A program made the position numbers and the translations under genes. The notes under the pieces are model-generated. The model had not been told where the DNA came from. It worked only from the letters and a program-made list of their open reading frames with translations, and made no database searches. A stretch of 64,000 nt of DNA, taken from contig NZ_JMCB01000001.1 in assembly GCF_000737315.1 (NCBI RefSeq), positions 1 through 64,000 of the forward strand, in the 5' to 3' direction. The DNA is from Hyalangium minutum. Its GTDB lineage: Bacteria > Myxococcota > Myxococcia > Myxococcales > Myxococcaceae. Positions 1 through 64,000 of the stretch are shown here, one piece after another; position 1 is the stretch's first letter, and every line of letters begins with the position of its first letter.

Positions 1-8564: not shown

Positions 8565-9857
8565 ATGGGGCGCGCTGCCGAGGTCGCTCAGAATATGTGG
8601 GATGATGTACGCCAGGGGACGCAACACTTCCAGAAGTGGGAGATGCCTCCGCCCGGACACCGCGTGCGGCAGTTCTTTCACGGAATGGCGATTCCGCTCC
8701 ACCTGCTGCGAGCGCTCTGGGCGGACCCGGTAGCGCGGCGGCAGTACCTGCGGGTGGGCGTCACCCAGGCGCTGGCGGTCCTTCTGCTCAGCATTCCCCT
8801 GCTCCCCTCGCGCAAGAAGGACCACGAGCCCACCGAGCGTCGCAGGTATTCGCTGAGCTTCGGTGACGCGGGGGAGGATGACGCTGAGCAGGAGCCGGAG
8901 CGCCAGCGCTTCCATCAGGAGATGGAGCGCAAGGCGGCGGAGCTCAAGGCCAAGGTCCGCGAGGCGAGCGGAGGCGTGCAGGCCACGACCGGAGAGCGCG
9001 CACGGGCCGTGGCCGAGGCCGTCAAGGAATTGGCCGAGGTCGCCAAAGCCGAAGCGAGGGAGCGTCAGGCCCTGGTGGAGGCGACGAAGCGGGAGCAGGA
9101 GCAGGAGCAGGAACGGGGCCCCATCGATCGCCTGCTGGGGCGCATCGACCAGGAGGTGCAGTTCTGGGTGACGGTCTTCGGCATCATGCAGCTCGTGCAG
9201 TGGGTGGTGATCGCCCTCTCGCGCGACTACCACGACTCCATCTCCCGGGAGGCCAGCCTCCGCACGGCGCTCGAGCCCGAGGACGGCCCGCTCACCCCGC
9301 GCGTCCGGCTCGACGTGCCGTGGATGCGCAAGAAGGTGTCGCGCCGCATCCGCGCCTTCGTGGTCTTCATCGTGGGGATGCCCGTGCTCTACGGCCTCAC
9401 CGCGGCATTCCCCATCCGGCATGAGCTGATGGCCGTGCTGGTCCCGGCCTGGAGCGCGTACTGGCTCGTGGTCTTCACCACGGCCCGGAGCGCCTACGCC
9501 TGGAAGGACGCCGCGCCGAGGGCTCCCTGGTTCCTGCGCGGCTGGAGGTGGCTGACCACCCGCGTGCCGGGCTTCCGCTGGGGCTTCCTGCAGCGCTACG
9601 GCGACTTCTGGACCCGCCGCACCCGCGAGGTGTTCTCGCCCGCGGCCGAGACGGAGAAGCAGCCCTGGGCGTTCGCGGGGCTCACGGTGGTCGGGATGCT
9701 GTCGATGCTCCCGCTGGCCAAGTGCTTCCTGCGGCCGCTCATCCCCGTGGCCGCGGGACACCTGCTGGTGGCGCGGCAGCAGGCCGAGAGCACCACCGCT
9801 CCGAAGCACCTGGAGCCGTCCGCTCAGGCTCCCACCGCCTCCTCGACCGCGGCGTAG
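8565..9857 (+). CDS. Hypothetical membrane protein with coiled-coil middle
   Basis: Long ORF, ATG after gaggg; several TM stretches; myxobacterial codon style. Confidence 0.7.
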   Translation: MGRAAEVAQNMWDDVRQGTQHFQKWEMPPPGHRVRQFFHGMAIPLHLLRALWADPVARRQYLRVGVTQALAVLLLSIPLLPSRKKDHEPTERRRYSLSFGDAGEDDAEQEPERQRFHQEMERKAAELKAKVREASGGVQATTGERARAVAEAVKELAEVAKAEARERQALVEATKREQEQEQERGPIDRLLGRIDQEVQFWVTVFGIMQLVQWVVIALSRDYHDSISREASLRTALEPEDGPLTPRVRLDVPWMRKKVSRRIRAFVVFIVGMPVLYGLTAAFPIRHELMAVLVPAWSAYWLVVFTTARSAYAWKDAAPRAPWFLRGWRWLTTRVPGFRWGFLQRYGDFWTRRTREVFSPAAETEKQPWAFAGLTVVGMLSMLPLAKCFLRPLIPVAAGHLLVARQQAESTTAPKHLEPSAQAPTASSTAA

Positions 9858-9860
9858 TGC

Positions 9861-12800
9861 CTACTTCTTGTCGATGACGAACTCGCCCGTGAGCGGCGAC
9901 GCACTCGCGGTCGCCTCGGGGCCCACTTCGAGCAGCTCGCCGCTCTGCCGGCTCGTGGGCAGGTCGATCAGGGTGCGCAGCTGCTGGCTCACCGCGCGGA
10001 AGAAACCCGTGAGCAGCTCCGGGCGATCCGAGAGCAGATCGAGGAAGTCGCGGCGATCGATGACGAGCACGCGCGTGTCCTCGGTGGCGACGACGTCCGT
10101 GGGGCGCGGGGCGCCGTCCAGCAGGCTCACGTCGCCGAAGGTCTCCTTGGACTGGTTGCGCAGCACGTGCTCGCCGTCGCGGAAGTGGTCCACTGCGCCA
10201 GAGACGATGACGTAGAGCGCGTCTCCCGGGTCGCCCTGGCTGTAGATGCGCTCGCCGGAGCGGAAGTGAACCTCGCGGGCCACGGCCGCCACCGCGGCGA
10301 TGTCGTCCACGTCGCTCTGGGAGAAGACGCCCACGCCCTCCAGGGCGAACATCTTCTGTACGGTGGCCTCACTCATGTCGTTCTCCTGAAGGGGCGGCAC
10401 CACCAGCGTGCTCAGGCGCTGGGCCACATAGCGGGCGCAGGCGCGCAGCACCACGTCCTCGCTCTGCGTGAGCGCATCCAGGCAGCTCTCCAGCCGGCCG
10501 AGCGCCCCGGGCGGCAGCTCGCGGTGATGGGCTTCGATCTGCTCGGCCAGCAGCTCGCGATCCTCCTGGGACACGACGGCGTCCATCAGCTCCAGGGCAT
10601 AGGCCTTGCGGCGCGGATCCTTGCCCACCAGATGCTGGTGCACGCGCCGCATCGTCTGGGGCGTGTAGAGCAGGCCCAGCAGGAAGAAGGTCAGCTCCAG
10701 GGCCTGGTCCAGCCGGTCCCCCACCGCACGGGTGAGCAGCGAGCGGTCCCCGAGCGCCGCGCGCAGATCCCGGAAGGCCCCCACCAGCTCGCGGTAGGTC
10801 TCCTGCCGGCGGCCAATGGCCTCTCGCACGCGGTCGCCGTCCACCTTGTACTCCGGGTGCTCGTCACGCAGGCGGGACATCTCCGCACCGATGCGGAACT
10901 GGAGGAAGGCGTCGTCGCGGACGTTGGAGAAGATGAACGCGTGCAGCGCATCGGGCGTGCCGATGAGCCGGATGACGCGCGTGAGCTGGAGCCGCTGGGC
11001 CATGGGAGCGGCGCGGTTGTTGAGCGTCACCTCCAGCAGCGGCATGACATGGTCGCCGAGCTGGGCCAGCGCGTTGCGAGCCACCCGGCGCTCCTCGCGC
11101 CAGGTGAGGAACACGAGCAGCCGGGGAGCCAGCTCCAGGTAGCCGCCCACGCCCGCCGCCTCGATGGCCACGCGCCGCACGGAGGGATCCGCGTCGGCGA
11201 GGTAGCGCGCCAGCGGCTGGACGAACCGCGCATCCTTCAACCGCCCGAGCAGCTTGGCCACCTCGCGCCGCTCGGCCACAGGGGCCTGGGCGCTCCGGGC
11301 CAGCAGCGCGGTGAGCGAGTTCAGGGCAACACTGTGCCCCTGTGTGTGAATCAGCGCGCCAATGGCGGCGCAGCGCAGGCCGATGTCCGAACTCTCCAGC
11401 AGCGCGGGCAGCAGGCGCTCGGCACGATCCGGGGACAGGCGCGCCAGGGCCCACACGGCTTGATCCCGAGGACGCCGCGGGCCGGACTCGACCAGGCGCT
11501 CCAGGGTGGGCGCGGTCTCATAGGCCTCCAGCTTCAGCGCCAGCTCGACGCCGCGCTCCACCACGCGCTCGTTGGGGTGGCTCAGCAGCGCGGGCAGGTG
11601 GGGCCGCAGGGGCACCTCGGCCTGGGCCATGAACTCCACGGCGCGCAGCACGCGCTCCGGCGTCTCCGCCCCCAGCGAGTCCACGAGCAGCTTCTGCGTC
11701 TCGTTGCCGACGAGGACCTCTTCCTCGGCGGGAGCGCCCACCTGCTCCTCGAGCGCCTCCACGTACGCGGGCTTGAGCCGGAAGAGCAGCACGCCCAGGG
11801 CGGCGCACAGGCCCAGCACCGCGATGGCCATGGTGGTGCCCGTGGCCGCGCGGCCGGCGCCAATCAGCAGCACGCCGGCCAGCACCACCCCACCCTTGCG
11901 CAGCAGGCCATCCACGGCGGCGCGCATGGCCTCGCGCTGCTCGTCCGGCACGGCGGCGTAGAGCAGCTGAATGCCCACGGGGAGGATGGAGTAGCTCACC
12001 GCCGTCTCCACCAGCCGCAGCATGTGGACGGGCCACAGGGCGGGCGTCACGAGCGTGGCCACCGCCAGGGGCCCGAGCACCAGGGGCACCAGCGCCAGGT
12101 AGTGGAGCAGCCCGAGCTTCTCCAGGAGCTTCTTGGCCACCACGAGCTGGAAGGCGACGCAGAACAGGCCAATCCACAGCTGCAGCGAGCCGAACAGAGC
12201 GGCCAGCCCATCCTCGCTGAGCGTGCCCTCCACGCGCAGGCGGAACAGGTAGTCCACGAACGAGGACAGCACGGCGAAGGCAACGCCGAGCGCCCCCAGC
12301 ACCTGGGCGTAGGGGCTCTGGAGGAAGTAGAGCCACGGCTCGGCGGAGATGGCCGCGTGCCGGGAGCGCGGGGGCATGGCGACAGCGCCAGTGTGGAAGC
12401 GGAAGACGATGCCCGCGGTGAGCAGGCCCAGGGCTCCGCTGGCCACCACGACGGGGGTACCGAGCCGCTCGGCCATGGCCTGCACGAGCAGCCCACCGAT
12501 GATGCCGCCGCCCATGCCGAAGCCATTGAGCGCGGTGAAGGCGCGCCGGGCCTCGCGGGCATTGAACGCGGCGGACATCCGCCCCCAGAAGCGCAGGGAG
12601 ACGAACGTCGTGAAGGCATCCACGAACAGGTAGAGCGCGATGGCCGGGATGCGCTGGCCCGCGGACACGCCGAACGCCAGCCCCAGGGTAATGACAGAGG
12701 CCCCCACGGTGAGTACGCCGGGAGACTCGGTGGGCGAGTCCGGGCGTGGGCGGGGCAGCACCGTGAGTGCGGCCGTCAGCAGGGCGCCCACGAGGTAGAG

Positions 12801-12971
12801 GTACGGCAGGGCCTGGGACTCAAAGCGTGACAAGACCAGCGCGTTGGCAGCGGTTTTCAGCTGCGTCACGCCAGCAATGAGGGCGAACTGGAAGGTCGCC
12901 GCGGGCCAAAGGCGCTGGCCCCAGGAAGGCTCGGTGTCGGCCACGGTGTCGGGAGACTCAGTGTATCCCAC
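9861..12971 (-). CDS. NTT/MFS-like transporter domain + HEAT repeats + cyclic nucleotide-binding domain protein
   Basis: About 12 N-terminal TM segments (AREARRAF, DYLFR); HEAT-like LADADPSVRR; C-terminal cNMP domain (GDPGDALYVIVSG, FGDVSLLDGAPR). Confidence 0.85.
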   Translation of the reverse strand: MGYTESPDTVADTEPSWGQRLWPAATFQFALIAGVTQLKTAANALVLSRFESQALPYLYLVGALLTAALTVLPRPRPDSPTESPGVLTVGASVITLGLAFGVSAGQRIPAIALYLFVDAFTTFVSLRFWGRMSAAFNAREARRAFTALNGFGMGGGIIGGLLVQAMAERLGTPVVVASGALGLLTAGIVFRFHTGAVAMPPRSRHAAISAEPWLYFLQSPYAQVLGALGVAFAVLSSFVDYLFRLRVEGTLSEDGLAALFGSLQLWIGLFCVAFQLVVAKKLLEKLGLLHYLALVPLVLGPLAVATLVTPALWPVHMLRLVETAVSYSILPVGIQLLYAAVPDEQREAMRAAVDGLLRKGGVVLAGVLLIGAGRAATGTTMAIAVLGLCAALGVLLFRLKPAYVEALEEQVGAPAEEEVLVGNETQKLLVDSLGAETPERVLRAVEFMAQAEVPLRPHLPALLSHPNERVVERGVELALKLEAYETAPTLERLVESGPRRPRDQAVWALARLSPDRAERLLPALLESSDIGLRCAAIGALIHTQGHSVALNSLTALLARSAQAPVAERREVAKLLGRLKDARFVQPLARYLADADPSVRRVAIEAAGVGGYLELAPRLLVFLTWREERRVARNALAQLGDHVMPLLEVTLNNRAAPMAQRLQLTRVIRLIGTPDALHAFIFSNVRDDAFLQFRIGAEMSRLRDEHPEYKVDGDRVREAIGRRQETYRELVGAFRDLRAALGDRSLLTRAVGDRLDQALELTFFLLGLLYTPQTMRRVHQHLVGKDPRRKAYALELMDAVVSQEDRELLAEQIEAHHRELPPGALGRLESCLDALTQSEDVVLRACARYVAQRLSTLVVPPLQENDMSEATVQKMFALEGVGVFSQSDVDDIAAVAAVAREVHFRSGERIYSQGDPGDALYVIVSGAVDHFRDGEHVLRNQSKETFGDVSLLDGAPRPTDVVATEDTRVLVIDRRDFLDLLSDRPELLTGFFRAVSQQLRTLIDLPTSRQSGELLEVGPEATASASPLTGEFVIDKK

Positions 12972-13036
12972 CTTACTGATTTTCAGGAGAACCCTTGCAC
13001 GCCCGCTCGGGGGGCACTCTGGCCTAGACTGGTGCG

Positions 13037-13828
13037 GTGACGTCCGCGCCTGACACCCTCCTCGACGGCAGCCACACCGTCCTCACGCCCGAGTACGTGG
13101 AGTTCCGCTTCACCCTTGCGGGCCTCTACTCGCGCTTCCTCGCCTGGCTGGTGGACGCCCTCATCGTCCTGACCATCGCGGGGGTGGTGCTGATCGTCCT
13201 CGGATACACCCTGGGGAGCGTGCCGAACCTCGCCGGCTCCCTCTTCGTGGTCATCTACTTCCTGGTGGACTGGGGCTACGGCATGGCCCTGGAGACAGCC
13301 TGGAGCGGGCAGACGGTGGGCAAGCGCGTCATGTCCCTGCGGGTCATCCAGGAGAGCGGCGTGCGCATCGGCTTCTACCATGCGGCGCTGCGCAACCTGG
13401 CTCGCCCGGTGGACAGGCTGCCGATGATGTACCTGGTGGGCGGGGCCACGGCGCTCATCTCGGGCTCGCACCAGCGGCTGGGGGACATGCTGGCGGGCAC
13501 CATCGTGGTGCGCGAACGACGGCTGAAGGTGCCCTCGGCGCTGGGCATTGTGGGCGACGAGAGCCTGCTGGCCGATCCCCTCTTCGTGTCCCGGGTGAAG
13601 AAGCTCTCCACGGAGGAGCGGGACATCATCCTCGCGGCCGCCATTCGCCGCGAGGAGATGCGCATGGAGGCCCGGCTCCAGCTCTTCTCGGCGCTGAGCC
13701 ACCGGCTGCAGGACGTGCTGGCCATGGAGAAACCGGCCCACCTCTCGGACGAGAAGTGGACGCTGCTGGTGGCCGCCGCGCTCGTGCCGCCGCAGACCAA
13801 GGGCAAGCGTCTCAAGTCTGGAGTGTGA
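13037..13828 (+). CDS. RDD family protein
   Basis: TPEYVEF, RFLAWLVD, GQTVGKR, QRLGDMLAGTIVV motifs. Confidence 0.9.
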   Translation: MTSAPDTLLDGSHTVLTPEYVEFRFTLAGLYSRFLAWLVDALIVLTIAGVVLIVLGYTLGSVPNLAGSLFVVIYFLVDWGYGMALETAWSGQTVGKRVMSLRVIQESGVRIGFYHAALRNLARPVDRLPMMYLVGGATALISGSHQRLGDMLAGTIVVRERRLKVPSALGIVGDESLLADPLFVSRVKKLSTEERDIILAAAIRREEMRMEARLQLFSALSHRLQDVLAMEKPAHLSDEKWTLLVAAALVPPQTKGKRLKSGV

Positions 13829-13858
13829 GTCTCGTGGATCGAGCGCTCACCCCGCTCG

Positions 13859-15004
13859 CTACGGCTTCCGGGCGCGGTCCACGTCCTCCATGAGGCGGGT
13901 GGCCTGGGGGTGGAGGGGATGCGCTGACGTCAGGCCCTCCACCACTTGTTTCGCCAGGGCAAACGCCTCGTCCAGGCGTTGCGCCTTGATGTAGGCCAGG
14001 ACCAGGTTGAGCCCCGTCTCGGGCTTTGCCGGCTCGAGCCGCCGCGCCGTCTCCAGCAGCTCGATGGCGCGCGGCTCATGCCGGTGGCCCTGCTTCAACA
14101 AACACACGCCCAGGCGGGTGTACGGCTCCCAGTGCTGGGGCGCGAACGCGATCGCCTCCTCGTAGGCGTGGATGACGCCGGGCATGTCCGGCGGATGGAG
14201 AAGCTCGCACGCCTCGGCCTCCAGCAGCTTCAGGGGCAGCGAGCGCGTCCCTTGCGCCCAGCCCTCCCGCACCCGCTGCAAGGCCTCACGGCCGCGCTTG
14301 AGCCGCAGCAGCCTCGCGATCTCGTGGAACAGAGCCTCCTCCGGCGCCTCGGTTCCTTTCGGGGCGGGCTCCTGGCCCGCGGCCCACGCCTGGCGCAGGA
14401 ACTCGGACTGGGGCACCTGCTTCTGCCCTGCTTCCAGCAGGCGCTGGGCCCAGCGCGGCTTGCGGTGCTGCCGGAGCACCTGCGCCAGCCCCCAGTAGCC
14501 GCGGGTCTCCCGAGGATCCAGCCGCAGACACTGCACCCACTGGCGCACCGCCGCCCGGGGCCGGTTCTCCAGCGACAGCGCCAGCCCCAGCTCGAAGTGG
14601 AAGCCGGCCTGCTGGGGCTTGAGCGCCACGGCCTTCTCATGCGCCTCGCGGGCCGCCGGGATGTCTCCCAGGGCCAGCAGCGCGACGCCCAGCCCATGCC
14701 AGGCCTCGGCGGGAGGCGAAGGCTGGCGGACGAGCCCCTGGTAGTGCTCGCGCGCGGCGGCGAAGTCCTTGCTCTGAATCGCCGCGGCGGCGCGCAGCAA
14801 GCCCACCTCCCCCTGCGCCGCCTCGGACTTCACGCGCGACACCAGCTGCTCGGCCTGCTCCGTCCGCCCATCCAGCAGGGCCACCCGGGCCAAGGCGATC
14901 AGGGCCTCCTCATCCTCCGGGTGCTGGGCGAGACGGTGCGTGGCCGCCTCCCGCACTTCCTGAATGCGGCCCTCCTCCAACCACTGCCTCAAGGGGTGTG
15001 TCAT
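13859..15004 (-). CDS. Tetratricopeptide repeat protein
   Basis: Multiple TPR-like units (AWHGLGVAL...A..P, FELGLAL, YTRLGVCL). Confidence 0.8.
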   Translation of the reverse strand: MTHPLRQWLEEGRIQEVREAATHRLAQHPEDEEALIALARVALLDGRTEQAEQLVSRVKSEAAQGEVGLLRAAAAIQSKDFAAAREHYQGLVRQPSPPAEAWHGLGVALLALGDIPAAREAHEKAVALKPQQAGFHFELGLALSLENRPRAAVRQWVQCLRLDPRETRGYWGLAQVLRQHRKPRWAQRLLEAGQKQVPQSEFLRQAWAAGQEPAPKGTEAPEEALFHEIARLLRLKRGREALQRVREGWAQGTRSLPLKLLEAEACELLHPPDMPGVIHAYEEAIAFAPQHWEPYTRLGVCLLKQGHRHEPRAIELLETARRLEPAKPETGLNLVLAYIKAQRLDEAFALAKQVVEGLTSAHPLHPQATRLMEDVDRARKP

Positions 15005-15147
15005 CTCGCTCCTTCGCTGACACGGGTCCGGGCCGTAGACAGGGACGGCCTGCCTGCCCCGCCCATGTGAGGGCTCTCGGGATTGATCGTTTCCCTGCCT
15101 TTATATGAGGATACCGGAATGATTCATTCTCCCCTGGGAGCCGCCCC

Positions 15148-15672
15148 TTGAGCGCACCGATTGGATCGCCTGGAAACCGCCCCATCCGCCTGCCGCAGAG
15201 CACCCCGGTGCAGGGGGGAAGCCCGGCCGCACCGGCCGCGGCGCCCGCCCCGCGTGCGCCCGTGGACCCGCATCTGTCGGACTACTCCCAGACGGACCGG
15301 CTGCGGACGCAGATTGGCGAGCAGGCCCGGAACAACCCCAGCTTCTACGGCACGCTCGTGGACGGGGTGAACGGCCTGCTGCAGCGGGGCGGGTTCGGTA
15401 TCTCCCCCGCTTCCCATGGCAGCGTCATGGAGAACCTGGAGGGCGTGAGCCGGGGCACCATGTCCCAGTCCACAGCTCACTTCCGGGAGTCGCGAACCTT
15501 CGCTCAGGATGCCCTCTCCAGCTACGCCCATGGCCGGTTCGTCCAGGGAGAGATGGAGCGCTTCGGCGCGACGCTCAATCTCGTCGGGGGCGTCGGGATG
15601 TCGGCGGTCGAGGGAGCCCAGTGGACGTTCCAACAAGCCCGTGAAGGCGCCCGGTATCTGCTCGGGTACTGA
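15148..15672 (+). CDS. Hypothetical protein
   Basis: TTG start with upstream gggag; Pro/Ser-rich N-terminus followed by a helical region. Confidence 0.55.
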   Translation: MSAPIGSPGNRPIRLPQSTPVQGGSPAAPAAAPAPRAPVDPHLSDYSQTDRLRTQIGEQARNNPSFYGTLVDGVNGLLQRGGFGISPASHGSVMENLEGVSRGTMSQSTAHFRESRTFAQDALSSYAHGRFVQGEMERFGATLNLVGGVGMSAVEGAQWTFQQAREGARYLLGY

Positions 15673-15800
15673 AGCGCCTCGCGAGCGGGCCTCACAGGTC
15701 CGCTTCCGCCCCTCCCGCTTTCAGCGCGGGAGCCGCGAATTCCCGCGCGTATGAAGTGGGACGGGCGCTCCAGCCCCTCTCTGGCGCAAGGGAAGACTGC

Positions 15801-16532
15801 ATGTCCTCCGGCTTGGTCATCTCTGTGGCCGCCAACAACGCAGCTTGGTGTGATGCGGTGTGCCGCGCGCATGGGCGCCCAGGAGAGTTCTCGCGCTCGC
15901 TGTGGCTGAACCGCGCTGAGGTCCCAGCCCTCTACCCGAACGCCGTCACGCTCACTCCGGGTGACGTGGCGCGACAGCTTGAGGAGATCTCCAGGCTCGA
16001 CGTGCCGGGGCGATGGGGAGTCAAGGACAGCTACGCAGCGCTCGACCTTGCACCCCAGGGCTTCTCAGAACTGTTCACCGCTCAGTGGATCGTCCTCCCC
16101 CGGGACGTGCACGGCTCCGCGTCCGTCAGTGGAGCCCGCTGGCTCACGATCCGCGACGAGACCCCACTCGCCGCGTGGGAGGCAGCTTGGCGAGGCACGC
16201 CGGGCGAGCACCGGCTGGACCCGGCGCATGCCCTCTTCCGGCCGGCGCTGCTGGACGACCCGAACACCCGCCTCTTTGCTGCCTACCACGGCGAGGCCCT
16301 CATCGCCGGCGCCATCGCCTACCAGTCCGCAGGCGTCGTCAGCCTCTCGAACACGTTCCTAGCGGAGGGAGCCTCTGAGGCGTTGCGCAGGGAGATGCTC
16401 GCACAGGTCACGGCGGCGTTCCCGGGGCTGCCACTCGTGGGCTACGAACACGGTGACGAGCTGGCCACGTGGTGCACCCTGGGCTTCGAGCCTCTGGGCA
16501 CCCTGCGGGTGTGGCTGAAGAAGGCCGGATGA
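15801..16532 (+). CDS. Conserved hypothetical protein (possibly GNAT-like)
   Basis: AANNAAWCDAVCRAHG, YPNAVTL, VKDSY motifs typical of a widespread actino/myxobacterial family. Confidence 0.7.
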   Translation: MSSGLVISVAANNAAWCDAVCRAHGRPGEFSRSLWLNRAEVPALYPNAVTLTPGDVARQLEEISRLDVPGRWGVKDSYAALDLAPQGFSELFTAQWIVLPRDVHGSASVSGARWLTIRDETPLAAWEAAWRGTPGEHRLDPAHALFRPALLDDPNTRLFAAYHGEALIAGAIAYQSAGVVSLSNTFLAEGASEALRREMLAQVTAAFPGLPLVGYEHGDELATWCTLGFEPLGTLRVWLKKAG

Positions 16533-16544
16533 GGGTGTTGCTGC

Positions 16545-16595
16545 ATCGAACCCGCAGCCGGAAGCATCCGGCGAGAGCGCTCCAGAGAGATCGAG
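16545..16595 (-). repeat. Degenerate inverted copy of the T-arm-ended repeat
   Basis: Reverse complement ctcgatctctctggagcgctctcgccggatgcttccggctgcgggttcgat aligns without gaps to 20113-20163. Confidence 0.65.
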
Positions 16596-16667
16596 AGCAC
16601 CAGAGCCCTCGGAACGGTGTGGCGCGCGCGAGGCATGCTCAGCGTCCCTGCATTGCTCCAGGTGCCC

Positions 16668-17020
16668 GTGAGAGGAGCCCGGCATCCTTCGCGCCCACCG
16701 CACCCGGTGAGGAAAGGACAGCCTCCACTGTCGATAGGGCACGTGAGGCAGCACTCGCTCCACCCTGTGCACTGCTGGGCAGTCTTACGGAAACGGAGCT
16801 CGACCGGGTGGGATCGCTCTCGCCAGAAGCTCCGAGCGGCGGGTTCGATTGCCGCCGCTCCCAAGCCGAGCAACCCGCCGCTCTCAAGCACGTTCCCTCT
16901 GAAGAAGAGGGTGGGGCTTACATTTCGGGACCCAATCGGTTCTTGGCGGACCAAATTTGGACCAAATCCGGAGAACACATCCAGCGCAAAGGCGCGGCGC
17001 AGCAGCCCGGTCCAATCCAA
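16668..17020 (-). mobile_element. IS91-like transposase remnants (two fragments)
   Basis: VERVLPHVPYRQWRLSFPHRVRW plus frameshifted KDAGLLS at about 16668-16772; LDWTGLLRRAFALDVF at 16973-17020. Both are recalled motifs of myxobacterial IS91-family transposases. Confidence 0.65.
16786..16863 (+). repeat. 78-bp direct repeat, copy 1, ending in a tmRNA/tRNA-like T-arm
   Basis: tacggaaacgg...ctccgagcggcgggttcgattgccgccgc; co-linear with 20100-20177. Confidence 0.85.
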
Positions 17021-17300
17021 CCCAGCCTTGCGCCCCTTCTTCGGCTCCTGCCCCTCCCCGCCTCAGGCGGTGCGCTCACTCCCTCCCCCCCGGCTCCACA
17101 CCCGCTTGAGGGAGCCCTCCTTGTGGGCGAGCGCATCGCGACAGTGCGCGTCGGTCTGGCGTGGGATGGCGCGAGCTGCGGGCTGCTCCCGCTGCTGGCA
17201 CCTGTATCCGGAGATGGCGGTCCTGGATGCTCGTCCTGGTCGTCATGGAGAGGCGATCTCTTCGAACTCGTGCAGCGGCGGACAGGACGCGTGTCTTCGC

Positions 17301-17534
17301 TCAGCGCTCAGCCCCTCCTTGGCCCCCGTGCTGCACCACCTCGTTACGCCGAGTGCGCCCAGAGCTCCGACGGCTCCGTCGAGTTGGCGTCTGGACGAAC
17401 ACCGAACTCCAGGCCCGCCACATCATGGACAGGAACACCAGCACGATGACCACCGCCAGGAACGCGATCACCTGCTGGGAGTTGAACTCCGACGCCACCT
17501 GTGCGCCGGTGGCCACAACGTCATTGAAGTGCAT
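17301..17534 (-). CDS. Small putative membrane protein
   Basis: MHFNDVVATG...VIAFLAVVIVLVFLSMMW; single TM segment. Confidence 0.35.
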   Translation of the reverse strand: MHFNDVVATGAQVASEFNSQQVIAFLAVVIVLVFLSMMWRAWSSVFVQTPTRRSRRSSGRTRRNEVVQHGGQGGAER

Positions 17535-17847
17535 GTGAGAACCTCGGTCCGGGTACGACAAGTTGCGCTGCTCGGAGCCCCACACCCGAGCAGCTACAGC
17601 TAGTTCCCAAGCCACGAGCCTGGGGAAGCGCAGCAATGAGCCTGCGCATGGCACGGCGTTGCTGGCGCGTACCCGCAGGGTGAAAGTCAGTGACGAGAGG
17701 CGCGTTGCTGCACCCCATAGGGTGCTGTGCCACTAACGGCAGCAGCGAGAAGCTCCGCGCCGCTTTATCGAGGTCCTTTGGTCGCAGTTCTTGCTGGGCA
17801 TGGCAGACCGTTGCTGGCTCGCCCCTGACCACTGCGAGAGAAGCTAC

Positions 17848-18087
17848 TTACCTGTCGTCACCGCCGTGCCCCGTCGTGATCTTCATGACGACGCCGAGGA
17901 ACTGTTCGGCTCCATGCCGCACCGTGTGCTTCAGGACCGCCCAGCAGGCTCTGGCGACGGTGAGGTAGATGAACCACCGTGGCCGCCCCTCCGCCACCAA
18001 CCGCTGGAGATGCTCCAGTGCGTCACCGATCTCCTCCGTGTCGATGCGCTTCGGTACTCTCTTGGCAACCCACTCGAGGGCACTCAT
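17848..18087 (-). CDS. Small hypothetical protein
   Basis: MSALEWVAKRVPKRIDTEEIGDALEHLQRL; ATG after caggag. Confidence 0.45.
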   Translation of the reverse strand: MSALEWVAKRVPKRIDTEEIGDALEHLQRLVAEGRPRWFIYLTVARACWAVLKHTVRHGAEQFLGVVMKITTGHGGDDR

Positions 18088-18483
18088 GGCCCGCTCCTGC
18101 GAGCGCGAACGGACTACGTGAAACCCGGAAGGGCACCTCTGGGAACGAGAAGCCTGAAGAAGTACGACGCCGCGTTCAAGGCGCTGTGGGGCCTCTTCTT
18201 GCCCATGGTCCACGGTGTGGCGCGGGTGCGCTCGACACGCAGGGAGGCCGCGGCGATGGCCGTCTTCCTCGGGGCCTACTTCGGGGGCGCTCTCGCCGCC
18301 ACCGAGTTGGGGAACTTCCCGGTCCCGGTGCTGGGAGCCGGCGCGGGGCACGTGCTCGGCTGGTACTCCGCGCTCGGCATCTTCCGCTCCTCCATGACAC
18401 CTCCAACTCGGCAAGAGTGTGGAACGGACGCCCCTGAAGGCAGATGACGCAGAACGCGGCGCGGTACAGTTCAGAACACGCGT

Positions 18484-19269
18484 CTAGCGGGAAGGCTCCT
18501 GAAAAGGTGGGTCGGCTAAAGTAACGCGCCCGCCAATCTCCGGGAAACGCTCGTACGCGCGCACGAGCGCCTCTAGGTGCGCGGGGTTGTCGAGATCCAG
18601 CGGCGTATCCGTGAGCCGAACCACCCACCCGCCCGTTGCAGTGCGCCGCGCCCGAGAGAGCAAGTCCGCGTCACGCGAGGGATCCGGGAAGCCGATAGCC
18701 CGAGCGGCAGCATCCGACCAGTAGTTCAGCCACCCAAGGTAATATGGAATCTCCGGCGCGCGGATATGCTCGAAGAGCTTGAGGGCGGGCAGCCCCCGGG
18801 GAGGGGACGGCGGCCCTTCCAACGTGGGTGCTATCTGCTCCGCGATGTCCAACGCAGCGCCGTCCGGCGTCGCATGCCCCCAGAACGCTCGTGCGCCCTC
18901 CGCTACGCGCTCCAGCATCTCCGGCGCTGCCGCGATAGCGGCCGCGTCGACCGGCAACTCCGCACGGACGTTGAGCAGCGGCTGGCCGCCCGGTGACAGA
19001 ATCGCGGGTCTCTTCGACCCGGAAATCGTCACGGGGTAGCTCTCGTCTCCATTGCACAGGAGGGGGATCTTTCCGCGTGTTGCCGCCTCAGCGAGCCAGG
19101 CGTCGCGTTGCGGTAACTCGATGGGGCGCCCTCCTTTGCCCACTTCCCACTCCAAGCGCAAGCCGGGCAGCGCCCGTTCCATGCCACGGACGACAGCGAG
19201 TGTGCGGCCGTCGTGCTCCACGAGCGTAGGCGCGTAGACGGTCAGATCGAGGCGCCTTCGAGTGGTCAT
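18484..19269 (-). CDS. DUF5953-like protein, putative immunity protein
   Basis: LTVYAP, GARAFWGHATP, PEIPYYLGWLNYWS, RFPEIGGR. Start overlaps the upstream toxin stop (ATGA). Confidence 0.8.
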   Translation of the reverse strand: MTTRRRLDLTVYAPTLVEHDGRTLAVVRGMERALPGLRLEWEVGKGGRPIELPQRDAWLAEAATRGKIPLLCNGDESYPVTISGSKRPAILSPGGQPLLNVRAELPVDAAAIAAAPEMLERVAEGARAFWGHATPDGAALDIAEQIAPTLEGPPSPPRGLPALKLFEHIRAPEIPYYLGWLNYWSDAAARAIGFPDPSRDADLLSRARRTATGGWVVRLTDTPLDLDNPAHLEALVRAYERFPEIGGRVTLADPPFQEPSR

Positions 19270-19973
19270 CGTTTGCATCCCGTGACGACAATCTTGAGGG
19301 TGGGATCCTGTCGCCGCAGCGCTTCTTTGTGCGCAGCACTGCTCACCCCAACGACGAAATCATATCCACACGCTACCGCGATGGCGCGCTCCTCCTGAAG
19401 CTCTTCTACTTGATCCTCGATCACCTGCCTCCGGAGGAAGTCAGTGTACGTGTCAAATCGATGGGTCTTGATCTCCCACAGCACACGCACGCCGACTTGC
19501 AGCGCATCAAAGCGCTTGCCGCCAACGAGCACGTCATTGCCGGGGTAGCGGTTCGGCGGAAACTTATCGGCGCACTCGTTATGCGGGGCATCCTCGCCCG
19601 CGTGCGGCACCGGGATGGGTTCACACTCAGAACGGCGGCGCTCCGCCGTCACCGGGGCGGGTGGGCCTCTGTTCGATCCGGCGCTCTCCGGCAAGGGGTT
19701 TGCCTGCGGCTCCTGCGAGGCCCGAGGAGCGTCTCCGGCCCAAAGGCCCGGCTCCCGGGTGGGCGGCAGCTCGCGCTTGTGCGGGCTCCGCGGCAGGGGC
19801 TGGGGGCGAACCTGCCCTGGCTGCCCGCGAGTGGGGAGGCCCGTGCCAGGCACAGCGGGTGGGCGCACAGGCGCCCAGGCGTAGGCCTCAGGCGCTTCTC
19901 GAGAGGTGGCGCACCCAGCGACGACAACGGCAACGGCAACGGCTTGGAGGAGGGCGCTGGCTGAAGAGGGCAT
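19266..19973 (-). CDS. DUF6310-like lipoprotein, REase-fold polymorphic toxin
   Basis: Lipobox VVAGC after ATG at 19973; PD-(D/E)xK-like FDAL...LWEIK; CGYDFVVGVSS. Confidence 0.75.
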   Translation of the reverse strand: MPSSASALLQAVAVAVVVAGCATSREAPEAYAWAPVRPPAVPGTGLPTRGQPGQVRPQPLPRSPHKRELPPTREPGLWAGDAPRASQEPQANPLPESAGSNRGPPAPVTAERRRSECEPIPVPHAGEDAPHNECADKFPPNRYPGNDVLVGGKRFDALQVGVRVLWEIKTHRFDTYTDFLRRQVIEDQVEELQEERAIAVACGYDFVVGVSSAAHKEALRRQDPTLKIVVTGCKR

Positions 19974-20099
19974 GGTGCTCACCGCTTCTCCAGGTGGAGG
20001 AACTGCGGAAGGGCAGAGGAGGCCGAGCTGGACGACAAGGCTACCACGCGCGGGAGCCGTGGACGCCGAGGTTCCGGAAGATCTTTGCCAAGGCGGGAA

Positions 20100-20178
20100 T
20101 ACGGAAACGGCGCTCGACCGAGTTGGAGCGCTCTCGCCAAAAGCTCCGAGCGGCGGGTTCGATTCCCGCCGCCTCCAC
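20100..20178 (+). repeat. 78-bp direct repeat, copy 2; 3' end resembles the tmRNA/tRNA T-arm and acceptor strand (att-like site)
   Basis: cggcggg-ttcgatt-cccgccg hairpin (20151-20171) followed by cctccac. No 5' half of a tRNA or tmRNA is visible. Confidence 0.85.
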
Positions 20179-20222
20179 TGAGCCTCGTAGCGCCAGTGCC
20201 TGGAGGTCAGTGCCAACGGCGC

Positions 20223-21605
20223 TCAGGCTCCGAAGGACTGCGTGAGGCGCGCAATGGCTCCGGGCAGGCCGCGCACGCGGAGCTTGCGCCCGCTCTCATC
20301 GAAGGACTCGGAGAGCACCGTCGTGTGCTCGTACACCTCGCTGATGCGCGACTGGGAGGCGTAGGGGATCACCAGGTCCGCATCGACCATGGAGGCCGCG
20401 AAGGCGCTCAGGATGCGCTCGCGCAGGAGCCCCACGTCCTCTGGCCGGTGCGCGGAGAGCAGCATCGCCTCCGGGTGGCGCGAGCGCAGCGCCTCTTGTG
20501 CCGCCGCATCCAGCCGGTCCACCTTGTTGAAGAGCAGCTGGCTCGGGACGGCGTCCGCTCCGATCTCCCGCAGCACCGTGCGGGTGACCTCCAGCTGCGT
20601 GTTCCAGGTGGGATCGGACGCATCCACCACGTACAGCAGCAGCGAAGCCTCGAGCGCCTCGTCGAGCGTGGAGCGGAAGGAGGCGACGAGATCATGCGGC
20701 AGCTTCTGGATGAAGCCCACCGTGTCCGAGACGAGCACGCGCGGACGGCTCTCTGGCTGCAGGGCCCGCACCGTGGTGTCGAGGGTGGCGAAGAGCTGGT
20801 CGGCCACCAGCACCTCACTGCCGGTCAGGGCGCGCATCAGCGAGGACTTGCCTGCGTTGGTGTAGCCGACCAGCGCCACGCGCAGCTGGTCGCGGCGCGC
20901 GTAGCGGCGCTGGTCCTGGTCCTTCTGGATGGCGGCGAGCCCCTCGCGCAGCTCGGCGAGGCGGTCGCGAATCTTTCGGCGGTCGAGCTCCACGGCGGAG
21001 TCCCCGGAGCCGCGGCCCTGCTGCCGCTCCCTTCCTCCGGTGGACTCGCGCAGGCGGGGCGCGAGGTAGTTAAGCCGGGCGATCTCCACCTGCATGCGCG
21101 CCTCGTGGCTGCGCGCGTGCCGGTGGAAGATGTCCACGATGACGCCTGTGCGATCCAGCACCTGCGCCCCGGTGGCCTTCTCCAGGTTGCGCAGCTGGCT
21201 CGGGGAGAGCTCGTGGTCCACGACTACAATCGTGGGGCGCTGCGCCACCTCGCCTGGGGCGTCCTCCGCGGGCGGTGCGGCCTCCTCGTCTCCGGGCTCC
21301 TCGTGTGCTGCGTCCGCGGACTCCCAGCGCTCGCGCGCCTTCGATGTCCGCTCCTGCGCGCCGGATGCGATGACGCCGCTGCCGCCGGTGAGCTGCGCCA
21401 GCTCCTTGAGCTTGCCGGTGCCCAGCACCGTCCCGGAAGCCAGCCCCTCGCGGCGCTGGCTCACGGTGGCCACCGCGTCGTAGCCCAGGGTCTTTACCAG
21501 CCGGGCGAGTTCCGCGAGGTCTGCGGCGTGCTCCGCGTCCGAGACGTCGGGGAGTTGCACGCCGACGAGGACAGCAAGAGGACGGGCAGAGAGGGTCTTC
21601 GGCAT
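20223..21605 (-). CDS. hflX: GTPase HflX
   Basis: ILDRT-like VLDRTGVIVDIF, ELDRR, GYTNAGKSS, LFATLDTT, DTVGFI, NKVD. Confidence 0.95.
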   Translation of the reverse strand: MPKTLSARPLAVLVGVQLPDVSDAEHAADLAELARLVKTLGYDAVATVSQRREGLASGTVLGTGKLKELAQLTGGSGVIASGAQERTSKARERWESADAAHEEPGDEEAAPPAEDAPGEVAQRPTIVVVDHELSPSQLRNLEKATGAQVLDRTGVIVDIFHRHARSHEARMQVEIARLNYLAPRLRESTGGRERQQGRGSGDSAVELDRRKIRDRLAELREGLAAIQKDQDQRRYARRDQLRVALVGYTNAGKSSLMRALTGSEVLVADQLFATLDTTVRALQPESRPRVLVSDTVGFIQKLPHDLVASFRSTLDEALEASLLLYVVDASDPTWNTQLEVTRTVLREIGADAVPSQLLFNKVDRLDAAAQEALRSRHPEAMLLSAHRPEDVGLLRERILSAFAASMVDADLVIPYASQSRISEVYEHTTVLSESFDESGRKLRVRGLPGAIARLTQSFGA

Positions 21606-21780
21606 GCAACTGCTCATACCACGCCGTTCCGCGTCAACGTGGTGGCGTCCGCGCCGCCCCCCGGTGCGTCCGAGGCCCTGCGCGACATCGAGGTGGACAA
21701 GCTCCGCCCATAGCGAGCCCTCGTCTGCCCCCTCGCTTGCGCGGGCACAGCCATCCGTTCGTGGCTATCTAAACGGTGTC

Positions 21781-22173
21781 ATGGATGGTGGCGCACCCGA
21801 ATCTCCGCTTTCGCTTCTCTGCCGCGGCTGCGGCCTGTGCTGCGATGGCAGCCTCTTCAGCCATGTCGGGCTAGAGCCCGAGGAAGTCGGCCAGCTCCAC
21901 GCACTGGGAATTCCCACGCGGACCCTTCGCAGCGGTACGGAGGTGCTTCCGCAGAGGTGCTCCGCGCTCAAGGGCCGCGACTGTGGGATCTACGCAGCCC
22001 GTCCGGCGAGCTGCGCTGCGTATCACTGCGTGCTCGCTGCCTCTCTCCTCGAGGACCGGGTCACCCTAGAGGAGGCACAGGCCATCGTGAAAAAGGCACA
22101 GCGCCTCATTGCGGACGGTCACGCCCGAAGATTTCTGCGACAACAGTTCCGCGGCCGCAAAGGGCTCGACTGA
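21781..22173 (+). CDS. YkgJ family cysteine-cluster protein
   Basis: CRGCGLCCDG ... CSAL...CGIYAARPASCAAYHC. Confidence 0.85.
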   Translation: MDGGAPESPLSLLCRGCGLCCDGSLFSHVGLEPEEVGQLHALGIPTRTLRSGTEVLPQRCSALKGRDCGIYAARPASCAAYHCVLAASLLEDRVTLEEAQAIVKKAQRLIADGHARRFLRQQFRGRKGLD

Positions 22174-22230
22174 TCCTGCCTCGCCTCCGCCACCTGCTGA
22201 GCATCCCCAGTGACTCTGTCGGCGTGCTGC

Positions 22231-25200
22231 TCACGGGGTGACACGCTCCCGGCGGCGGCGACGCCCTGCCCAGGTGGCGAGGGCCGATAGCACGGCCAGC
22301 GCCGCGCCCGCGCCTCCACCGTCGGCCTGACAGCCGCAGCCGCTACTCGACTCCTCCCAGGCCTGAACGGTGACGTTGAACGAGCACTGCGCGGCGTTTC
22401 CGGCGGCGTCCGTCGCGGTGACGGTGACGCGGGTCTCCCCCTGAGGAAAGAGGGAGCCGGACTCCGGCGACGCGGTCACCGTCGGATTCGCGGTGATGAC
22501 GTCGGTCGCGGTGGCGGGGGGATACGACACCAGCGCCCCCGCCGGCCCCGTCGCCTCCACGACCAGGTCCACCGGGCAGGTGATGTCCGGAGGCGTCTGG
22601 TCGACCACGCCGAGCGTCACGGTGGCGACGTTGCTGTCCAGACCGCAGTCCCGCACCCGGAAGGTGAAGCTGTCCGGCCCCGAGTAGCCCGAGGCGGGCG
22701 TGTACGTGACGGAGGGCGGCGTACCGCTCAGCGTCCCGTGAGCTGGAGGGGTGACGATGACGAAGGTCAGCGGAGGTCCCGCCTCGGCATCCGTCGCCAC
22801 CAGCGACAGATTCACGGGCACACCGTACGGCGTGGAGCCCGTCAGGTCCTGCGCCACCGGCGCGGTGTTCTGCACCACCCTCACCATCCGCCCGCCGCCT
22901 ATCGCGTTGGCGAAGACGGAGAGCACATAGGCACCCGGCGTCGCGCTGGCGGGAATGGACACCGTCACGCCCGTGGCGGACATCTCGGTGCCCGGCAACG
23001 TCCAGAGCCGGCGCCCCTCGGACGCCTGCAACCGCACCAGCGGGAAGTTCGTCGCGGAGTCCCTGAAGTCTCCCATGCTGGCTCCGGAGATGCCCCGGAA
23101 CAGCGTCCCGGTGATGCGCGCAGGACAGGCGCTCACCATCTCGTCGAGTCCCGTCACCACCGAACGCCAAGCCGGCTGCCCCCCGGTGTCCTCGTACAGC
23201 TCAGCGCTTGACAGCCACACGCCCCCGGCGCCCTGCCCTCCCAGCGCGAGCACCTCGCTCGAGGGCAGCACGACGGTGTCGAAGCGCAGCCGCTGGGCAG
23301 CGAGGCCCGACACGGGCTTCCAGGTGTTCGTCGCGCCGTCGTACAGCTCCGCGGTGGCGAGCACCGTGCTCCCGGGCCCCTGCCCTCCCGCGACGAGGAC
23401 CCGGCCGGAGGGCAGCAGCGAGGCCGAATGGAGTGCGCGCGCGCCAGCCAGTGTCCCCGCCGGGGCCCAGGTGTTGGAGACCGGGTCATACACCTCAGCC
23501 GACGCCAGCGCCGTCGCGAGCGAGGTCCCCGCCACCGCCAGCACCCGGCCCGACGGCAGCAGCGTCAGGGTGAAGGAGGCCCGTGCCTGCGAGAGACCCG
23601 CAGCAGGGGCCCACGTGTTGGAGGCCGGGTCATACAGCTCCGCCGAGGCCAGCGGCACGCCCCCGTTCTCGCCACCCGCCACCAGGACCCGGCCGTCGTG
23701 CAGCAGCACGGCCGCGTGACGCAAGCGAGGCGTGGCGGCCGGCCCGGCAGAGCTCCACACGTTCGCAACCGGGTCATACAGCTCCGCCGTCCCCGTGCCC
23801 GCCCCCCCCACGACGAGCACCCGGCCCGAGCCAAGCACCGTCGCGGTGTGCCCATCCCTGGCGGTCGTCATCGAGCCTGCGGGCGTCCAGGTATCGGCCA
23901 CGGGATCGTACAGCTCCGCCGAGGCCAGTGGCCCCACGCCATTCTCACCTCCGACAGCGAGCACCCGGCCGGACGGCAGCAGGCGCAGCGTTGCGCGCTC
24001 GCGCGCGGTGGTCATGGAGGCGGCGGGAGCCCAGGCGTTGCTCGCGCGAGTGTAGCGCTCCGCCGTCCCGAGCACGCCACTCGCGCCCCGGCCTCCCGCG
24101 ACCAGCACCTCTCCCGACGGCAGCAGCACGGCCGCGGAGCCCCGGCCCTGCACGAGATTGCCGGCCGGAGCCCAGCGGTTGCTGGAGGACTCATAAAGCT
24201 CCACGTTCGCATAGAAGGTCAGGCTCGGGTTCGAGCTGTAGCCCCCCATGACGAGCACCTGACCGGTCGTCAGCAGGGTGGCGGTGGCATTGTCGCGAGC
24301 CACCGCCAGCGTACCGGCGGCGGCCCAGGTCCCCGTCGCAGGGTCATACAGCTCCGACACGGGCTGCGGGTTGCGCGCCCCGTCCGAGCCACCCTGGACC
24401 AGGACCTTGCCATTGGGCAGAAGAGTGGCCGTGTGCCCATTTCGCGGATGGATGAGCGCGCCGGTGGCTGTCCACGTGTTGGCCACCGGGTCATAGAGCT
24501 CCGCGTGGGTGGTGACCCCCGCGCTCGTGAAGCCTCCCGCGAAGAGGACACGGCCATCGGGGAGCATCGTCGCGGTCGCATAGTGCCGGGGAACCAGGGG
24601 AGGCGCCGCCAGCGACCAGGTCCCTGCGGCGGGGTCATAGAACTCCGCGACGGGCACCTCGCCCGAGACGTTGTTGAAGCCGCTGACCACCAGCACCCGG
24701 CCGTCCCTCAGCGAGGTGGCGGTGTGGGCCCGGCGGGCGACGGACATGGAGCCTGTGGCGGTGAAGGTGTTCGTCGCGGCGTCGTAGAGCTCTGCCGTGC
24801 TCAGGTTGGAGCCTCCCGCGACGAGCACCTGCCCCGAGGACAGGAGGGTGAGGGTGCTCAGGCTGCGAGGTGCGGACATCGCCCCCGTGGCGGACCAGGT
24901 GTTCGTCGCGGCGTCATGGAGGCGTGCCGACTGGCTGCCGTCCGTGACGATGAAAGCCTTCCCGGTGGGAAGCAGGACACCCGACATGATGTTGCCCTGG
25001 ATGCCGGGACTTCCGGCGGAGGCCCAGGTGCCGGTCTCAGGGTCGAAGCGCTCGGCGGCACTCACGAACCCGTTCCGGTTGACGCCGCCCGCCACCAGGA
25101 TGCTGCCATCGGGCAGGAGCAGCGAGACGTGCTGGGCCCTCGCGCCCGCCATGCTGGCCGTCGACGACCAGCCCGGGGCCGCCACCACGTCGGCGGCAAG

Positions 25201-25335
25201 CTCGGGGAAGGAGGCCCGCGCCAGGGAGACGGCCTCCGCCGAGGACGGCAGAGTGCCCTTCTCCTCGCATGCGAGGACGAAGACACCGCAGAGCACCACG
25301 AAGATGAGGCGGCCCGAGCTCCAACCTGATTGCAT
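22231..25335 (-). CDS. Kelch-repeat surface protein with Ig-like/Big_9 and HYR domains and MYXO-CTERM anchor
   Basis: Many GRVLVAGG...AELYDP units; TYTPASGYSGPDSFTFRV; DQTPPDITCP; C-terminal SSGCGCQ...TM...RRRRR. Confidence 0.9.
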   Translation of the reverse strand: MQSGWSSGRLIFVVLCGVFVLACEEKGTLPSSAEAVSLARASFPELAADVVAAPGWSSTASMAGARAQHVSLLLPDGSILVAGGVNRNGFVSAAERFDPETGTWASAGSPGIQGNIMSGVLLPTGKAFIVTDGSQSARLHDAATNTWSATGAMSAPRSLSTLTLLSSGQVLVAGGSNLSTAELYDAATNTFTATGSMSVARRAHTATSLRDGRVLVVSGFNNVSGEVPVAEFYDPAAGTWSLAAPPLVPRHYATATMLPDGRVLFAGGFTSAGVTTHAELYDPVANTWTATGALIHPRNGHTATLLPNGKVLVQGGSDGARNPQPVSELYDPATGTWAAAGTLAVARDNATATLLTTGQVLVMGGYSSNPSLTFYANVELYESSSNRWAPAGNLVQGRGSAAVLLPSGEVLVAGGRGASGVLGTAERYTRASNAWAPAASMTTARERATLRLLPSGRVLAVGGENGVGPLASAELYDPVADTWTPAGSMTTARDGHTATVLGSGRVLVVGGAGTGTAELYDPVANVWSSAGPAATPRLRHAAVLLHDGRVLVAGGENGGVPLASAELYDPASNTWAPAAGLSQARASFTLTLLPSGRVLAVAGTSLATALASAEVYDPVSNTWAPAGTLAGARALHSASLLPSGRVLVAGGQGPGSTVLATAELYDGATNTWKPVSGLAAQRLRFDTVVLPSSEVLALGGQGAGGVWLSSAELYEDTGGQPAWRSVVTGLDEMVSACPARITGTLFRGISGASMGDFRDSATNFPLVRLQASEGRRLWTLPGTEMSATGVTVSIPASATPGAYVLSVFANAIGGGRMVRVVQNTAPVAQDLTGSTPYGVPVNLSLVATDAEAGPPLTFVIVTPPAHGTLSGTPPSVTYTPASGYSGPDSFTFRVRDCGLDSNVATVTLGVVDQTPPDITCPVDLVVEATGPAGALVSYPPATATDVITANPTVTASPESGSLFPQGETRVTVTATDAAGNAAQCSFNVTVQAWEESSSGCGCQADGGGAGAALAVLSALATWAGRRRRRERVTP

Positions 25336-25661
25336 TCGCCCTCCAGGCCCAGACCTGCGCCATGGGTTGACGCGCCGGGGGGCACGCCCCACGCGGAAGT
25401 CCTCCGCGTGTGACACAGCGTGTAGCACGCTCCGAGCGACTCCGGGTCCAGACTGACACGCTCCCCAGGCTGCTCCCGCCGGACTCGCTCCGGGGCACCA
25501 CGCTCAACCCGGAGGCACGTTTGGGGCCCCGTCTTCGTGGACTGGCCACGCTGCTGGAGGAGGCGAGTGACGAAATCCGCCGGCCACCGCGCATCGCGCG
25601 GACGGGTCGGGCATCTGACGGGCGCACGAAGGCGCGGGATTCAACCCTGGAGGACAACGGC

Positions 25662-26360
25662 ATGAAGATTGGAATTATTGGCGCGGGCTTGATTGGCGGG
25701 ACCCTGGCCCGGCGCTGGGTGCAGCTGGGGCATGACGTGTCCATCGCGAACTCGCGCGGGCCGGAGACGCTCAAGGACGTGGCGAAGGAGACGGGCGCGA
25801 AGGCCGTCACCGTCCAGGAGGCGGCCAAGGCGACCGACGTCATCGTGGTGACCATCCCCCAGAAGGCGGTGCCCGCGCTGCCCAAGGGCCTCTTCGCGAA
25901 CACGCCCAAGGACGCGGTGATCATCGACACGGGCAATTACTACCCCGTGCGCGACGGCCAGATTCAGGCGCTCGACAACGGCCAGGTGGAGAGCGAGTGG
26001 GTCGCGTCGCTCATCGGCCGTCCGGTCATCAAGGTCTTCAACAATATCTTCTTCAAGAGCCTGGGCGAGAATGGCAGGCCCCAGGGCACGCCGGGGCGCA
26101 TCGCGCTGCCGGTCGCGGGGGACTCGCCGGAGGCCAAGGCCAAGGTGCTCAAGTGGGTGGAGGAGCTGGGCTTCGACGCCATCGACGCTGGCAGCCTCGC
26201 CGACTCCTGGCGCCAGCAGCCCGGCACCCCCGTCTACACGCAGGACAGGGACGCCGCGGGCGTGAAGGCGGCCCTGGCCGAGGCAAAGCGCGAGCGCCTG
26301 CCGGAGTACCGCAACGCCGCCAACCAGTGGCTGAAGGACTTCCTCGCCAAGCAGGGCTGA
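25662..26360 (+). CDS. NADPH-dependent F420 reductase-like oxidoreductase
   Basis: MKIGIIGAGLIGGTLA, ANSRGPETL, IDTGNYYP, VIKVFNNI; RBS ggagg. Confidence 0.9.
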   Translation: MKIGIIGAGLIGGTLARRWVQLGHDVSIANSRGPETLKDVAKETGAKAVTVQEAAKATDVIVVTIPQKAVPALPKGLFANTPKDAVIIDTGNYYPVRDGQIQALDNGQVESEWVASLIGRPVIKVFNNIFFKSLGENGRPQGTPGRIALPVAGDSPEAKAKVLKWVEELGFDAIDAGSLADSWRQQPGTPVYTQDRDAAGVKAALAEAKRERLPEYRNAANQWLKDFLAKQG

Positions 26361-26784
26361 GCGCTCACGCCAGCGGCTTGAGCACCGCGTAGTCGAATGG
26401 CGCGGCGGGCGGCATCGCGCAGGCCCACACGTCGAAGTCGAGTATGGCGCTCGTCGCGTTCCCACAGGGATTGACGTGGCCAGGGGACGCGATGGGGTGG
26501 CTGGGGGTGGCCTACGTCTGGAGGAGCCGCGCCTTCCCGGCGGAGCGCAGTCCTCGTGTTGCGTCTCCTCCAGCAGCGCCAGTGGTTCGCCGCGTCAGAG
26601 CAGCTCGAGGATGGCTCTGCCGCGGGTGGGCACCCCGCAGCCTGCGGAATCTTTGCATCAATTTCTACCTCGTCGGCTCCCTCCAGCAAGCGGGGCCCGC
26701 TCAGTCCAAAGGAATGGACTCGGGACACGCGGAACACCCACCCTTGCATGTCACACCCTGCCCCAGGGCAGAGGGAGGTCGAAA

Positions 26785-27360
26785 ATGAGGAAGTCCATCG
26801 CAGCCATGTTCACCCTGGCGATAGCGCTCATCTCCACGGGAGTCAGCGCCCAGACACTCCAGGCCAATCAGGCCCTGATGGCGGGCCAGCAGATCTACTC
26901 CTCGAATGGGAATTACAAGCTCGTCCTGCAGGCCAGTGACGGGAACCTGGTCGTGTATCGCGTCAGCACCAACGCCGTGATCTGGGCCACGAATGTCCTC
27001 GGCAGTGTCAGCAGCAACACGGGCGCGGTCATGCAGACTGACCGGAACTTTGTTGTTTATGGAGACATCACAAATCCTGCCAGCTATCGCTGGAATTCTG
27101 GGACGGGCGCTGCTGTCGTGGACACCGCCGCCTACCTCAAGCTGGGGGATGATGGCTCTTTGACCATCTATTCGGGTGCTGGGCTGAAGGTCTGGAGCAC
27201 GCCTGGGGAAGCGTGTCCTAACGGCGGCAGACTCGAATTGTATCCGGTGTGTGCTTACCCTGGGCCATTCCAACAAACCGTGCCGGTGCCTGCCTGCAAT
27301 TGGTCCGAGGCCGCCGCCTCTGCAGCCAGCATGAATGGCTACGTGGGGCCTTGCCGATAG
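26785..27360 (+). CDS. Secreted bulb-type (B) lectin domain protein
   Basis: Signal peptide; QxDxNxVxY motifs (LQASDGNLVVY, MQTDRNFVVY) and LGDDGSLTIY; RBS gggagg. Confidence 0.85.
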   Translation: MRKSIAAMFTLAIALISTGVSAQTLQANQALMAGQQIYSSNGNYKLVLQASDGNLVVYRVSTNAVIWATNVLGSVSSNTGAVMQTDRNFVVYGDITNPASYRWNSGTGAAVVDTAAYLKLGDDGSLTIYSGAGLKVWSTPGEACPNGGRLELYPVCAYPGPFQQTVPVPACNWSEAAASAASMNGYVGPCR

Positions 27361-27621
27361 TCCCTCGATCTGCCCGGCGCCCACGCCGCGCCCCGGACCG
27401 CAGCAGCCTGTATGCCCGCAAAGGAATACTGGCTGCTCAAGGGGCGCAGCATCACTTGCATCAGAGTGCTGTCCCTGATTGATGCGGCCAGCGCAGCATC
27501 GCCTCGCAGCGCGCCTCGGCGGTGAGCTGACCGCCGGGCGCGCCGGATGAGGGCGCTAGACGGAGATCTCCTAATTGAAGATGTGGGAACTTGCTCCCTG
27601 CCCACTCTCAAGTCCCCGCTG

Positions 27622-29580
27622 TCAGTATTCCTGCTCGTAGACGAAGCGGAACTTCTGCTCCGTGAAGGGGCCGAACTTCACGTTCACGGTGGCATCCACG
27701 GACGTGGTGAACCGGGCCCGGTAGGTGAGCGCGGAGGGACAGGCCGGCTCGACAGCCGCGCGAGACACCTGGATGGGCGTGTTCGGGTTGGCCGGGTCGG
27801 ACACGGTGACCTCCACGTTCCGGTTCATGAAGAGGAAGTGGCTCCGCCAGGGAATCTGCATCCGGTTGAAGCCCTCGAAGGGAGAACTACTGGAGGCGAA
27901 GGTCACCTCGTAGTGCCCGTGATTCGTGTCGGCACGCGGACTGGAGTTGGCGCTCACCGAGGCGAGCACGGAGGTCGGCGTCACGGTGAGGGCATGCGCG
28001 CAGGCATGATCGAGCAGCGCGTTGTCGGACAGCGTGGCAAAGTCGAGTCGGCCGTTGGAGCCCACCGCCCCGAGCGTGGTGTCGAGCGGATTGCCCGCCA
28101 CATCCTTCAAGGACGTGAGGTCCAGGAAGTAGCCCGTGTTCCCGAGCAGCGGTAGCTGTCCGGAGGCCGCGGGGGTGATGGTGACCTTCAGCGTCCTCCC
28201 ATCCGTGGACCACTCGCCGGCGATCGTGCGGAACGAGTTGGGGCTGCCCGATTCAGCCAAGCGCACGCTGTTCACCGAGCGATCCATCGGCTCGTTGAAG
28301 CCGAAGGTGAAGATCTTCCGGAGGGCCGTGGCCGGAGTGCCCCCCGTCGCGTAGACCTCGACGGGATAGACATCGGTGGTGCCATCCAGAACGTTGGAGC
28401 TGGAGACGTAGGGCTTGAGGGTGTCCGCGGCCACAGTGAAGTTGAGCGAGCCGTCCCCCAGGTAGGGCGCCGGATCGAACGGGTTGCCCGCCCGGTCCTT
28501 GAAGCCCGAGAGATCCACCTTCATGGTGGCCGTGGGGCGCAGCTTGAACTGCACGTCATACGTGGCGACGAAGCCGTCCGAGGACCAGCTCGGCGTCAGC
28601 AGCGTGCGGGTGCTGCGCTCCACATCCACCAGCTCGGCCTTGCCCACGCCCTGGGCGGTATCCATGGGCTCGCTGAAGGTGATCACCACGAAGCGCGTGC
28701 TGTCGTACGGCACACTCGTAGCGGCCTCGCGCGGAGAGCCCTCGCGCACCGTGGGGCGGATGAGGTCCGGCCCCGTGCCGAAGTCCAGCTTGCCGTCCCC
28801 CAGGTAGGGCGCGCCATCAAACGCCTTCAGGTTGGCGTTGCGGAAGTTGTCCAGCCGCACCGAGTAGAGCCCGTTGTTGACGAGCGGGCTGGTGATGGGC
28901 GCCTTGAGGGACTGGTTGCCCACCCAGGTATAGGCCCCCAGGCTCAGGCCGCCGCCCGGCACCAATGTCCCCACAGTGATGTCCATGGGCTGGTTGAAGT
29001 TGAGGGTGATCTCGTTGGTGGCCAGGGCCACGCTGCTGGCGCCCTCCGCGGGGATGGAGGTGGACACGGCCGGCGCCACGCCATCGCTCACCGTGAAGGA
29101 GAAGCTGCGCACGCCCTGCATGGGGTTGCCGAACGCGTCCGCGAAGTTGGCGATGCTCACCATCAGCGTCTTCCGGAGCGGCAGCCCCTGAGGGAACGCG
29201 AACCGCACCGTATGCACGGTGGGGTCCCAGTCCTGAGGGCTGGCCACCAGCACGCCGTTGTTCGGCAGGCCCGTGCCGGGGATGAGCTGCAGGGTGCCTC
29301 GGTTGGGCTGCATCGCCTCGTTGAACGTCACCTCGACCATCGTCTCCGGAGGCACGCCCGTGGCGTCCTTCTCCGGCTGATGGGTGATGACGACCGGCGG
29401 CTGCAGATCCACCGGCCCGGCGTCCGGCGGCCCGGCATCCGGTGGGCCCGCGTCCGGCAGGGGAGGAGGCGGCTGGGTCCCCGCATCTGGGACAGGCGGG
29501 GGATCATCCCCTCCACAGCCCGTGGACAGTGCCAGGGCGTGGAAGGCGGCGCACAGAACGAAGATGGAGAGACGGCGCAT
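27622..29580 (-). CDS. Lipoprotein with repeated bacterial Ig-like (Big_5/SbsA-type) domains
   Basis: Lipobox STGC; repeated P.V....P..GAT.V...ITFSEPMD units. Confidence 0.85.
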   Translation of the reverse strand: MRRLSIFVLCAAFHALALSTGCGGDDPPPVPDAGTQPPPPLPDAGPPDAGPPDAGPVDLQPPVVITHQPEKDATGVPPETMVEVTFNEAMQPNRGTLQLIPGTGLPNNGVLVASPQDWDPTVHTVRFAFPQGLPLRKTLMVSIANFADAFGNPMQGVRSFSFTVSDGVAPAVSTSIPAEGASSVALATNEITLNFNQPMDITVGTLVPGGGLSLGAYTWVGNQSLKAPITSPLVNNGLYSVRLDNFRNANLKAFDGAPYLGDGKLDFGTGPDLIRPTVREGSPREAATSVPYDSTRFVVITFSEPMDTAQGVGKAELVDVERSTRTLLTPSWSSDGFVATYDVQFKLRPTATMKVDLSGFKDRAGNPFDPAPYLGDGSLNFTVAADTLKPYVSSSNVLDGTTDVYPVEVYATGGTPATALRKIFTFGFNEPMDRSVNSVRLAESGSPNSFRTIAGEWSTDGRTLKVTITPAASGQLPLLGNTGYFLDLTSLKDVAGNPLDTTLGAVGSNGRLDFATLSDNALLDHACAHALTVTPTSVLASVSANSSPRADTNHGHYEVTFASSSSPFEGFNRMQIPWRSHFLFMNRNVEVTVSDPANPNTPIQVSRAAVEPACPSALTYRARFTTSVDATVNVKFGPFTEQKFRFVYEQEY

Positions 29581-29634
29581 GGGGGTAGCACTCCTCGCGA
29601 ACGGGCGGGGACGCTACCAGCAATGCCCCGCGCG

Positions 29635-30150
29635 TCAGAAGTAGGCCGCTGCGCCCACGGAGCCCGTGAGCGACGACTGCGTCTTCTCGTTGAGGGCGAT
29701 GTAGAAGTTGTACTGCCCTCTCAATCCCAGGCTCACCGTATCCGTGACGAAGAAGTCGAAGCCCAGGTTGGGCCCGAGCCCCACGTACTGCCCGGTGGCC
29801 CCCTCGCGGAAGACCAGCAGGTAGCTCAGGTCCGTGCCCGCGTAGGGCCGGAAGGACTCCTCCATGAAGAGGTAGCGGATGCCGATGGACGGCGCCAGCG
29901 CCACCACCCGCTTGCCCGTACCCGGGTCCCTCGGGAAGGAGAGCTTCGTCAGCGACACCAGGTCGAAGCCGCTCTCGATGTAGTAGCTGCCGTCGAACCC
30001 GACGAAGAAGCCACCTTCGAGGCCGGCGGTGCGTTTGAAGTCCATATAGCCCAGGGACAACCCCAGGCTTCGGTTGGCGAACTGCGCATGGGCGGGGGCA
30101 GCCCCGAAGAGGACTGCGGCAAGACCAAGGGCACAGAGGAGCGTACGCAT
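29635..30150 (-). CDS. Small outer-membrane beta-barrel protein
   Basis: Signal peptide ending AHA; alternating amphipathic strands; terminal YF. Confidence 0.75.
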   Translation of the reverse strand: MRTLLCALGLAAVLFGAAPAHAQFANRSLGLSLGYMDFKRTAGLEGGFFVGFDGSYYIESGFDLVSLTKLSFPRDPGTGKRVVALAPSIGIRYLFMEESFRPYAGTDLSYLLVFREGATGQYVGLGPNLGFDFFVTDTVSLGLRGQYNFYIALNEKTQSSLTGSVGAAAYF

Positions 30151-30252
30151 GGTGGCCGCGACTCTACCGGCGTAACCCATGGAAAACAGCTTGGATTTTG
30201 CATCATGGGGCCGTTGATCGTCCCACACTTCCTCCCCTACACTCGCGCCGCC

Positions 30253-31305
30253 ATGCGCCTGACCCGAGTCCTCTGCGCCCTTCCCCTCGTCACCGCCGTC
30301 GCCTGCCTCTCCACGCCCCCCGTGCACGATCGGGCGCTGCTCAACAACGAGCTGTGCGTCCAGCAGCTCAACATCAATGACTTGGAGCGCGCCGAGGTCT
30401 ACTGCGATCTGGGCCTGGAGTTCTCGCCCACGTACGCGGACCTGTGGGTGAACAAGGGCCTCATCAAGCTCAAGGCTGGCGACACGGGCAAGGCCAAGGA
30501 ATTCTTCATCAAGGCGCTGCGCTACAACAACGAGCAGGCCCAGGCCTACCAGAACCTCGGCTACATCTACCTGCAGGAGGGCGCTTACGGGAAGGCGCAC
30601 GACAACTTCCAGCGCGCCCTGAAGGTGAACCCGGACTATCTCGAGGCCCGCTACAACCTGGGCCTGGCCTACCTGAAGATGGAGAAGAACGAGCAGGCCA
30701 AGAAGGAGTTCCGCACCATCATCGCGGTGGACCCGAACATCGCGGACGCGCACCACAGCCTGGGCGTGCTGGCCTACAGCGAGGGCAAGTTCGAGGAGGC
30801 CGCCGAGCACATCGGCCGCGCCGTGCAGCTGTCTCCGGACGTGGCCTCCTTCTGGCACGACTACGGCGCCACCCTCATGGAGCTCGCCCGCTTCGCCGAG
30901 GCCAAGGACGCCTTCGCCACCTGCGTCACCCTGGACCAGAAGAACCCCCAGTGCCTCAACAACCTGGCCATTGCGCAGCGCAAGGCGGCCCTGACGGACT
31001 CGGCCTTCAAGGAGATCAAGGACACCAACACGGCGGAGAACACCCCCGCCTCGCTCTACGTGCTGGCCAAGCAGCAGGCCGAGCAGGGCCTGGTGGACCA
31101 GGAGGAGCGCACCTACAAGAAGTGTGTCCGGCTGGATGGCAAGTACGCTCCCTGCCACTACGGCCTCTTCAAGATCTACGCTGACGCGAAGAAGAAGGAC
31201 GCCGCCACCATTGCCTGCAAGAACTTCCTCAAGTACGGCACCGCAGACGAGTTCCCCAGCGAGATTGAAACGTGCGAGAAGTACCTGAGCGACGGCACCT
31301 TCTGA
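30253..31305 (+). CDS. TPR lipoprotein (PilF/PilW/Tgl-like architecture)
   Basis: Lipobox AVAC; consecutive TPRs (AYQNLGYIYL, ARYNLGLAY, AHHSLGVLAY). Confidence 0.8.
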   Translation: MRLTRVLCALPLVTAVACLSTPPVHDRALLNNELCVQQLNINDLERAEVYCDLGLEFSPTYADLWVNKGLIKLKAGDTGKAKEFFIKALRYNNEQAQAYQNLGYIYLQEGAYGKAHDNFQRALKVNPDYLEARYNLGLAYLKMEKNEQAKKEFRTIIAVDPNIADAHHSLGVLAYSEGKFEEAAEHIGRAVQLSPDVASFWHDYGATLMELARFAEAKDAFATCVTLDQKNPQCLNNLAIAQRKAALTDSAFKEIKDTNTAENTPASLYVLAKQQAEQGLVDQEERTYKKCVRLDGKYAPCHYGLFKIYADAKKKDAATIACKNFLKYGTADEFPSEIETCEKYLSDGTF

Positions 31306-31358
31306 CCCTTTGACCTTCTGGTTCCTTCTCCCTTCCCCCTTCTCTTGATGCCCTGGCG

Positions 31359-32483
31359 ATGAGCGTCCGGCTGACCGTCACCCAGCGCAGCGAGGCTGGC
31401 AGCTCTGCCAAGCCTGCGGAGCACGTCCTCGACGAGGCCTCCATCACCCTGGGCCGCGACAAGGGCTGCCAGGTGGTGCTCGCGCAGCAGGCCGTGTCCC
31501 GCAACCACGCGCGCATCTCCCAGGAGGGCAACCTCTTCTTCCTGGAGGATCTGGGCAGCGCCTACGGCACCCAGATCAACGGCAAGCCCCTGCCCAAGGG
31601 CGAGAAGCACCGCCTGCGCAACGGGGACGTCATCGCCATCGCGCAGTTCGACGTGACGTTCACCCACGTGGCGGACCTGCCCGTGGACAGCGGAGGGCGC
31701 TCGGACAAGACGTCCTTCGTGGCGCGCAGCCTGGTGAAGGACGCGGTGCGCGGCATCAAGAGCGGCGAGGGCCCCTACTTCCGGGTCATGAATGGCCCTC
31801 GAGAGAGCGAGCGCATCGAGATCAGCGACGCCCAGGAGCTCATCATCGGGCGTGACGAGACGGCCGACGTCGTCTTCAAGGATGACCTCATCTCCCGGCG
31901 GCACGTGAAGATCCGGCGCGACTGGGCCGGCACTCACGTGGAGGACCTGGGCAGCCGCAACGGCATCAAGGTCAACAAGAAGAAGATCAACCGCAAGACG
32001 CTCAAGGACAGCGACGAGCTCGAGGTGGGCAACATCCGCCTGCTCTACGTGGACCCCTCGGACTTGCCCGAGCCCGCGGTGGACATTCCGGACTCTCCCG
32101 TCGATGACGGAGGCGGGGACGACGACGACGACGAGCACACGCAGAGCATCCCCGCGGGCCGCGTCGGCTCCCGGCGCGCCAAGCCCAAGGAAGAGGAGCC
32201 GCCCCAGGAGGAGCCGCCCAAGGAAGAGCCGCCCCAGGAGGAACCTCCCAAGGAGGAGGCCGCTCCGGAGCCCGCTCCCGAGCCTCCTGCGCCCGAGCCC
32301 GAGCCCGAGCCCGAGCAACCCCGTCCCATCCCCCAGAGGTCCTACGCCGCCAGCGTGGACGATGACGGTGGCGGGGGCGGCGGCGGCGGGTTCGACAAGC
32401 AGAAGATGGTGCCCCTGGTGGTAATGGGTGTGTTCGCCCTGTTCGCCATCGGCCTGATCATCGCGGTGCTGGCCGGAGCCTGA
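31359..32483 (+). CDS. Double-FHA domain protein with acidic Pro-rich linker and C-terminal TM (SctD-like cytoplasmic part)
   Basis: Two GR...SRxH...DLGSxNG FHA motifs; EEPP repeats; terminal TM helix. Confidence 0.8.
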   Translation: MSVRLTVTQRSEAGSSAKPAEHVLDEASITLGRDKGCQVVLAQQAVSRNHARISQEGNLFFLEDLGSAYGTQINGKPLPKGEKHRLRNGDVIAIAQFDVTFTHVADLPVDSGGRSDKTSFVARSLVKDAVRGIKSGEGPYFRVMNGPRESERIEISDAQELIIGRDETADVVFKDDLISRRHVKIRRDWAGTHVEDLGSRNGIKVNKKKINRKTLKDSDELEVGNIRLLYVDPSDLPEPAVDIPDSPVDDGGGDDDDDEHTQSIPAGRVGSRRAKPKEEEPPQEEPPKEEPPQEEPPKEEAAPEPAPEPPAPEPEPEPEQPRPIPQRSYAASVDDDGGGGGGGGFDKQKMVPLVVMGVFALFAIGLIIAVLAGA

Positions 32484-32538
32484 GCAGACGCTCCAGCCGC
32501 ACGAGCCCCCCTCAGCCTCTCCCCTCCCCCACGAACGA

Positions 32539-32572
32539 AAAAGCCCCCTCTGCCGGAGCAGAGAGGGCCTTT
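32539..32572. terminator. Hairpin between converging FHA and sctV genes
   Basis: aaaagccccctctgc...gcagagagggccttt with A/T flanks. Confidence 0.6.
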
Positions 32573-32603
32573 GCCGGGGCTCCCCGAAGGGAGGGGCCTG
32601 CGG

Positions 32604-34736
32604 CTAGCGCGTGGAGATGCGGGCCACGGGCTGGATGTTGAGGTCCGGAGCGAGCTCCTGGTAGCTGAGCACGGAGAACGGCGGGTTGAACTCGAACTCG
32701 AGCAGCTTGCGGACGTAGCGCCGGATGTCCATGGCGGTGAGGATGACGGGGCGCTGCGCGCTGGGCGGCAGGTGGCCACACTCGGACTTGACGGCCTGGA
32801 CGATCTCCTGGGCCAGCTCCGGCTCCAGGGCCAGGTGGGTGCCCGCCGAGGTGCGCTTGATGGAGCCGCGGATGGCCTCCTCGATCTGCGGATCCAGCAG
32901 GTAGACGACCAGGGTGCCGGTACCGCGCGCGTACTTGTGCGAGATGTACCGCCGCAGCGAGGCGCGCACGTGCTCGGTGAGCATCACGTTGTCGGCCTCC
33001 ACTTGGCCGTACTCGGCCAGGGACTGGAGGATGCCGCGCAAGTCGCGCACGGAGATCTCCTCCTCCACGAGCCGCTGGAGGATGTCCGTGAGCTTGAGCA
33101 CGTTGACGACCTTCGGCACCACCTCTTTGACGATGGCGGGGAAGGCCTTCTCCAGCTGGTCCAGCATCGTCTGCGACTCCTGGACGCCCACGAACTCGCG
33201 GGCGTTGCGGCGCAGGATGGCGGCCAAGTGGAGGATGATGTAGCCGGGCACGTCCCAGGTGGTGAGGCCGGCGGACTCCAGCGTCTCCTTGTGCTGCTCA
33301 GGGACCCAGGCGGCGGGCTGGCGGGTGGCCGGGTTGATGGCCTCGAAGCCCTGGATGTTCATCAACTTCAGGCGGTCCACCGTGTCGTTCACGAGCACGT
33401 GGCCCAGCGTGGCCTGGCCAGTGACGACAGGCACCTCGTTGATCTGGATCTGGTAAGCGCCGGGCGGGAGGCTCGAGTTACCGCGGGCACGCACGCCCGG
33501 GAAACGCACGCCGAGCTCCACGAAGAGGCCGTCGCGCATGAACGGGATGAGCTCGAAGAGGAACTTCCCGTTGTCCTGGCGCGAGTCCACGTAGGGCACC
33601 AGCGCGTCGCTCACCTCCAGAACAATCGGAGTGACGACGGGGACGAAGAGCTCGGAGTCCGGGTTGATGGGCTCCTTGGGCGCGGGCTCGGTGGCGGCGG
33701 GGGTGCCGTTATCCGAGGTGGTGGTAGGAGCCAGGCCGCCGCCGCCCTCCTCCGCCACCGTCTCCTCCTGCTGCTTCTTGAGCATCTTCCAGGCGCCGAA
33801 GGCCGCGCCGCCGCCCAGCACCGTGAAGGGGATGCCGGGCAGACCGGGGATGATGGCCATCACCAGGAGCATGCCACCTGCGATGGCGATGGCCTTCGGG
33901 TACGCGGTCAGCTGCGTGCCCACGTCCTTGCCGAGGTGGTTACCCTCCTCCTCGCCGCCCACGCGCGTCACGATGATACCGGCGCAGGTGGAGATGAGGA
34001 TGGCGGGGATCATGCCCACCAGACCGTCACCGATGGTGAGCAGCGCGTACTTCTGCGCGGCCGCGCCCACGTCCATGCCCTTCTGCATCACACCGATGAT
34101 GAGGCCACCGACGATGTTGATGACGGTGATGATGATGGAGGCAATCGCGTCGCCCTTGACGAACTTCATGGCGCCGTCCATGGCGCCGAACAGCTGGCTC
34201 TCGCGCTCCAGGTCGCGGCGCTTCTTCTTGCCCACCTCCAGATCGATGGAGCCGGCGCGGAGGTCCGCGTCGATGGACATCTGCTTGCCGGGCATGGCGT
34301 CCAGGGTGAAGCGGGCGGCCACTTCGGCCACGCGCTCCGAGCCCTTGGAGATCACGATGAAGTTCACCACCGTGAGGATGACGAAGATGATGGCACCGAC
34401 GACGAAGTTGCCCTGAACCACGAACTTACCGAAGGCGACCACCACCTCACCCGGATCGCCCGTGAGCAGAATCAGGCGTGTGGTGGAGATGGTGAGCGAC
34501 AGCCGGTACATCGTGGTGATCAGCAGCAGCGTCGGGAACACCGACAGCTGGAGCGCCGCTGGCACGTAGAGCGAGATGAGCAGCAGCACCACCGAGATGC
34601 TGATGTTGAGCGTCAGCAGCACGTCCAACAGGTGGGTGGGCAGCGGGACGATCATCATCCCGACGATGGCCACCACGACCAGCGCGAGGACGATATCGGA
34701 GTACTTGGACAGGAAGCTGTTCGGATTGGCTGACAT
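32604..34736 (-). CDS. sctV: T3SS export gate protein SctV (FlhA/LcrD family)
   Basis: RVAEVAARFTLDAMPGKQMSID, FGAMDGAMKFVKGDA, LLTIGDGLV, VLSYQEL. Confidence 0.95.
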   Translation of the reverse strand: MSANPNSFLSKYSDIVLALVVVAIVGMMIVPLPTHLLDVLLTLNISISVVLLLISLYVPAALQLSVFPTLLLITTMYRLSLTISTTRLILLTGDPGEVVVAFGKFVVQGNFVVGAIIFVILTVVNFIVISKGSERVAEVAARFTLDAMPGKQMSIDADLRAGSIDLEVGKKKRRDLERESQLFGAMDGAMKFVKGDAIASIIITVINIVGGLIIGVMQKGMDVGAAAQKYALLTIGDGLVGMIPAILISTCAGIIVTRVGGEEEGNHLGKDVGTQLTAYPKAIAIAGGMLLVMAIIPGLPGIPFTVLGGGAAFGAWKMLKKQQEETVAEEGGGGLAPTTTSDNGTPAATEPAPKEPINPDSELFVPVVTPIVLEVSDALVPYVDSRQDNGKFLFELIPFMRDGLFVELGVRFPGVRARGNSSLPPGAYQIQINEVPVVTGQATLGHVLVNDTVDRLKLMNIQGFEAINPATRQPAAWVPEQHKETLESAGLTTWDVPGYIILHLAAILRRNAREFVGVQESQTMLDQLEKAFPAIVKEVVPKVVNVLKLTDILQRLVEEEISVRDLRGILQSLAEYGQVEADNVMLTEHVRASLRRYISHKYARGTGTLVVYLLDPQIEEAIRGSIKRTSAGTHLALEPELAQEIVQAVKSECGHLPPSAQRPVILTAMDIRRYVRKLLEFEFNPPFSVLSYQELAPDLNIQPVARISTR

Positions 34737-34838
34737 CGGCGGGGCCATCCTAGTCTGCCGTGGTGCCCAGGCCCAAGCCCCCGTGCCGGACCCTCCGTCC
34801 CCCCCCGTCACCGGACTGTTTGTGGTAGGACTGCGGCA

Positions 34839-35786
34839 ATGGTGCCCGAACCGCCCTCGCCCACCCGTGGCCCTGTCCCCACGTATGGCTGGCGCGTCGC
34901 GTTGTTGACCAGCTCCTCAGACGTGGTGCACCTCATCTCCGAGGCCATGCGCGCTCGGAACCACGAGCTGGTGGCGGTGGTCCTCCCCTGCGGCCCGGAT
35001 GGGCTCCGGCCCCAGAACGCCCTTGCCTGGTCGCTCATGCACCATGCAGTCCAGGCCTCGCCTCCTCTGGCCGATGTGCTGGTGGCCAGCCGAAGGGACC
35101 GGCTCGCGCCGCTGCTGCAGTCGGTGAAGCCGGACCTGCTCATCAGCTTCTTCTTCCCGTGGCGGATCCCCTCGGAGGCGCTGGCGGTGCCGTCGCTGGG
35201 CGCCGTCAACCTCCACCCCTCGCTGCTGCCTCGCTACCGCGGCCCCAATCCGCTGGGCTGGACCCTGCGCAACGATGAACCGGAGATGGGCCTGAGCATC
35301 CACCGGATGGACGCTCAGTTCGACACCGGGCCGGTGCTGGCACAGGCGCGGCGCCCCATCAGCGACTCGGACACGGTGGAGAGCCTCTTCGAGCAGCAGA
35401 TGAACATGGCCTGGGAGCTGCTCCCGGAGATGATCACCCGCGTGGCGTGGGGCGACGTGGGCGAGGCGCAGCCGGAAGCCCAGGCCACCCAAGCGGGCCA
35501 CTTCGAGCCCGCTTACCGAGAGCTGGACTGGAGCCAGCCCGCGCGCGCGATCCACGTCCAGGTGAGAGCCTGCCGAGTTGCCTCGTGGCGAGGGGGCAAG
35601 CCCTCCTACGCCTACGGCCAGCTCGGCGGGCGGAAGCTCCACGTGCTGAGCACCCGTCTGGCGGAGAGCGGCGGCACGACGACAGCAGCTCCCGGCACGG
35701 TCCTCGCGCGCGACGGCGAGACGCTTCTCATGCAGTGTGGAGACGCGCCCCTCTGGGTGCTCCAGACGGAGCCCTTCCAGGCCTGA
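34839..35786 (+). CDS. Methionyl-tRNA formyltransferase-like protein
   Basis: NLHPSLLPRYRGPNP, IHRMDAQFDTGPVL. Confidence 0.8.
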   Translation: MVPEPPSPTRGPVPTYGWRVALLTSSSDVVHLISEAMRARNHELVAVVLPCGPDGLRPQNALAWSLMHHAVQASPPLADVLVASRRDRLAPLLQSVKPDLLISFFFPWRIPSEALAVPSLGAVNLHPSLLPRYRGPNPLGWTLRNDEPEMGLSIHRMDAQFDTGPVLAQARRPISDSDTVESLFEQQMNMAWELLPEMITRVAWGDVGEAQPEAQATQAGHFEPAYRELDWSQPARAIHVQVRACRVASWRGGKPSYAYGQLGGRKLHVLSTRLAESGGTTTAAPGTVLARDGETLLMQCGDAPLWVLQTEPFQA

Positions 35787-35803
35787 GCTCCGCGAGGAGC
35801 GCC

Positions 35804-36571
35804 TCAGCGCCGCTTGCGCTCCTGCTCCTCCTCGACCTGCTCCAGGAGATACTGGGCGCGCTGGACCAGGGGACTGCCAGCGGTTCCGGCATCCAGCACC
35901 GTGTGCAGATCCTCCACCGCCAGCAGGAGGTCGCCGCGCCACATGCGGGCCTCGCCCCTGCACACCCGGGCCATGAGGTCCATGGCGTCCAGAGAGAGCG
36001 CCTCCTCGAAGAAGACGAGGGCCTTGTCCGTGGAGCCCTGCGCCATATAGGTGGCGCCCAGCTGGGTGAACACGGGACCGGTGGCCACGCCCATCGTCAC
36101 CAGCCGCTCCAGGATGAGCTGGGCCTCCTCGAGCTGGTCCTCGGTGATGAGGCGGCGCGCTGTGGCCAGGCGCTCGGCGACGGAGCCTTGGGCAGGCTGT
36201 GCCCCCGCGGGCGTCTTCTCCCGGGCCCCCGAGCCCTTCCGAGGCGAGCGGGCCGAAGCCCTCCTCCCAAAGGACGCTTCTTCGGCCTTCTCGGAGACGG
36301 CGGCCCGGCTCTTGGGCCGGGGCCCGAGCGGCGAGCTCTGCGCGGGCTGCGCGGCGGCGCCCCCCAACCGGGGCTCGATGGGAATCTCGGGCAGCGTGGG
36401 GTGCTCCGCCATCGACGCTCTGGGAATCTCGGGCACCGTGGGGTGCTCGGCCATGGACACTTCGCTCGGGCGCTGGGCAGGGGTCCCCCCGCGCACGGAG
36501 CGCTTCTCGAAGTGGTGGATCTTCACGGGGGCAGGGGGTGATTTCCTGCCCGACCCCTGAGAGTTGGCCAT
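35804..36571 (-). CDS. TPR protein with disordered N-terminus (T3SS chaperone-like)
   Basis: C-terminal TPRs (VFTQLGATY, ARVCRGEARM). Confidence 0.7.
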   Translation of the reverse strand: MANSQGSGRKSPPAPVKIHHFEKRSVRGGTPAQRPSEVSMAEHPTVPEIPRASMAEHPTLPEIPIEPRLGGAAAQPAQSSPLGPRPKSRAAVSEKAEEASFGRRASARSPRKGSGAREKTPAGAQPAQGSVAERLATARRLITEDQLEEAQLILERLVTMGVATGPVFTQLGATYMAQGSTDKALVFFEEALSLDAMDLMARVCRGEARMWRGDLLLAVEDLHTVLDAGTAGSPLVQRAQYLLEQVEEEQERKRR

Positions 36572-36607
36572 GGTTCCTTCAGGCGCCGGGCGACCAGCGC
36601 CGGCGGC

Positions 36608-37075
36608 CTACTTCTTCAATTCCGCGGGCGCGCTGCGCTGGGCGGCTTCGATGGTCTCGATGGCCGCGGCGGCCAGCAGGCGCGCTCGCATGGTGAGCGG
36701 ATCCTTGTTCTCCGGATCCAGATCGACCGCTCGGGCAAAGTCCTGAGCGGCCTCCATGATGTTGCCCAGGCGCAGGTGCACCTCGCCCCGGTTGACCAGC
36801 GCCGCCGAGTCCTTCGGGTTGAGCTTCAGCGCCTCGTCAAAGGCCTCCAAGGCCGCATCCAGCTCGTCCTCGGCCAGATAGATGGCGCCCAGGGCGGTCC
36901 GGTAATAGGCCTCCAGGGGGTCCTGCTGCGCCAGCTCCTCGAAAATGAGCCGAGCCTCTGGATAGTCGCCCTCCTCATAGAGGCGGAAGCCCTCCATGGC
37001 CCGCTCGAGCAACTCGGGGGAGGACAACGTATTCGCCTCCTCGTTTGCGACCATCGCCTTGGATTCCGTCGTCAT
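36608..37075 (-). CDS. SycD/LcrH-like TPR chaperone
   Basis: 155 aa; YRTALGAIYL, ALVNRGEVHL; three TPRs. Confidence 0.75.
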   Translation of the reverse strand: MTTESKAMVANEEANTLSSPELLERAMEGFRLYEEGDYPEARLIFEELAQQDPLEAYYRTALGAIYLAEDELDAALEAFDEALKLNPKDSAALVNRGEVHLRLGNIMEAAQDFARAVDLDPENKDPLTMRARLLAAAAIETIEAAQRSAPAELKK

Positions 37076-37221
37076 CTGCGCGGGTACCTGGGGTAGGAGC
37101 GCCGCTGCGGGCTGTCACCGAGCGGCCGGAGTCTAGCCCGCAGGCGCGCCAACAACCAAGGAGGGTGATCAATCCAAGAGGGCCCCCTCCCGATGCCCAG
37201 GGGGCCCGGGGGGGGCCCCTG

Positions 37222-37277
37222 AAACGAAACCGGCCCCGCGGAAGGACCCTGGCTCCAGGTCCTCGCGAGGCCGGCTC
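37222..37277 (-). terminator. Terminator hairpin of small-gene copy 1
   Basis: Reverse complement gagccggcctcgcgaggacc...ggtccttccgcggggccggtttcgttt. Confidence 0.8.
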
Positions 37278-37311
37278 CGGCCTACTGCCCAGACGGCTGC
37301 CTGGCTTACAA

Positions 37312-37539
37312 CTACACCGCCAGGTTCTGGATGACGCTCTTGCTCATCTCGTGCAGCGCCTTCATCATCGTCGTCGCCAGCTGCACCATCTCCTGCATCC
37401 GCTGCATCTCGGACTGAACCTTCAGAAGGTTCTTCTGCTCCGCGGGGATGTTCTGGTTGTCGATCCACGAGTTCATCGTGCCGACGTTGCTGTTGATGGT
37501 GCCAGAGAAGTTGTTGAAAACGCCACCGAGGCTGGACAT
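37312..37539 (-). CDS. 75-aa needle/filament-subunit-like protein, copy 1 (isolated)
   Basis: MSSLGGVFNNFSG...EQKNLLKVQSEMQ...TTMMKALHEMSKSVIQNLAV; RBS aaggag. Confidence 0.85.
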   Translation of the reverse strand: MSSLGGVFNNFSGTINSNVGTMNSWIDNQNIPAEQKNLLKVQSEMQRMQEMVQLATTMMKALHEMSKSVIQNLAV

Positions 37540-37599
37540 GACGAACTCCTTGAGACGGACGGGGTAGGGAGGGTGAACCGCGAAGCAGCTTACACCTGG

Positions 37600-37650
37600 A
37601 TTATCGGTTCTGGGCAGAGGGAGTTTCCTGGAATTTTCCGGATCATTTCC
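37600..37650 (-). promoter_or_regulatory. sigma28-type promoter GAAA-N15-ACCGATAA with upstream GGAAA repeats
   Basis: Sense strand ggaaatgatccggaaaattccaggaaactccctctgcccagaaccgataat. Confidence 0.75.
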
Positions 37651-37739
37651 AGGCATTGAAGCGTCCCCTCCCCTGCCTGGCCTACCCCCTGCCACTCATG
37701 AACTGCCGCAGGGCCCTACCTGAACTAGGATGGGGGGAC

Positions 37740-38351
37740 ATGGACCTCTCCCAGGCGAAGGACATCTTCCAGCGGCTCTACCAGGACCTGTCGGGTTACG
37801 AGACGGCCCAGCGGGAGAAGGAGCGGTTGGGACGGGGGGATCAGTCCACCACCTATGGAGAGATCCTCCCCGAGAGCTTCGTGGAGCTGATGGCTGCGGC
37901 CTCCCCCACCGAGGGTGACGTGTTCATTGATCTGGGCTCCGGCACGGGCAAGGCGACCTTCATGGCGGCCCTCAGCTTTCCGCTCAGCAAGTCCATGGGG
38001 GTGGAGCTGCTCCCTGGGCTGGGGGATCTGGCGCGCGAGCGGCTGGCCGTCTACGACTCCGAGTTCCGTCCCCACCTGCCCGAGCAGCACCAGCGCCAGC
38101 GCATCGAGTTCATCGACGGAGACCTGACGGAGCAGGATCTCTCGGGCGTGGACATCGTCTTCGCGCACGCCACCTGCTTCCCGCCGGAGCTGATCGCCCA
38201 GCTGGGCAAGAAGCTCGAGGAACTCAAGCCGGGGGCCCGGGTCATTGTCGCGGGGAACACGCTCAACACGCCGGCCCTCAAGTTCCTCGCCATGAAGATC
38301 ATGAGGGCGGATTGGGGCACGGCCCTCACCGCGATATACCAGCGCACTTGA
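37740..38351 (+). CDS. DOT1-like class I SAM-dependent methyltransferase
   Basis: TYGE, FIDLGSGTGK, AAL...GVEL, DIVFAHATCF, LKPGARVI, DWG...IY: the DOT1 motif order. Confidence 0.75.
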   Translation: MDLSQAKDIFQRLYQDLSGYETAQREKERLGRGDQSTTYGEILPESFVELMAAASPTEGDVFIDLGSGTGKATFMAALSFPLSKSMGVELLPGLGDLARERLAVYDSEFRPHLPEQHQRQRIEFIDGDLTEQDLSGVDIVFAHATCFPPELIAQLGKKLEELKPGARVIVAGNTLNTPALKFLAMKIMRADWGTALTAIYQRT

Positions 38352-38395
38352 CCTCAACCCACCGCCACACCGAGTGGCCACCCAGGAGAGAGCCC

Positions 38396-38968
38396 ATGCG
38401 AAGCGCTTCCCTGTCCCGTCTGCTGACCGCCGCCTGTACGGTGGCGATGCTCGGCGCCTGCAACGGTAACTCTGGAGGTACGGGAGGTCCGGGAGGCGAC
38501 GGGAATCCCAACACCAACACGCCCAAGTCGCCCCCGCCCCAGGCGCTCCAGGGCCAGTGGCTCAACGGCACCATCTCTCCTCTGTGGTTCTGGGATGAGA
38601 ACTCGCAGATGGTGCAGAACGGCGGCGGCACGGCCGCGTACTTCGTCTTCAAGCCCGACGGCAGCTACGAGGAGTTCCTCTATGCCAGCTTCACCAGCGG
38701 CGGCTCCTGCCGCTACCTGAGCTGGAGCTCCACGGAGGGCACGGCCACCTTCGAGGACGGCACCTTCCACATCTACCCGACCAAGGGGCGCTCGAAGTAC
38801 TCGGACTGCACCCACGGCAGCGACTTCGACAAGTCGCTCAGCGCGGATGAGCTGAAGAAGGCCCAGAAAGTCTACTACTGGAAGTTCCAGGCGCAGGCGG
38901 ACGGCACGTCGCAGCTGATGATGGGGCCCAACGAGACGAGCCTGAGCGTCTTCCAGAAGGCGCCGTAG
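38396..38968 (+). CDS. Hypothetical lipoprotein (beta-rich, lipocalin-like)
   Basis: Lipobox MLGAC; LQGQW; RBS aggag. Confidence 0.75.
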   Translation: MRSASLSRLLTAACTVAMLGACNGNSGGTGGPGGDGNPNTNTPKSPPPQALQGQWLNGTISPLWFWDENSQMVQNGGGTAAYFVFKPDGSYEEFLYASFTSGGSCRYLSWSSTEGTATFEDGTFHIYPTKGRSKYSDCTHGSDFDKSLSADELKKAQKVYYWKFQAQADGTSQLMMGPNETSLSVFQKAP

Positions 38969-39018
38969 CCGCGGTGCTCCAGGGTTGAGCACCGCGGCCA
39001 CATGCGCGCGGTGCTCCC

Positions 39019-39522
39019 CTACTCCTCGAGGGCCTCGTCGGCCTTCTTCTGCAGCATGGCCAGGGTGGCGCGGGCGCGCTTGGTGGTGTCGCGCTTGGCC
39101 TCCGGGTCCAGCTTCAGGGCAGCGAGGATGTCCTTGAGGGCATCCTCGAGCTTGCCCTCTTGCAGGTACAGCTCGCTGCGGCCCACCAGCGCATCCACGT
39201 TGGCGATGTTGAGCCGCAGGGAGGTGGTGTACTCCTCCAAGGCCTCGGGGAGCTGCTTGAGCTGGTGGTACGCGAACGCCAGATTCACGTGGAAGACGCT
39301 GTCATAGGGCGAGGCGGCCACCAGCCCCAGGAAGATGTCGCGCGCCTTCTCCAGATCGCCCCGCTTGAGCATGTTGTTGCCCATGGTCGCGATCTCATAC
39401 AGCTGCTTCTGCGAGAGCCCCAGGTACTGCGCGGGGGTGATGTCTCCGGCGACGAGCATCTCGCCGAGCTCCTCCTTGCTGGGAGCCTTGGCGCTGCCGG
39501 GCTTCTGCGGCGTGTCACTCAT
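39019..39522 (-). CDS. SycD/LcrH-like TPR chaperone
   Basis: LGLSQKQLYEIATMG, FHVNLAFAY, ALVGRSELYL. Confidence 0.8.
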   Translation of the reverse strand: MSDTPQKPGSAKAPSKEELGEMLVAGDITPAQYLGLSQKQLYEIATMGNNMLKRGDLEKARDIFLGLVAASPYDSVFHVNLAFAYHQLKQLPEALEEYTTSLRLNIANVDALVGRSELYLQEGKLEDALKDILAALKLDPEAKRDTTKRARATLAMLQKKADEALEE

Positions 39523-39610
39523 GGTTCACCTGGACAAAAAGGCGGGAGGAAGGCGCAGTGGGTTGCGCTCTCCTCCCGCCCGGGAATGAGATGGATTCAG
39601 CCTAGCTCAA

Positions 39611-40720
39611 TTACGCCGTGAAGGTGTTGCGGAACGGCTGCACGGCCTTGCTGAGGTGATCCAGGCCGCGGAACAGGTGCAGCATGCGGCCGATGGAGTC
39701 GAAGTCCTTGCCGAGGCGCTCCTGGCGGCGGTTCAGCCAGCTGCCGGGCCCGGGGCGCGCGGTCAGGCCGCCGTCCTGCTCGTGGCGGCGCGACAGCTGC
39801 TCGGCCAGCTTGGACAGGCCCTTGAACACATCCGACAGGCCCTTGAACACGTCGCGCATCTGCTTCAGCAGCGCGTCGGCGCCCTGCTGCGCGCCCGACG
39901 GCTGGGTGGTCGGGGTGCCCGGAGCCAGATCCTTGCCCAGCTTGAAGGACTCGCCGCCGTTGTTGCTGCCGACGATCTCCTTGCCCGTGAAGGACCAGTC
40001 ATCGGTCTCCTTGCCCATCACGAACACGTCCTTGCCACCGAAGTCGTTGACGTGCTGGAAGCCGTCGTGGGTGACCTGGCCGGTCTTGCCCTTGCCCTTG
40101 TCGATGTCCGTCACCTGCACGCGGTCGTTGCCGGAGATGATGTCCAGGCCGCCGGTCACCGTCATGCCGTTGCCGTAGGGCTTGGTGGTGACGTTGATAC
40201 GGGTGCCGTCGCCCAGCACGAAGGTGCTGTCCTTCTTGAAGTCCCACTTGCCGCCGTCGCCCTCGGCCACGTGCGGGTCGCCCCAGATCTTCGTCTCCTT
40301 GCCGTCCGGACCGGAGATCTTCCAGTCGAACTGGCCGAGCTGCTCGATCTTGTAGCCGCCGGGGGTGGTCACCACGCCGTTGGAGCTCGTCTGCAGGCTG
40401 CCCTGGGGGTGCGAGCCCTGCGAGGGGTTCGGGGTCTCAGGACCCACCGCCATCTTCCACAGGTCGTCCAGCGAGCGGGGGCCCGTGGAGGACGGAGGAA
40501 CGAAGCCGGTGTTGCCGCCGGCCGCAGTGCCCGGCGAGGTGGCGCCGGGGGGAACGAAGCCGGTGTTGCCCGTGGCCGCGGTGCTCGGGGCCTGCGCGGA
40601 GGCGGCCTTGATCAGCTGCGCCTCGAGCTTGTTGAGCTTGCCCTCGAGGGTGCTCAGCTGGGAGCTGAGGGTGTTGAGAGGATTGGCTCCGATACCCACA
40701 GGCTTCGACGTGATCGACAT
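39611..40720 (-). CDS. DUF1521-like domain protein (T3SS-associated)
   Basis: TKIWGDPHV...WDFKKDSTFVLGDGTRINVTTKP core; low-complexity N-terminus; helical C-terminus. Confidence 0.75.
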   Translation of the reverse strand: MSITSKPVGIGANPLNTLSSQLSTLEGKLNKLEAQLIKAASAQAPSTAATGNTGFVPPGATSPGTAAGGNTGFVPPSSTGPRSLDDLWKMAVGPETPNPSQGSHPQGSLQTSSNGVVTTPGGYKIEQLGQFDWKISGPDGKETKIWGDPHVAEGDGGKWDFKKDSTFVLGDGTRINVTTKPYGNGMTVTGGLDIISGNDRVQVTDIDKGKGKTGQVTHDGFQHVNDFGGKDVFVMGKETDDWSFTGKEIVGSNNGGESFKLGKDLAPGTPTTQPSGAQQGADALLKQMRDVFKGLSDVFKGLSKLAEQLSRRHEQDGGLTARPGPGSWLNRRQERLGKDFDSIGRMLHLFRGLDHLSKAVQPFRNTFTA

Positions 40721-40803
40721 GATTACTATCCTTTTTGGTTAAAGCGCCGCGGCCGCCCCTCCGAGAGGGAGAAGCGCTGCCGCCCAGCGCATTTCTTACT
40801 ATG

Positions 40804-40858
40804 AGTATCGGCCCATCCGCTTCAGAGTTTCGTGGCGATTTTCACCAACATTATCGGT
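40804..40858 (-). promoter_or_regulatory. sigma28-type promoter GAAA-N15-GCCGATAC upstream of the DUF1521 gene
   Basis: Sense strand gaaactctgaagcggatgggccgatact; an additional ACCGATAAT further upstream. Confidence 0.65.
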
Positions 40859-41026
40859 CGCTTGACCGATGCACTGCCAGCTCCACCCGAGCGCAGATAG
40901 GCACACAAAGTCGCACCCGAGCGGTCGGATCGCGCGCTCGAAGCCCAAAACGAAACCGGCCCCGCGGAAGGACCTGAGGTCCTCGCGAGGCCGGCTCCGA
41001 ACTGCTCTGTAGCGCCTACCCGGCTA

Positions 41027-41254
41027 TCACACCGCCAGGTTCTGGATGACGCTCTTGCTCATCTCGTGCAGCGCCTTCATCATCGTCGTCGCCAGCTGCA
41101 CCATCTCCTGCATCCGCTGCATCTCAGCCTGAACCTTCAGAAGGTTCTTCTGCTCCGCGGGGATGTTCTGGTTGTCGATCCACGAGTTCATCGTGCCGAC
41201 GTTGCTGTTGATGGTGCCAGAGAAGTTGTTGAAAACGCCGCCGAGGCTGGACAT
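41027..41254 (-). CDS. 75-aa needle-subunit-like protein, copy 2 (QAE allele)
   Basis: Identical to copy 1 except one S-to-A change; RBS aaggag. Confidence 0.85.
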   Translation of the reverse strand: MSSLGGVFNNFSGTINSNVGTMNSWIDNQNIPAEQKNLLKVQAEMQRMQEMVQLATTMMKALHEMSKSVIQNLAV

Positions 41255-41314
41255 GTGCGACTCCTTGAGACGGATGGGGTAGGAAGGGTGAACCGCGAAG
41301 CAGCTTACACCTGG

Positions 41315-41365
41315 ATTATCGGTTCTGGGCAGAGGGAGTTTCCTGGAATTTTCCGGATCATTTCC
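41315..41365 (-). promoter_or_regulatory. sigma28-type promoter of copy 2
   Basis: GAAA-N15-ACCGATAA, same as the copy 1 promoter. Confidence 0.75.
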
Positions 41366-41516
41366 TACCTCCCGGATCCCCTCGAGTCGCCTGAGCCTCT
41401 GAGCCCAGTTCGGCGCCCGCGGGCTCCTGCGGCGCCAAAACGAAACCGGCCCCGCGGAAGGACCTGAGGTCCTCGCGAGGCCGGCTCCGAGCTGCTCTGT
41501 AGCGCCTACCCGGCTA

Positions 41517-41744
41517 TCACACCGCCAGGTTCTGGATGACGCTCTTGCTCATCTCGTGCAGCGCCTTCATCATCGTCGTCGCCAGCTGCACCATCTCCTG
41601 CATCCGCTGCATCTCGGACTGAACCTTCAGAAGGTTCTTCTGCTCCGCGGGGATGTTCTGGTTGTCGATCCACGAGTTCATCGTGCCGACGTTGCTGTTG
41701 ATGGTGCCAGAGAAGTTGTTGAAAACGCCGCCGAGGCTGGACAT
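41517..41744 (-). CDS. 75-aa needle-subunit-like protein, copy 3
   Basis: Same protein as copy 1; RBS caggag. Confidence 0.85.
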   Translation of the reverse strand: MSSLGGVFNNFSGTINSNVGTMNSWIDNQNIPAEQKNLLKVQSEMQRMQEMVQLATTMMKALHEMSKSVIQNLAV

Positions 41745-41805
41745 GTGTGACTCCTGAGAGTGGGAAATTCGTTTGGGGAAGGGAAAGTAACTGCCTGACA
41801 AGCTG

Positions 41806-41857
41806 ATTATCGGGCCAGCCCTGCCGGAGTTTCCTGCGACTTTTCCGGATCATTTCC
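41806..41857 (-). promoter_or_regulatory. sigma28-type promoter of copy 3
   Basis: GAAA-ctccggcagggctgg-CCCGATAA. Confidence 0.75.
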
Positions 41858-42006
41858 TACCTCCCGGATCCCCGAGTCGCCTGAGCCTCTGAGCCCAGCT
41901 CAGCTCCCGGGGGCTCCCCAGGCCCCAAAACGAAACCGGCCCCGCGGAAGGACCTGAGGTCCTCGCGAGGCCGGCTCCGAACTGCTCTGTAGCGCCTACC
42001 CGGCTA

Positions 42007-42234
42007 TCACACCGCCAGGTTCTGGATGACGCTCTTGCTCATCTCGTGCAGCGCCTTCATCATCGTCGTCGCCAGCTGCACCATCTCCTGCATCCGCTGC
42101 ATCTCAGCCTGAACCTTCAGAAGGTTCTTCTGCTCCGCGGGGATGTTCTGGTTGTCGATCCACGAGTTCATCGTGCCGACGTTGCTGTTGATGGTGCCAG
42201 AGAAGTTGTTGAAAACACCGCCGAGGCTGGACAT
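42007..42234 (-). CDS. 75-aa needle-subunit-like protein, copy 4 (QAE allele)
   Basis: Same protein as copy 2. Confidence 0.85.
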   Translation of the reverse strand: MSSLGGVFNNFSGTINSNVGTMNSWIDNQNIPAEQKNLLKVQAEMQRMQEMVQLATTMMKALHEMSKSVIQNLAV

Positions 42235-42296
42235 GTGCGACTCCTTGAGAAAGCAGGGTGGGTGGGAGCGGCCGACAGCAGCCGCCTGACAAAATG

Positions 42297-42347
42297 ATTC
42301 TCGTGCCCACTCAGGAAAAGTTTCCTGGGGACTTTCTGGATCATTTT
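42297..42347 (-). promoter_or_regulatory. Degenerate sigma28-type promoter of copy 4
   Basis: GAAA-N15-CACGAGAA. Confidence 0.55.
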
Positions 42348-42461
42348 TCTGAGCCCAGCCGCCTGGAGTTTCCGGCTCCCGCAACAAAACCGGCCTCGCG
42401 GAAGGACCTGAGGTCCTCGCGAGGCCGGCTCCGCACTCCCCTGAAGCGACTGCCGGAGGAA

Positions 42462-42692
42462 TTACACCGACAGGTTCTGGATGGTGCTCTTGCTCATCTC
42501 GTGCAGCGCCTTCATCAGCGTGGTGGCCAGCTGGGTCATCTCCTGCATCCGCTGCATCTCGGACTGAACCTTCAGCAGGTTCTTCTGCTCCGCCGGGATG
42601 TTCTGGTTGTCAATCCACGAGTTCATCGTGTTGACGTTGCTGTTGATGGTGCCCTGGAACTGGTTGAAGACGCCCTGCAGTGCCTGCGACAT
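42462..42692 (-). CDS. 76-aa divergent needle-subunit-like paralog, copy 5
   Basis: MSQALQGVFNQFQGTINSNVNT...MSKSTIQNLSV. Confidence 0.85.
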   Translation of the reverse strand: MSQALQGVFNQFQGTINSNVNTMNSWIDNQNIPAEQKNLLKVQSEMQRMQEMTQLATTLMKALHEMSKSTIQNLSV

Positions 42693-42751
42693 GATTGACT
42701 CCGTATATGAGTGATCCGCCAGTCAGTGGCGGCTATGACTTCCTTGCCCTG

Positions 42752-42802
42752 ATTATCGGAGTCACCACCCCCGAGTTGCTTGGGGATTTTCGGAATCATT
42801 TC
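42752..42802 (-). promoter_or_regulatory. sigma28-type promoter of copy 5
   Basis: GCAA-N15-TCCGATAA. Confidence 0.7.
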
Positions 42803-42939
42803 GCCGCCAGTGCGAGCTCCGGAGCCGGTGGCGCGGAGGCCTGGAGGCCCTCGAGGCCCAAAACGAAACCGGCCCCGCGGAAGGACCTGAGGTCCTCGCG
42901 AGGCCGGCTCCGAACTGCTCTGTAGCGCCTACCCGGCTA

Positions 42940-43167
42940 TCACACCGCCAGGTTCTGGATGACGCTCTTGCTCATCTCGTGCAGCGCCTTCATCATCGTC
43001 GTCGCCAGCTGCACCATCTCCTGCATCCGCTGCATCTCGGACTGAACCTTCAGAAGGTTCTTCTGCTCCGCAGGGATGTTCTGGTTGTCGATCCACGAGT
43101 TCATCGTGCCGACGTTGCTGTTGATGGTGCCAGAGAAGTTGTTGAAAACGCCGCCGAGGCTGGACAT
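42940..43167 (-). CDS. 75-aa needle-subunit-like protein, copy 6
   Basis: Same protein as copies 1 and 3. Confidence 0.85.
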   Translation of the reverse strand: MSSLGGVFNNFSGTINSNVGTMNSWIDNQNIPAEQKNLLKVQSEMQRMQEMVQLATTMMKALHEMSKSVIQNLAV

Positions 43168-43229
43168 GTGTGACTCCTGAGAGTGGGAAATTCGTTTGGG
43201 GGAAGCGAAAGTAACCGCCTGACAGCCTG

Positions 43230-43281
43230 ATTATCGGACCCACACCGCCGGAGTTTCCTCCGGTTTTCCAGGATCATTTCC
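43230..43281 (-). promoter_or_regulatory. sigma28-type promoter of copy 6
   Basis: GAAA-N15-TCCGATAA. Confidence 0.75.
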
Positions 43282-43305
43282 TGGTCGGCCAAGTCCTTGA
43301 AATCA

Positions 43306-43941
43306 CTAGCCCTTCAGCTTGCCGATGGAGGGGTTCTTCATCCAGGTCTTGAAGGACTCGAGCTGCTGCTGCTCGGACTTGGGCTCCTGGGCAGCCGGGG
43401 CCTTGGGGGGCGCGGCCGTCTCCGGGTTGAGCGTCATCTTGCTGGGCTTGGAGCCACCCCCCTCAAAACCATCCTGCGCCTTCTTGGCGCCAGGGGCCAC
43501 GGGAGCCGCAGGGGCCGCAGGGGCCGCGACGCCGCCGGCCACGTTCGGAACCTGGACGCCCTCGAGGAGCGACGGGCCCATGATCTTCTCGGGGATCTTC
43601 ACGCCCTCGGGCAGCTGCATCTGGCCGGTGAAGCCGAAGGCCACCAGACGCTTCTGCATGTACTCCACGCACTGCATGATGATGGCCGGGGGCGGCAGGA
43701 CGGGATCCTTCATGAAGCGCATGAAGGCGTCCTTCACGTCCTGGTAGATCTGCATGTCGAACGGCGAGCCCGGGCGCGTGTGCAGCATCAGCTCGTGGAA
43801 CTTGCGCAGCAGGGGCTGCGCGGTGCCGGTGGCCGCCTTGGCCTGCTTCTCGACCTCGGGAATCAGCCGCTCACGCTCTGCCGCCAGCTCGGGCGGCTCG
43901 GGGGGAAACTGCGGGGCATTGGGGTTCTTCGCGTTCGACAT
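43306..43941 (-). CDS. T3SS-cluster hypothetical protein
   Basis: 211-aa ORF with RBS ggag; helical core and Pro/Ala-rich linker. Confidence 0.75.
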   Translation of the reverse strand: MSNAKNPNAPQFPPEPPELAAERERLIPEVEKQAKAATGTAQPLLRKFHELMLHTRPGSPFDMQIYQDVKDAFMRFMKDPVLPPPAIIMQCVEYMQKRLVAFGFTGQMQLPEGVKIPEKIMGPSLLEGVQVPNVAGGVAAPAAPAAPVAPGAKKAQDGFEGGGSKPSKMTLNPETAAPPKAPAAQEPKSEQQQLESFKTWMKNPSIGKLKG

Positions 43942-44078
43942 GAGGCGGGCTCCTCCCGGGGTAGGGGTGCGCTAAATCTACACGATTGCCCCATGCTAAC
44001 AGCAAAGGGGATTCCCCGATCAAGCTTACGGCTGGGAGTTTACGCGTCTTTGCCCTGCCCCGGCCCTACCGGAGAGGC

Positions 44079-44555
44079 TCAGCGGCGACCCGTGAGCGAG
44101 GAAATCATCGCATTGGCCTTCCGAGTCACCGGGTCATCCTCCGCAGCCAGCGAGGCGGCGCGGCGCAGATCCTCGATGGCCTGCGACTTCTGGCCCATGG
44201 TGAGCTTCACCTCGGCGCGGCCCACGTAGGCCTGGGCATCGTCCGAGGCCAGCTTGATGGCCACGTCATAGGCGGCCAGCGCGCCCTGGGCGTTGCCCGC
44301 GGCCAGCTCCACCACCCCGAGCGCCTTGGCGAAGTACGGATCCGTGGGGTTCACCGCGTAGAGCCCCTGGAAGAGCGTCCGCGCCTCGTTCACCCGGCCC
44401 TGGTGGAAGAAGAAGTAGGCCGTCTTGGCGATGGCGTAGAGCTCATCGTCTGAGTAGCCGCGCACGTCGCGCAGGGTCGCCTTGCCGTCCGCCCACTTCT
44501 GCAGGGCCGCGACGAGCTTCGCCTCTTCCTGGGGGCTGTTGGGGTCCGCAGCCAT
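44079..44555 (-). CDS. SycD/LcrH family class II chaperone
   Basis: GYSDDELYAIAKTAYFFF..G, YFAKALGVVE, AYVGRAEV. Confidence 0.85.
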   Translation of the reverse strand: MAADPNSPQEEAKLVAALQKWADGKATLRDVRGYSDDELYAIAKTAYFFFHQGRVNEARTLFQGLYAVNPTDPYFAKALGVVELAAGNAQGALAAYDVAIKLASDDAQAYVGRAEVKLTMGQKSQAIEDLRRAASLAAEDDPVTRKANAMISSLTGRR

Positions 44556-44559
44556 GATG

Positions 44560-45036
44560 CTAGTAGCCCTCGTCCTTCTGCTCCTCGCGGATGCGGCGCA
44601 TGATCTCCTGCACCTCGGAGTTCACCTGGCCCACCAGCGTCAGCATCTGCGACTCGCGCTGGAGCAGGGCCTTGAGCCGCTCCATGCGATCCGGCGGCGC
44701 GTTGATGCGCGACAGGCCACGCTCCATGAGCCGGCGCTGATCATTCTCCCCACGCTCGGCCACGCTCTCCAGCTGGGGCCGGTCCGAGAAGCCCTCGAGC
44801 GGCGCGTCATTCTGACGAGGATTGGCCGGGGTGGGCAGCCGCAGCTCCTCGGAGGAGTGCGCCGGACCGATGAAGTCCAGCAGCGCCGCCGAGGCAAGCG
44901 CCGGGTTCTTCGGGTTGCCGGTCTTCTTGGTGTTCTTGCGGTTGAGCTGCGTGCGATCGACAAGCCGCTCACGGACGCTGCGGGGACCACCCCAGGGCCA
45001 CAGCGGCGCAGGGGGTTGATTGTTGATCTTCGCCAT
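44560..45036 (-). CDS. T3SS-cluster hypothetical protein
   Basis: 158-aa ORF tightly spaced between neighbours. Confidence 0.75.
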   Translation of the reverse strand: MAKINNQPPAPLWPWGGPRSVRERLVDRTQLNRKNTKKTGNPKNPALASAALLDFIGPAHSSEELRLPTPANPRQNDAPLEGFSDRPQLESVAERGENDQRRLMERGLSRINAPPDRMERLKALLQRESQMLTLVGQVNSEVQEIMRRIREEQKDEGY

Positions 45037-45080
45037 GGTTGTGCAACCTCACTCCAGAACAGGGCCGTTCGTCCAGTCCC

Positions 45081-45365
45081 CTACTTCTTGGCGCCGCTCG
45101 CCTGCTGCTCCTGCTGCAGGGCGTAAACGAAGTTCAGCACCTCGGCCACCGCGTCATACAGCTCCTCGGGGACTTCCTGGCCCACGTCGACGCGGTAGAG
45201 CGCATTGGCCAGGGGGAGATTCTTCATGATGGGGATGTTGTACTGCTTGGCAATCTCGCGGATTTTCTCCGCCTTGAGGCGCATCCCCTTGGCCACGACC
45301 CGAGGCGCGCCGTCCTTCTCCTTGTCGTACTTCAGCGCGATCGCGATCTCCGTCTCGTCGTTCAT
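45081..45365 (-). CDS. Stand-alone FlhB/SctU C-terminal domain protein
   Basis: [20 protein letters not shown]...IPEELY-like [13 protein letters not shown]. Confidence 0.9.
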
Positions 45366-45398
45366 GGCTGCCCTGGATGATACCCCGGCCGGGCCCCG

Positions 45399-46460
45399 CT
45401 AGGCGCGGGCCGGGGAGCCCTCTTTCAGGCCGTAGACGAAGTTCAGCACCTCGGCCACCGCGTCATACAGCTCCTCGGGGATGTCCTGGCCCACGTCCAC
45501 CCGGAGCAGCGCGTGCGCCAACGGCACGTTGCGCAGCAGGGGCACGTCGGCGGCCTTGGCCAGCGCCTTGATCTGCTCGGCCTTGGAGTCCAGGCCCTTG
45601 GCGAGCACCCGGGGCGCGCCGTCCTTCTCCCGGTCGTACTTGAGCGCCACGGCGACGTGGTCCGGGTTGGTGACGATCACGTCGGCGCCCTTCACGGACT
45701 CCATCTGAGCGCTCTCCATGATCTCCTGGTGCATCTGCTTGCGGTGCGCCTTGTGGTGCGGATCGCCCTCGCTCTCCTTGTATTCCTTCTTCACCTCGTC
45801 CTTCGACATCATCATGTCCTTCATGTAGGACTTTCGCTGCCACCAGATGTCGAAGATGGAGAAGAGCAGGAAGATGAGGCCGATCTTGAAGGCGACGCGG
45901 TAGACCATCTCCCCCATCACCCCCATGATCCCCGGCACGTCCATGCGCACCGTCTGGACCACCATGCCCATGCCGTCGCGGATGACGCCGAAGATGACGT
46001 AGCCCGCGACGCTGATCTTGGCCAGGTTCTTGATCAGCTCCACGGCCGTCTTCTTGGAGAACATGTTCTTGAGGCCCTGGATGGGATTCAGCTTCTCCAG
46101 CTTGGGCATCAAGGGGTCCAGGGTGAAGAGCGAGCCCACCTGGAGGAACTCGGCCAGCCCGGCCACCACCGCGCAGGCGCCGATGACGGGTGCCACCAGC
46201 GTGAGCACCGCGCTCAAGCCCATCTCCATCAGATGGAAGGTGGCGATCTGCAGCGAGTCCGGCTTCGACATCTGATCGAACGAGTAGCGGAAGAGGATCG
46301 TCACCTTCTCTTCGATGTTGCCCCAGGTGGCCTTGACGGCGCCCAGCCCCACGAGCAGCACGAACACGCCCGTCAGGTCCTTGCTCTTCCAGACCTGGCC
46401 CTTCTTGCGTGAGTCCTGCAGCTTCTTTTGTGTGGGTTCTTCTGTCTTCTCGTCGGACAT
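45399..46460 (-). CDS. sctU: T3SS export/switch protein SctU (FlhB family)
   Basis: [38 protein letters not shown]. Confidence 0.95.
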   Translation of the reverse strand: MSDEKTEEPTQKKLQDSRKKGQVWKSKDLTGVFVLLVGLGAVKATWGNIEEKVTILFRYSFDQMSKPDSLQIATFHLMEMGLSAVLTLVAPVIGACAVVAGLAEFLQVGSLFTLDPLMPKLEKLNPIQGLKNMFSKKTAVELIKNLAKISVAGYVIFGVIRDGMGMVVQTVRMDVPGIMGVMGEMVYRVAFKIGLIFLLFSIFDIWWQRKSYMKDMMMSKDEVKKEYKESEGDPHHKAHRKQMHQEIMESAQMESVKGADVIVTNPDHVAVALKYDREKDGAPRVLAKGLDSKAEQIKALAKAADVPLLRNVPLAHALLRVDVGQDIPEELYDAVAEVLNFVYGLKEGSPARA

Positions 46461-46475
46461 GGCGGGCGCCGGGTG

Positions 46476-47294
46476 TCAGCTGAGGAGTCTGATGGCGTGC
46501 TTCAGGATCGCCAGCATGGAGGCGAACTCGTCCTGGAAGCGCCCGATGATCATCTGAATGGAGATACCGAAGATGATGGCGGCCACCATGGGCTTGATGG
46601 CCATGGCGATGAAGAAGACCTGGAGGTTGGTCGCCACACGGTTGATGGCGCCCATGCCCAGGTCCGTCAGGAAGGTGGCCAGCACGACGGGCGCCGACAG
46701 GATGAGGGAGATCCTCAGGAGGTCCGCGAAGACGCGGATCGACACCTCGAAGAAGGGCCAAAGTCCGGCGCTGAACCGGGGGAAGCCGTCCAGTGGGACG
46801 GCGACGAAGCTGTCGGCCAGGGCCTCGATGACGACGTGGTGCCCGTTGAGCGTGAGGAAGAGCACCACGGCCAGCTGCGTCTTCAAGTTGGAGTAGAGCG
46901 TCACCTGCTGGCCGAGCTGGGGCACGTAGAGCTGGGCGTTGTTGCTGCCCATCATGGTGTCCGCCAGGTTTCCTGCCACGCGGGCCGCGTCGAAGATGGC
47001 GCTGACGATGAACGCCAGCGACATGCCGATGAAGATCTCCTTGAGCAGCAGCGCGATGTAGGGCAGCGGTTGGCTGGGGATGGTCCCCATCCGCTGCGCC
47101 ACGAGGGGGAACATCACGATCGACAAGGTGATGCCGACGCCCATCTTCACTTCCGTGGGCGTGACCTCTCCGCCGAGGAACGGCGAGAAGATGATCACCG
47201 GCAGGACCCGGCACATGATCAGGCCCACGGCGAAGATGATGAGCTGGATGTTGGCCTGCTCGGCCAACTTCGCGATCGCTTCCGAGGCGTTCAT
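46476..47294 (-). CDS. sctT: T3SS export protein SctT (FliR family)
   Basis: RVLPVIIFSPF, KEIFIG, LFLTLNGHH, LQVFFI. Confidence 0.9.
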   Translation of the reverse strand: MNASEAIAKLAEQANIQLIIFAVGLIMCRVLPVIIFSPFLGGEVTPTEVKMGVGITLSIVMFPLVAQRMGTIPSQPLPYIALLLKEIFIGMSLAFIVSAIFDAARVAGNLADTMMGSNNAQLYVPQLGQQVTLYSNLKTQLAVVLFLTLNGHHVVIEALADSFVAVPLDGFPRFSAGLWPFFEVSIRVFADLLRISLILSAPVVLATFLTDLGMGAINRVATNLQVFFIAMAIKPMVAAIIFGISIQMIIGRFQDEFASMLAILKHAIRLLS

Positions 47295-47554
47295 CGAATG
47301 ATGGCGGGGAACCGGTCGAAGACGTGGAAGGTGAAGCGCACGAGCTGGTGGCCGATCCACGGGCCCACCATGGCCAGCGTGACGAAGACAATGACCATCT
47401 TCGGCGCGAAGGTGAGCGTCTGCTCCTGGATCTGCGTCGTGGCCTGGAACAGGGCGATGATGAAGCCCACCAGGAGGCTGATGATGACAGGCGGCGCCGA
47501 GGCGACGAGCACCAGGAAGAGCGCCTGCTGAGTGATGACCGTCAGTTGGTGCAT
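47291..47554 (-). CDS. sctS: T3SS export protein SctS (FliQ family)
   Basis: FQATTQIQEQTLTFAPK. Confidence 0.95.
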   Translation of the reverse strand: MHQLTVITQQALFLVLVASAPPVIISLLVGFIIALFQATTQIQEQTLTFAPKMVIVFVTLAMVGPWIGHQLVRFTFHVFDRFPAIIR

Positions 47555-47564
47555 GGCGTTCCTC

Positions 47565-48401
47565 CTACAGGTACCCGATGACCAGGCCCTTGGCGATCAA
47601 GTACCAGCCGTCGACCAAGACGAAGAGTAAGAGCTTGAAGGGCATGGAGATGGTGGTGGGTGACAACATGTGCATGCCGAGCGCGAGCAGGATGTTGGCC
47701 ACCACCATGTCGATGACAATGAAGGGCACGAAGAGCAGGAAGCCGATCTGGAAGGCCTCCTTGAGCTCGGACACGACGAAGGCCGGGATGATGATCATGA
47801 AGTCCCGGTCGCCCACGTCCTTGCGATCCTCCTCCTTGCGCATCTTCTTGGCCAGGTGGAAGAAGAGCGCCCGGTCCTTGTCCTTGACCTTCTTGATGAG
47901 GAAGTCGCGCAGGGGCTCCTTGGCGCGATCCGCGGCGGCCAGCATGGTGCCCACGGTCTCCGAGGAGAGCAGCCCGGGCCCCTTCGCCCAGATGTCCACC
48001 TGGGCCGCCTTGTACATGTTCTGGCCGATGGGGGCCATGATGTAGACGGTGAGGATGATGGCCAGGCCGGTGATGACCTGGGTGGGCGGGATCTGCTGGG
48101 TGCCCAGCGCCGAGCGGACGATGGAGAGCACCACCGAGATCTTCACGAAGCTGGTCACCATCATCAGCACGAAGGGGACGAGCGACAGCGCCGCCAGCGC
48201 CAGGATGAGGATCAGCGGCCGCGAGGTGAATGACTCGCTGTTCGTCACCGACTGCACGGCGTTGGCGGGGAGCGGCTCCTCCGTGGCGACGGCGCTGCCC
48301 CTCTTGGCGGCGAAGGCAACAGCCGGCTGCAGGGCGACAGCGGCGGCATACAGCCAGGGAGTGGCACGGGACAGGGACTGGCGCAAGGACGAGGGTCTCA
48401 C
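47565..48401 (-). CDS. sctR: T3SS export protein SctR (FliP family)
   Basis: MVTSFVKI, ALGTQQIPP, PAFVVSELKEAFQIGF, PFKLLLFVLVDGW. GTG start inferred. Confidence 0.93.
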   Translation of the reverse strand: MRPSSLRQSLSRATPWLYAAAVALQPAVAFAAKRGSAVATEEPLPANAVQSVTNSESFTSRPLILILALAALSLVPFVLMMVTSFVKISVVLSIVRSALGTQQIPPTQVITGLAIILTVYIMAPIGQNMYKAAQVDIWAKGPGLLSSETVGTMLAAADRAKEPLRDFLIKKVKDKDRALFFHLAKKMRKEEDRKDVGDRDFMIIIPAFVVSELKEAFQIGFLLFVPFIVIDMVVANILLALGMHMLSPTTISMPFKLLLFVLVDGWYLIAKGLVIGYL

Positions 48402-48412
48402 GAGAGCAATCT

Positions 48413-49048
48413 TCAGGAGCGCGGCGGCGTGGAGCCGGTGCGGCGGGAGAGGAGCTTCTGGAGGAAGGGGCTCAAAGGCACGACGTTGGAGGGCTGGGGG
48501 CGCTCGGCCTGGATGCGATCGACCGCCTGGGTGTCGAGCTTCGACAGCAACTGGAGGCCGCCCTCGCCGCTGCCGACCAGGAGGTACTCGTCCGCGGCCT
48601 TCAGCACGAAGAGGGTGCGGCGCTGATCGAGCGGCACCCGCTCCACCACAGACACCAGCGACTGGCTCCGGCGGCCCATCGGGCCCTGCAGCCCCATCAG
48701 CTTGCGCAGGCCCACGTTGAGCGTCAGGTAGATGCTCAGCAGCACCGTGCCCAGCAGCAGCAGCGTGCGCGCGAGCACCCAACCGAGGTTCTCGGGCTCC
48801 GCACTGGCGGTGTCCTCGGCCGCGAACGGATCCGGCAAGTCACTGCCAGGAGCCGCCACGGCGGGAGCAGCCGGAGCCGGGGCGGGAACCTGGGCAGCAG
48901 GCTGCTCAGGGGCAGGCGCCGCGACGGGCGCCGCCGTGGGAGCGGGCACGGCAGCCGAAGCCTCCGCGAGGGCAAGCGGCGGCGCGAGCAAGAGGCAGGC
49001 ACAGGCCAGCAGGGACCAGCGCGGGTTCGATAGGAGGGAGGCCACCAT
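48413..49048 (-). CDS. FliO-like export-gate assembly protein
   Basis: Single TM then VVERVPLDQRRTLFVLKAADEYLLVGSGEGGLQLL (FliO pattern), directly upstream of fliP/sctR. Confidence 0.75.
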   Translation of the reverse strand: MVASLLSNPRWSLLACACLLLAPPLALAEASAAVPAPTAAPVAAPAPEQPAAQVPAPAPAAPAVAAPGSDLPDPFAAEDTASAEPENLGWVLARTLLLLGTVLLSIYLTLNVGLRKLMGLQGPMGRRSQSLVSVVERVPLDQRRTLFVLKAADEYLLVGSGEGGLQLLSKLDTQAVDRIQAERPQPSNVVPLSPFLQKLLSRRTGSTPPRS

Positions 49049-49143
49049 GACTGGGAGCGAGGCTAGTCCATTCCCAGGCGAGACCGCCATGGCTCCACCG
49101 TGGATCCCCGACGCCACCCTGCTCGCCCGCCAGCCAACAGGCT

Positions 49144-50463
49144 TCACCCGGCCAGGGAGAGGACCCGGACACCCAGCTGGCCCTCGACTTCGACCAGCTC
49201 GCCCCGAGCCACCACCTTGCCATTGACGGACAGCTCCACTGGCTCGCCGGGCGAGCGGTGAAGCTCGATGACTTGTCCCACCTTCAACGCCACCACCTCG
49301 TCGGCGGTAACGGGAACCCGGGCCAGTTCCACGGCGAGCTGCAGCGGGATGTCAGCCAGCAAGTCGCCTCCCTCCGGCCTGTTCGCGTCGTCCATATTCC
49401 CTTCCGACTCCGGAGGCATCTCATTCTCCGGGTTGGTGAAAACCTCGTTGTCGTTGGCGGGGGGCAGGACGCGCTGGAAGTTCGGCTCGCCCAGGATGAA
49501 GTCCTTGACGCGCGCCTTGTACTGGCCGTCCTCGACGAAGACCTCTGCCTCCACTCGGGTGCCGCCCAGCCCCACGCGCAGCGTGGCCGTGCCTGCCTCA
49601 CCCCGGTCCGGACGGGTCGAGAGCGAGTCCAGCAGCACCACGTCCTTCACGCGGATGTACTCCAGATCGGAGCTGGCGATCTCCGCCTGGCCGATCTCCG
49701 CGCGCAGCCACGTGCGCACCGTGGACAGCAGCTTCCGGTTCATCCGGATGTCCGCGCGCAGGCGGCTGCGCTTCTCCGCGCCGCCACGCCCCTCTTCGGT
49801 GGCATTGAGCACCGCCGGAGGCATCACCACGCGCACGATGCCCGCGTGGGGCCCCACCGAGGCGTTCATCTGCACGACGACCACCAGCTCGTCATCCCCA
49901 AGCTTGGCGGCCACCTCGTCCACGCCCCGGGCGACGGACTCCAGCCGCATGCGCGGAAACGAAGCCTCCAGCGCGGGCGCCACGGCCTTGATGCCCTCGA
50001 GGACCACGAAGCTCATCACGCCTTCTTCGATGTCCGTCAGCGGCCGCAGGCCCACTGTCTCGCCCGCGCCACCCAGCAGCATGTCCACCAGGTTGTGGGC
50101 GAACGATAGCTCCACCTCCATCACCACCCGGCTCTTGAGCGCTCCGGGCGCGAGCACCGTCAGGAAGGAGGGCTCGCCCAGGTGGCGGCGCAGCTCCGCG
50201 ATGGGGCGGATCTGCATGCTCACGAGGGAGACGCGGGCCTCGGCGTCGAACAGCGCCTTGAGCCGGGCATAGAGGGGCTCAGCCGCGGTGGGAGACGGAA
50301 TGGCCCGGTGGAGGCGAGCCGTCAGCTCCGTCTGGGCGCGGTCCACGCGCTCCAGGTTGCGGAACTTGAACGGCTTCCAGGGCTTGGAGGGCTTTATCTG
50401 GCGGAGGTCCACCAGCATCGTTCGCTCGTGGATTCCGGGTTCATCATCCCGGCCAAGGCTCAT
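49144..50463 (-). CDS. sctQ: T3SS sorting-platform protein SctQ (FliM/FliN-like)
   Basis: C-terminal SpoA domain DIPLQLAVEL...GELVEVEGQLGVRV. Confidence 0.9.
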   Translation of the reverse strand: MSLGRDDEPGIHERTMLVDLRQIKPSKPWKPFKFRNLERVDRAQTELTARLHRAIPSPTAAEPLYARLKALFDAEARVSLVSMQIRPIAELRRHLGEPSFLTVLAPGALKSRVVMEVELSFAHNLVDMLLGGAGETVGLRPLTDIEEGVMSFVVLEGIKAVAPALEASFPRMRLESVARGVDEVAAKLGDDELVVVVQMNASVGPHAGIVRVVMPPAVLNATEEGRGGAEKRSRLRADIRMNRKLLSTVRTWLRAEIGQAEIASSDLEYIRVKDVVLLDSLSTRPDRGEAGTATLRVGLGGTRVEAEVFVEDGQYKARVKDFILGEPNFQRVLPPANDNEVFTNPENEMPPESEGNMDDANRPEGGDLLADIPLQLAVELARVPVTADEVVALKVGQVIELHRSPGEPVELSVNGKVVARGELVEVEGQLGVRVLSLAG

Positions 50464-51455
50464 GCCCGGGCCTCGAAGCGCAGATCTTCAAGCTTGAGGC
50501 CCCGGCCCTGCAGCGCACTCTTGAGGCCTTCGCTCTGCTCCTCGATCATCTTGAGCACGTCCCGATCGCTGCCGCTGAAGACGGCGGAGATCTTCCCGTT
50601 CTTCGCGCTGAGCTTGATGGACAAGCCGCTGAGGACGTTGCTGCGCAGGTCGATCTGGAACTCGGCCGCGCCCGCGCCGTTGGTGCCCACGCGGACCTTC
50701 TCGACGATCTTCTGGGCAATCTCGTTGGCGATGGCGCGCAGCCGGTCCGAGCCCGTGGTGGGCTTGGGCTTGGCCACCGGCACCGGAGCCATCAGCGCTG
50801 GGTTGAAGCGGAAGCCCGCCGCGGCCGCCGCATCCCCACCCTGCTTGCCGTCCTTGTTCCCACCGCCCTGCCCGCCGCCGGAGTCCGCGTCCGTCTTCAG
50901 AGCGCCCTTCTGGCCCGCGCGGCCGGCGCTGCGCAGATCCGAGGCCTGATCGTCCGCCTTGGCATCGCCCTCGGACCTCGCCTCGGAGGAGCGCGACTCG
51001 TGGAGAGACTCCGAGGACTCACGGCCGTGCTTGCGGTCCACCGCCATGGCCTGGCCCTGGGCGGTGTCGGAGGAGTGGCTCTCGGACATCTTCTCGGCCT
51101 CACCCGAGAGAGAGGACTCGACGCGCTCGTTGAGGGCCTTGGCGTCCTGGCGGCCCTGGGTCTTGCCCGTCTCCTGGCGCTGGCCGGTCTGCCGGGCGGC
51201 AGTGCCCTCCTGCTGGCTCGTCTCGGAGCCCTTGGCTTCCTTGGTGAGGCGCGCGAGCACCTGCGACCCCAGGCCCTGCTTCGTCTCCTGCTTCTGCTGG
51301 GTCTGGGCCTGCTGCGTCTGCGAGCTCTGAACCAGCTTGGAGAAGGCGTTCTCGCCCTGCCGGATCTGCTTGCTCTTGGCCTCGGCGCGCTGCTTCTCCT
51401 GCAGCAGGCGCTGGGTAATCTGGTCTGCCTGGCGATCGTCTTCGACTCGGCTCAT
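50460..51455 (-). CDS. sctP: SctP/FliK-like length-control (ruler) protein
   Basis: Long Q/S/G-rich disordered region plus a C-terminal T3S4-like domain; canonical position between sctO and sctQ. Confidence 0.7.
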   Translation of the reverse strand: MSRVEDDRQADQITQRLLQEKQRAEAKSKQIRQGENAFSKLVQSSQTQQAQTQQKQETKQGLGSQVLARLTKEAKGSETSQQEGTAARQTGQRQETGKTQGRQDAKALNERVESSLSGEAEKMSESHSSDTAQGQAMAVDRKHGRESSESLHESRSSEARSEGDAKADDQASDLRSAGRAGQKGALKTDADSGGGQGGGNKDGKQGGDAAAAAGFRFNPALMAPVPVAKPKPTTGSDRLRAIANEIAQKIVEKVRVGTNGAGAAEFQIDLRSNVLSGLSIKLSAKNGKISAVFSGSDRDVLKMIEEQSEGLKSALQGRGLKLEDLRFEARA

Positions 51456-51485
51456 CGCGGGACACCTACAAAGGGAGGAGAGAGG

Positions 51486-51974
51486 TTACTTGCGCTGACG
51501 GGCCTGGAACAAGGCACTGCCGATCTCTTCCTGCGTCATCTCCTCGCGCTGCTGGCGCTCGTACTTCACCTGCTTCTTCCAGTTCTCCTTATGCTTCTCG
51601 ATGGCCTTGAGCTCCTTGGCGGCCTCCGCCATCTCCCGACGGCGCTGCTCCACCAGCTTCTCGGCCACCTTGACCGCTTCTTTTTGACGCTCGATGTCAA
51701 GCGCCACCTGCGCCTCCTCGTCCTTCAGGCGCTGCTCGAAGCGGCTCATCATGTTCATGCCGTTGATGCCGGCGCCCTTGGCCATCACCTCGTTGAGGTA
51801 GGCCATGACCTTCTGCTTGCGCTCGGCCTTGCGGCGCGCCAGGTCCTCCTCGAGGCGCTTGAGCTCCTGCTTCTCCTTCTCCAGCGCCTTGATGGCCGCG
51901 GAGAAAGCCTGTTCAGCCTCCTCCTTGGCGCGGGTGCGCATCTCCAGGAGGGTCTCTAAGCGGTACTGGGGCAT
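51486..51974 (-). CDS. sctO: T3SS stalk protein SctO (FliJ-like)
   Basis: YRLETLLEMR start; coiled coil; directly after sctN. Confidence 0.85.
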   Translation of the reverse strand: MPQYRLETLLEMRTRAKEEAEQAFSAAIKALEKEKQELKRLEEDLARRKAERKQKVMAYLNEVMAKGAGINGMNMMSRFEQRLKDEEAQVALDIERQKEAVKVAEKLVEQRRREMAEAAKELKAIEKHKENWKKQVKYERQQREEMTQEEIGSALFQARQRK

Positions 51975-52009
51975 GTGGCCCCCATCCTAACCCGGAAAAA
52001 CCGGTTTCG

Positions 52010-53317
52010 TCAGTCCTGGAAGAGGCCGATGAGCTTCTCGACGGTCTCCTCGAAGGGCGAGTTCGAGTGGGTGTCCTGCTTGAGGAAGTCGATGATCGCG
52101 TCGTACTTGTCGATGGCGTAGTCCGTCCGGGGGTCCGTGCCGTACTGGTAGGCGCCCAGGAGGATGAGGTCGCGCTGCTTCTCGTAGGTCGCGAGCGTCT
52201 CGCGCAGCTTGCCGGCCGCCTTCTTGTGATCCTTGGAGACGATGCCGCTCATCACACGGGAGAGGCTGGCCAGCACGTCCATGGCGGGCCACTGGTTGCG
52301 CTCGCCCAGGGCACGGTTGAGGATGAAGTGGCCGTCGAGAATACCGCGGACTTCGTCGGCGATGGGCTCTTCCATGTCACCGCCGGCCACGAGGCAGGTG
52401 TAGATGGCAGTGCACTTGCCCTTGTCCGAGTTCCCCGTGCGCTCGAGGATGCGCGGCAGCATGGAGAACACGCTGGGCGGGTAGCCCTGGCGGGCCGGGG
52501 GCTCGCCGATGGCCAGGCCGATCTCACGCTGGGCACGGGCGAGACGCGTCACCGTGTCGAGCATGAAGAGCACGTTGCCGCCGCGCTCTCGGAAGTACTC
52601 GGCGATGGCCGTGGCCACGTAGGCGGCGCGCAGACGCACCAGGCTGGGTTGGTCGGAGGTGGCGCACACCAGCACGGCGCGCTTCATGCCCTCCTCGCCC
52701 ATGGCGTCCTCGATGAACTCGCGGACCTCGCGGCCACGCTCGCCGATCAGCGCCACGACGCTCAGGTCCGCTTGGGTGTTTCGGGCGATCTGGCCCATCA
52801 GCGTGGACTTACCGACGCCGGAACCGGCGAAGAGGCCCACGCGCTGGCCCTCGCCCACCGTGAGCAGCCCGTCAATGCAGCGCACGCCCAAAGGCAGCGG
52901 CCGTTCAATTCTCTGGCGCTTGAACGGGTCCGGGCAGTCCCGGTCCACGCTCCAGTCAATCATGCCGTCCGGCATCGGCTTGCCGTCGATGGGCTCGCCG
53001 GTGCCGCCGAGCACGCGGCCCAGCAGTTGATCGCCGCACTTGATGGTGAGCGGCTTGCCGGTGGGAATCACCTCGCTGTCCGGGCCGATGCCCGACAGCT
53101 CGCCCAGGGGCATGAGCATCACCTCGTCGCCCTGGAAGCCCACCACCTCGGCCTTCACCTTGTTGGTGCGGGCCTTGATGTAGACGACCTCGCCCACGCG
53201 GACGTTGGGCACGCTGGCCTTGATGACCAGGCCCGTCAGCTCCGTCACGCGGCCTCGCACGCGGATGAGCGAGGCCTCCTTCAGCAGGGAGTAGTAGTGC
53301 GAGAGGTCGATCGCCAT
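52010..53317 (-). CDS. sctN: T3SS ATPase SctN (FliI family)
   Basis: GLFAGSGVGKST, LIGERGREV, GYPPSVF, ILDGHFIL. Confidence 0.97.
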   Translation of the reverse strand: MAIDLSHYYSLLKEASLIRVRGRVTELTGLVIKASVPNVRVGEVVYIKARTNKVKAEVVGFQGDEVMLMPLGELSGIGPDSEVIPTGKPLTIKCGDQLLGRVLGGTGEPIDGKPMPDGMIDWSVDRDCPDPFKRQRIERPLPLGVRCIDGLLTVGEGQRVGLFAGSGVGKSTLMGQIARNTQADLSVVALIGERGREVREFIEDAMGEEGMKRAVLVCATSDQPSLVRLRAAYVATAIAEYFRERGGNVLFMLDTVTRLARAQREIGLAIGEPPARQGYPPSVFSMLPRILERTGNSDKGKCTAIYTCLVAGGDMEEPIADEVRGILDGHFILNRALGERNQWPAMDVLASLSRVMSGIVSKDHKKAAGKLRETLATYEKQRDLILLGAYQYGTDPRTDYAIDKYDAIIDFLKQDTHSNSPFEETVEKLIGLFQD

Positions 53318-53321
53318 GGGG

Positions 53322-53999
53322 TTACGCCGGTCCTTCCTTCTTCCCGTTGGGATCGGGCAGCAGCACGTTCTGCAGCATCTCGAACTGCGTGGGCAGCTGC
53401 GCGTCGATGGTGCCGAACTCCGTCTGGACAATGCAGCCCACCGGGGCCACGTCCTGGTCCTCCCGGATGGCCAGGTCCACCGCCCGGCCAATGAGCTCCA
53501 TCAGCTCCGGCTTGCGGGAGCGCAGCACCTGCGCCGTTTTCGGGTGCACCCGCAGGATCATCGAGCGCGCGCTGCGGATCTGCTCGATGGCGGTGGCGCA
53601 CATCTCCATCATCAGCTCGGGCTGCCGCTCGATGTCCCGGCCGATGATCTTCTCGGCAATCTTGCACGCCAGGGCGATGACGTCCTTCTCGTTGCCAGCC
53701 AGCATCTCCCCGGCCTGCATCTTGGCGCGCAGCAGCACCTCGGAGGCCTGGGCAAGCCCCTCCTGGCGGCCCTGCTCGCGGGCCTTGGCGAGCACCTCCT
53801 CACGCTCGCGCTGGGCCTCCGCGAGGATGCGCTCCTTCTCCTTGTTCGCCTCCTCGATAATCCCCTGGGCGGACTGGCGCGCATCGAAGATCTCGGCGTT
53901 CATCACGCCAGCGCGCGTGGGACGCGGTGCCATGGGGCGCTCGGCGGCACCCGCAAGCTCCCCAGACCCGTCACCTTTGATCACCTTGCCGATCGCCAT
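53322..53999 (-). CDS. sctL: T3SS stator SctL (FliH family)
   Basis: AREQGRQEGL (AxxxG motif); GCIVQTEFGTIDA. Confidence 0.9.
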   Translation of the reverse strand: MAIGKVIKGDGSGELAGAAERPMAPRPTRAGVMNAEIFDARQSAQGIIEEANKEKERILAEAQREREEVLAKAREQGRQEGLAQASEVLLRAKMQAGEMLAGNEKDVIALACKIAEKIIGRDIERQPELMMEMCATAIEQIRSARSMILRVHPKTAQVLRSRKPELMELIGRAVDLAIREDQDVAPVGCIVQTEFGTIDAQLPTQFEMLQNVLLPDPNGKKEGPA

Positions 54000-54023
54000 G
54001 GACAGCTCCTTGACGGCTGGATG

Positions 54024-55784
54024 CTAGCGCGATCCCCCGCGAGGTCCACGCCCCGAGTTGCCCCCAGAAGGGGGCCGGGTGGGCCGCTGGCCGCCTGCTC
54101 CCCCGCCGCGTGAGGCCAGGGACGGCCGGGCTGCCGTCTTTCCCGAGAGGACCCGGGGCGGACGCTCCGGTTCGTTTGTAAGTGAACTGCTCACCCCCGT
54201 CCCTCGGCTGCGGACACCCGGCGAGGAAATGACGCGAGAGCCATCCGGGTCCATGGGGGCCGGCGGCCGGTCGGCCATGCGCGGAGGAACGCGAGCGGGA
54301 GGCACTCCGCGCGGATCCCCTTCACGCGGCCGGGAGGGCGCACCCGCCTCGGGCGGAGGCCGGCGAGAGCCCGCACGGGAGTTCTCGACCTCAGGAGGAG
54401 GCTGACGGGAGCCGACGCGAGAGGCCTCTCTTGAGGGCGGAGGGCCCACCCGGGCGCCCCCGGGCTCCGGCGGCACGCCCTGTGAGTCTTTCCGCGGCCC
54501 CACGCGCGCGTTGCGCGAGAGCGCGGGTGGATCGTCGTCGATGGGAGGACCGATGCGAGAGGGCTCGCGCGAGGAGAGCGCTCCGGCTCGGCGAGCAGCG
54601 CGCTCGGCCATGGGATCCCGGCGGACGCTGCTGTCCCCGGAGTTGGCGCCTCCCGTGGGCCCCGCGAATCCCGCGCGCCGGGCCTCGCGCTCGGCCATGG
54701 CATCCCGGCGGGGCGCAGGCGGCGGCTGGACGACGTTGGAGCGCTCCTGGCCTCCAGGGGGCGGACGCGCGGGAGGTGGCTCGCGGCTGGGAGGCGCGCC
54801 ACGCATGGGTGGCGGGTTGAGCGCCGGACGCTGCGGGGTGAGCCGCACAGGGCGCTCGATGAGGCCTCGGGCGGCCAGCCGCTCCAGATCCGCGACGATG
54901 TCGGCACGGCCGCCGTCCGTCACACGAGAGGCGGGCTTGGAGCGCTCGTCGCGAACCCACTTGGCCAGCAGGCTCCCGAAGTCCCCGCGGTGGCGCTCGA
55001 GCATGCGCGCGGCGAACTCCGCGGACTGAGACACACACGCACGAGCCAGGCGCTGGGTGCCCGCGCTGCGGATGGCGCCCGCCAGATTCTTCAGCCCGTC
55101 ATGGACGGCGAGCTGCTCCTTGGCCTCCTCTGAAGGCAGCTTACGTGGGGCGTTGGCCTGGACGGCCTTGGAGGCCAGGGACTTCATGTCCGGCGGAAGG
55201 GCGGCGATGAGCCCCTCGCGCTGCGCATCCTCGAGCCCGGCCATCGCCGGCCCCAGCACGCGCGCGCCGAGCCGATCACACACGGTGAGCAGCTCACGCG
55301 GCTGCAGCATGAGCACATCGGTGAACTTGAAGGCGGCCTGGGAGCCGGAGCTGTGCTTGAGCCGCTCCTCGAGCTTCCAGCGGATGATGTCCAGCACCTG
55401 CGGACGCACCTCGCGGGAGAGCTTCACTGGGCGCTGCGGCAGGTGGGCACGCACGGCCTCGGCCAGCACGGAGGGCAAGGCCCGGAGCACCACCTCGGCC
55501 AGCGCGCCGCGCTCCTTCTGGATGAGGGCAGCCAGCTTCTCCGGCTCGGCGTTCCAGAGCTGGCCGCGCCGGTCCTTCACCAGCTTCTTGATCTCCTGCA
55601 CGAGAAACGGAATCCGCTTCTCACGCGGGATGTGCATGATCTCCTGCGCGCGGTGGAGCAACAGCTCCCCGTCCTCCGGCGCGAGGTGCTCGAGCGCGGC
55701 GACGCCCTCCTGACCGCCGAAGGTGATGGCGGTCAGCAGCAGCATCGTCTGGCGCTTGTTGAGCGAGGTGAAGAATTGATCCAA
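54024..55784 (-). CDS. SctK/FliG-like helical protein with long Pro/Arg-rich tail
   Basis: Position between sctJ and sctL; helical N-terminal part; disordered C-terminal part. Confidence 0.55.
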   Translation of the reverse strand: MDQFFTSLNKRQTMLLLTAITFGGQEGVAALEHLAPEDGELLLHRAQEIMHIPREKRIPFLVQEIKKLVKDRRGQLWNAEPEKLAALIQKERGALAEVVLRALPSVLAEAVRAHLPQRPVKLSREVRPQVLDIIRWKLEERLKHSSGSQAAFKFTDVLMLQPRELLTVCDRLGARVLGPAMAGLEDAQREGLIAALPPDMKSLASKAVQANAPRKLPSEEAKEQLAVHDGLKNLAGAIRSAGTQRLARACVSQSAEFAARMLERHRGDFGSLLAKWVRDERSKPASRVTDGGRADIVADLERLAARGLIERPVRLTPQRPALNPPPMRGAPPSREPPPARPPPGGQERSNVVQPPPAPRRDAMAEREARRAGFAGPTGGANSGDSSVRRDPMAERAARRAGALSSREPSRIGPPIDDDPPALSRNARVGPRKDSQGVPPEPGGARVGPPPSREASRVGSRQPPPEVENSRAGSRRPPPEAGAPSRPREGDPRGVPPARVPPRMADRPPAPMDPDGSRVISSPGVRSRGTGVSSSLTNEPERPPRVLSGKTAARPSLASRGGGAGGQRPTRPPSGGNSGRGPRGGSR

Positions 55785-55857
55785 ACCGGTTCACCTCGAG
55801 GGACGCAGGTCCCGGGGTTCGAAGCAGAGAGCCTCAGAGCCTAACGCTGCCCGCGCC

Positions 55858-56643
55858 TCAGCGGCGGGCCGGACGCGCGTCGCCCGAGCCTCCGCGCATG
55901 AGTACCCAGGCCGAGAGGCCAATCATGGCCAGGACGAAGATGGAGACAATGCCCACGAGCACGCGGAACTGGCCAGCGCTGGCCGCCGTCATGCGCAGGC
56001 CGAACACGTCCTGCAGCCGGCTCTCCGGGTTGGTCTCCGCCGAGGGAGGCAGGCCCGGGGTGAGCAGCACCGTCACGCGGTCCGGCTTGAGCTCCTGCAC
56101 CGCGGAGCTGACGAAGGTCTGCACATCCTTCTCCGTCACCGGCGGCTTGCCCTCGAGGCTTGGGCGGTAGCGGATCATCACCGAGGCCGACGGCATCGGC
56201 TTGTTCTCCGGCTGCGTCAGGTCATTCGTCTCCGGGATGTTGACGATGACGTTGGACTCCAGCACGCCGTCGACCTTGTTCAGGGCGTTGGAGATCTCGC
56301 CAGCAATGGCCTTGAGCATCATCGCGCGCTCTTCTGCGGCGGTGGGCACCATGCTGCCCTTGGCGAAGTGGTTGAAGCCCTTCTCCATGGGGCGCGGCAG
56401 CGAGTTGGCGCGCAGCAGCTCCGCGGCCTGAGCGGCGTCGGACTTCGGCACCTGGATGGTGAAGCGCATGTCCGTGCCTTCACCCGCCGCGACCTTGGTG
56501 GCGTTGATGCCGTTCTTGCTGAGCAGAACGTAGATCTCGTTGGCGTCCTCTTCCGTGAGGCCGTGCTGCAGTTCAATGGAGCAGCCCGTCACGAGGAGCA
56601 GGGCCAACAAGGGAAGGAGGCGGGTGGACGATCGATGAGTCAT
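55858..56643 (-). CDS. sctJ: T3SS inner-membrane ring lipoprotein SctJ
   Basis: Lipobox VTGC; GLTEEDANEI; MVPT..EERA; SASVMIRY; C-terminal TM. Confidence 0.93.
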   Translation of the reverse strand: MTHRSSTRLLPLLALLLVTGCSIELQHGLTEEDANEIYVLLSKNGINATKVAAGEGTDMRFTIQVPKSDAAQAAELLRANSLPRPMEKGFNHFAKGSMVPTAAEERAMMLKAIAGEISNALNKVDGVLESNVIVNIPETNDLTQPENKPMPSASVMIRYRPSLEGKPPVTEKDVQTFVSSAVQELKPDRVTVLLTPGLPPSAETNPESRLQDVFGLRMTAASAGQFRVLVGIVSIFVLAMIGLSAWVLMRGGSGDARPARR

Positions 56644-56704
56644 GTGCGGGGCCTAGCTTAGCGGCGCGGCCTTGCCGTTCCAACATGGGGTCCGGAAAAC
56701 GTGG

Positions 56705-56739
56705 AAGGGCGATCCCCCCACTAAAGAGGGATCGCCCTT
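56705..56739 (-). terminator. Hairpin terminator after sctI
   Basis: aagggcgatccc...gggatcgccctt inverted repeat. Confidence 0.7.
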
Positions 56740-56772
56740 GGAAGCGCTGCCCGGATGAGGGGCAGGCAGCCT

Positions 56773-57324
56773 TTACACCTGGGTCTTGACCACGTCCTTG
56801 AGGCCGCTGGTGGCCTTCTCGACGACCTTCGACGTGAGGTCCAGCTCCTGGGTGTACTTGTACATGGAGGCCTGGAGCGAGAGCAGCTCCGAGTTGGAGA
56901 AGTTCTTCCCGCTCATGCCGGAGTTGATGAGCTTCTCCAGGTTCATCTGGCCCTTCTCCAGCGAGGAGACGACGCTGGAGACCATGGTGTTGGCCTTGCT
57001 CGTCTGCGCCTTCGCGTCCACCGGCTCCGCGGCCTTGGCGGTCAGCTGCTGGCTGTTGGCGCCGTTGACCTTGTTGAGGCCTGCCTTCTCCGTCTTGTTG
57101 ACGTCGTCGACCTTACGCGACGCGTCGACCTGCTGGGCCTTCTGCGTCTGCTGGACCGACTGCGCCTGCTGCACGCCCTGGGCCTGGTCAACGCCCTGAG
57201 ACTTGTTAGCGAGAACCCCGTCGAACTTCGAGGCTCCCTGCTTGTTCACCTGCTGCGCGCCCTGATCCTGCAGCTTCTGCTGCGCGATCTGTGCGGCCGA
57301 GATGCCTGCTGTCGGACCCGCCAT
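56773..57324 (-). CDS. sctI: SctI-like inner rod protein
   Basis: C-terminus ELLSLQASMYKYTQELDLTSKVVEKATSGLKDVVKTQV matches the YscI/HrpB2 pattern; lies upstream of sctJ. Confidence 0.7.
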   Translation of the reverse strand: MAGPTAGISAAQIAQQKLQDQGAQQVNKQGASKFDGVLANKSQGVDQAQGVQQAQSVQQTQKAQQVDASRKVDDVNKTEKAGLNKVNGANSQQLTAKAAEPVDAKAQTSKANTMVSSVVSSLEKGQMNLEKLINSGMSGKNFSNSELLSLQASMYKYTQELDLTSKVVEKATSGLKDVVKTQV

Positions 57325-58039
57325 GTGACTGCCTCCTTGCATCGTCGGAGGAAGCCGGGGCTTCCTCGTCGTCTAAAAGTTCCTTGAGCCGCTCGATGGC
57401 CCGCGCATGAAGCCGCGACGCCCAGCTCTTCGACTGCCCAATCTCCGCGCCCGCCTCTTCCAGCGTCTTCCCGTGGAAGTAGTACCCCTGCAGCAGCTGC
57501 CGCTCCTTCTCCGGGAGCTGATCGATCGCCGCCCTCACCCGCCGCTTCAGCTGCTCCATCTCCAGCCGCTGATCCGCCGGCAGAGACTCATCCACGTACC
57601 CCGACGCGTCCAGCCCTTCCAGGCTGGTGGCCAGCACCATGGCCAGCCCCGTCACCGCGTTGGAGATGTCATTCACATCATCGTCAAATGACCCTCCGCG
57701 GTTGCCTCCGCCCTGCTCGCGGTCCGACAAATTTCCAAGGTAAGCGGCCGCCCGTTCACCCACGAACGCGCCGCGCGCATCCGCGCCCTTCAACACCCCC
57801 ATTTTCCTCAGGCCGTCGAAAATGGCGCCCTTGATGCGGTAGTGGGCAAAGGTGAGGAAATTGGCTCCCACCTTGGGATCAAAGCGATCTGCCGCCTCGA
57901 GCAGACCGATCTGCCCGTAGGCCATCAACTCCTCGATCTCGAGCTGGGCGTTGAACTGCTTGCGGACAGTCGCTGCCAGCGACCGCACGTAAGGGCCGTA
58001 TTTCTCGAGGATCGCCTTCTTGTCGTCGCCGAAGCCCAA
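57206..58039 (-). CDS. FliA/WhiG-like (sigma28-type) RNA polymerase sigma factor
   Basis: Region 2 EELMAYGQIGLLEAADRFDP...YRIKGAIFDGLR; region 4 LPEKERQLLQGYY...TLEEAG...SRLHARA. TTG start inferred; 3' end overlaps the sctI start. Confidence 0.85.
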   Translation of the reverse strand: MGFGDDKKAILEKYGPYVRSLAATVRKQFNAQLEIEELMAYGQIGLLEAADRFDPKVGANFLTFAHYRIKGAIFDGLRKMGVLKGADARGAFVGERAAAYLGNLSDREQGGGNRGGSFDDDVNDISNAVTGLAMVLATSLEGLDASGYVDESLPADQRLEMEQLKRRVRAAIDQLPEKERQLLQGYYFHGKTLEEAGAEIGQSKSWASRLHARAIERLKELLDDEEAPASSDDARRQSHGGSDSRHLGRTDRAAEAAGSGRAAGEQAGSLEVRRGSR

Positions 58040-58046
58040 ACGCCGC

Positions 58047-58448
58047 TCACTCGGCCTTCGACCACAGCCGCTCAAGAACCTGGTTGAGCCGGGGATCCTC
58101 TTGGAGCGCGTCCGCGATCTTGCTGGAGAGCGCGGAGGACTTCATCCGGAGCTTCTCCTTGAGGACCTCAGCGACGAGGTGCTTCGTGGCCTCCTCCTTG
58201 TTCTTGAAGCCGCCGTTCTTGAGCTGCTTGGCGATGGCCATGGCCTGGGAGGAGATGGGATCCGCCGCCCGGGCCTGCTCGACATTGGAAGAGCCCACCA
58301 GCCCGGAGGGCCCCACCAGGGACTCGGCCTTGTCGACCTTGCCCCCGAAACTCGAACCACCCGCGGGAGCCTTGCCGGACGCACCCCTCGCGCCACCCGC
58401 ACGGCCCTTACCACCCCCGCGTCCTACGCCACCGACTGACATCGCCAA
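58047..58448 (-). CDS. Hypothetical protein, possible FlgM-like anti-sigma
   Basis: Gly-rich N-terminus; AIAKQLKNGGFK segment; immediately upstream of the sigma gene. Confidence 0.6.
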   Translation of the reverse strand: MAMSVGGVGRGGGKGRAGGARGASGKAPAGGSSFGGKVDKAESLVGPSGLVGSSNVEQARAADPISSQAMAIAKQLKNGGFKNKEEATKHLVAEVLKEKLRMKSSALSSKIADALQEDPRLNQVLERLWSKAE

Positions 58449-58475
58449 GCCTCCTCAGCTCCAGCGCATTGTGCG

Positions 58476-58910
58476 CTACTTCTTCGGCGGAGGCAGCGCC
58501 CCCGCCTCTTTTGCATCGATGAGGGCACGCGCGAGCCGGGCGCCATCGCCCTCGGGCTCGAGATCCACCGCGGCCTTCAGTTCCTTCAGCGCTTCCGGGA
58601 CCTTGCCCATGAAGAGTAGCGCTTCGCCAGCGTGCGCGCGCGGCAGGGCGGAGTTCGGGGCCAGACGCTGGGCCGCCCGGTAGGCTTGCAGGGCCTTGTC
58701 GTGGCGCCCCTGGGCGAACTCCAGCGCGCCCAGCGCCAGCTGCGGCACCTCGCTCTTGGGCATCAAGGCCACGGCGCCGGTGAAGACGTCCTTCGCCTTG
58801 TCGTACTTGCCCATCTCCAGCCAGATGTAGCCGGCCTCGAGCAGGATCATCGCCTGCTGCTTGCCCACCGGGACGACGCTGCCAGCAATCTCCGACGCAG
58901 ACTCCGCCAT
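58476..58910 (-). CDS. TPR chaperone (SycD- or YscG-like)
   Basis: Three TPRs; next to the long needle-like paralog. Confidence 0.75.
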   Translation of the reverse strand: MAESASEIAGSVVPVGKQQAMILLEAGYIWLEMGKYDKAKDVFTGAVALMPKSEVPQLALGALEFAQGRHDKALQAYRAAQRLAPNSALPRAHAGEALLFMGKVPEALKELKAAVDLEPEGDGARLARALIDAKEAGALPPPKK

Positions 58911-59008
58911 GAAGCGTGCTCTCCTGTGCAAGGGCCCGGAAGGAAGAAGGGGGGCAGTACCGCAGCCCCCCTTCCCACTCGGCGCCCGACCACCAACAGC
59001 TTAGCGGA

Positions 59009-59584
59009 TTAGCGGATGTTGCCGATCGCGTTCTTCGCCGTCTCGTGGCGGGACTTCAGCACGTTGGAGACGGCCTGGTACTTCTGGGACTCCTGCTGCA
59101 TGGCGGACTGGAGCTTCAGCAGGTTCTTCTGCTCCTGGAACATGCCGGCCAGCTCACCGTTGAACTCGGAGCCCGGCGTGCCCGTGTTGCCCGCCAGGTA
59201 GTTCGGGCCGCCCGCGGTGCCGCCGCCGCCCACGCCCGGGATGCCGACGCTGCCGCCGGAGCCCACGGTGGTGTTCACGGAGGGAACGCCCACCGAGCCC
59301 GCGCCCGTGCTGCCCGAGCCCGCGCCCGGCAGAACCGACGTGTACGGAGTGGACGCGCCGCCAGTGGCGCCCGACGCGGTAAGCGTCGTCATCGACGAGA
59401 CCGCCGCCGAGACGATGCCGCCACCGGAGAACATCCCCGTGGCCAGACCCACGCCGCCGGCGACCGCGCCCGCCGCGTTGTTCACGCCCGCCTGAACGCG
59501 AGCACCGAAGCTCGTGTCCGGGGTCTGCCGACCCACCGACAGGTTGGTAGACATCCGAGGACCCATCAATCCATCGACCTTCAT
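59009..59584 (-). CDS. 191-aa Gly-rich protein with needle-subunit-like C-terminus
   Basis: EQKNLLKLQSAMQQESQKYQAVSNVLKSRHETAKNAIGNIR aligns without gaps to the 75-aa proteins. Confidence 0.8.
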   Translation of the reverse strand: MKVDGLMGPRMSTNLSVGRQTPDTSFGARVQAGVNNAAGAVAGGVGLATGMFSGGGIVSAAVSSMTTLTASGATGGASTPYTSVLPGAGSGSTGAGSVGVPSVNTTVGSGGSVGIPGVGGGGTAGGPNYLAGNTGTPGSEFNGELAGMFQEQKNLLKLQSAMQQESQKYQAVSNVLKSRHETAKNAIGNIR

Positions 59585-59652
59585 TTTTTCCTCCAGCGTT
59601 CGGACAACTTCGAAAGGTTCAGAGCCCCGGCCAGCCCGGCGCTCTCATTGTA

Positions 59653-59680
59653 ATTATCGCTGATCACGCGCCTGGGTTGC
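59653..59680 (-). promoter_or_regulatory. sigma28-type promoter GCAA-N15-AGCGATAA
   Basis: Sense strand gcaacccaggcgcgtgatcagcgataat, about 70 bp before the ATG at 59584. Confidence 0.6.
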
Positions 59681-59750
59681 CTCGGGTCCGGAAAATCCCG
59701 GCGCAACGCAAATGTTTCCAGCAATTCCAGGCACTTGCGCAGCGGGGTAG

Positions 59751-60029
59751 CTACTTGCGGCCCTTGCCGCCCTTGTTCTCCGCGATCAGATGTTCGCGCG
59801 TTTCGAGAAGAATGCCCAGTAGCTCTTCGGCGCTTGACAACGCGGCCTGGATCTTCTTGCCCTGCTCAGCCTTGGGACCCTTGAGGGTGTCGAGGCCCTC
59901 CTTGATGGGGTTGAAGAGCGACTGGACCTCTTCCGCGGTGGCGCCCTCGATGAAGGACTCGATCGCCGGATAGGACGGAGTGGGAAGAGGCTCAGCTTCA
60001 GGGGCTTGCTGCTGCTTGGGAGGAGGCAT
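59751..60029 (-). CDS. Small helical hypothetical protein at the head of the T3SS cluster
   Basis: 92-aa ORF; amphipathic helices. Confidence 0.7.
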   Translation of the reverse strand: MPPPKQQQAPEAEPLPTPSYPAIESFIEGATAEEVQSLFNPIKEGLDTLKGPKAEQGKKIQAALSSAEELLGILLETREHLIAENKGGKGRK

Positions 60030-60297
60030 TGTAGGAAGGGTCTCCTGTCAGGGCGCCGTCCGGGCGGCCGACTCAAAAGCGGATGTACGGACGGTAGGAG
60101 AAAACTCCCTCTCTGTTCAAGACGGGCGTCGTACCACCGAGAGCAATGTGGACAGAAAGCCACGGCCGCAGAGCAAGCATGCACGCGGCATTGCCTCGGA
60201 GGGCCTGTCCGCGCCTCCCAGCGCACCTACGTTTTTCCTAGCGGGGGATGCGCACCGCCCTTCCGCACTCACCACATCCAGATGGGGGATGACTTCC

Positions 60298-60939
60298 ATG
60301 AAGAAGCTGACGGGACTTTTCGCGGCCGTGGCACTGATGAGCCCGGGCATGGCGCTCGCGAACGAGGGGAAGAAGCACGACCAGCAGCAGACGCAGAACC
60401 AGAGCAACACGGGCGGGTCTGGCGTCCAGACAACCACCGGTAGCAGCCCCGAGAGCTCGCTCGGTACGGGCAACCAGATGGGCCAGAGCGGAACGACGAA
60501 CCCGCTGAGCGGCAACCAGATCACGGGCCGCGTCGTGAAGAGCGACAAGAAGATGATCTGGGTCGAGCACGCGGGCGCCATCGTCCCGCTGAAGGTCGAC
60601 AAGAACACGCAGTTCACGGATCCGAGCCTGAAGCGGGCCTCGGACTTCAAGGAGGGCGATGAGATCCGCGCCTCCTTCGAAGTGCGCAAGACGGACAACG
60701 TGGCCACCAGCATCCAGAAGAACACCGACGTGGGCCAGGGCGGCAGCGGCTCGGACGTGATGATGCCGGACAAGGGCATCAACCAGCCGTCGGACACCCT
60801 GCCTCCTTCCAGCGTGCCGCCCATGAATGAGGGACTGGGCGGCAGCGGCGACCTGGGCCCTGACATCACCCACCAGGGCTCGGACCTCGGCACTGGCTCG
60901 GACGTGAACCAGGGCAACAAGACCAGCGGCGACTTCTAG
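60298..60939 (+). CDS. Secreted low-complexity protein with a small beta (OB-like) domain
   Basis: Signal peptide MKKLTGLFAAVALMSPGMALA; ITGRVVK...V...T.F...GDEIRASF. Confidence 0.7.
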   Translation: MKKLTGLFAAVALMSPGMALANEGKKHDQQQTQNQSNTGGSGVQTTTGSSPESSLGTGNQMGQSGTTNPLSGNQITGRVVKSDKKMIWVEHAGAIVPLKVDKNTQFTDPSLKRASDFKEGDEIRASFEVRKTDNVATSIQKNTDVGQGGSGSDVMMPDKGINQPSDTLPPSSVPPMNEGLGGSGDLGPDITHQGSDLGTGSDVNQGNKTSGDF

Positions 60940-61332
60940 CAGCGCCCTGCTCCTGAGAGCGCTCCGCTGCTCTGCAGGAGTGCTGCTGACCACCTGCTGG
61001 GCCCGAGGCCCGCGATCCACCGCTCGGATCGTGGGCCTCGATCTTTGTAACAAGGCCGTAACGGCTTGCCCTCCGCTCGCTCTTCTCCCACCCCCATTCC
61101 ACATTGACGGCGTTGTCGTGAGGCAGCTAGATGCCGCCCCGTCGGGTGGTGCCGCGTCCTTGCGTCGCACCACTATCCAGGGGGTCGCCATGACGGCGGG
61201 TGGGAATTGCCACCTCGAGAGCCGCTTTAGCGAATGTGTCCGCCACACGAGCGGAGCCGTCCGCAAGCCATCATCCGCCCCGCCCCGCCTGGTCCCCCTG
61301 CCCGTCAGCGAGTTGTGAAAGGACCCCTCTCC

Positions 61333-62070
61333 ATGTCCGCAGCGCCCATTGTCGACATCAACGAAGTCACCAAGGACTACCGCCTCGGCAAGGTGGTGGT
61401 GCCCGCCCTCCGAGGCGTCTCGCTCCAGGTTCACCCCGGAGAGTTCATCTCCATCGCGGGCCCGTCGGGCAGCGGGAAGACGACGATGCTGAACCTCATT
61501 GGCTGCGTGGACACTGCCACCGCAGGCGTGGTGAAGGTGGCCGGCCAGGACACGAAGCAGCTCACCGAGCGAGCGCTCACGGACCTGCGGCTGCACACCA
61601 TCGGGTTCATCTTCCAGAGCTTCAACCTGGTGTCGGTGCTCAGCGTCTTCCAGAACGTGGAATTCCCCCTGCTGCTCCAGAAGAAGCTCAACGCCCAGCA
61701 GCGGCGTGAGCGGGTCACGCAATTGCTGGAGCAGGTGGGCCTCGCCGGCCACGCGAAGCACCGCCCCAACGAGCTGTCCGGCGGACAGCGCCAGCGCGTC
61801 GCGGTCGCCCGCGCCCTGGTGACTCAGCCGCAGATCGTCCTGGCGGACGAGCCGACGGCGAACCTGGACTCCGTCACCGGCCAGCAGATCATCGACCTGA
61901 TGAAGGCGATGAACCGCGAGCGCGGCACCACCTTCATCTTCTCCACGCACGACGCCAAGGTGATGACCCACGCCAACGCCGTGGTGCGTCTGAAGGACGG
62001 GATGATCCTCGACCGCGTCACTCCCGCCGAGGCGGGCATGGCCCTGGCGGCCGGTGCGGAGGGGCACTGA
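61333..62070 (+). CDS. ABC transporter ATP-binding protein (LolD/MacB type)
   Basis: GPSGSGKTT, LSGGQRQRVAVARAL, LADEPT, STHD. Confidence 0.95.
   Translation: MSAAPIVDINEVTKDYRLGKVVVPALRGVSLQVHPGEFISIAGPSGSGKTTMLNLIGCVDTATAGVVKVAGQDTKQLTERALTDLRLHTIGFIFQSFNLVSVLSVFQNVEFPLLLQKKLNAQQRRERVTQLLEQVGLAGHAKHRPNELSGGQRQRVAVARALVTQPQIVLADEPTANLDSVTGQQIIDLMKAMNRERGTTFIFSTHDAKVMTHANAVVRLKDGMILDRVTPAEAGMALAAGAEGH

Positions 62071-64000: not shown

Follow-up and report, generated by a model that had tools for sequence, protein, structure and literature searches.

A multicopy candidate needle-subunit gene family with sigma-28-type promoters in the secretin-less type III secretion cluster of Hyalangium minutum and other myxobacteria

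The Myxococcus-type type III secretion system (T3SS), employed by myxobacteria in killing prey, has been described in the literature as needle-less, lacking a needle subunit, as the original prediction for this locus had stated, and models have been built on the absent needle, namely loss of SctF in a basal lineage and Tad-pilus tips as a stand-in (PMC3459982, PMC10433427, PMC12075869). The window analysed here, a stretch of 64,000 nucleotides from contig JMCB01000001.1 of Hyalangium minutum DSM 14724, carries a T3SS cluster with genes for SctD, V, U, T, S, R, Q, P, O, N, L and J, for an SctI-like protein and for LcrH-like TPR chaperone candidates. With SctU as the orthology anchor, comparison with the T3SS* of M. 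xanthus DK1622 gave identities of 70% for SctU and about 88% for SctV, and the same gene order. Judged by these sequences, the cluster is an ortholog of the M. xanthus T3SS* (mxan_2434-2464). No secretin domain or other outer-membrane channel was found in any ORF scanned in the cluster or elsewhere in the window, so that a classical needle would be without an evident exit: the secretin (SctC) ring through which SctF passes has no counterpart within the window. Orthology (SctU, gene order) and the lack of a secretin in the window thus agree with the predicted home of the genes in a secretin-less T3SS homologous to that of Myxococcus. Hook, rod, L/P-ring and Mot genes were not recognised among the cluster genes, nor was a tip or a recognisable translocon in the host system. 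The export gate SctRSTUV is encoded in the same cluster as the SctI-like and SctP/FliK-like proteins, which is the context of an sctF gene. The relevant neighbours are:

36608..37075, minus strand: LcrH/SycD-like TPR chaperone candidate, directly downstream of copy 1 (see below)
39019-39522, 44079-44555 and 58476-58931: other TPR chaperone candidates
39611..40720, minus strand: DUF1521 protein of 369 aa (NopE-like, has WGDPHV)
45399..46460, minus strand: SctU export switch, motif NPDH
50460..51455, minus strand: SctP/FliK-like protein (length-control, substrate-switch family)
56773..57342, minus strand: SctI-like inner-rod candidate, start codon uncertain, overlapping the sigma factor gene at its end
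57206..58075, minus strand: FliA/WhiG-like sigma factor gene, whose annotated 277-aa product starts near 58039
59009..59584, minus strand: long paralog of the small proteins, 191 aa, with a Gly-rich N-terminal part and a needle-like C-terminal helix ending in ...KNAIGNIR

Six minus-strand ORFs of 75-76 aa lie in the window; five form a tandem array and one stands at a distance of 3.7 kb:

37312..37539, minus strand: SctF-like copy 1, 75 aa, S43; solitary (slot B), flanked by the TPR167/DOT1 genes and TPR155
41027..41254, minus strand: SctF-like copy 2, 75 aa, A43; array unit 1 (slot A)
41517..41744, minus strand: SctF-like copy 3, 75 aa, S43
42007..42234, minus strand: SctF-like copy 4, 75 aa, A43
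42462..42692, minus strand: SctF-like copy 5 (divergent), 76 aa, 87% identical
42940..43167, minus strand: SctF-like copy 6, 75 aa, S43

The ORFs bear out the predicted set of six genes, five of them identical except at one S/A site: among the five 75-aa copies the sole difference is at residue 43 (the copies at 37312, 41517 and 42940 have S, those at 41027 and 42007 have A), and copy 5 differs from copy 1 by 8 synonymous and 10 non-synonymous codons. Start-to-start distances are, in order, 3715, 490, 490, 455 and 478 bp, and Tandem Repeats Finder delimits an array at 40944-43183 (period 490, 4.7 copies), in keeping with the predicted spacing of 455-490 bp. Each of the six copies also has, as predicted, its own ribosome-binding site (GGAG, 7-8 nt 5' of the ATG). 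The NCBI annotation already contains the six genes, none with a Pfam family on record, and labels of hypothetical protein are what their orthologs bear in other genomes. The long paralog at 59009..59584 is a seventh member, overlooked by the original prediction.

For H. minutum there is a draft genome, and another draft, that of A. violaceum Cb vi76, has its cassettes collapsed into contigs of 573 bp, so the array could be suspected of being an assembly artefact, or the ORFs of not being genes. Against this, units that are 97.4-99.6% identical in their coding part share only 65-85% identity in the upstream 150 nt, so that the spacers are distinct for each unit, and the same arrays are present in independent genomes, among them other species with complete chromosomes; for these two reasons the array is considered genuine, as the original prediction had held. 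The coding nature of the ORFs is further indicated by an in-frame GC3 of 0.91-0.95 together with the GGAG site of each copy, by a dN/dS well below 1 between close species (0-0.27), and by conservation of the protein across genera. The probability left to an artefact is negligible.

M. xanthus DK1622 has, at the same two slots, a pair of identical homologs of 74 aa, which its annotation calls hypothetical; they had been overlooked in the original prediction. Scored with a profile built without them, they reach 37.4 bits (E=1e-7), whereas the M. xanthus protein searched alone against Pfam gave no match, being too divergent, unlike that of H. minutum. The gene order shared with the M. xanthus T3SS* extends to the DUF1521 and TPR genes and to both small-gene slots; the copies number 5+1 in H. 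minutum, on the strand of the sct genes, and 1+1 in DK1622, on the opposite strand. A count across other Myxococcales, proposed earlier as a check, gave at least two copies in every complete cluster examined and up to 6-7. The multicopy state is therefore a trait of the family and not a peculiarity of Hyalangium. The copies of one genome are identical or almost identical; those of different genera have diverged.

Several comparisons relate these small proteins to needle subunits. Indeed (i) Pfam PF09392 (T3SS_needle_F) matches the H. minutum protein at E=5e-6 over nearly the whole model (residues 7-72 on positions 4-70 of 71), the same model is matched at E<0.01 by 7 of 15 family members, and relatives carry precomputed PF09392 matches in the database; (ii) the family profile matches the PDB entry 7y6c_F at E=1.1e-7, an entry taken to be a needle-protein fragment because its nearest PDB relatives are BsaL, YscF, MxiH and PscF; (iii) the family profile aligns end to end with MxiH (positions 2-73 against 14-85, E=0.036), with identical or conservative MxiH residues opposite the turn proline and the family's conserved Q, K, E/D, I and N; (iv) the size lies within the range of SctF (about 70-90 aa) and AlphaFold2 predicts a helical hairpin (helix 2-27, loop 28-32, helix 33-74; pLDDT 92), whose loop NQNIP lies where the Pro-containing turn between two helices had been expected. 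The claim of an SctF-like subunit therefore stands as far as the full-length PF09392, needle-fragment and MxiH matches are concerned, but not at the level of the family thresholds: the PF09392 score of 27.1 bits is under the curated cut-off of 29.4, and NCBIfam TIGR02105 (SctF) gives 17.7 bits for a cut-off of 41.7.

The proteins resemble the SctF subunits PrgI, MxiH, YscF and SsaG in their size (72-76 aa), in the helix-turn-helix hairpin with a turn proline, in a C-terminal helix ending in ...VIQN/VIRN/VIGKI, which aligns without gaps to ...IIQNFR of MxiH, in a variable N-terminal half, in the lack of a Sec signal, and in lying in a T3SS cluster near TPR chaperone-like, SctI-like and SctP-like genes. 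The C-terminal helix is the part used for polymerisation in SctF; in the myxobacterial family it can be aligned to solved needle proteins, and the C-terminal part is 55% identical, as against 30% for the N-terminal part. They differ from SctF by scores under the family cut-offs, by a single turn proline (IPAEQ, APAEM) where PrgI and MxiH have P-x-x-P, by their 2-7 identical autonomous cassettes where sctF is one gene inside an operon, by promoters of the sigma-28 type, and by a host system without secretin, tip or recognisable translocon.

Small two-helix hairpins could also be cytoplasmic proteins that are never exported, such as a YscE-type (co-)chaperone or another regulator. A Foldseek search with the hairpin model, proposed earlier as a check, gave no match at E<=0.001 and is uninformative, because a two-helix hairpin is generic and cannot be separated from other hairpins. 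TPR proteins with matches to LcrH/SycD adjoin the small genes, as in YscE-YscF-YscG trios; that at 44079-44555 passes the TIGR02552 cut-off and that at 58476-58931, beside the long paralog, has a weak CdsG match (E=1.8e-4). YscE-like proteins were not recognised. But the Pfam and PDB matches are to the needle subunit and not to the YscE family, and 2-7 identical copies, each with a strong promoter and terminator, would be unexpected for a chaperone. The N-terminal composition is, moreover, typical of exported substrates: in 9 of 9 orthologs the first 20 residues are devoid of D and E, and the N-terminus is rich in S, T, N, G, A and Q. A cytoplasmic role is thus very unlikely, and an SctF-like subunit remains the preferred reading.

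Each small gene is preceded by conserved promoter elements. An upstream box GAAATGATCCGGAAAA is kept in all six copies (0.13 expected by chance), and GAAACT-N15-CGATAAT, with at most one mismatch, is present in 6/6 copies, a scan of the window giving 8 sites against 0.12 expected. Searches for a sigma-70-type promoter at the cassettes found none, so the cassette promoters are of another type. The cassettes of 8/8 genomes compared, across genera, carry AAAC-N14-(G/C/A)CCGATAA, with variant -10 boxes in H. minutum copy 4 and in both M. xanthus copies. The -10 consensus and spacing are those of sigma-28 promoters (PMC12784957), with a GCCGATAA-type -10 and an AAAG-type -35 14 nt upstream. Downstream, a near-identical terminator hairpin (-43 kcal/mol, z=-6.6) is shared among the copies; in copy 5 the hairpin is the same and the U-tract weaker. 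The elements are:

37600..37649, minus strand: promoter region of copy 1, box GAAATGATCCGGAAAA followed by GAAACTCC-N11-ACCGATAAT, sigma-28-like
41315-41342, 41806-41833, 42297-42324, 42752-42779 and 43230-43257: promoter core sites of the other five copies
41349-41364, 41841-41856, 42332-42347, 42787-42802 and 43265-43280: upstream boxes of the other five copies
40945..41005, minus strand: terminator hairpin and U-tract 3' of copy 2, -43.1 kcal/mol
37232-37248, 41448-41464, 41938-41954 and 42871-42887: equivalent terminator hairpin cores

On these motifs, the copies form separate cassettes, each bounded by a promoter of the sigma-28 type and a strong terminator. The prediction of a promoter and a near-identical terminator for each copy is thereby upheld, as is that of amplification as complete transcription units; the sigma-28 type of the promoters and the FliA-like sigma factor gene in the cluster had been missed. 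The DUF1521 gene has a promoter of the same type at 40804-40831, its product is likely a co-regulated T3SS substrate, and a natural protein, P0022, consists of DUF1521 fused to a needle-like C-terminus. The long paralog is preceded by a weak match to the cassette promoter at 59653-59680.

The sigma factor ORF has FliA_WhiG (E=3e-32) and FliA (E=5e-31) as its best NCBIfam matches, at 112 bits for a cut-off of 189.6, and its orthologs are 76-88% identical across myxobacteria. In flagellar systems, secretion of FlgM reports the assembly state to sigma-28, and the pairing of sigma-28-like promoters with a FliA-like sigma factor recalls this FlgM/FliA logic. The small proteins could accordingly be exported T3SS* substrates that form no filament: abundant effectors of small size, a cap, an adaptor, or a regulator coupled to export in the manner of FlgM. 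An N-terminus resembling a T3S signal, fast divergence between genera, which is common for effectors, and the lack of a secretin for needle passage would all fit, but the full-length likeness is to the structural needle family, with none to FlgM or effector families, and what is conserved is the C-terminal helix, the polymerisation region of SctF. Identical multicopy cassettes, too, suit a bulk structural product more than a regulator, and a separate 133-aa gene adjoining the sigma factor gene occupies the place expected for an anti-sigma factor. Export without a filament is therefore considered unlikely. With reasonable though not high confidence, the six genes are taken to encode a divergent SctF-family helical-hairpin subunit of the secretin-less T3SS*, carried on multicopy cassettes of the sigma-28 type and predicted to form a filament.

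This arrangement resembles that of the flagellin class 3 (FliA/sigma-28) genes, which likewise have a GCCGATAA-type -10 with the same spacing to an AAAG/AAAC -35 and a FliA-like sigma factor whose gene accompanies those of the export apparatus, and which in many bacteria exist as multiple near-identical tandem copies; by analogy, the small-gene product would be a bulk polymer exported late. Unlike flagellin, the small protein has 75 aa and no D1-D3 domains, and its match to Flagellin_C (PF00700) is weak (E=0.007, 17.1 bits for a cut-off of 23). To our knowledge, myxobacteria have no flagellum. EspA and HrpA are likewise T3SS-exported polymer subunits, made in bulk and fast-evolving, but EspA has about 192 aa, HrpA is unrelated in sequence and the short myxobacterial proteins are needle-sized; one family member gave a weak match to EspA (E=0.0033), and the 191-aa long paralog is the closer EspA analogue in length.

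From its gene content, the T3SS* probably builds a filament that has so far been missed. The FliA/WhiG-like sigma factor of the cluster would transcribe each cassette from its sigma-28-type promoter, as a late, high-output class under flagellin-like control, with transcript starts predicted just 3' of CCGATAAT, and the DUF1521 protein would be co-transcribed from the same promoter type. The acid-free, Ser/Thr/Asn/Gly-rich N-terminus would direct export of the subunit through the SctRSTUV gate, and the exported subunit would polymerise via its conserved C-terminal helix on an SctI-like base into a conduit resembling a needle or filament. Several cassettes, which gene conversion would keep identical, could raise the supply of subunit; this dosage argument is one of analogy with flagellins, since classical injectisomes manage with a single sctF gene. 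The polymer may be periplasmic, or may cross the outer membrane via the secretin of another system, for example a co-recruited Kil/Tad machine.

In summary, an SctF-like gene that is conserved, multicopy and separately promoted in each complete cluster examined is a concrete candidate for the missing conduit, and a genetically tractable one; the model strain DK1622, with its two copies, is among the carriers. That promoters of the sigma-28 type are paired with the cluster FliA-like sigma factor in a non-flagellated host bears on the evolution of injectisomes from flagella. Tentatively, and with somewhat less confidence than for the subunit itself, the predation T3SS* may not be needle-less but possess an unseen filament of a fast-evolving SctF-like subunit of 72-76 aa, with genes run like those of flagellin, which may act in the periplasm or exit via the Kil/Tad secretin, delivering lytic effectors. 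If so, the T3SS* would be a living intermediate between flagellum and injectisome, and the earliest-branching non-flagellar T3SS lineage would have kept SctF instead of losing it.

The window derives from contig JMCB01000001.1 of GCA_000737315.1 (positions 1-64000), and the JMCB01 accession series corresponds to Hyalangium minutum DSM 14724T (PMC5441343). ORF calling recovered the six small genes, arranged as follows:

Small ORFs of 75-76 aa in the window
Start 37312, minus strand: single copy, 3.7 kb from the array
Starts 41027, 41517, 42007, 42462 and 42940, minus strand: tandem array of five copies (start-to-start 490, 490, 455 and 478 bp)

Number, size and spacing are those of the original prediction, and so is the single variable site: five of the proteins differ solely at residue 43 (S/A), while the sixth (42462) is 87% identical. 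Coding identity among the five copies amounts to 97.4-99.6%, whereas the upstream 150 nt are merely 65-85% identical. The units are thus unlike in their spacers and alike in their coding parts, which speaks against an assembly artefact, already judged improbable on these grounds; such an explanation of the array and its ORFs is excluded for practical purposes. The same contrast suggests that the coding parts have been homogenised, gene conversion being the most likely route. The NCBI annotation already includes all six genes, without any recorded Pfam family, and their orthologs elsewhere are annotated 'hypothetical protein'. An Rfam search of the array matched no RNA family.

The small genes are enclosed in a T3SS cluster that covers approximately 31-60 kb of the window and encodes the following proteins:

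Components of the T3SS cluster
Within cluster: SctD-like FHA protein, SctV, SctU, SctT, SctS, SctR and SctQ
Within cluster: SctP/FliK-like protein, SctO, SctN, SctL and SctJ
Within cluster: an extra FlhB-C-terminal-domain protein and a protein with a FliG_C-like domain
Within cluster: SctI-like protein, DUF1521 protein and five LcrH/SycD-like TPR proteins

A secretin domain is absent from every cluster ORF and from the ORFs scanned elsewhere in the window. Gene order is constant among the clusters compared: SctU, FlhB-C-like protein, the cluster protein p158, TPR, the cluster protein p211, slot A, DUF1521, TPR, (DOT1), slot B, TPR, ..., SctV, where slots A and B are the two positions holding small genes (in H. 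minutum, the array and the single copy, respectively). Several other features of the cluster were recorded:

36379-36458: 42-bp tandem repeat (1.9 copies) in a 255-aa TPR gene, with the repeated peptide MAEHPT(V/L)PEIP
37656-38351, plus strand: DOT1-like methyltransferase gene between the two slots, shared with the clusters of Archangium, Cystobacter, Melittangium and Stigmatella and missing from that place in M. xanthus
45081-45365, minus strand: separate 94-aa FlhB/SctU C-terminal-domain paralog after SctU, present in all clusters examined
45399-46460, minus strand: SctU, in which NPDH replaces the usual NPTH autocleavage motif
54024-55784, minus strand: 586-aa protein in the SctK slot between SctJ and SctL, with a FliG_C match that passes the Pfam cut-off (E=4.9e-6; 27.2 vs 23.3 bits), whereas published accounts describe FliG as absent from Myxo systems

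The needle-subunit identity proposed for the 75-aa protein was supported by several profile comparisons. Indeed, (i) Pfam T3SS_needle_F (PF09392) matches it over the whole length (E=5e-6, residues 7-72 against positions 4-70 of the 71-position model), with a score of 27.1 bits that lies slightly below the gathering score of 29.4, (ii) a family profile of 15 diverse members matches the solved chain 7y6c_F at E=1.1e-7, and (iii) end-to-end alignments were obtained between the same profile and MxiH (E=0.036) or PrgI (E=0.3-0.9), in which the turn proline and the family's conserved Q, K, E/D, I and N are paired with identical or conservative MxiH residues. Despite its co-chaperone label, 7y6c_F is a needle fragment, since its nearest PDB relatives are BsaL, YscF, MxiH and PscF. 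The NCBIfam SctF model gives 17.7 bits, far under its cut-off of 41.7, which explains why annotation pipelines leave these genes unnamed. Searched exhaustively with HMMER, a set of 1.84 billion representative proteins yielded just 41 matches at E<=0.001. About ten of them are 58-87 aa long and match along most or all of the sequence; the remainder are mostly proteins of 146-403 aa that match at their extreme C-terminus. Weak precomputed PF09392 matches are already attached to a few relatives in some databases.

The AlphaFold2 model (pLDDT 92) consists of a helix (2-27), the NQNIP loop and a second helix (33-74), in agreement with the two helices expected around the NQNIPAEQ turn. The Foldseek comparison that had been suggested as a check was uninformative: against the PDB the model gave nothing at E<=0.001, and MxiH came only at rank 11, amid unrelated hairpins from which the search fails to tell this one, so that the fold adds little by itself. 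A cytoplasmic chaperone-like hairpin would be compatible with such a model. The first 20 residues comprise 65-85% S/T/N/G/A/Q and zero acidic residues in 9/9 orthologs. Between genera, the N-terminal part is much less conserved (30% identity) than the C-terminal 44 residues (55%). Such an N-terminal composition and a variable N-terminal part are expected of an exported SctF-type subunit. The N-terminal composition would also suit an exported but non-polymerising product (effector, cap or export-coupled regulator), which is the main rival and is considered unlikely in view of the end-to-end needle alignments; the cytoplasmic hairpin is less likely than this and appears improbable. The description that suits the small protein best is that of a divergent SctF-family branch which had gone unrecognised, and not of a curated-threshold member.

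Two further gene products of the cluster are related to the small genes by sequence or by promoter:

59009-59584, minus strand: long paralog of 191 aa, Gly-rich in its N-terminal part, whose C-terminus (...KNAIGNIR) matches the family profile (E=1.7e-11, local search)
39611-40720, minus strand: DUF1521 protein with a self-cleavage-type motif (WGDPHV); promoter at 40804-40831

The 191-aa gene heads the cluster, with a weaker version of the promoter motif upstream, and long forms similar to its product make up the majority of the distant relatives. Its orthologs likewise stand first in the clusters of M. stipitatus and of a metagenome-assembled genome (L014), and the TPR protein that follows it (58476-58931) shows a weak match to CdsG, a needle co-chaperone. 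The DUF1521 gene, which is also conserved in M. xanthus, has a promoter of the same sigma-28-like type as the needle-like genes. The DUF1521 family includes the T3SS-secreted proteins NopE1 and NopE2 (PMC6506597). In the metagenomic protein P0022, a DUF1521 domain is fused to a needle-like C-terminus, which suggests that the two products could act together; the DUF1521 protein is a candidate secreted tip or effector.

Myxo systems have been described as devoid of secretin, SctF, tip and translocon, with the remark that SctF 'should have been found' if there (Abby and Rocha, PMC3459982), and mxan_2434-2464, the M. xanthus predation system T3SS*, is reported without a needle homolog in a 2023 review (PMC10433427) and likewise in a 2025 paper (PMC12075869). 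Within the literature searched, Myxococcus and SctF are named together only by Abby and Rocha (PMC3459982), and no paper was found stating that T3SS* carries SctF-like genes, though precomputed PF09392 matches exist. The homology of the window's secretin-less cluster to this system, part of the original prediction, was confirmed: its SctU shares 70% identity with that of M. xanthus DK1622, and the gene order of the DK1622 locus is identical. Two identical 74-aa genes occupy, in DK1622, both positions where H. minutum holds small genes:

L018 (DK1622 locus) 13765-13989 and 16157-16381, strand opposite to the sct genes: the two 74-aa copies

One is flanked by the p211 homolog and the DUF1521 gene, the other by two TPR genes. 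Their product is on record as a hypothetical protein (ABF86581.1/ABF91074.1, UniProt Q1D9J3) and, alone, has no Pfam match; a profile from which all Myxococcus and Corallococcus sequences were excluded gives it 37.4 bits (E=1e-7 at a nominal database size of one million sequences), and the upstream DNA bears the same boxes as in Hyalangium. Hyalangium, Archangium, Stigmatella, Melittangium and Corallococcus have their copies on the sct strand and DK1622 has them on the opposite one, so that the cassettes are able to invert as autonomous units. In M. stipitatus, the 153-aa SctI-slot protein (L022 6809-7270) has a precomputed T3SS_needle_F match that is flagged neither weak nor faint (E of 1e-5 or less), so that needle-family similarity is on record for a second Myxococcus-cluster protein.

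The count of copies proposed for other Myxococcales gave two or more per genome in the nine other genomes tabulated, up to 3 + 4.

Copies of the small gene per genome
Hyalangium minutum: 5 + 1
Archangium lansingense: 6, tandem
A. gephyra PVMSAZ: 3 + 4, on two stretches of one contig
A. gephyra SDU49: at least 3
Melittangium boletus: 3
Stigmatella erecta: 2
Corallococcus sp.: 2
Cystobacter fuscus: at least 2
One MAG (L006): 2 + 1
M. xanthus DK1622: 1 + 1

There are also two accessions each for M. hansupus and other Myxococcaceae. A pattern search of genome contigs from the family alignment yielded 511 matches, none of which was confirmed by tblastn; the degenerate DNA pattern used in its place favours Archangiaceae-like sequences and did not pick up Myxococcus, whose copies were located through SctU gene order. 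Copies are identical or nearly so within one genome and strongly divergent between genera. Comparisons of close species give dN/dS values of 0-0.27; the pairs Hyalangium/Archangium and Corallococcus/Myxococcus were left out as saturated or unreliable. In the draft genome of Archangium violaceum Cb vi76 (L010, L013), the copies occur as isolated 573-bp contigs, which are probably collapsed repeats; short-read assemblies are therefore likely to understate copy number.

Each copy forms a cassette with its own promoter, RBS and terminator, as predicted for H. minutum, and this layout is shared across the eight genomes compared. The box GGAAATGATCCnGAAAA stands upstream, followed by about six bases; the promoter core is AGGAAACTCC-N11-(G/C)CCGATAATC (spacing AAAC-N14-nCCGATAA), with variant -10 boxes in H. 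minutum copy 4 and both M. xanthus copies. The ATG lies about 60-70 nt downstream of the -10 box, GGAG precedes the ORF, and the 3' end carries a hairpin of -32 to -46 kcal/mol and then a U-tract. The sigma-28 -10 consensus is GCCGATAA, and the fliC promoter of P. aeruginosa combines TCTAAAG (-36 to -30) with GCCGATAA (-15 to -8), which gives AAAG-N14-GCCGATAA (PMC12784957). In the 64-kb window the motif occurs at eight sites only (the six cassettes, the DUF1521 gene and the 191-aa gene), with 0.12 expected by chance, and a sigma-70 promoter scan found none. The cluster also encodes a sigma factor:

57206-58075, minus strand: FliA/WhiG-like sigma factor gene between the SctI-like gene and a 133-aa gene, masked by the SctI-like ORF, which overlaps it in another frame

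Among NCBIfam models it scores best against FliA_WhiG (E=3e-32) and FliA (E=5e-31), both times under the cut-off; orthologs are 76-88% identical across myxobacteria, and the M. stipitatus gene has the same cluster position. Myxobacteria are devoid of flagella. An ECF/HrpL 'hrp box' reading of GGAAAC-N-CCGAT was dropped, since the -10 element reads GCCGATAA at the sigma-28 distance and the cluster sigma factor is closest to FliA/WhiG. The 133-aa gene directly upstream of the sigma factor gene (58047-58448, minus strand) has a C-terminal part (…AIAKQLKNGGFKNKEEATKHLVAEVL…) that recalls the anti-sigma-28 factor FlgM by eye; FlgM identity is not claimed, as Pfam and NCBIfam give no support.

The homology signals, the hairpin model, T3SS* orthology, multicopy conservation, the promoter motif and the sigma factor gene were shown by the analysis. 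The small proteins are, with moderate confidence, regarded as SctF-family subunits of T3SS*: the cluster's FliA-like sigma factor would transcribe their genes as a late, high-output class, the products would be exported through the SctRSTUV gate and assemble on the SctI-like base into a putative needle- or filament-like conduit, and several homogenised cassettes could raise subunit supply. The main weaknesses of this predicted mechanism are the sub-threshold family scores and the lack of a cluster-encoded outer-membrane channel. What is new is the presence of an SctF-like protein within a system repeatedly described as lacking SctF, its encoding by 2-7 autonomous, identical cassettes, and the coupling, in non-flagellated bacteria, of a sigma-28-type promoter and a cluster-encoded FliA-like sigma factor to SctF-like genes.

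Follow-up and report, generated by a model that had tools for sequence, protein, structure and literature searches.

Sigma-28-type promoters precede predicted substrate genes of a type III secretion cluster in Hyalangium minutum

We consider it likely that eight sites in a 64,000-nucleotide stretch of Hyalangium minutum DNA (the window) act as sigma-28-class (FliA) promoters, most likely read by the FliA-like sigma factor that the same gene cluster encodes (57206-58039). What the analysis shows is that the motif exists, that it is specific and conserved, and that it accompanies the sigma gene. The sigma-28-type substrate regulon is real and probably undescribed; an early/late hierarchy is at most an inference.

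Results

A bipartite motif at eight sites

The pattern GMAA-N15-NNCGAKAM has 10 matches in the 64,000-nt window against 0.47 expected and never exceeded two per run in 100 shuffles; it is not equally frequent at random positions. Eight of the ten matches are the sites claimed by an earlier, sequence-only reading, all present on the (-) strand, with coordinates that had been set one base too low. A weight matrix trained solely on sites from other genomes (cut-off 8 bits) exceeded its threshold at precisely these eight sites in the 64 kb. Seven of them score 25-37 bits, the top score in 20 shuffles being 16. The remaining two pattern matches, at 1913 and 13729, stay under 8 bits by weight matrix and were set aside as chance occurrences. 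The scan bore out the claim that the sites precede only six small genes, a DUF1521 gene and a 191-aa paralog, as well as the claim that no site lies upstream of the export-apparatus genes.

The motif takes the form G(A/C)AAC-N-CCGATAAT. Written as GAAA-N15-xCCGATAA, it has the spacing and −10 of the sigma-28 consensus, (−36)TCTAAAG and (−15)GCCGATAA(−8) (PMC12784957), the form for comparison being TAAA-N15-GCCGATAA. The −35 element of the window sites begins with G or GC where sigma-28 promoters have T, and its flank reads AGG as against TCT. In all eight instances the site lies 60-84 nt upstream of an ATG codon provided with a Shine-Dalgarno sequence. Phased A-tracts resembling UP elements are found between about −40 and −60 at seven of the eight promoters, consistent with high output of a major subunit.

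Short transcription units of the SctF-like genes

Six sites precede near-identical genes encoding SctF-like proteins of 75-76 aa, all on the (-) strand. The promoter of copy 6 (43231-43257; 33.9 bits) serves a 75-aa gene (42940-43167) whose product matches PF09392 at E=5e-6, under the gathering score; its AF2 model is a helical hairpin with a pLDDT of 92. The family profile matches the needle fragment 7y6c_F at E=1.5e-5. Copy 5 (promoter 42753-42779, 27.8 bits; gene 42462-42692, 76 aa) is divergent, with 87-88% nucleotide identity. The site before copy 4 (42298-42324; gene 42007-42234) is weak and degenerate, scoring 12.0 bits with CACGAGAA as its −10, and that of copy 3 (41807-41833; gene 41517-41744) scores 37.4 bits. 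Copy 2 (promoter 41316-41342; gene 41027-41254) and the detached copy 1 (promoter 37601-37627, 25.2 bits; gene 37312-37539) have identical sites, as a result of recent duplication.

A hairpin closes each short unit headed by a site. The conserved terminator core 3′ of an SctF-like gene at 42871-42887 (-), whose extended fold has z = −4.8, is repeated at 40958-40974, 41448-41464 and 41938-41954, and again at 37232-37248, between copy 1 and a gene for the TPR protein TPR155 (36608-37075).

The DUF1521 and p191 promoters

The DUF1521 promoter (40805-40831 (-); GAAACT-N13-GCCGATAC; 25.4 bits) precedes a gene at 39611-40720 (-), in the position of MXAN_2458, whose product carries a GDPH motif and matches PF07481 at E=4.8e-13. 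A strong hairpin followed by U5 (39541-39580 (-); z = −4.1, 0/200 shuffles) forms the terminator, downstream of which lies TPR167 (39019-39522).

The p191 promoter (59654-59680 (-); GCAACC-N13-AGCGATAA; 30.0 bits) has no AT-rich upstream element, the AT content there being 0.27; a conserved direct repeat, CGCAAGT x2, is found upstream of it. The gene (59009-59584 (-), position of MXAN_2434) encodes a Gly/Ser/Ala-rich protein of 191 aa. Its last 40 aa show paralogy to the C-terminal helix of the SctF-like proteins (BLASTP against the 75-aa protein, 45% identity, E=6e-11), and the needle HMM matches it at E=3.9e-11. Between p191 and the TPR chaperone-like gene TPR151 (58476-58931 (-); Pfam TPR matches; syntenic in all loci) lies a GC-rich hairpin of 12 bp without a clear U-tract (58944-58976 (-)), a candidate leaky terminator or attenuator. 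Loci L014 and L018 have a hairpin of different sequence at the equivalent position.

Conservation of the motif across loci

In loci selected for comparison (SctQ identity 54-89%), the motif is found at orthologous genes of Hyalangium, Archangium, Myxococcus and Pyxidicoccus, with diverged spacers. All p191 orthologs (10/10 loci) have it upstream, and it precedes the SctF-like and DUF1521 genes examined, the DUF1521 site being kept in L001 and L004; it also occurs upstream of unrelated genes of 123-160 aa. Two variants were seen: L001 has a spacer of N14, and L015 has CCCATAAT with N16. The SctF-like genes of Pyxidicoccus have CCCATAAT with a 16-nt spacer, which keeps ATAAT and not CGA; therefore, CGA is not universal. 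Nearly all sites across genera keep CCGA. Of the 11 loci with the sigma gene, 10 gave 1-6 sites each with a matrix trained on the window only; L013 fell below the threshold of this matrix, and its sites were found by regular expression. In ten distant T3SS/flagellar loci the same matrix found 0 sites, and no homolog of the cluster sigma was found in the fetched DNA.

Since the six small genes are paralogous, the eight sites do not represent as many independent events. With six of the eight sites before paralogs, and two of them identical, the motif might be a by-product of the tandem duplication of genes with their upstream regions, with no selected function. This appears very improbable. The spacers and 5′ UTRs of the SctF-like genes have drifted to 30-69% identity with both motif blocks intact, the coding sequences of five copies being 97-100% identical; the DUF1521 promoter has flanks unrelated to those of the p191 promoter, and neither is a paralog of the sequences upstream of the needle genes. 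Retention of the motif at orthologs in other genera, and its presence before the unrelated 123-160 aa genes, also contradict such an origin, as do the scan with the matrix from other genomes and the co-occurrence with the sigma gene.

The cluster and its apparatus genes

The apparatus genes (43306-57342 (-); Pfam), before which the weight-matrix scan of the window detected no sigma-28-type site, encode SctI, SctJ, a FliG_C-like protein, SctL, SctN, SctO, SctP (FliK-like), SctQ (FliM+FliN), FliO, SctR, SctS, SctT, SctU, FlhB-C, p158, TPR158 and p211. Flagellin, hook, rod and Mot domains had no Pfam matches among the proteins scanned. Orthology links the cluster to the "needleless" T3SS* of Myxococcus xanthus (mxan_2434-2464): gene order is shared counting from p191 as 2434, and sctJ (MXAN_2439), sctN (2442), sctQ (2445) and DUF1521 (2458) all fit. 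The window also resembles T3SS* in having several TPR (LcrH-like) chaperones. A Pfam scan of the window's larger reading frames revealed no secretin gene, a further likeness to T3SS*, and because of this the description of the substrates as "extracellular" in the sequence-only reading is unproven.

Descriptions of T3SS* state that a needle homolog is absent and make no mention of a sigma factor (PMC3459982, PMC10433427, PMC10849154, PMC12075869). In contrast, the window has six SctF-like genes, a FliA-like sigma gene and the promoter motif. An SctF-like gene is present in the Myxococcus sp. locus L014 as well.

The cluster sigma factor

The gene at 57206-58039 (-), in the position of MXAN_2437, encodes a FliA/WhiG-like group-3 sigma factor of 277 aa. 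FliA and WhiG are its best matches, in agreement with the earlier assignment, although it falls under curated cutoffs (112 bits against NCBIfam FliA_WhiG, cutoff 189.6). Its top PDB matches are FliA (6pmi, 1.3e-19) and WhiG, and its orthologs carry the name FliA at JGI and NCBI. The protein retains the residues equivalent to D81 and R84 of E. coli. The counterpart of P. aeruginosa Q228, a sigma-4.2 residue that contacts −36/−35, is Arg in 120/120 homologs, alongside the change from TCT to AGG in the −35 flank. Less favorably for recognition of the motif, at the position of the Arg by which the E. coli and P. aeruginosa factors read the extended −10 the alignment has Gly, with K/R one residue earlier.

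Another holoenzyme could instead read the motif, either the housekeeping sigma, with GATAAT serving as its −10 and an activator occupying GAAAC, or an alternative sigma encoded elsewhere in the genome, outside the 64-kb window. In the −10 core, GATAAT agrees with the sigma-70 hexamer TATAAT at 5/6 positions, the Pyxidicoccus variant retains ATAAT and not CGA, and the cluster sigma scores under the family cutoffs. Yet GAAACT agrees with TTGACA at only 2/6 positions, the spacing is that of sigma-28, and CCGA persists at nearly all sites across genera. The motif and the cluster sigma occur together and are jointly missing from distant loci, and M. xanthus SigF is MXAN_0785, outside the cluster. 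On balance we find this explanation improbable. Under it, the cluster sigma would control other genes.

If the cluster sigma does read the sites, its own gene may be among the targets. The p191 promoter lies directly upstream of TPR151-p133-sigma, with only the hairpin lacking a U-tract in between, so the sigma factor may partly drive its own synthesis.

Two possible ways of controlling the sigma factor

The gene p133 (58047-58442 (-)), 7 nt upstream of the sigma gene, encodes a candidate anti-sigma factor analogous to FlgM. In a checkpoint of the flagellar type, as in the sequence-only reading, this protein would keep the sigma inactive until its export upon completion of the apparatus, and the eight units would then be truly "late", turned on by assembly; we regard this as a tentative possibility. 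The 7-nt arrangement recurs in every locus covering the position. The layout of p133, with a disordered, Gly-rich N-terminal half and four C-terminal helices, is that of FlgM, its SKIADAL segment aligns with GKIADAL of E. coli FlgM (hhalign), and the UniRef name of a 92%-identical ortholog speaks for the same role. Switch components, the FliK-like SctP and an SctU with NPDH, are present. However, the hhalign match spans 12 columns at 3% probability, Pfam and PDB profile searches gave no significant homology, and Foldseek found no match with a model whose pLDDT is only 55.

Alternatively, the sigma factor could be a dedicated, HrpL-like activator responding to an outside signal, for instance starvation or contact with prey, and no part of an assembly checkpoint, the motif marking cue-induced substrate genes. 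In M. xanthus, no T3SS* genes are induced more strongly at 2 h of predation than MXAN_2434 (+1.16 log2) and MXAN_2458 (+2.03 log2) (PMC9548883 supplements), T3SS* foci form solely at prey contact sites (PMC10433427), and the CGCAAGT repeat upstream of the p191 promoter suggests input from an additional regulator. The same data are equally compatible with the checkpoint, the analysis tied no sensor to the sigma, and MXAN_2455, at ~1500 counts versus ~100 for sctQ, already shows high values in the initial columns of the counts (PMC9548883 supplements). This explanation is possible as well, at low confidence.

Discussion

In the mechanism that we favor, RNA polymerase carrying the cluster FliA-like sigma would read the eight sites, and every promoter would start a short transcription unit ended by a hairpin. 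The products are predicted to be exported via the type III apparatus: the six-copy SctF-like protein as a presumptive polymer-forming subunit, p191 as a protein that would end in the same polymerization helix, and the DUF1521 protein, whose domain is known from rhizobial type III effectors, as a putative exported product. The M. xanthus expression values, with MXAN_2434 and MXAN_2458 induced on predation and MXAN_2455 far above sctQ in counts, are independent data in favor of this mechanism. Acting like FlgM, p133 may gate sigma activity, and transcription running past the p191 hairpin into TPR151-p133-sigma could yield positive feedback.

The closest parallel is with flagellar class 3/4 genes (FliA and FlgM in E. 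coli, Salmonella and P. aeruginosa), where the promoters are bipartite with the same spacing and a −10 of GCCGATAA (PMC12784957). Both systems have a FliA-type sigma, and a sigma gene that is, or may be, partly self-driven; in E. coli, a FliA-dependent promoter serves fliA as well. Their targets comprise polymer subunits plus further late proteins that are exported (predicted here), and they occur as multiple copies with a separate promoter and terminator for each. Unlike its flagellar counterpart, the window system is non-flagellar, with SctF-like proteins in place of flagellin as targets; its −35 is (A)GGAAAC or GCAAC rather than TCTAAAG, conservation does not extend to the initial G of GCCGATAA, the sigma falls under FliA family cutoffs, and FlgM is undetectable.

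In Hrp1 type III systems, the ECF (group 4) sigma HrpL is likewise encoded in a type III cluster and marks secreted substrates through a bipartite promoter, the hrp box, genome scans for which have been used to find effectors. HrpL drives apparatus operons too, whereas the window sigma is FliA-like, of group 3, and the apparatus genes lack the motif. FliA-family sigmas have been recruited to non-motility programmes in Streptomyces (WhiG/RsiG) and for the Chlamydia sigma-28 late genes. Those regulons are sporulation or late developmental ones, while the window regulon comprises predicted substrates of the adjacent T3SS; no RsiG-like protein was recognized in the window. In Bordetella, the secreted anti-sigma BtrA couples injectisome secretion to transcription by BtrS. 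The logic would be the same as that proposed for p133, BtrS being an ECF sigma as opposed to a FliA-like one.

The interpretation first drawn from this DNA is sustained as regards the sigma-28 architecture of the sites, their restriction to predicted exported or structural genes, their maintenance across genera and the co-occurrence of the sigma gene. Its further step, that the flagellar early/late hierarchy was kept, remains conjectural: neither sequence nor fold comparisons detected a FlgM homolog, and p133 is a positional candidate only. The sigma-28-type promoters on likely exported genes provide testable candidates for the substrates of the system.

A sigma-28-type promoter motif precedes eight genes of the cluster

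The pattern G[A/C]AA-N15-NNCGA[T/G]A[A/C] matches the window at 10 positions, when only 0.47 matches are expected from shuffled sequence. Eight of these correspond to the sites described in the sequence-only reading, all on the minus strand, at 37601, 40805, 41316, 41807, 42298, 42753, 43231 and 59654. Their existence and spacing were borne out and only the coordinates needed correction, each having been placed one base too low; the concern that the motif might be equally common by chance was dispelled by the shuffles. A 30-nt weight matrix was trained on 34 sites, all from other genomes, and applied at a threshold of 8 bits. Across the 64 kb it returned exactly the eight sites, seven of them scoring 25-37 bits; the highest score in 20 shuffled windows was 16 bits. 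With 12 bits, the site at 42298 is a weak one, and those at 37601 and 41316 are identical in sequence. Loose-pattern matches at 1913 and 13729 stayed under the 8-bit threshold and were discarded. The occurrence of the motif is real and far above chance.

As originally proposed, the genes behind the sites comprise six SctF-like genes, encoding needle-subunit-like proteins of 75-76 aa (37312-37539, 41027-41254, 41517-41744, 42007-42234, 42462-42692 and 42940-43167, all on the minus strand), a DUF1521 gene (39611-40720, minus strand, 369 aa) and p191, the gene for a 191-aa protein (59009-59584, minus strand). In all eight units, an ATG with a Shine-Dalgarno sequence lies 60-84 nt downstream of the site. 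The weight-matrix scan of the window also upheld the impression, gained by eye, that the apparatus genes have no sigma-28-type site upstream. The region preceding p211 (43942-44078, minus strand), a cluster gene listed with the apparatus genes, contains the -35-like sequences TAAACTCC and GTAAACTCC and was not counted as a site because no CGATAA -10 block is found at the right spacing.

Promoter architecture

The sigma-28 consensus of Pseudomonas aeruginosa consists of (-36)TCTAAAG(-30) and (-15)GCCGATAA(-8) (PMC12784957). Six of the eight window sites conform to this -10 element with xCCGATAA/C, the exceptions being AGCGATAA at 59654 and CACGAGAA at 42298. The leading G of GCCGATAA is not kept, and a conserved T directly follows xCCGATAA. 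The -35 and -10 blocks are separated by exactly 15 nt in every site. The -35 block is GAAA in six sites and GCAA in two, where the consensus has TAAA, and its flank is AGG instead of the TCT found in P. aeruginosa. At about -40 to -60, the A+T content rises to 50-59% in seven sites, against a window mean of 33%; a content of 55% is attained by just 0.75% of windows. The upstream regions concerned, which are missing at the p191 promoter, are made of phased A-tracts (GGAAATGATCCGGAAAAT) and resemble UP elements.

Other conserved sequences surround the promoters. Within the first 20-35 nt past the -10 block, each 5' UTR opens with a conserved TGTAAG-like sequence and continues into a GC-rich stem-loop (for example at 40774-40790 and 59600-59640), which could serve in mRNA stabilisation or translation control. 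Upstream of the p191 promoter, at about 59700-59755 (minus strand), lies a direct repeat, CGCAAGT(A/G)NCCCGCAAGTG, conserved in three Hyalangium-like loci (L006, L007 and L012); Myxococcus and Archangium loci carry another conserved block in this place, AAGGGCCGGA(A/G)ATAAC. These blocks may be binding sites of a putative regulator.

The cluster encodes a FliA-like sigma factor

The sequence-only reading had described the product of 57206-58039 (minus strand, 277 aa) as a FliA/WhiG-like sigma. This assignment holds as far as the best matches are concerned, but the cutoff of the family is not reached: the best NCBIfam model is FliA_WhiG (TIGR02479; 3e-32), which gives 112.1 bits where 189.6 are required. 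The FliA model NF005413 gives 108.5 bits for a cutoff of 201. FliA and FliA_WhiG are still the best-scoring families, and only the generic sigma-70 superfamily model is passed at its cutoff. Among solved structures, the closest matches are to FliA chains, including 6pmi from E. coli (1.3e-19), and to WhiG, with RpoS far behind. Many Myxococcaceae and Archangiaceae have an ortholog, annotated by JGI as "sigma factor for flagellar operon FliA" and in one NCBI record as "FliA/WhiG family". Identity with M. xanthus SigF was rejected because SigF (MXAN_0785) is a different gene, located outside the cluster.

The cluster sigma retains the equivalents of P. aeruginosa S224 and of E. coli D81 and R84, two residues to which Koo et al. 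in 2009 reportedly ascribed roles in promoter reading. The position of E. coli R91 (R97 in P. aeruginosa) is occupied by Gly, with K/R one residue before, and that of P. aeruginosa Q228 by Arg in 120/120 of the closest homologs. In P. aeruginosa, Q228 contacts -36/-35 and R97 reads the leading G of GCCGATAA (PMC12784957). The pairing of Q228 to Arg with TCT to AGG, and of R97 to Gly with an unconserved leading G, is suggestive of co-variation between sigma and promoter, short of proof.

Organization of the transcription units

Five of the six SctF-like genes have a conserved GC-rich hairpin behind them (z = -4.8 for the one that was folded); none was detected after the gene at 42462-42692. Behind the DUF1521 gene is a hairpin with a U5 tail (z = -4.1), and behind p191 a 12-bp hairpin with no clear U-tract. 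The coding sequences of five of the six SctF-like copies are 97-100% identical, whereas their promoter spacers and 5' UTRs, one duplicated pair excepted, share only 30-69% identity. The two blocks of the motif have therefore been kept while the DNA around them diverged. The near-identity of the coding sequences within such flanks suggests gene conversion or strong dosage selection.

The cluster contains four small TPR proteins of 151-167 aa (36608-37075, 39019-39522, 44079-44555 and 58476-58931, minus strand). In three units a TPR chaperone-like gene lies directly past the hairpin: TPR151 after p191, TPR167 after the DUF1521 gene and TPR155 after SctF-like copy 1. These look like substrate-chaperone pairs with an attenuator in between. 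The detached SctF-like copy is adjoined by a DOT1-like methyltransferase gene (37656-38351, plus strand), a neighbourhood repeated in two metagenome loci, L001 and L002.

Products of the motif-preceded genes

The SctF-like proteins match the type III needle family PF09392 with E-values of 5e-6 to 3e-4, single sequences scoring 21-27 bits, under the gathering score of 29.4; with TIGR02105 they score 17.7 bits and do not reach the cutoff (41.7). A profile built from nine diverse members matches the 43-residue chain 7y6c_F (E = 1.5e-5), which we read as a needle fragment, though the depositors' label names a co-chaperone; the full-length alignment with MxiH has E = 1.3. In the AF2 model the protein forms a hairpin of two helices, H2-27 and H33-74 (pLDDT 92). 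By the profile match and the model, the SctF-like proteins thus combine homology to a solved needle with a helix-turn-helix hairpin of about 75 aa. A Foldseek search with the model returned only generic helical hairpins, a Shigella rod/needle chain ranking 11th (E = 1.9), and did not discriminate the fold.

The C-terminal 40 residues of p191 share 45% identity with the C-terminal helix of the SctF-like proteins (E = 6e-11). The DUF1521 protein carries the domain of that name, a metal-induced autocleavage domain of the NopE1 type (PF07481, 49.9 bits for a cutoff of 23.6), with GDPH within IWGDPHVAEG, the self-cleavage motif known from NopE1, a type III effector of rhizobia. Its N-terminus has Gly/Pro-rich repeats, with GNTGFVPP occurring twice.

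Conservation of the motif in other genomes

In 10/10 loci that contain the p191 start, the motif lies 69-108 nt ahead of the p191 ortholog. Among the SctF-like genes examined, motif-preceded copies number three in each of L001, L007, L012 and L015, two in each of L011 and L018, and one in L014. In L001 the spacer is N14 in two of the three copies. In the Pyxidicoccus locus L015, all three copies (17884-18165, 20438-20710 and 20971-21243, minus strand) bear a variant, CCCATAAT, with a 16-nt spacer; written as GAAACTTCC-N-CCCCATAAT, it has the G of CGA replaced and the spacer one nt longer. The motif also stands ahead of DUF1521 genes and of unrelated genes for 123-160 aa proteins (L011, L014, L015 and L019). 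At L011:15920, L014:18010 and L015:17149 it precedes unrelated proteins of 123-153 aa encoded directly after p211; by position and size these are probably the MXAN_2455 family, of which the window has no gene.

A second matrix, trained on the window sites alone, detected 1-6 sites in 10 of 11 sigma-bearing loci; the sites of L013 fell under its threshold, though they were matched by the regular expression. It found no site in ten more distant type III-like or flagellar loci (about 170 kb), where no sigma homolog was found either. A metagenome scan for GAAACTCC-N12-CCGATAAT yielded no new regulon member among the 120 matches listed: 117 of them were chance matches or fell within coding regions of unrelated organisms, and the other three, L097, L112 and L137, were additional SctF-like promoters.

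A candidate anti-sigma gene and the question of hierarchy

A flagellar-type hierarchy would require an anti-sigma factor that the completed apparatus exports, thereby freeing the sigma. The sole candidate is the product of p133 (58047-58442, minus strand). This gene sits 7 nt ahead of the sigma gene, an arrangement present in every locus covering the position; its product is highly conserved. The N-terminal 60 residues are predicted to be disordered and are Gly-rich, and the C-terminal half is predicted to form four helices. An ortholog with 92% identity bears a UniRef label for the FlgM C-terminus, and SKIADAL of p133 aligned by hhalign with GKIADAL of E. coli FlgM, over 12 columns and with 3% probability. 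No significant match for p133 emerged from Pfam with E-values up to 10, from a profile search of the PDB or from AF2 followed by Foldseek. Because the alignment is so short and these searches came out empty, a checkpoint formed by p133 as a FlgM is still hypothetical; a flagellar-type checkpoint with p133 as the candidate anti-sigma appears plausible.

A sigma-70 consensus scan that covered 36000-46000 and 54000-62000 revealed no such promoter for the apparatus operons, and a consensus scan of the whole window gave no sigma-54-like promoter. The hairpin of p191 is separated from the annotated start of TPR151 by about 12 nt, or about 33 nt if the true start is the ATG at 58910, and no promoter is recognisable in this gap. 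TPR151, p133, the sigma gene and SctI may therefore owe their transcription to the p191 promoter, by way of read-through, or to a promoter within p191. Such read-through into the sigma operon would constitute positive feedback, as opposed to a clean early/late split.

The cluster is the ortholog of the T3SS* of Myxococcus xanthus

A type III apparatus block occupies 43306-59584 (minus strand), with SctV at 32604-34811 and an FHA/SctD-like gene at 31359-32483. Together they encode SctI, SctJ, SctL, SctN, an SctO-like protein, SctP with a FliK-type domain, a FliM+FliN-type SctQ, FliO, SctR, SctS, SctT, SctU, a stand-alone FlhB C-terminal domain, a protein matching FliG_C and several small TPR proteins. 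The scan of the larger reading frames in the window revealed no secretin. The FliG_C protein (54024-55784, minus strand, 586 aa; 27.2 bits for a Pfam gathering score of 23.3) carries a long Pro/Arg-rich tail; according to Abby and Rocha, Myxo systems lack FliG. The stand-alone FlhB/SctU C-terminal domain protein (94 aa, 45081-45365, minus strand) directly follows full-length SctU (45399-46460, minus strand), whose cleavage motif is NPDH instead of NPTH.

Gene order matches in Hyalangium (89% SctQ identity), Archangium, Myxococcus, Pyxidicoccus and Corallococcus loci. A gene count that starts at p191 agrees with the published M. xanthus numbering (sctJ = MXAN_2439, sctN = 2442, sctQ = 2445, DUF1521 = 2458); therefore the cluster is the ortholog of T3SS* (mxan_2434-2464). 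On the same count, p191 is MXAN_2434, p133 is MXAN_2436 and the cluster sigma is MXAN_2437. The T3SS* of predatory myxobacteria is required for prey lysis and has been described as lacking a needle, its substrates and the route of protein exit being stated as unknown (PMC10433427, PMC12075869). The published descriptions consulted (PMC3459982, PMC10433427, PMC10849154, PMC12075869) state that T3SS* has no needle homolog and make no mention of a sigma factor; literature searches that paired Myxococcus with SctF, FliA, sigma-28 or the locus tags turned up no relevant paper.

In the predation transcriptome of M. xanthus, the induced T3SS* genes listed for two hours are MXAN_2434 (log2 +1.16), MXAN_2435 (+0.69), MXAN_2438 (+0.67), MXAN_2455 (+0.74) and MXAN_2458 (+2.03) (PMC9548883 supplements). 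The count table gives about 1500 for MXAN_2455 (125 aa), about 330 for MXAN_2439 and about 100 for sctQ (PMC9548883 supplements). The position of MXAN_2455 is that of the motif-preceded 125-aa gene in Pyxidicoccus. With orthology assigned by gene order only, these counts and inductions fit strong, separately controlled substrate units; for a sigma-28 dependence of transcription their support is indirect.

Together, the eight sites are best read as a regulon of the sigma-28 class that is served by the cluster's own FliA-like sigma and singles out the genes for exported structural proteins and substrates of T3SS*. A bolder extension, which we consider rather unlikely, is that T3SS* is not needleless at all: it would build an SctF-type filament, possibly periplasmic or passing through some other channel, and a retained sigma-28/FlgM-like circuit would switch on the subunits and accessory substrates of this filament. 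The system would then be a living intermediate between flagellum and injectisome that preserves the late-gene logic of the flagellum, and the motif a genome-wide tag of prey-lysing T3SS* effectors. The sigma-28-class regulon itself points to a small set of substrate candidates: the SctF-like proteins, p191/MXAN_2434, DUF1521/MXAN_2458 and proteins of 123-160 aa such as MXAN_2455. The motif provides a simple key with which to search for further T3SS* substrates elsewhere in the genome. It also points to MXAN_2437, together with p133/MXAN_2436, as a candidate regulator, whose deletion should yield a clean phenotype. As to the origin of injectisomes from flagella, the earliest-branching non-flagellar system would have kept both a filament-type subunit and the sigma factor of flagellar late genes.

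Follow-up and report, generated by a model that had tools for sequence, protein, structure and literature searches.

Which protein, if any, builds an axial structure in the myxobacterial type III secretion system T3SS*? Publications from 2012 to 2025 state that the Myxococcus xanthus T3SS* has no needle, tip or translocon homologue, and evolutionary and mechanistic models have been built on this absence, in which the earliest-branching non-flagellar T3SS lost SctF and effectors are passed to the Kil/Tad pilus (PMC3459982, PMC10433427, PMC12075869, PMC12428579). The window analysed here (the whole 64-kb stretch of Hyalangium minutum DNA, 67% GC) exhibits a complete T3SS cluster on its minus strand, from about 31.3 to 60.0 kb. 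This cluster and the M. xanthus T3SS* are orthologous, with 70% identity in SctU and with the genes from SctJ to SctV, and the FHA gene, in the same order. The second gene at its upstream end encodes a protein of 191 aa, whose database relatives are annotated as "hypothetical" or, by UniProt, as generic "Type III secretion protein". Our literature search found no paper discussing the corresponding M. xanthus genes. We examine here what the 191-aa protein is.

The 191-aa gene and its neighbourhood

The gene and its parts are located as follows.

59009 to 59584, minus strand: the gene itself, 191 aa, an ORF with an ATG start and a GC3 of 0.91
59590 to 59594, minus strand: ribosome binding site GGAGG, 5 nt 5' of the ATG, read from the sequence
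59375 to 59584, minus strand: residues 1-70, a conserved N-terminal domain, from the orthologue alignments
59171 to 59374, minus strand: residues 71-138, a Gly/Ser/Thr/Pro-rich linker of variable length, predicted to be disordered (34% Gly, pLDDT <50)
59009 to 59170, minus strand: residues 139-191 and the stop codon, a C-terminal amphipathic helix (helix homology, AF2)

This three-part architecture is common to the 27 orthologues in our alignment. The N-terminal 70 residues exhibit a column identity of 72-74% and the motifs RQTPDTSFGARV and PGGGIVSAAVSS, the pattern of the domain in the family being PRMSTNL..RQTPDTSFGARVQ.GVN.AAGAV...PGGGIVSAAVSS. The linker is the least conserved part (column identity 43-52%, 34% Gly) and differs in length and sequence among the 27 orthologues. 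The highly conserved helix ends with SNV(L/M)K(T/S)RH(D/E)T.KN(A/S)IGNIR in the orthologues and with ...SNVLKSRHETAKNAIGNIR in the H. minutum protein. About 145 aa of Gly/Ser-rich sequence had been described in front of the helix by the original prediction; this holds for residues 71-138, while residues 1-70 form the conserved domain. Most of the helix positions that are invariant in the family alignments carry polar residues (S, N, K, R, H, K, N, N, R); instead of packing, this pattern could reflect contact with a specific binding partner.

Rich in Gly and devoid of Cys, the protein exhibits neither a Sec signal nor a transmembrane segment (the top 19-residue Kyte-Doolittle mean is 1.4). AF2 predicts a helix at residues 140-190 (pLDDT 76-89), two helices at residues 26-45 and 59-70 with low to medium confidence, and disorder between the helical parts. 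The model is mostly disordered, with a pLDDT of 52 from 27 sequences and 60 from 150 sequences (pTM 0.29), and a Foldseek search with it against the PDB returned nothing, so that structure comparison is of no help for this protein. There are 126 close homologues, and the whole family amounts to 2741 clusters at 50% identity in a HMMER search of 1.84 billion representatives.

The cluster encodes SctV, SctU, SctT, SctS, SctQ (giving FliM and FliN matches), a FliO-like protein, SctN, SctL, SctO and SctJ, as well as a SctI-like protein, several LcrH/SycD-type TPR chaperones and a FliA/WhiG-like sigma factor. The genes close to the 191-aa gene are listed below.

59751 to 60029, minus strand: a 92-aa gene upstream of the 191-aa gene, conserved in 56 loci
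58476 to 58931, minus strand: a TPR chaperone with TPR domains, a candidate SctG-like partner; its start is probably the ATG at 58910
58047 to 58448, minus strand: a 133-aa gene in the SctH slot, overlapping the sigma gene and conserved in 57 loci
57206 to 58075, minus strand: the FliA/WhiG-like sigma factor (TIGR02479, E = 3.1e-32, below cut-off; Sigma70 regions 2 and 4)
56773 to 57342, minus strand: a SctI-like inner-rod protein, unusually long with 189 aa (T3SS_basalb_I, E = 1.6e-3; NF038054, E = 6.6e-3)

The order 92-aa gene, 191-aa gene, TPR gene, 133-aa gene, sigma gene, SctI, SctJ, followed by a 586-aa FliG-like gene, SctL, SctN, SctO, a FliK-like gene and SctQ, is fixed in about 60 Cystobacterineae genomes according to a genome scan and tblastn. 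These genomes belong to Hyalangium, Stigmatella, Archangium, Cystobacter, Vitiosangium, Corallococcus, Citreicoccus and further Myxococcota; the scan used exact peptide patterns, which the Myxococcus-like variants of the protein do not fit. For M. xanthus, a comparison of gene numbers (31 in mxan_2434-2464, 25 between SctJ and the FHA gene in one of the loci) makes MXAN_2435 the candidate orthologue of the 191-aa gene. Divergent relatives on contigs of 51-55% GC keep the same order. Orthologues of the SctI-like protein give PF09392 matches.

An adjoining TPR chaperone gene had been predicted, and this neighbour is conserved: the TPR gene comes next after the 191-aa gene in 58 loci, also in distant relatives. 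Its product matches the NCBIfam models for LcrH/SycD (E = 3.5e-14, the best), SctY (E = 7e-6) and CdsG (E = 1.8e-4), all below cut-off. An attempt to assign it to the SctG, SctY or LcrH class through the PDB matched only generic or designed TPR proteins, among which the classes are inseparable. From its conservation pattern, the 92-aa protein may fold as a helix-turn-helix whose KGP turn is invariant. It has no family match and no PDB match; a YscE-like identity was rejected, sequence searches giving it no support, and by its position the protein is a candidate SctE-like co-chaperone. The 133-aa protein has a Gly-rich N-terminus and a helical, conserved C-terminus. Its position makes it a candidate secreted anti-sigma factor; a FlgM-like identity was rejected, with no support from Pfam or the PDB.

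The ancient T3SS block F-(G-H)-I-J-K-L is represented by yscE-F-G-H-I-J-K-L, pscE-L and prgH-I-J-K-orgA-B, and its Hrp counterpart by hrpA-hrpZ-hrpB-hrcJ-hrpD-hrpE. Following these reference orders, we take the 191-aa gene to occupy the F/HrpA slot, the TPR gene the G slot, the 92-aa gene the E slot and the 133-aa gene the H slot. The sigma gene stands inserted within this F-G-H-I-J-K-L-type block.

The shared helix and remote family matches

The original prediction rested on a gap-free match between the C-terminal helix of the 191-aa protein and a single 75-aa paralogue. The window contains five such SctF-like genes of 75/76 aa instead.

42940 to 43167, minus strand: 75-aa SctF-like paralogue (T3SS_needle_F, E = 5e-6; same promoter; terminator)
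42462 to 42692, minus strand: SctF-like paralogue
41517 to 41744, minus strand: SctF-like paralogue
41027 to 41254, minus strand: SctF-like paralogue
37312 to 37539, minus strand: SctF-like paralogue

The first of these aligns over its whole length with Pfam T3SS_needle_F at 27.1 bits, below the cut-off of 29.4, and six of six database relatives carry a precomputed PF09392 match. Each of the small genes closes with a strong terminator, as does the DUF1521 gene of the cluster, and short SctF-like genes are also present in the M. xanthus and Archangium clusters.

The match itself proved exact. BLASTP aligns the 191-aa protein without gaps with the 75-aa protein encoded at 42940-43167 (18/40 identities, 28/40 positives, pairwise E = 6e-11). 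In Smith-Waterman alignment the pair scores 96, or 93 when the C-terminal parts alone are compared. Shuffled sequences give a mean of 26-28, a standard deviation of 4.8 and a maximum of 57, and not one of 20,000 reached the real score (z ≈ 14), also in a variant of the control that shuffled just the two helical C-termini. Profile-profile alignment agrees. hhalign relates the 75-aa family to a helix-only family (24 sequences from many taxa) at 95.2% (E = 2.8e-8, 43 columns) and to the full-length family of 150 sequences at 94.1% (E = 1.2e-7). By these sequence comparisons there is homology between the last 44 or so residues of the 191-aa protein and the C-terminal helix of the five 75/76-aa proteins.

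Taken by itself, the 191-aa protein gives no match at E ≤ 1 in Pfam or NCBIfam. When 150 members of the family were compared one by one with 24,736 Pfam models, the commonest weak matches were T3SS_needle_F (19 members, best E = 0.0054) and HrpA_pilin (11 members, best E = 0.0078), with HrpF ranking fourth among the recurrent ones (5/150). These alignments lie at the C-terminus of the family and reach the end of both model and protein, those with HrpA_pilin covering model positions 6-87 of 96. The curated cut-offs (29.4 bits for T3SS_needle_F, 25 bits for HrpA_pilin) are reached by none of the 150 members, and we read these recurrent matches among mutually related sequences as a consistent pointer, not as a proof.

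Other classes of T3SS protein fit less well. The SctI class (PF17001, NF038054) gives no match, the slot before sctJ is held by the gene at 56773-57342, and hhalign relates the family to that SctI-like family weakly (E = 0.013-0.045). The translocator class SctE/SctB (YopB/YopD) has a TPR neighbour in its favour and was ruled out by hydropathy, as was a transmembrane reading of the Gly/Ala-rich N-terminal region. FlgM (PF04316) matches neither the 191-aa family in the 150-member Pfam scan nor the 133-aa protein in Pfam or the PDB. The LcrV, IpaD/SipD, EspA and Bsp22 families are absent from the matches of the 150 members. Searched against the PDB, the full-length and helix-only profiles gave only chance matches, with no needle, rod, tip or flagellar protein among them.

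The helix also occurs outside T3SS assemblies. In Polyangiaceae, homologues with the full architecture lie behind ftsE-ftsX-envC-like genes, and the 10 kb around them are free of T3SS genes; the 133-aa protein exhibits no BLAST similarity to the small gene coming after these homologues. In unrelated neighbourhoods of Terriglobia, Gammaproteobacteria, Hyphomonadaceae and Steroidobacteraceae, proteins that bear a clear Sec or lipoprotein signal terminate in the helix alone (36 residues, 56-67% identity). One protein of 744 aa carries eight repeats of the N-terminal motif and the C-terminal tail. These relatives weaken the step from sharing the helix to necessarily co-assembling with a needle.

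Transcription signals and competing readings

Two signals flank the 191-aa gene.

59654 to 59680, minus strand: sigma-28/FliA-type promoter, GCAAC-N16-CGATAA, one of the seven matches in the window
58944 to 58976, minus strand: GC-rich 12-bp stem-loop just past the stop codon that may serve as terminator or attenuator (folding, conservation in orthologues)

The motif G[AC]AAC-N16-CGATA[AC] has seven matches in the window, where 0.00 are expected. All are on the minus strand and precede the five 75/76-aa genes, the 369-aa DUF1521 gene and the 191-aa gene, in keeping with the prediction that the last shares its promoter type with the small gene. One copy of GCAAC, about 16 bases and CGATAA lies upstream of the orthologous gene in 36 of 36 loci. 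The motif resembles the sigma-28 consensus, TAAA-N15-GCCGATAA. Together with the FliA-like sigma factor, this set of seven promoters suggests how the late T3SS* genes are timed. The stem-loop (-46 kcal/mol, z = -1.9) is not called by a simple terminator scan, since a clean U-run is missing; folding of the orthologues nevertheless finds, in 25 of 25 loci, a stem (10-17 bp) of differing sequence at this site. Such a conserved hairpin suits the gene of an abundantly expressed subunit. Because of the promoter motif, the FliA-like sigma gene and the conserved hairpin, the 191-aa gene looks like a largely self-contained, late and strongly expressed unit.

We consider it about an even chance (probability near 0.5) that the 191-aa protein is a long HrpA-like subunit of the needle/pilus class, kept monomeric by the TPR chaperone. 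This reading draws on the helix homology, the promoter set, the synteny and slot of the gene and the recurrent weak needle/HrpA matches. The gene would be transcribed largely as its own unit from the sigma-28-type promoter by the FliA-like sigma factor of the cluster, with the same route for the DUF1521 gene and for the five short SctF-like ones. In the cytoplasm, the downstream TPR protein would hold the C-terminal amphipathic helix as PscG/YscG hold PscF/YscF, possibly with the 92-aa upstream protein as an E-type co-chaperone, and this hold would prevent premature polymerisation. The T3SS would then export the protein through its signal-less, Ser/Thr/Asn-rich N-terminus. Once outside, the protein may pack by its C-terminal helix, alone or with the 75-aa subunits, into a helical axial assembly atop SctI, its conserved N-terminal domain and Gly-rich linker remaining on the outer side of that assembly. 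We infer the chaperone binding, the secretion, the polymerisation and the place of the protein at the base, shaft or tip. The AF2 model, with a confident 50-residue C-terminal helix and disorder elsewhere, is as expected for an unpolymerised subunit, and needle subunits are known to have their C-terminal helix enclosed by TPR chaperones (PMC3084799).

Other readings explain part of these observations. Tip genes normally sit with translocator genes, not upstream of sctI-sctJ, and for this reason the position of the 191-aa gene is unusual for a tip, translocator-like or harpin-like accessory. Such an accessory would be exported late, its helix only docking on the end of the needle, so that the protein would stand at the distal end or its Gly/Ala-rich N-terminal domain would act on the prey envelope. 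The LcrV, IpaD, EspA, Bsp22, harpin and translocator families are unmatched in the 150 members, no transmembrane segment is present (top 19-residue hydropathy 1.4), and conservation of the protein is high even between deep lineages, in contrast to host- or prey-contact proteins, which usually evolve fast. We therefore regard an accessory of this kind as improbable, even though the protein is Gly-rich, Cys-free and flexible like harpins, the nearest NCBIfam match of the adjoining TPR protein is the translocator-chaperone family LcrH/SycD, a late-type promoter is common to the gene and that of the DUF1521 (NopE-like) protein, and prey lysis by M. xanthus requires its T3SS* (PMC12075869). The analogy with EspA- or LcrV-like tip or filament-extension proteins drawn by the original prediction finds no support, given the lack of family matches and the atypical gene position. 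Its general idea of a putatively secreted subunit with a needle-type helix and a flexible extension does fit the slot and the weak Pfam matches.

A slightly lower likelihood is assigned to a secreted regulatory substrate, which would occupy the TPR protein until its export frees the latter to act on the 133-aa protein and the sigma factor, in a relay resembling ExsE-ExsC-ExsD-ExsA or IpaB/C-IpgC-MxiE that couples secretion to late-gene transcription. The constant adjacency of the 191-aa, TPR, 133-aa and sigma genes, the overlap of the 133-aa gene with the sigma gene, the sigma-28-type promoters before the 191-aa gene and six other units, and the mostly disordered AF2 model would all suit this relay. 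It leaves unexplained, however, the helix homology with needle-like proteins and the weak needle/HrpA matches, the conserved N-terminal domain, and the relatives with no sigma or TPR neighbour; moreover, neither the 191-aa nor the 133-aa protein matches FlgM or a known anti-sigma factor, and the gene's own promoter and hairpin suggest high expression. Least probable in our estimate is that the protein is no T3SS part at all, being a member of a widespread envelope-associated helical family with another role and a lineage-specific association with the cluster. The size of the family (2741 clusters), the Polyangiaceae homologues adjoining ftsE-ftsX-envC-like genes and the relatives with Sec and lipoprotein signals in unrelated contexts speak for it; against it stand a cluster position strictly conserved in lineages from 51% to 69% GC, a promoter common to this gene and the needle-like genes, a chaperone-type neighbour always present in the cluster, and a helix homologous to SctF-like proteins. 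It is mainly these relatives outside any T3SS context that hold our confidence in the needle/pilus-class subunit near one half. Further points count against that subunit: no family member scanned reaches a curated cut-off, the PDB searches gave no needle-type match, the 191-aa protein with its disordered insert of 70 residues departs from the canonical two-helix hairpin, and for T3SS* neither a secretin nor an outer-membrane channel is known (PMC3459982, PMC10433427), so that a filament would have no obvious destination.

Comparison with known secretion systems

The SctF needle subunits (PrgI, MxiH, YscF, PscF; PF09392, TIGR02105) likewise have a helix that ends at the C-terminus, with the pattern SN..K......I.N.R. 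The end of PrgI, which we take to be ...QSNTVKVFKDIDAAIIQNFR, lines up gap-free with ...VSNVLKSRHETAKNAIGNIR of the 191-aa protein. The C-terminal helix is homologous to that of the SctF-like proteins of the window, and the gene likewise lies upstream of sctI-sctJ-(K)-sctL with an adjoining gene for a TPR-type, putative chaperone protein. In contrast to a two-helix hairpin of 70-90 aa (SctF has about 80), the protein has 191 aa, and its 70-residue N-terminal domain and 70-residue disordered, Gly-rich linker between the helices replace the tight helix-turn-helix. HrpA of Pseudomonas syringae and Erwinia (PF09589) is likewise a subunit of greater length, in which the C-terminal assembly region is conserved and the N-terminal part less constrained, and hrpA is the first gene of a block that continues with the homologues of SctI, SctJ, SctK and SctL. 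The variable linker, the conserved C-terminus and the position of the 191-aa gene fit this model; residues 1-70, however, are conserved, and HrpA has no such conserved N-terminal domain. Hrp systems also differ in that they possess a secretin and act on plant cells. EspA (about 190 aa), SseB, Bsp22 and LcrV/IpaD are of similar size, and the proposed polymerisation of a C-terminal coiled-coil helix on the needle is also similar, but no sequence similarity to the 191-aa protein was found and the gene neighbourhood differs.

PscE-PscF-PscG as well as YscE-YscF-YscG exhibit the same order of a small helical protein, a subunit and a TPR protein. The 92-aa protein has no detectable similarity to YscE, and the TPR protein of the cluster is nearer to LcrH/SycD than to the SctG models. 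In complexes of the PscE-PscF-PscG type the subunit's C-terminal helix lies enclosed within the TPR chaperone (PMC3084799).

The 191-aa protein lies in the needle/pilus slot and has its helix in common with needle-like proteins, so that the "needleless" myxobacterial system probably builds some axial structure. The 191-aa gene and the short SctF-like genes are concrete candidates for this missing structure of T3SS*, and their relevance follows from the requirement of the orthologous machine for prey lysis. It is possible, as a tentative extension, that the structure consists of two subunit classes, the long HrpA-like protein in the ancestral SctF slot and the multi-copy SctF-like proteins of 72-76 aa, both expressed late from sigma-28-type promoters by the FliA-like sigma factor of the cluster. 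If so, the same helix module would also have been adopted by Sec-exported proteins of other phyla. The closest regulatory parallel is the flagellar class-3 regulon, in which FliA/sigma-28 and the secreted FlgM govern flagellin and hook-associated genes: the cluster likewise has a FliA-like sigma factor, with TAAA-N15-GCCGATAA-like promoters before the multi-copy small filament-type genes and the 191-aa gene. The cluster is not a flagellum, and its 133-aa candidate has no FlgM match; were the two-class structure real, a flagellum-style assembly hierarchy would nonetheless survive in a non-flagellar T3SS.

SctF-like genes in related clusters

A needle homologue has been stated to be absent from the M. 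xanthus type III secretion cluster T3SS* (PMC3459982, PMC10433427, PMC12075869, PMC12428579), the orthologue of the cluster in the window. This 'needleless' cluster (CP080534.1, L091) exhibits two mutually identical 74-aa ORFs (13765-13989 and 16157-16381), both in reverse orientation relative to the cluster, and their C-terminus, ..LMKKLNEIAMSVIGKI, is similar to the window's 75/76-aa SctF-like proteins. At least four identical 72-aa copies with the C-terminus ..QMMKQMHEMAMSVIRNIGG were identified in Archangium gephyra (L092; 13285-13503, 13741-13959, 19953-20171 and 20439-20657), together with a fifth 72-aa gene call interrupted by the locus end.

Relatives outside type III secretion systems

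The needle-type C-terminal helix (..SNIMKTRHDTVKNSI.NVR) also terminates proteins with Sec or lipoprotein signals in several other phyla (loci L071, L073, L074, L075 and L079; protein P0232 in L084; protein P0206 in L085, 8001-10235), and no T3SS or flagellar genes were found near them. P0206 carries the N-terminal motif of the family of the 191-aa protein (59009-59584, minus strand) in eight tandem repeats. Homologues of the 191-aa protein with its full architecture are present in Polyangiaceae (L058, L070, L076, L077 and L078, around position 10000), preceded by ftsE-ftsX, an EnvC-like gene and a gene for a Pro/Tyr-rich protein; within 10 kb of them there is no TPR or T3SS gene. In L076, L080 and L083 the homologue is followed by a small Gly-rich/helical protein of 116-124 aa.

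Chaperones and a candidate substrate

The window contains four LcrH/SycD-like TPR chaperone genes, only the last of which passes the NCBIfam cut-off:

36608-37075, minus strand, directly downstream of a 75-aa SctF-like copy with a late promoter
39019-39522, minus strand, directly downstream of the DUF1521 gene with a late promoter
58476-58931, minus strand, directly downstream of the gene for the 191-aa protein with a late promoter
44079-44555, minus strand, after a 158-aa gene lacking a late promoter

The DUF1521 gene (39611-40720, minus strand) encodes a 369-aa protein (DUF1521 E-value = 4.8e-13), the orthologue of which in M. xanthus is 388 aa long. DUF1521 is the domain by which NopE effectors of rhizobia undergo metal-induced autocleavage. 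This gene has its own chaperone (39019-39522), its own terminator and the same late promoter type as the gene for the 191-aa protein; its product may be secreted as a substrate or effector.

Flagellum-type parts and late-gene regulon

The T3SS cluster of the window retains flagellum-type parts:

54024-55784, minus strand, FliG-like protein in the SctK slot (FliG_M and FliG_C matches weak or faint, in orthologues)
50460-51455, minus strand, FliK-like protein (Flg_hook match in orthologues)
49144-50463, minus strand, SctQ, matching both FliM and FliN
48413-49147, minus strand, FliO-like protein
45081-45365, minus strand, separate 94-aa FlhB-C-terminal-like protein

At 164-189 aa, the SctI-like protein (56773-57342, minus strand; L093 2470-3030; L088 5448-5942) is of unusual length; it has an N-terminal extension rich in Gln, and its orthologues match T3SS_needle_F, not the inner-rod model. 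The predicted start of the SctI-like gene lies within the end of the cluster's FliA/WhiG-like sigma ORF (57206-58075, minus strand), an overlap of about 135 nt, so that the boundary of one or the other gene is probably incorrect. The sigma gene also overlaps a 133-aa gene (58047-58448), by position a candidate for a secreted anti-sigma factor, whose product gave no FlgM match.

Seven sigma-28-type promoters were observed in the window, versus 0.00 expected by chance:

37601-37627, minus strand
40805-40831, minus strand
41316-41342, minus strand
41807-41833, minus strand
42753-42779, minus strand
43231-43257, minus strand
59654-59680, minus strand

Together with the cluster's own FliA/WhiG-like sigma factor, these promoters constitute a late-gene regulon of the flagellar type, located within a T3SS that is itself non-flagellar.
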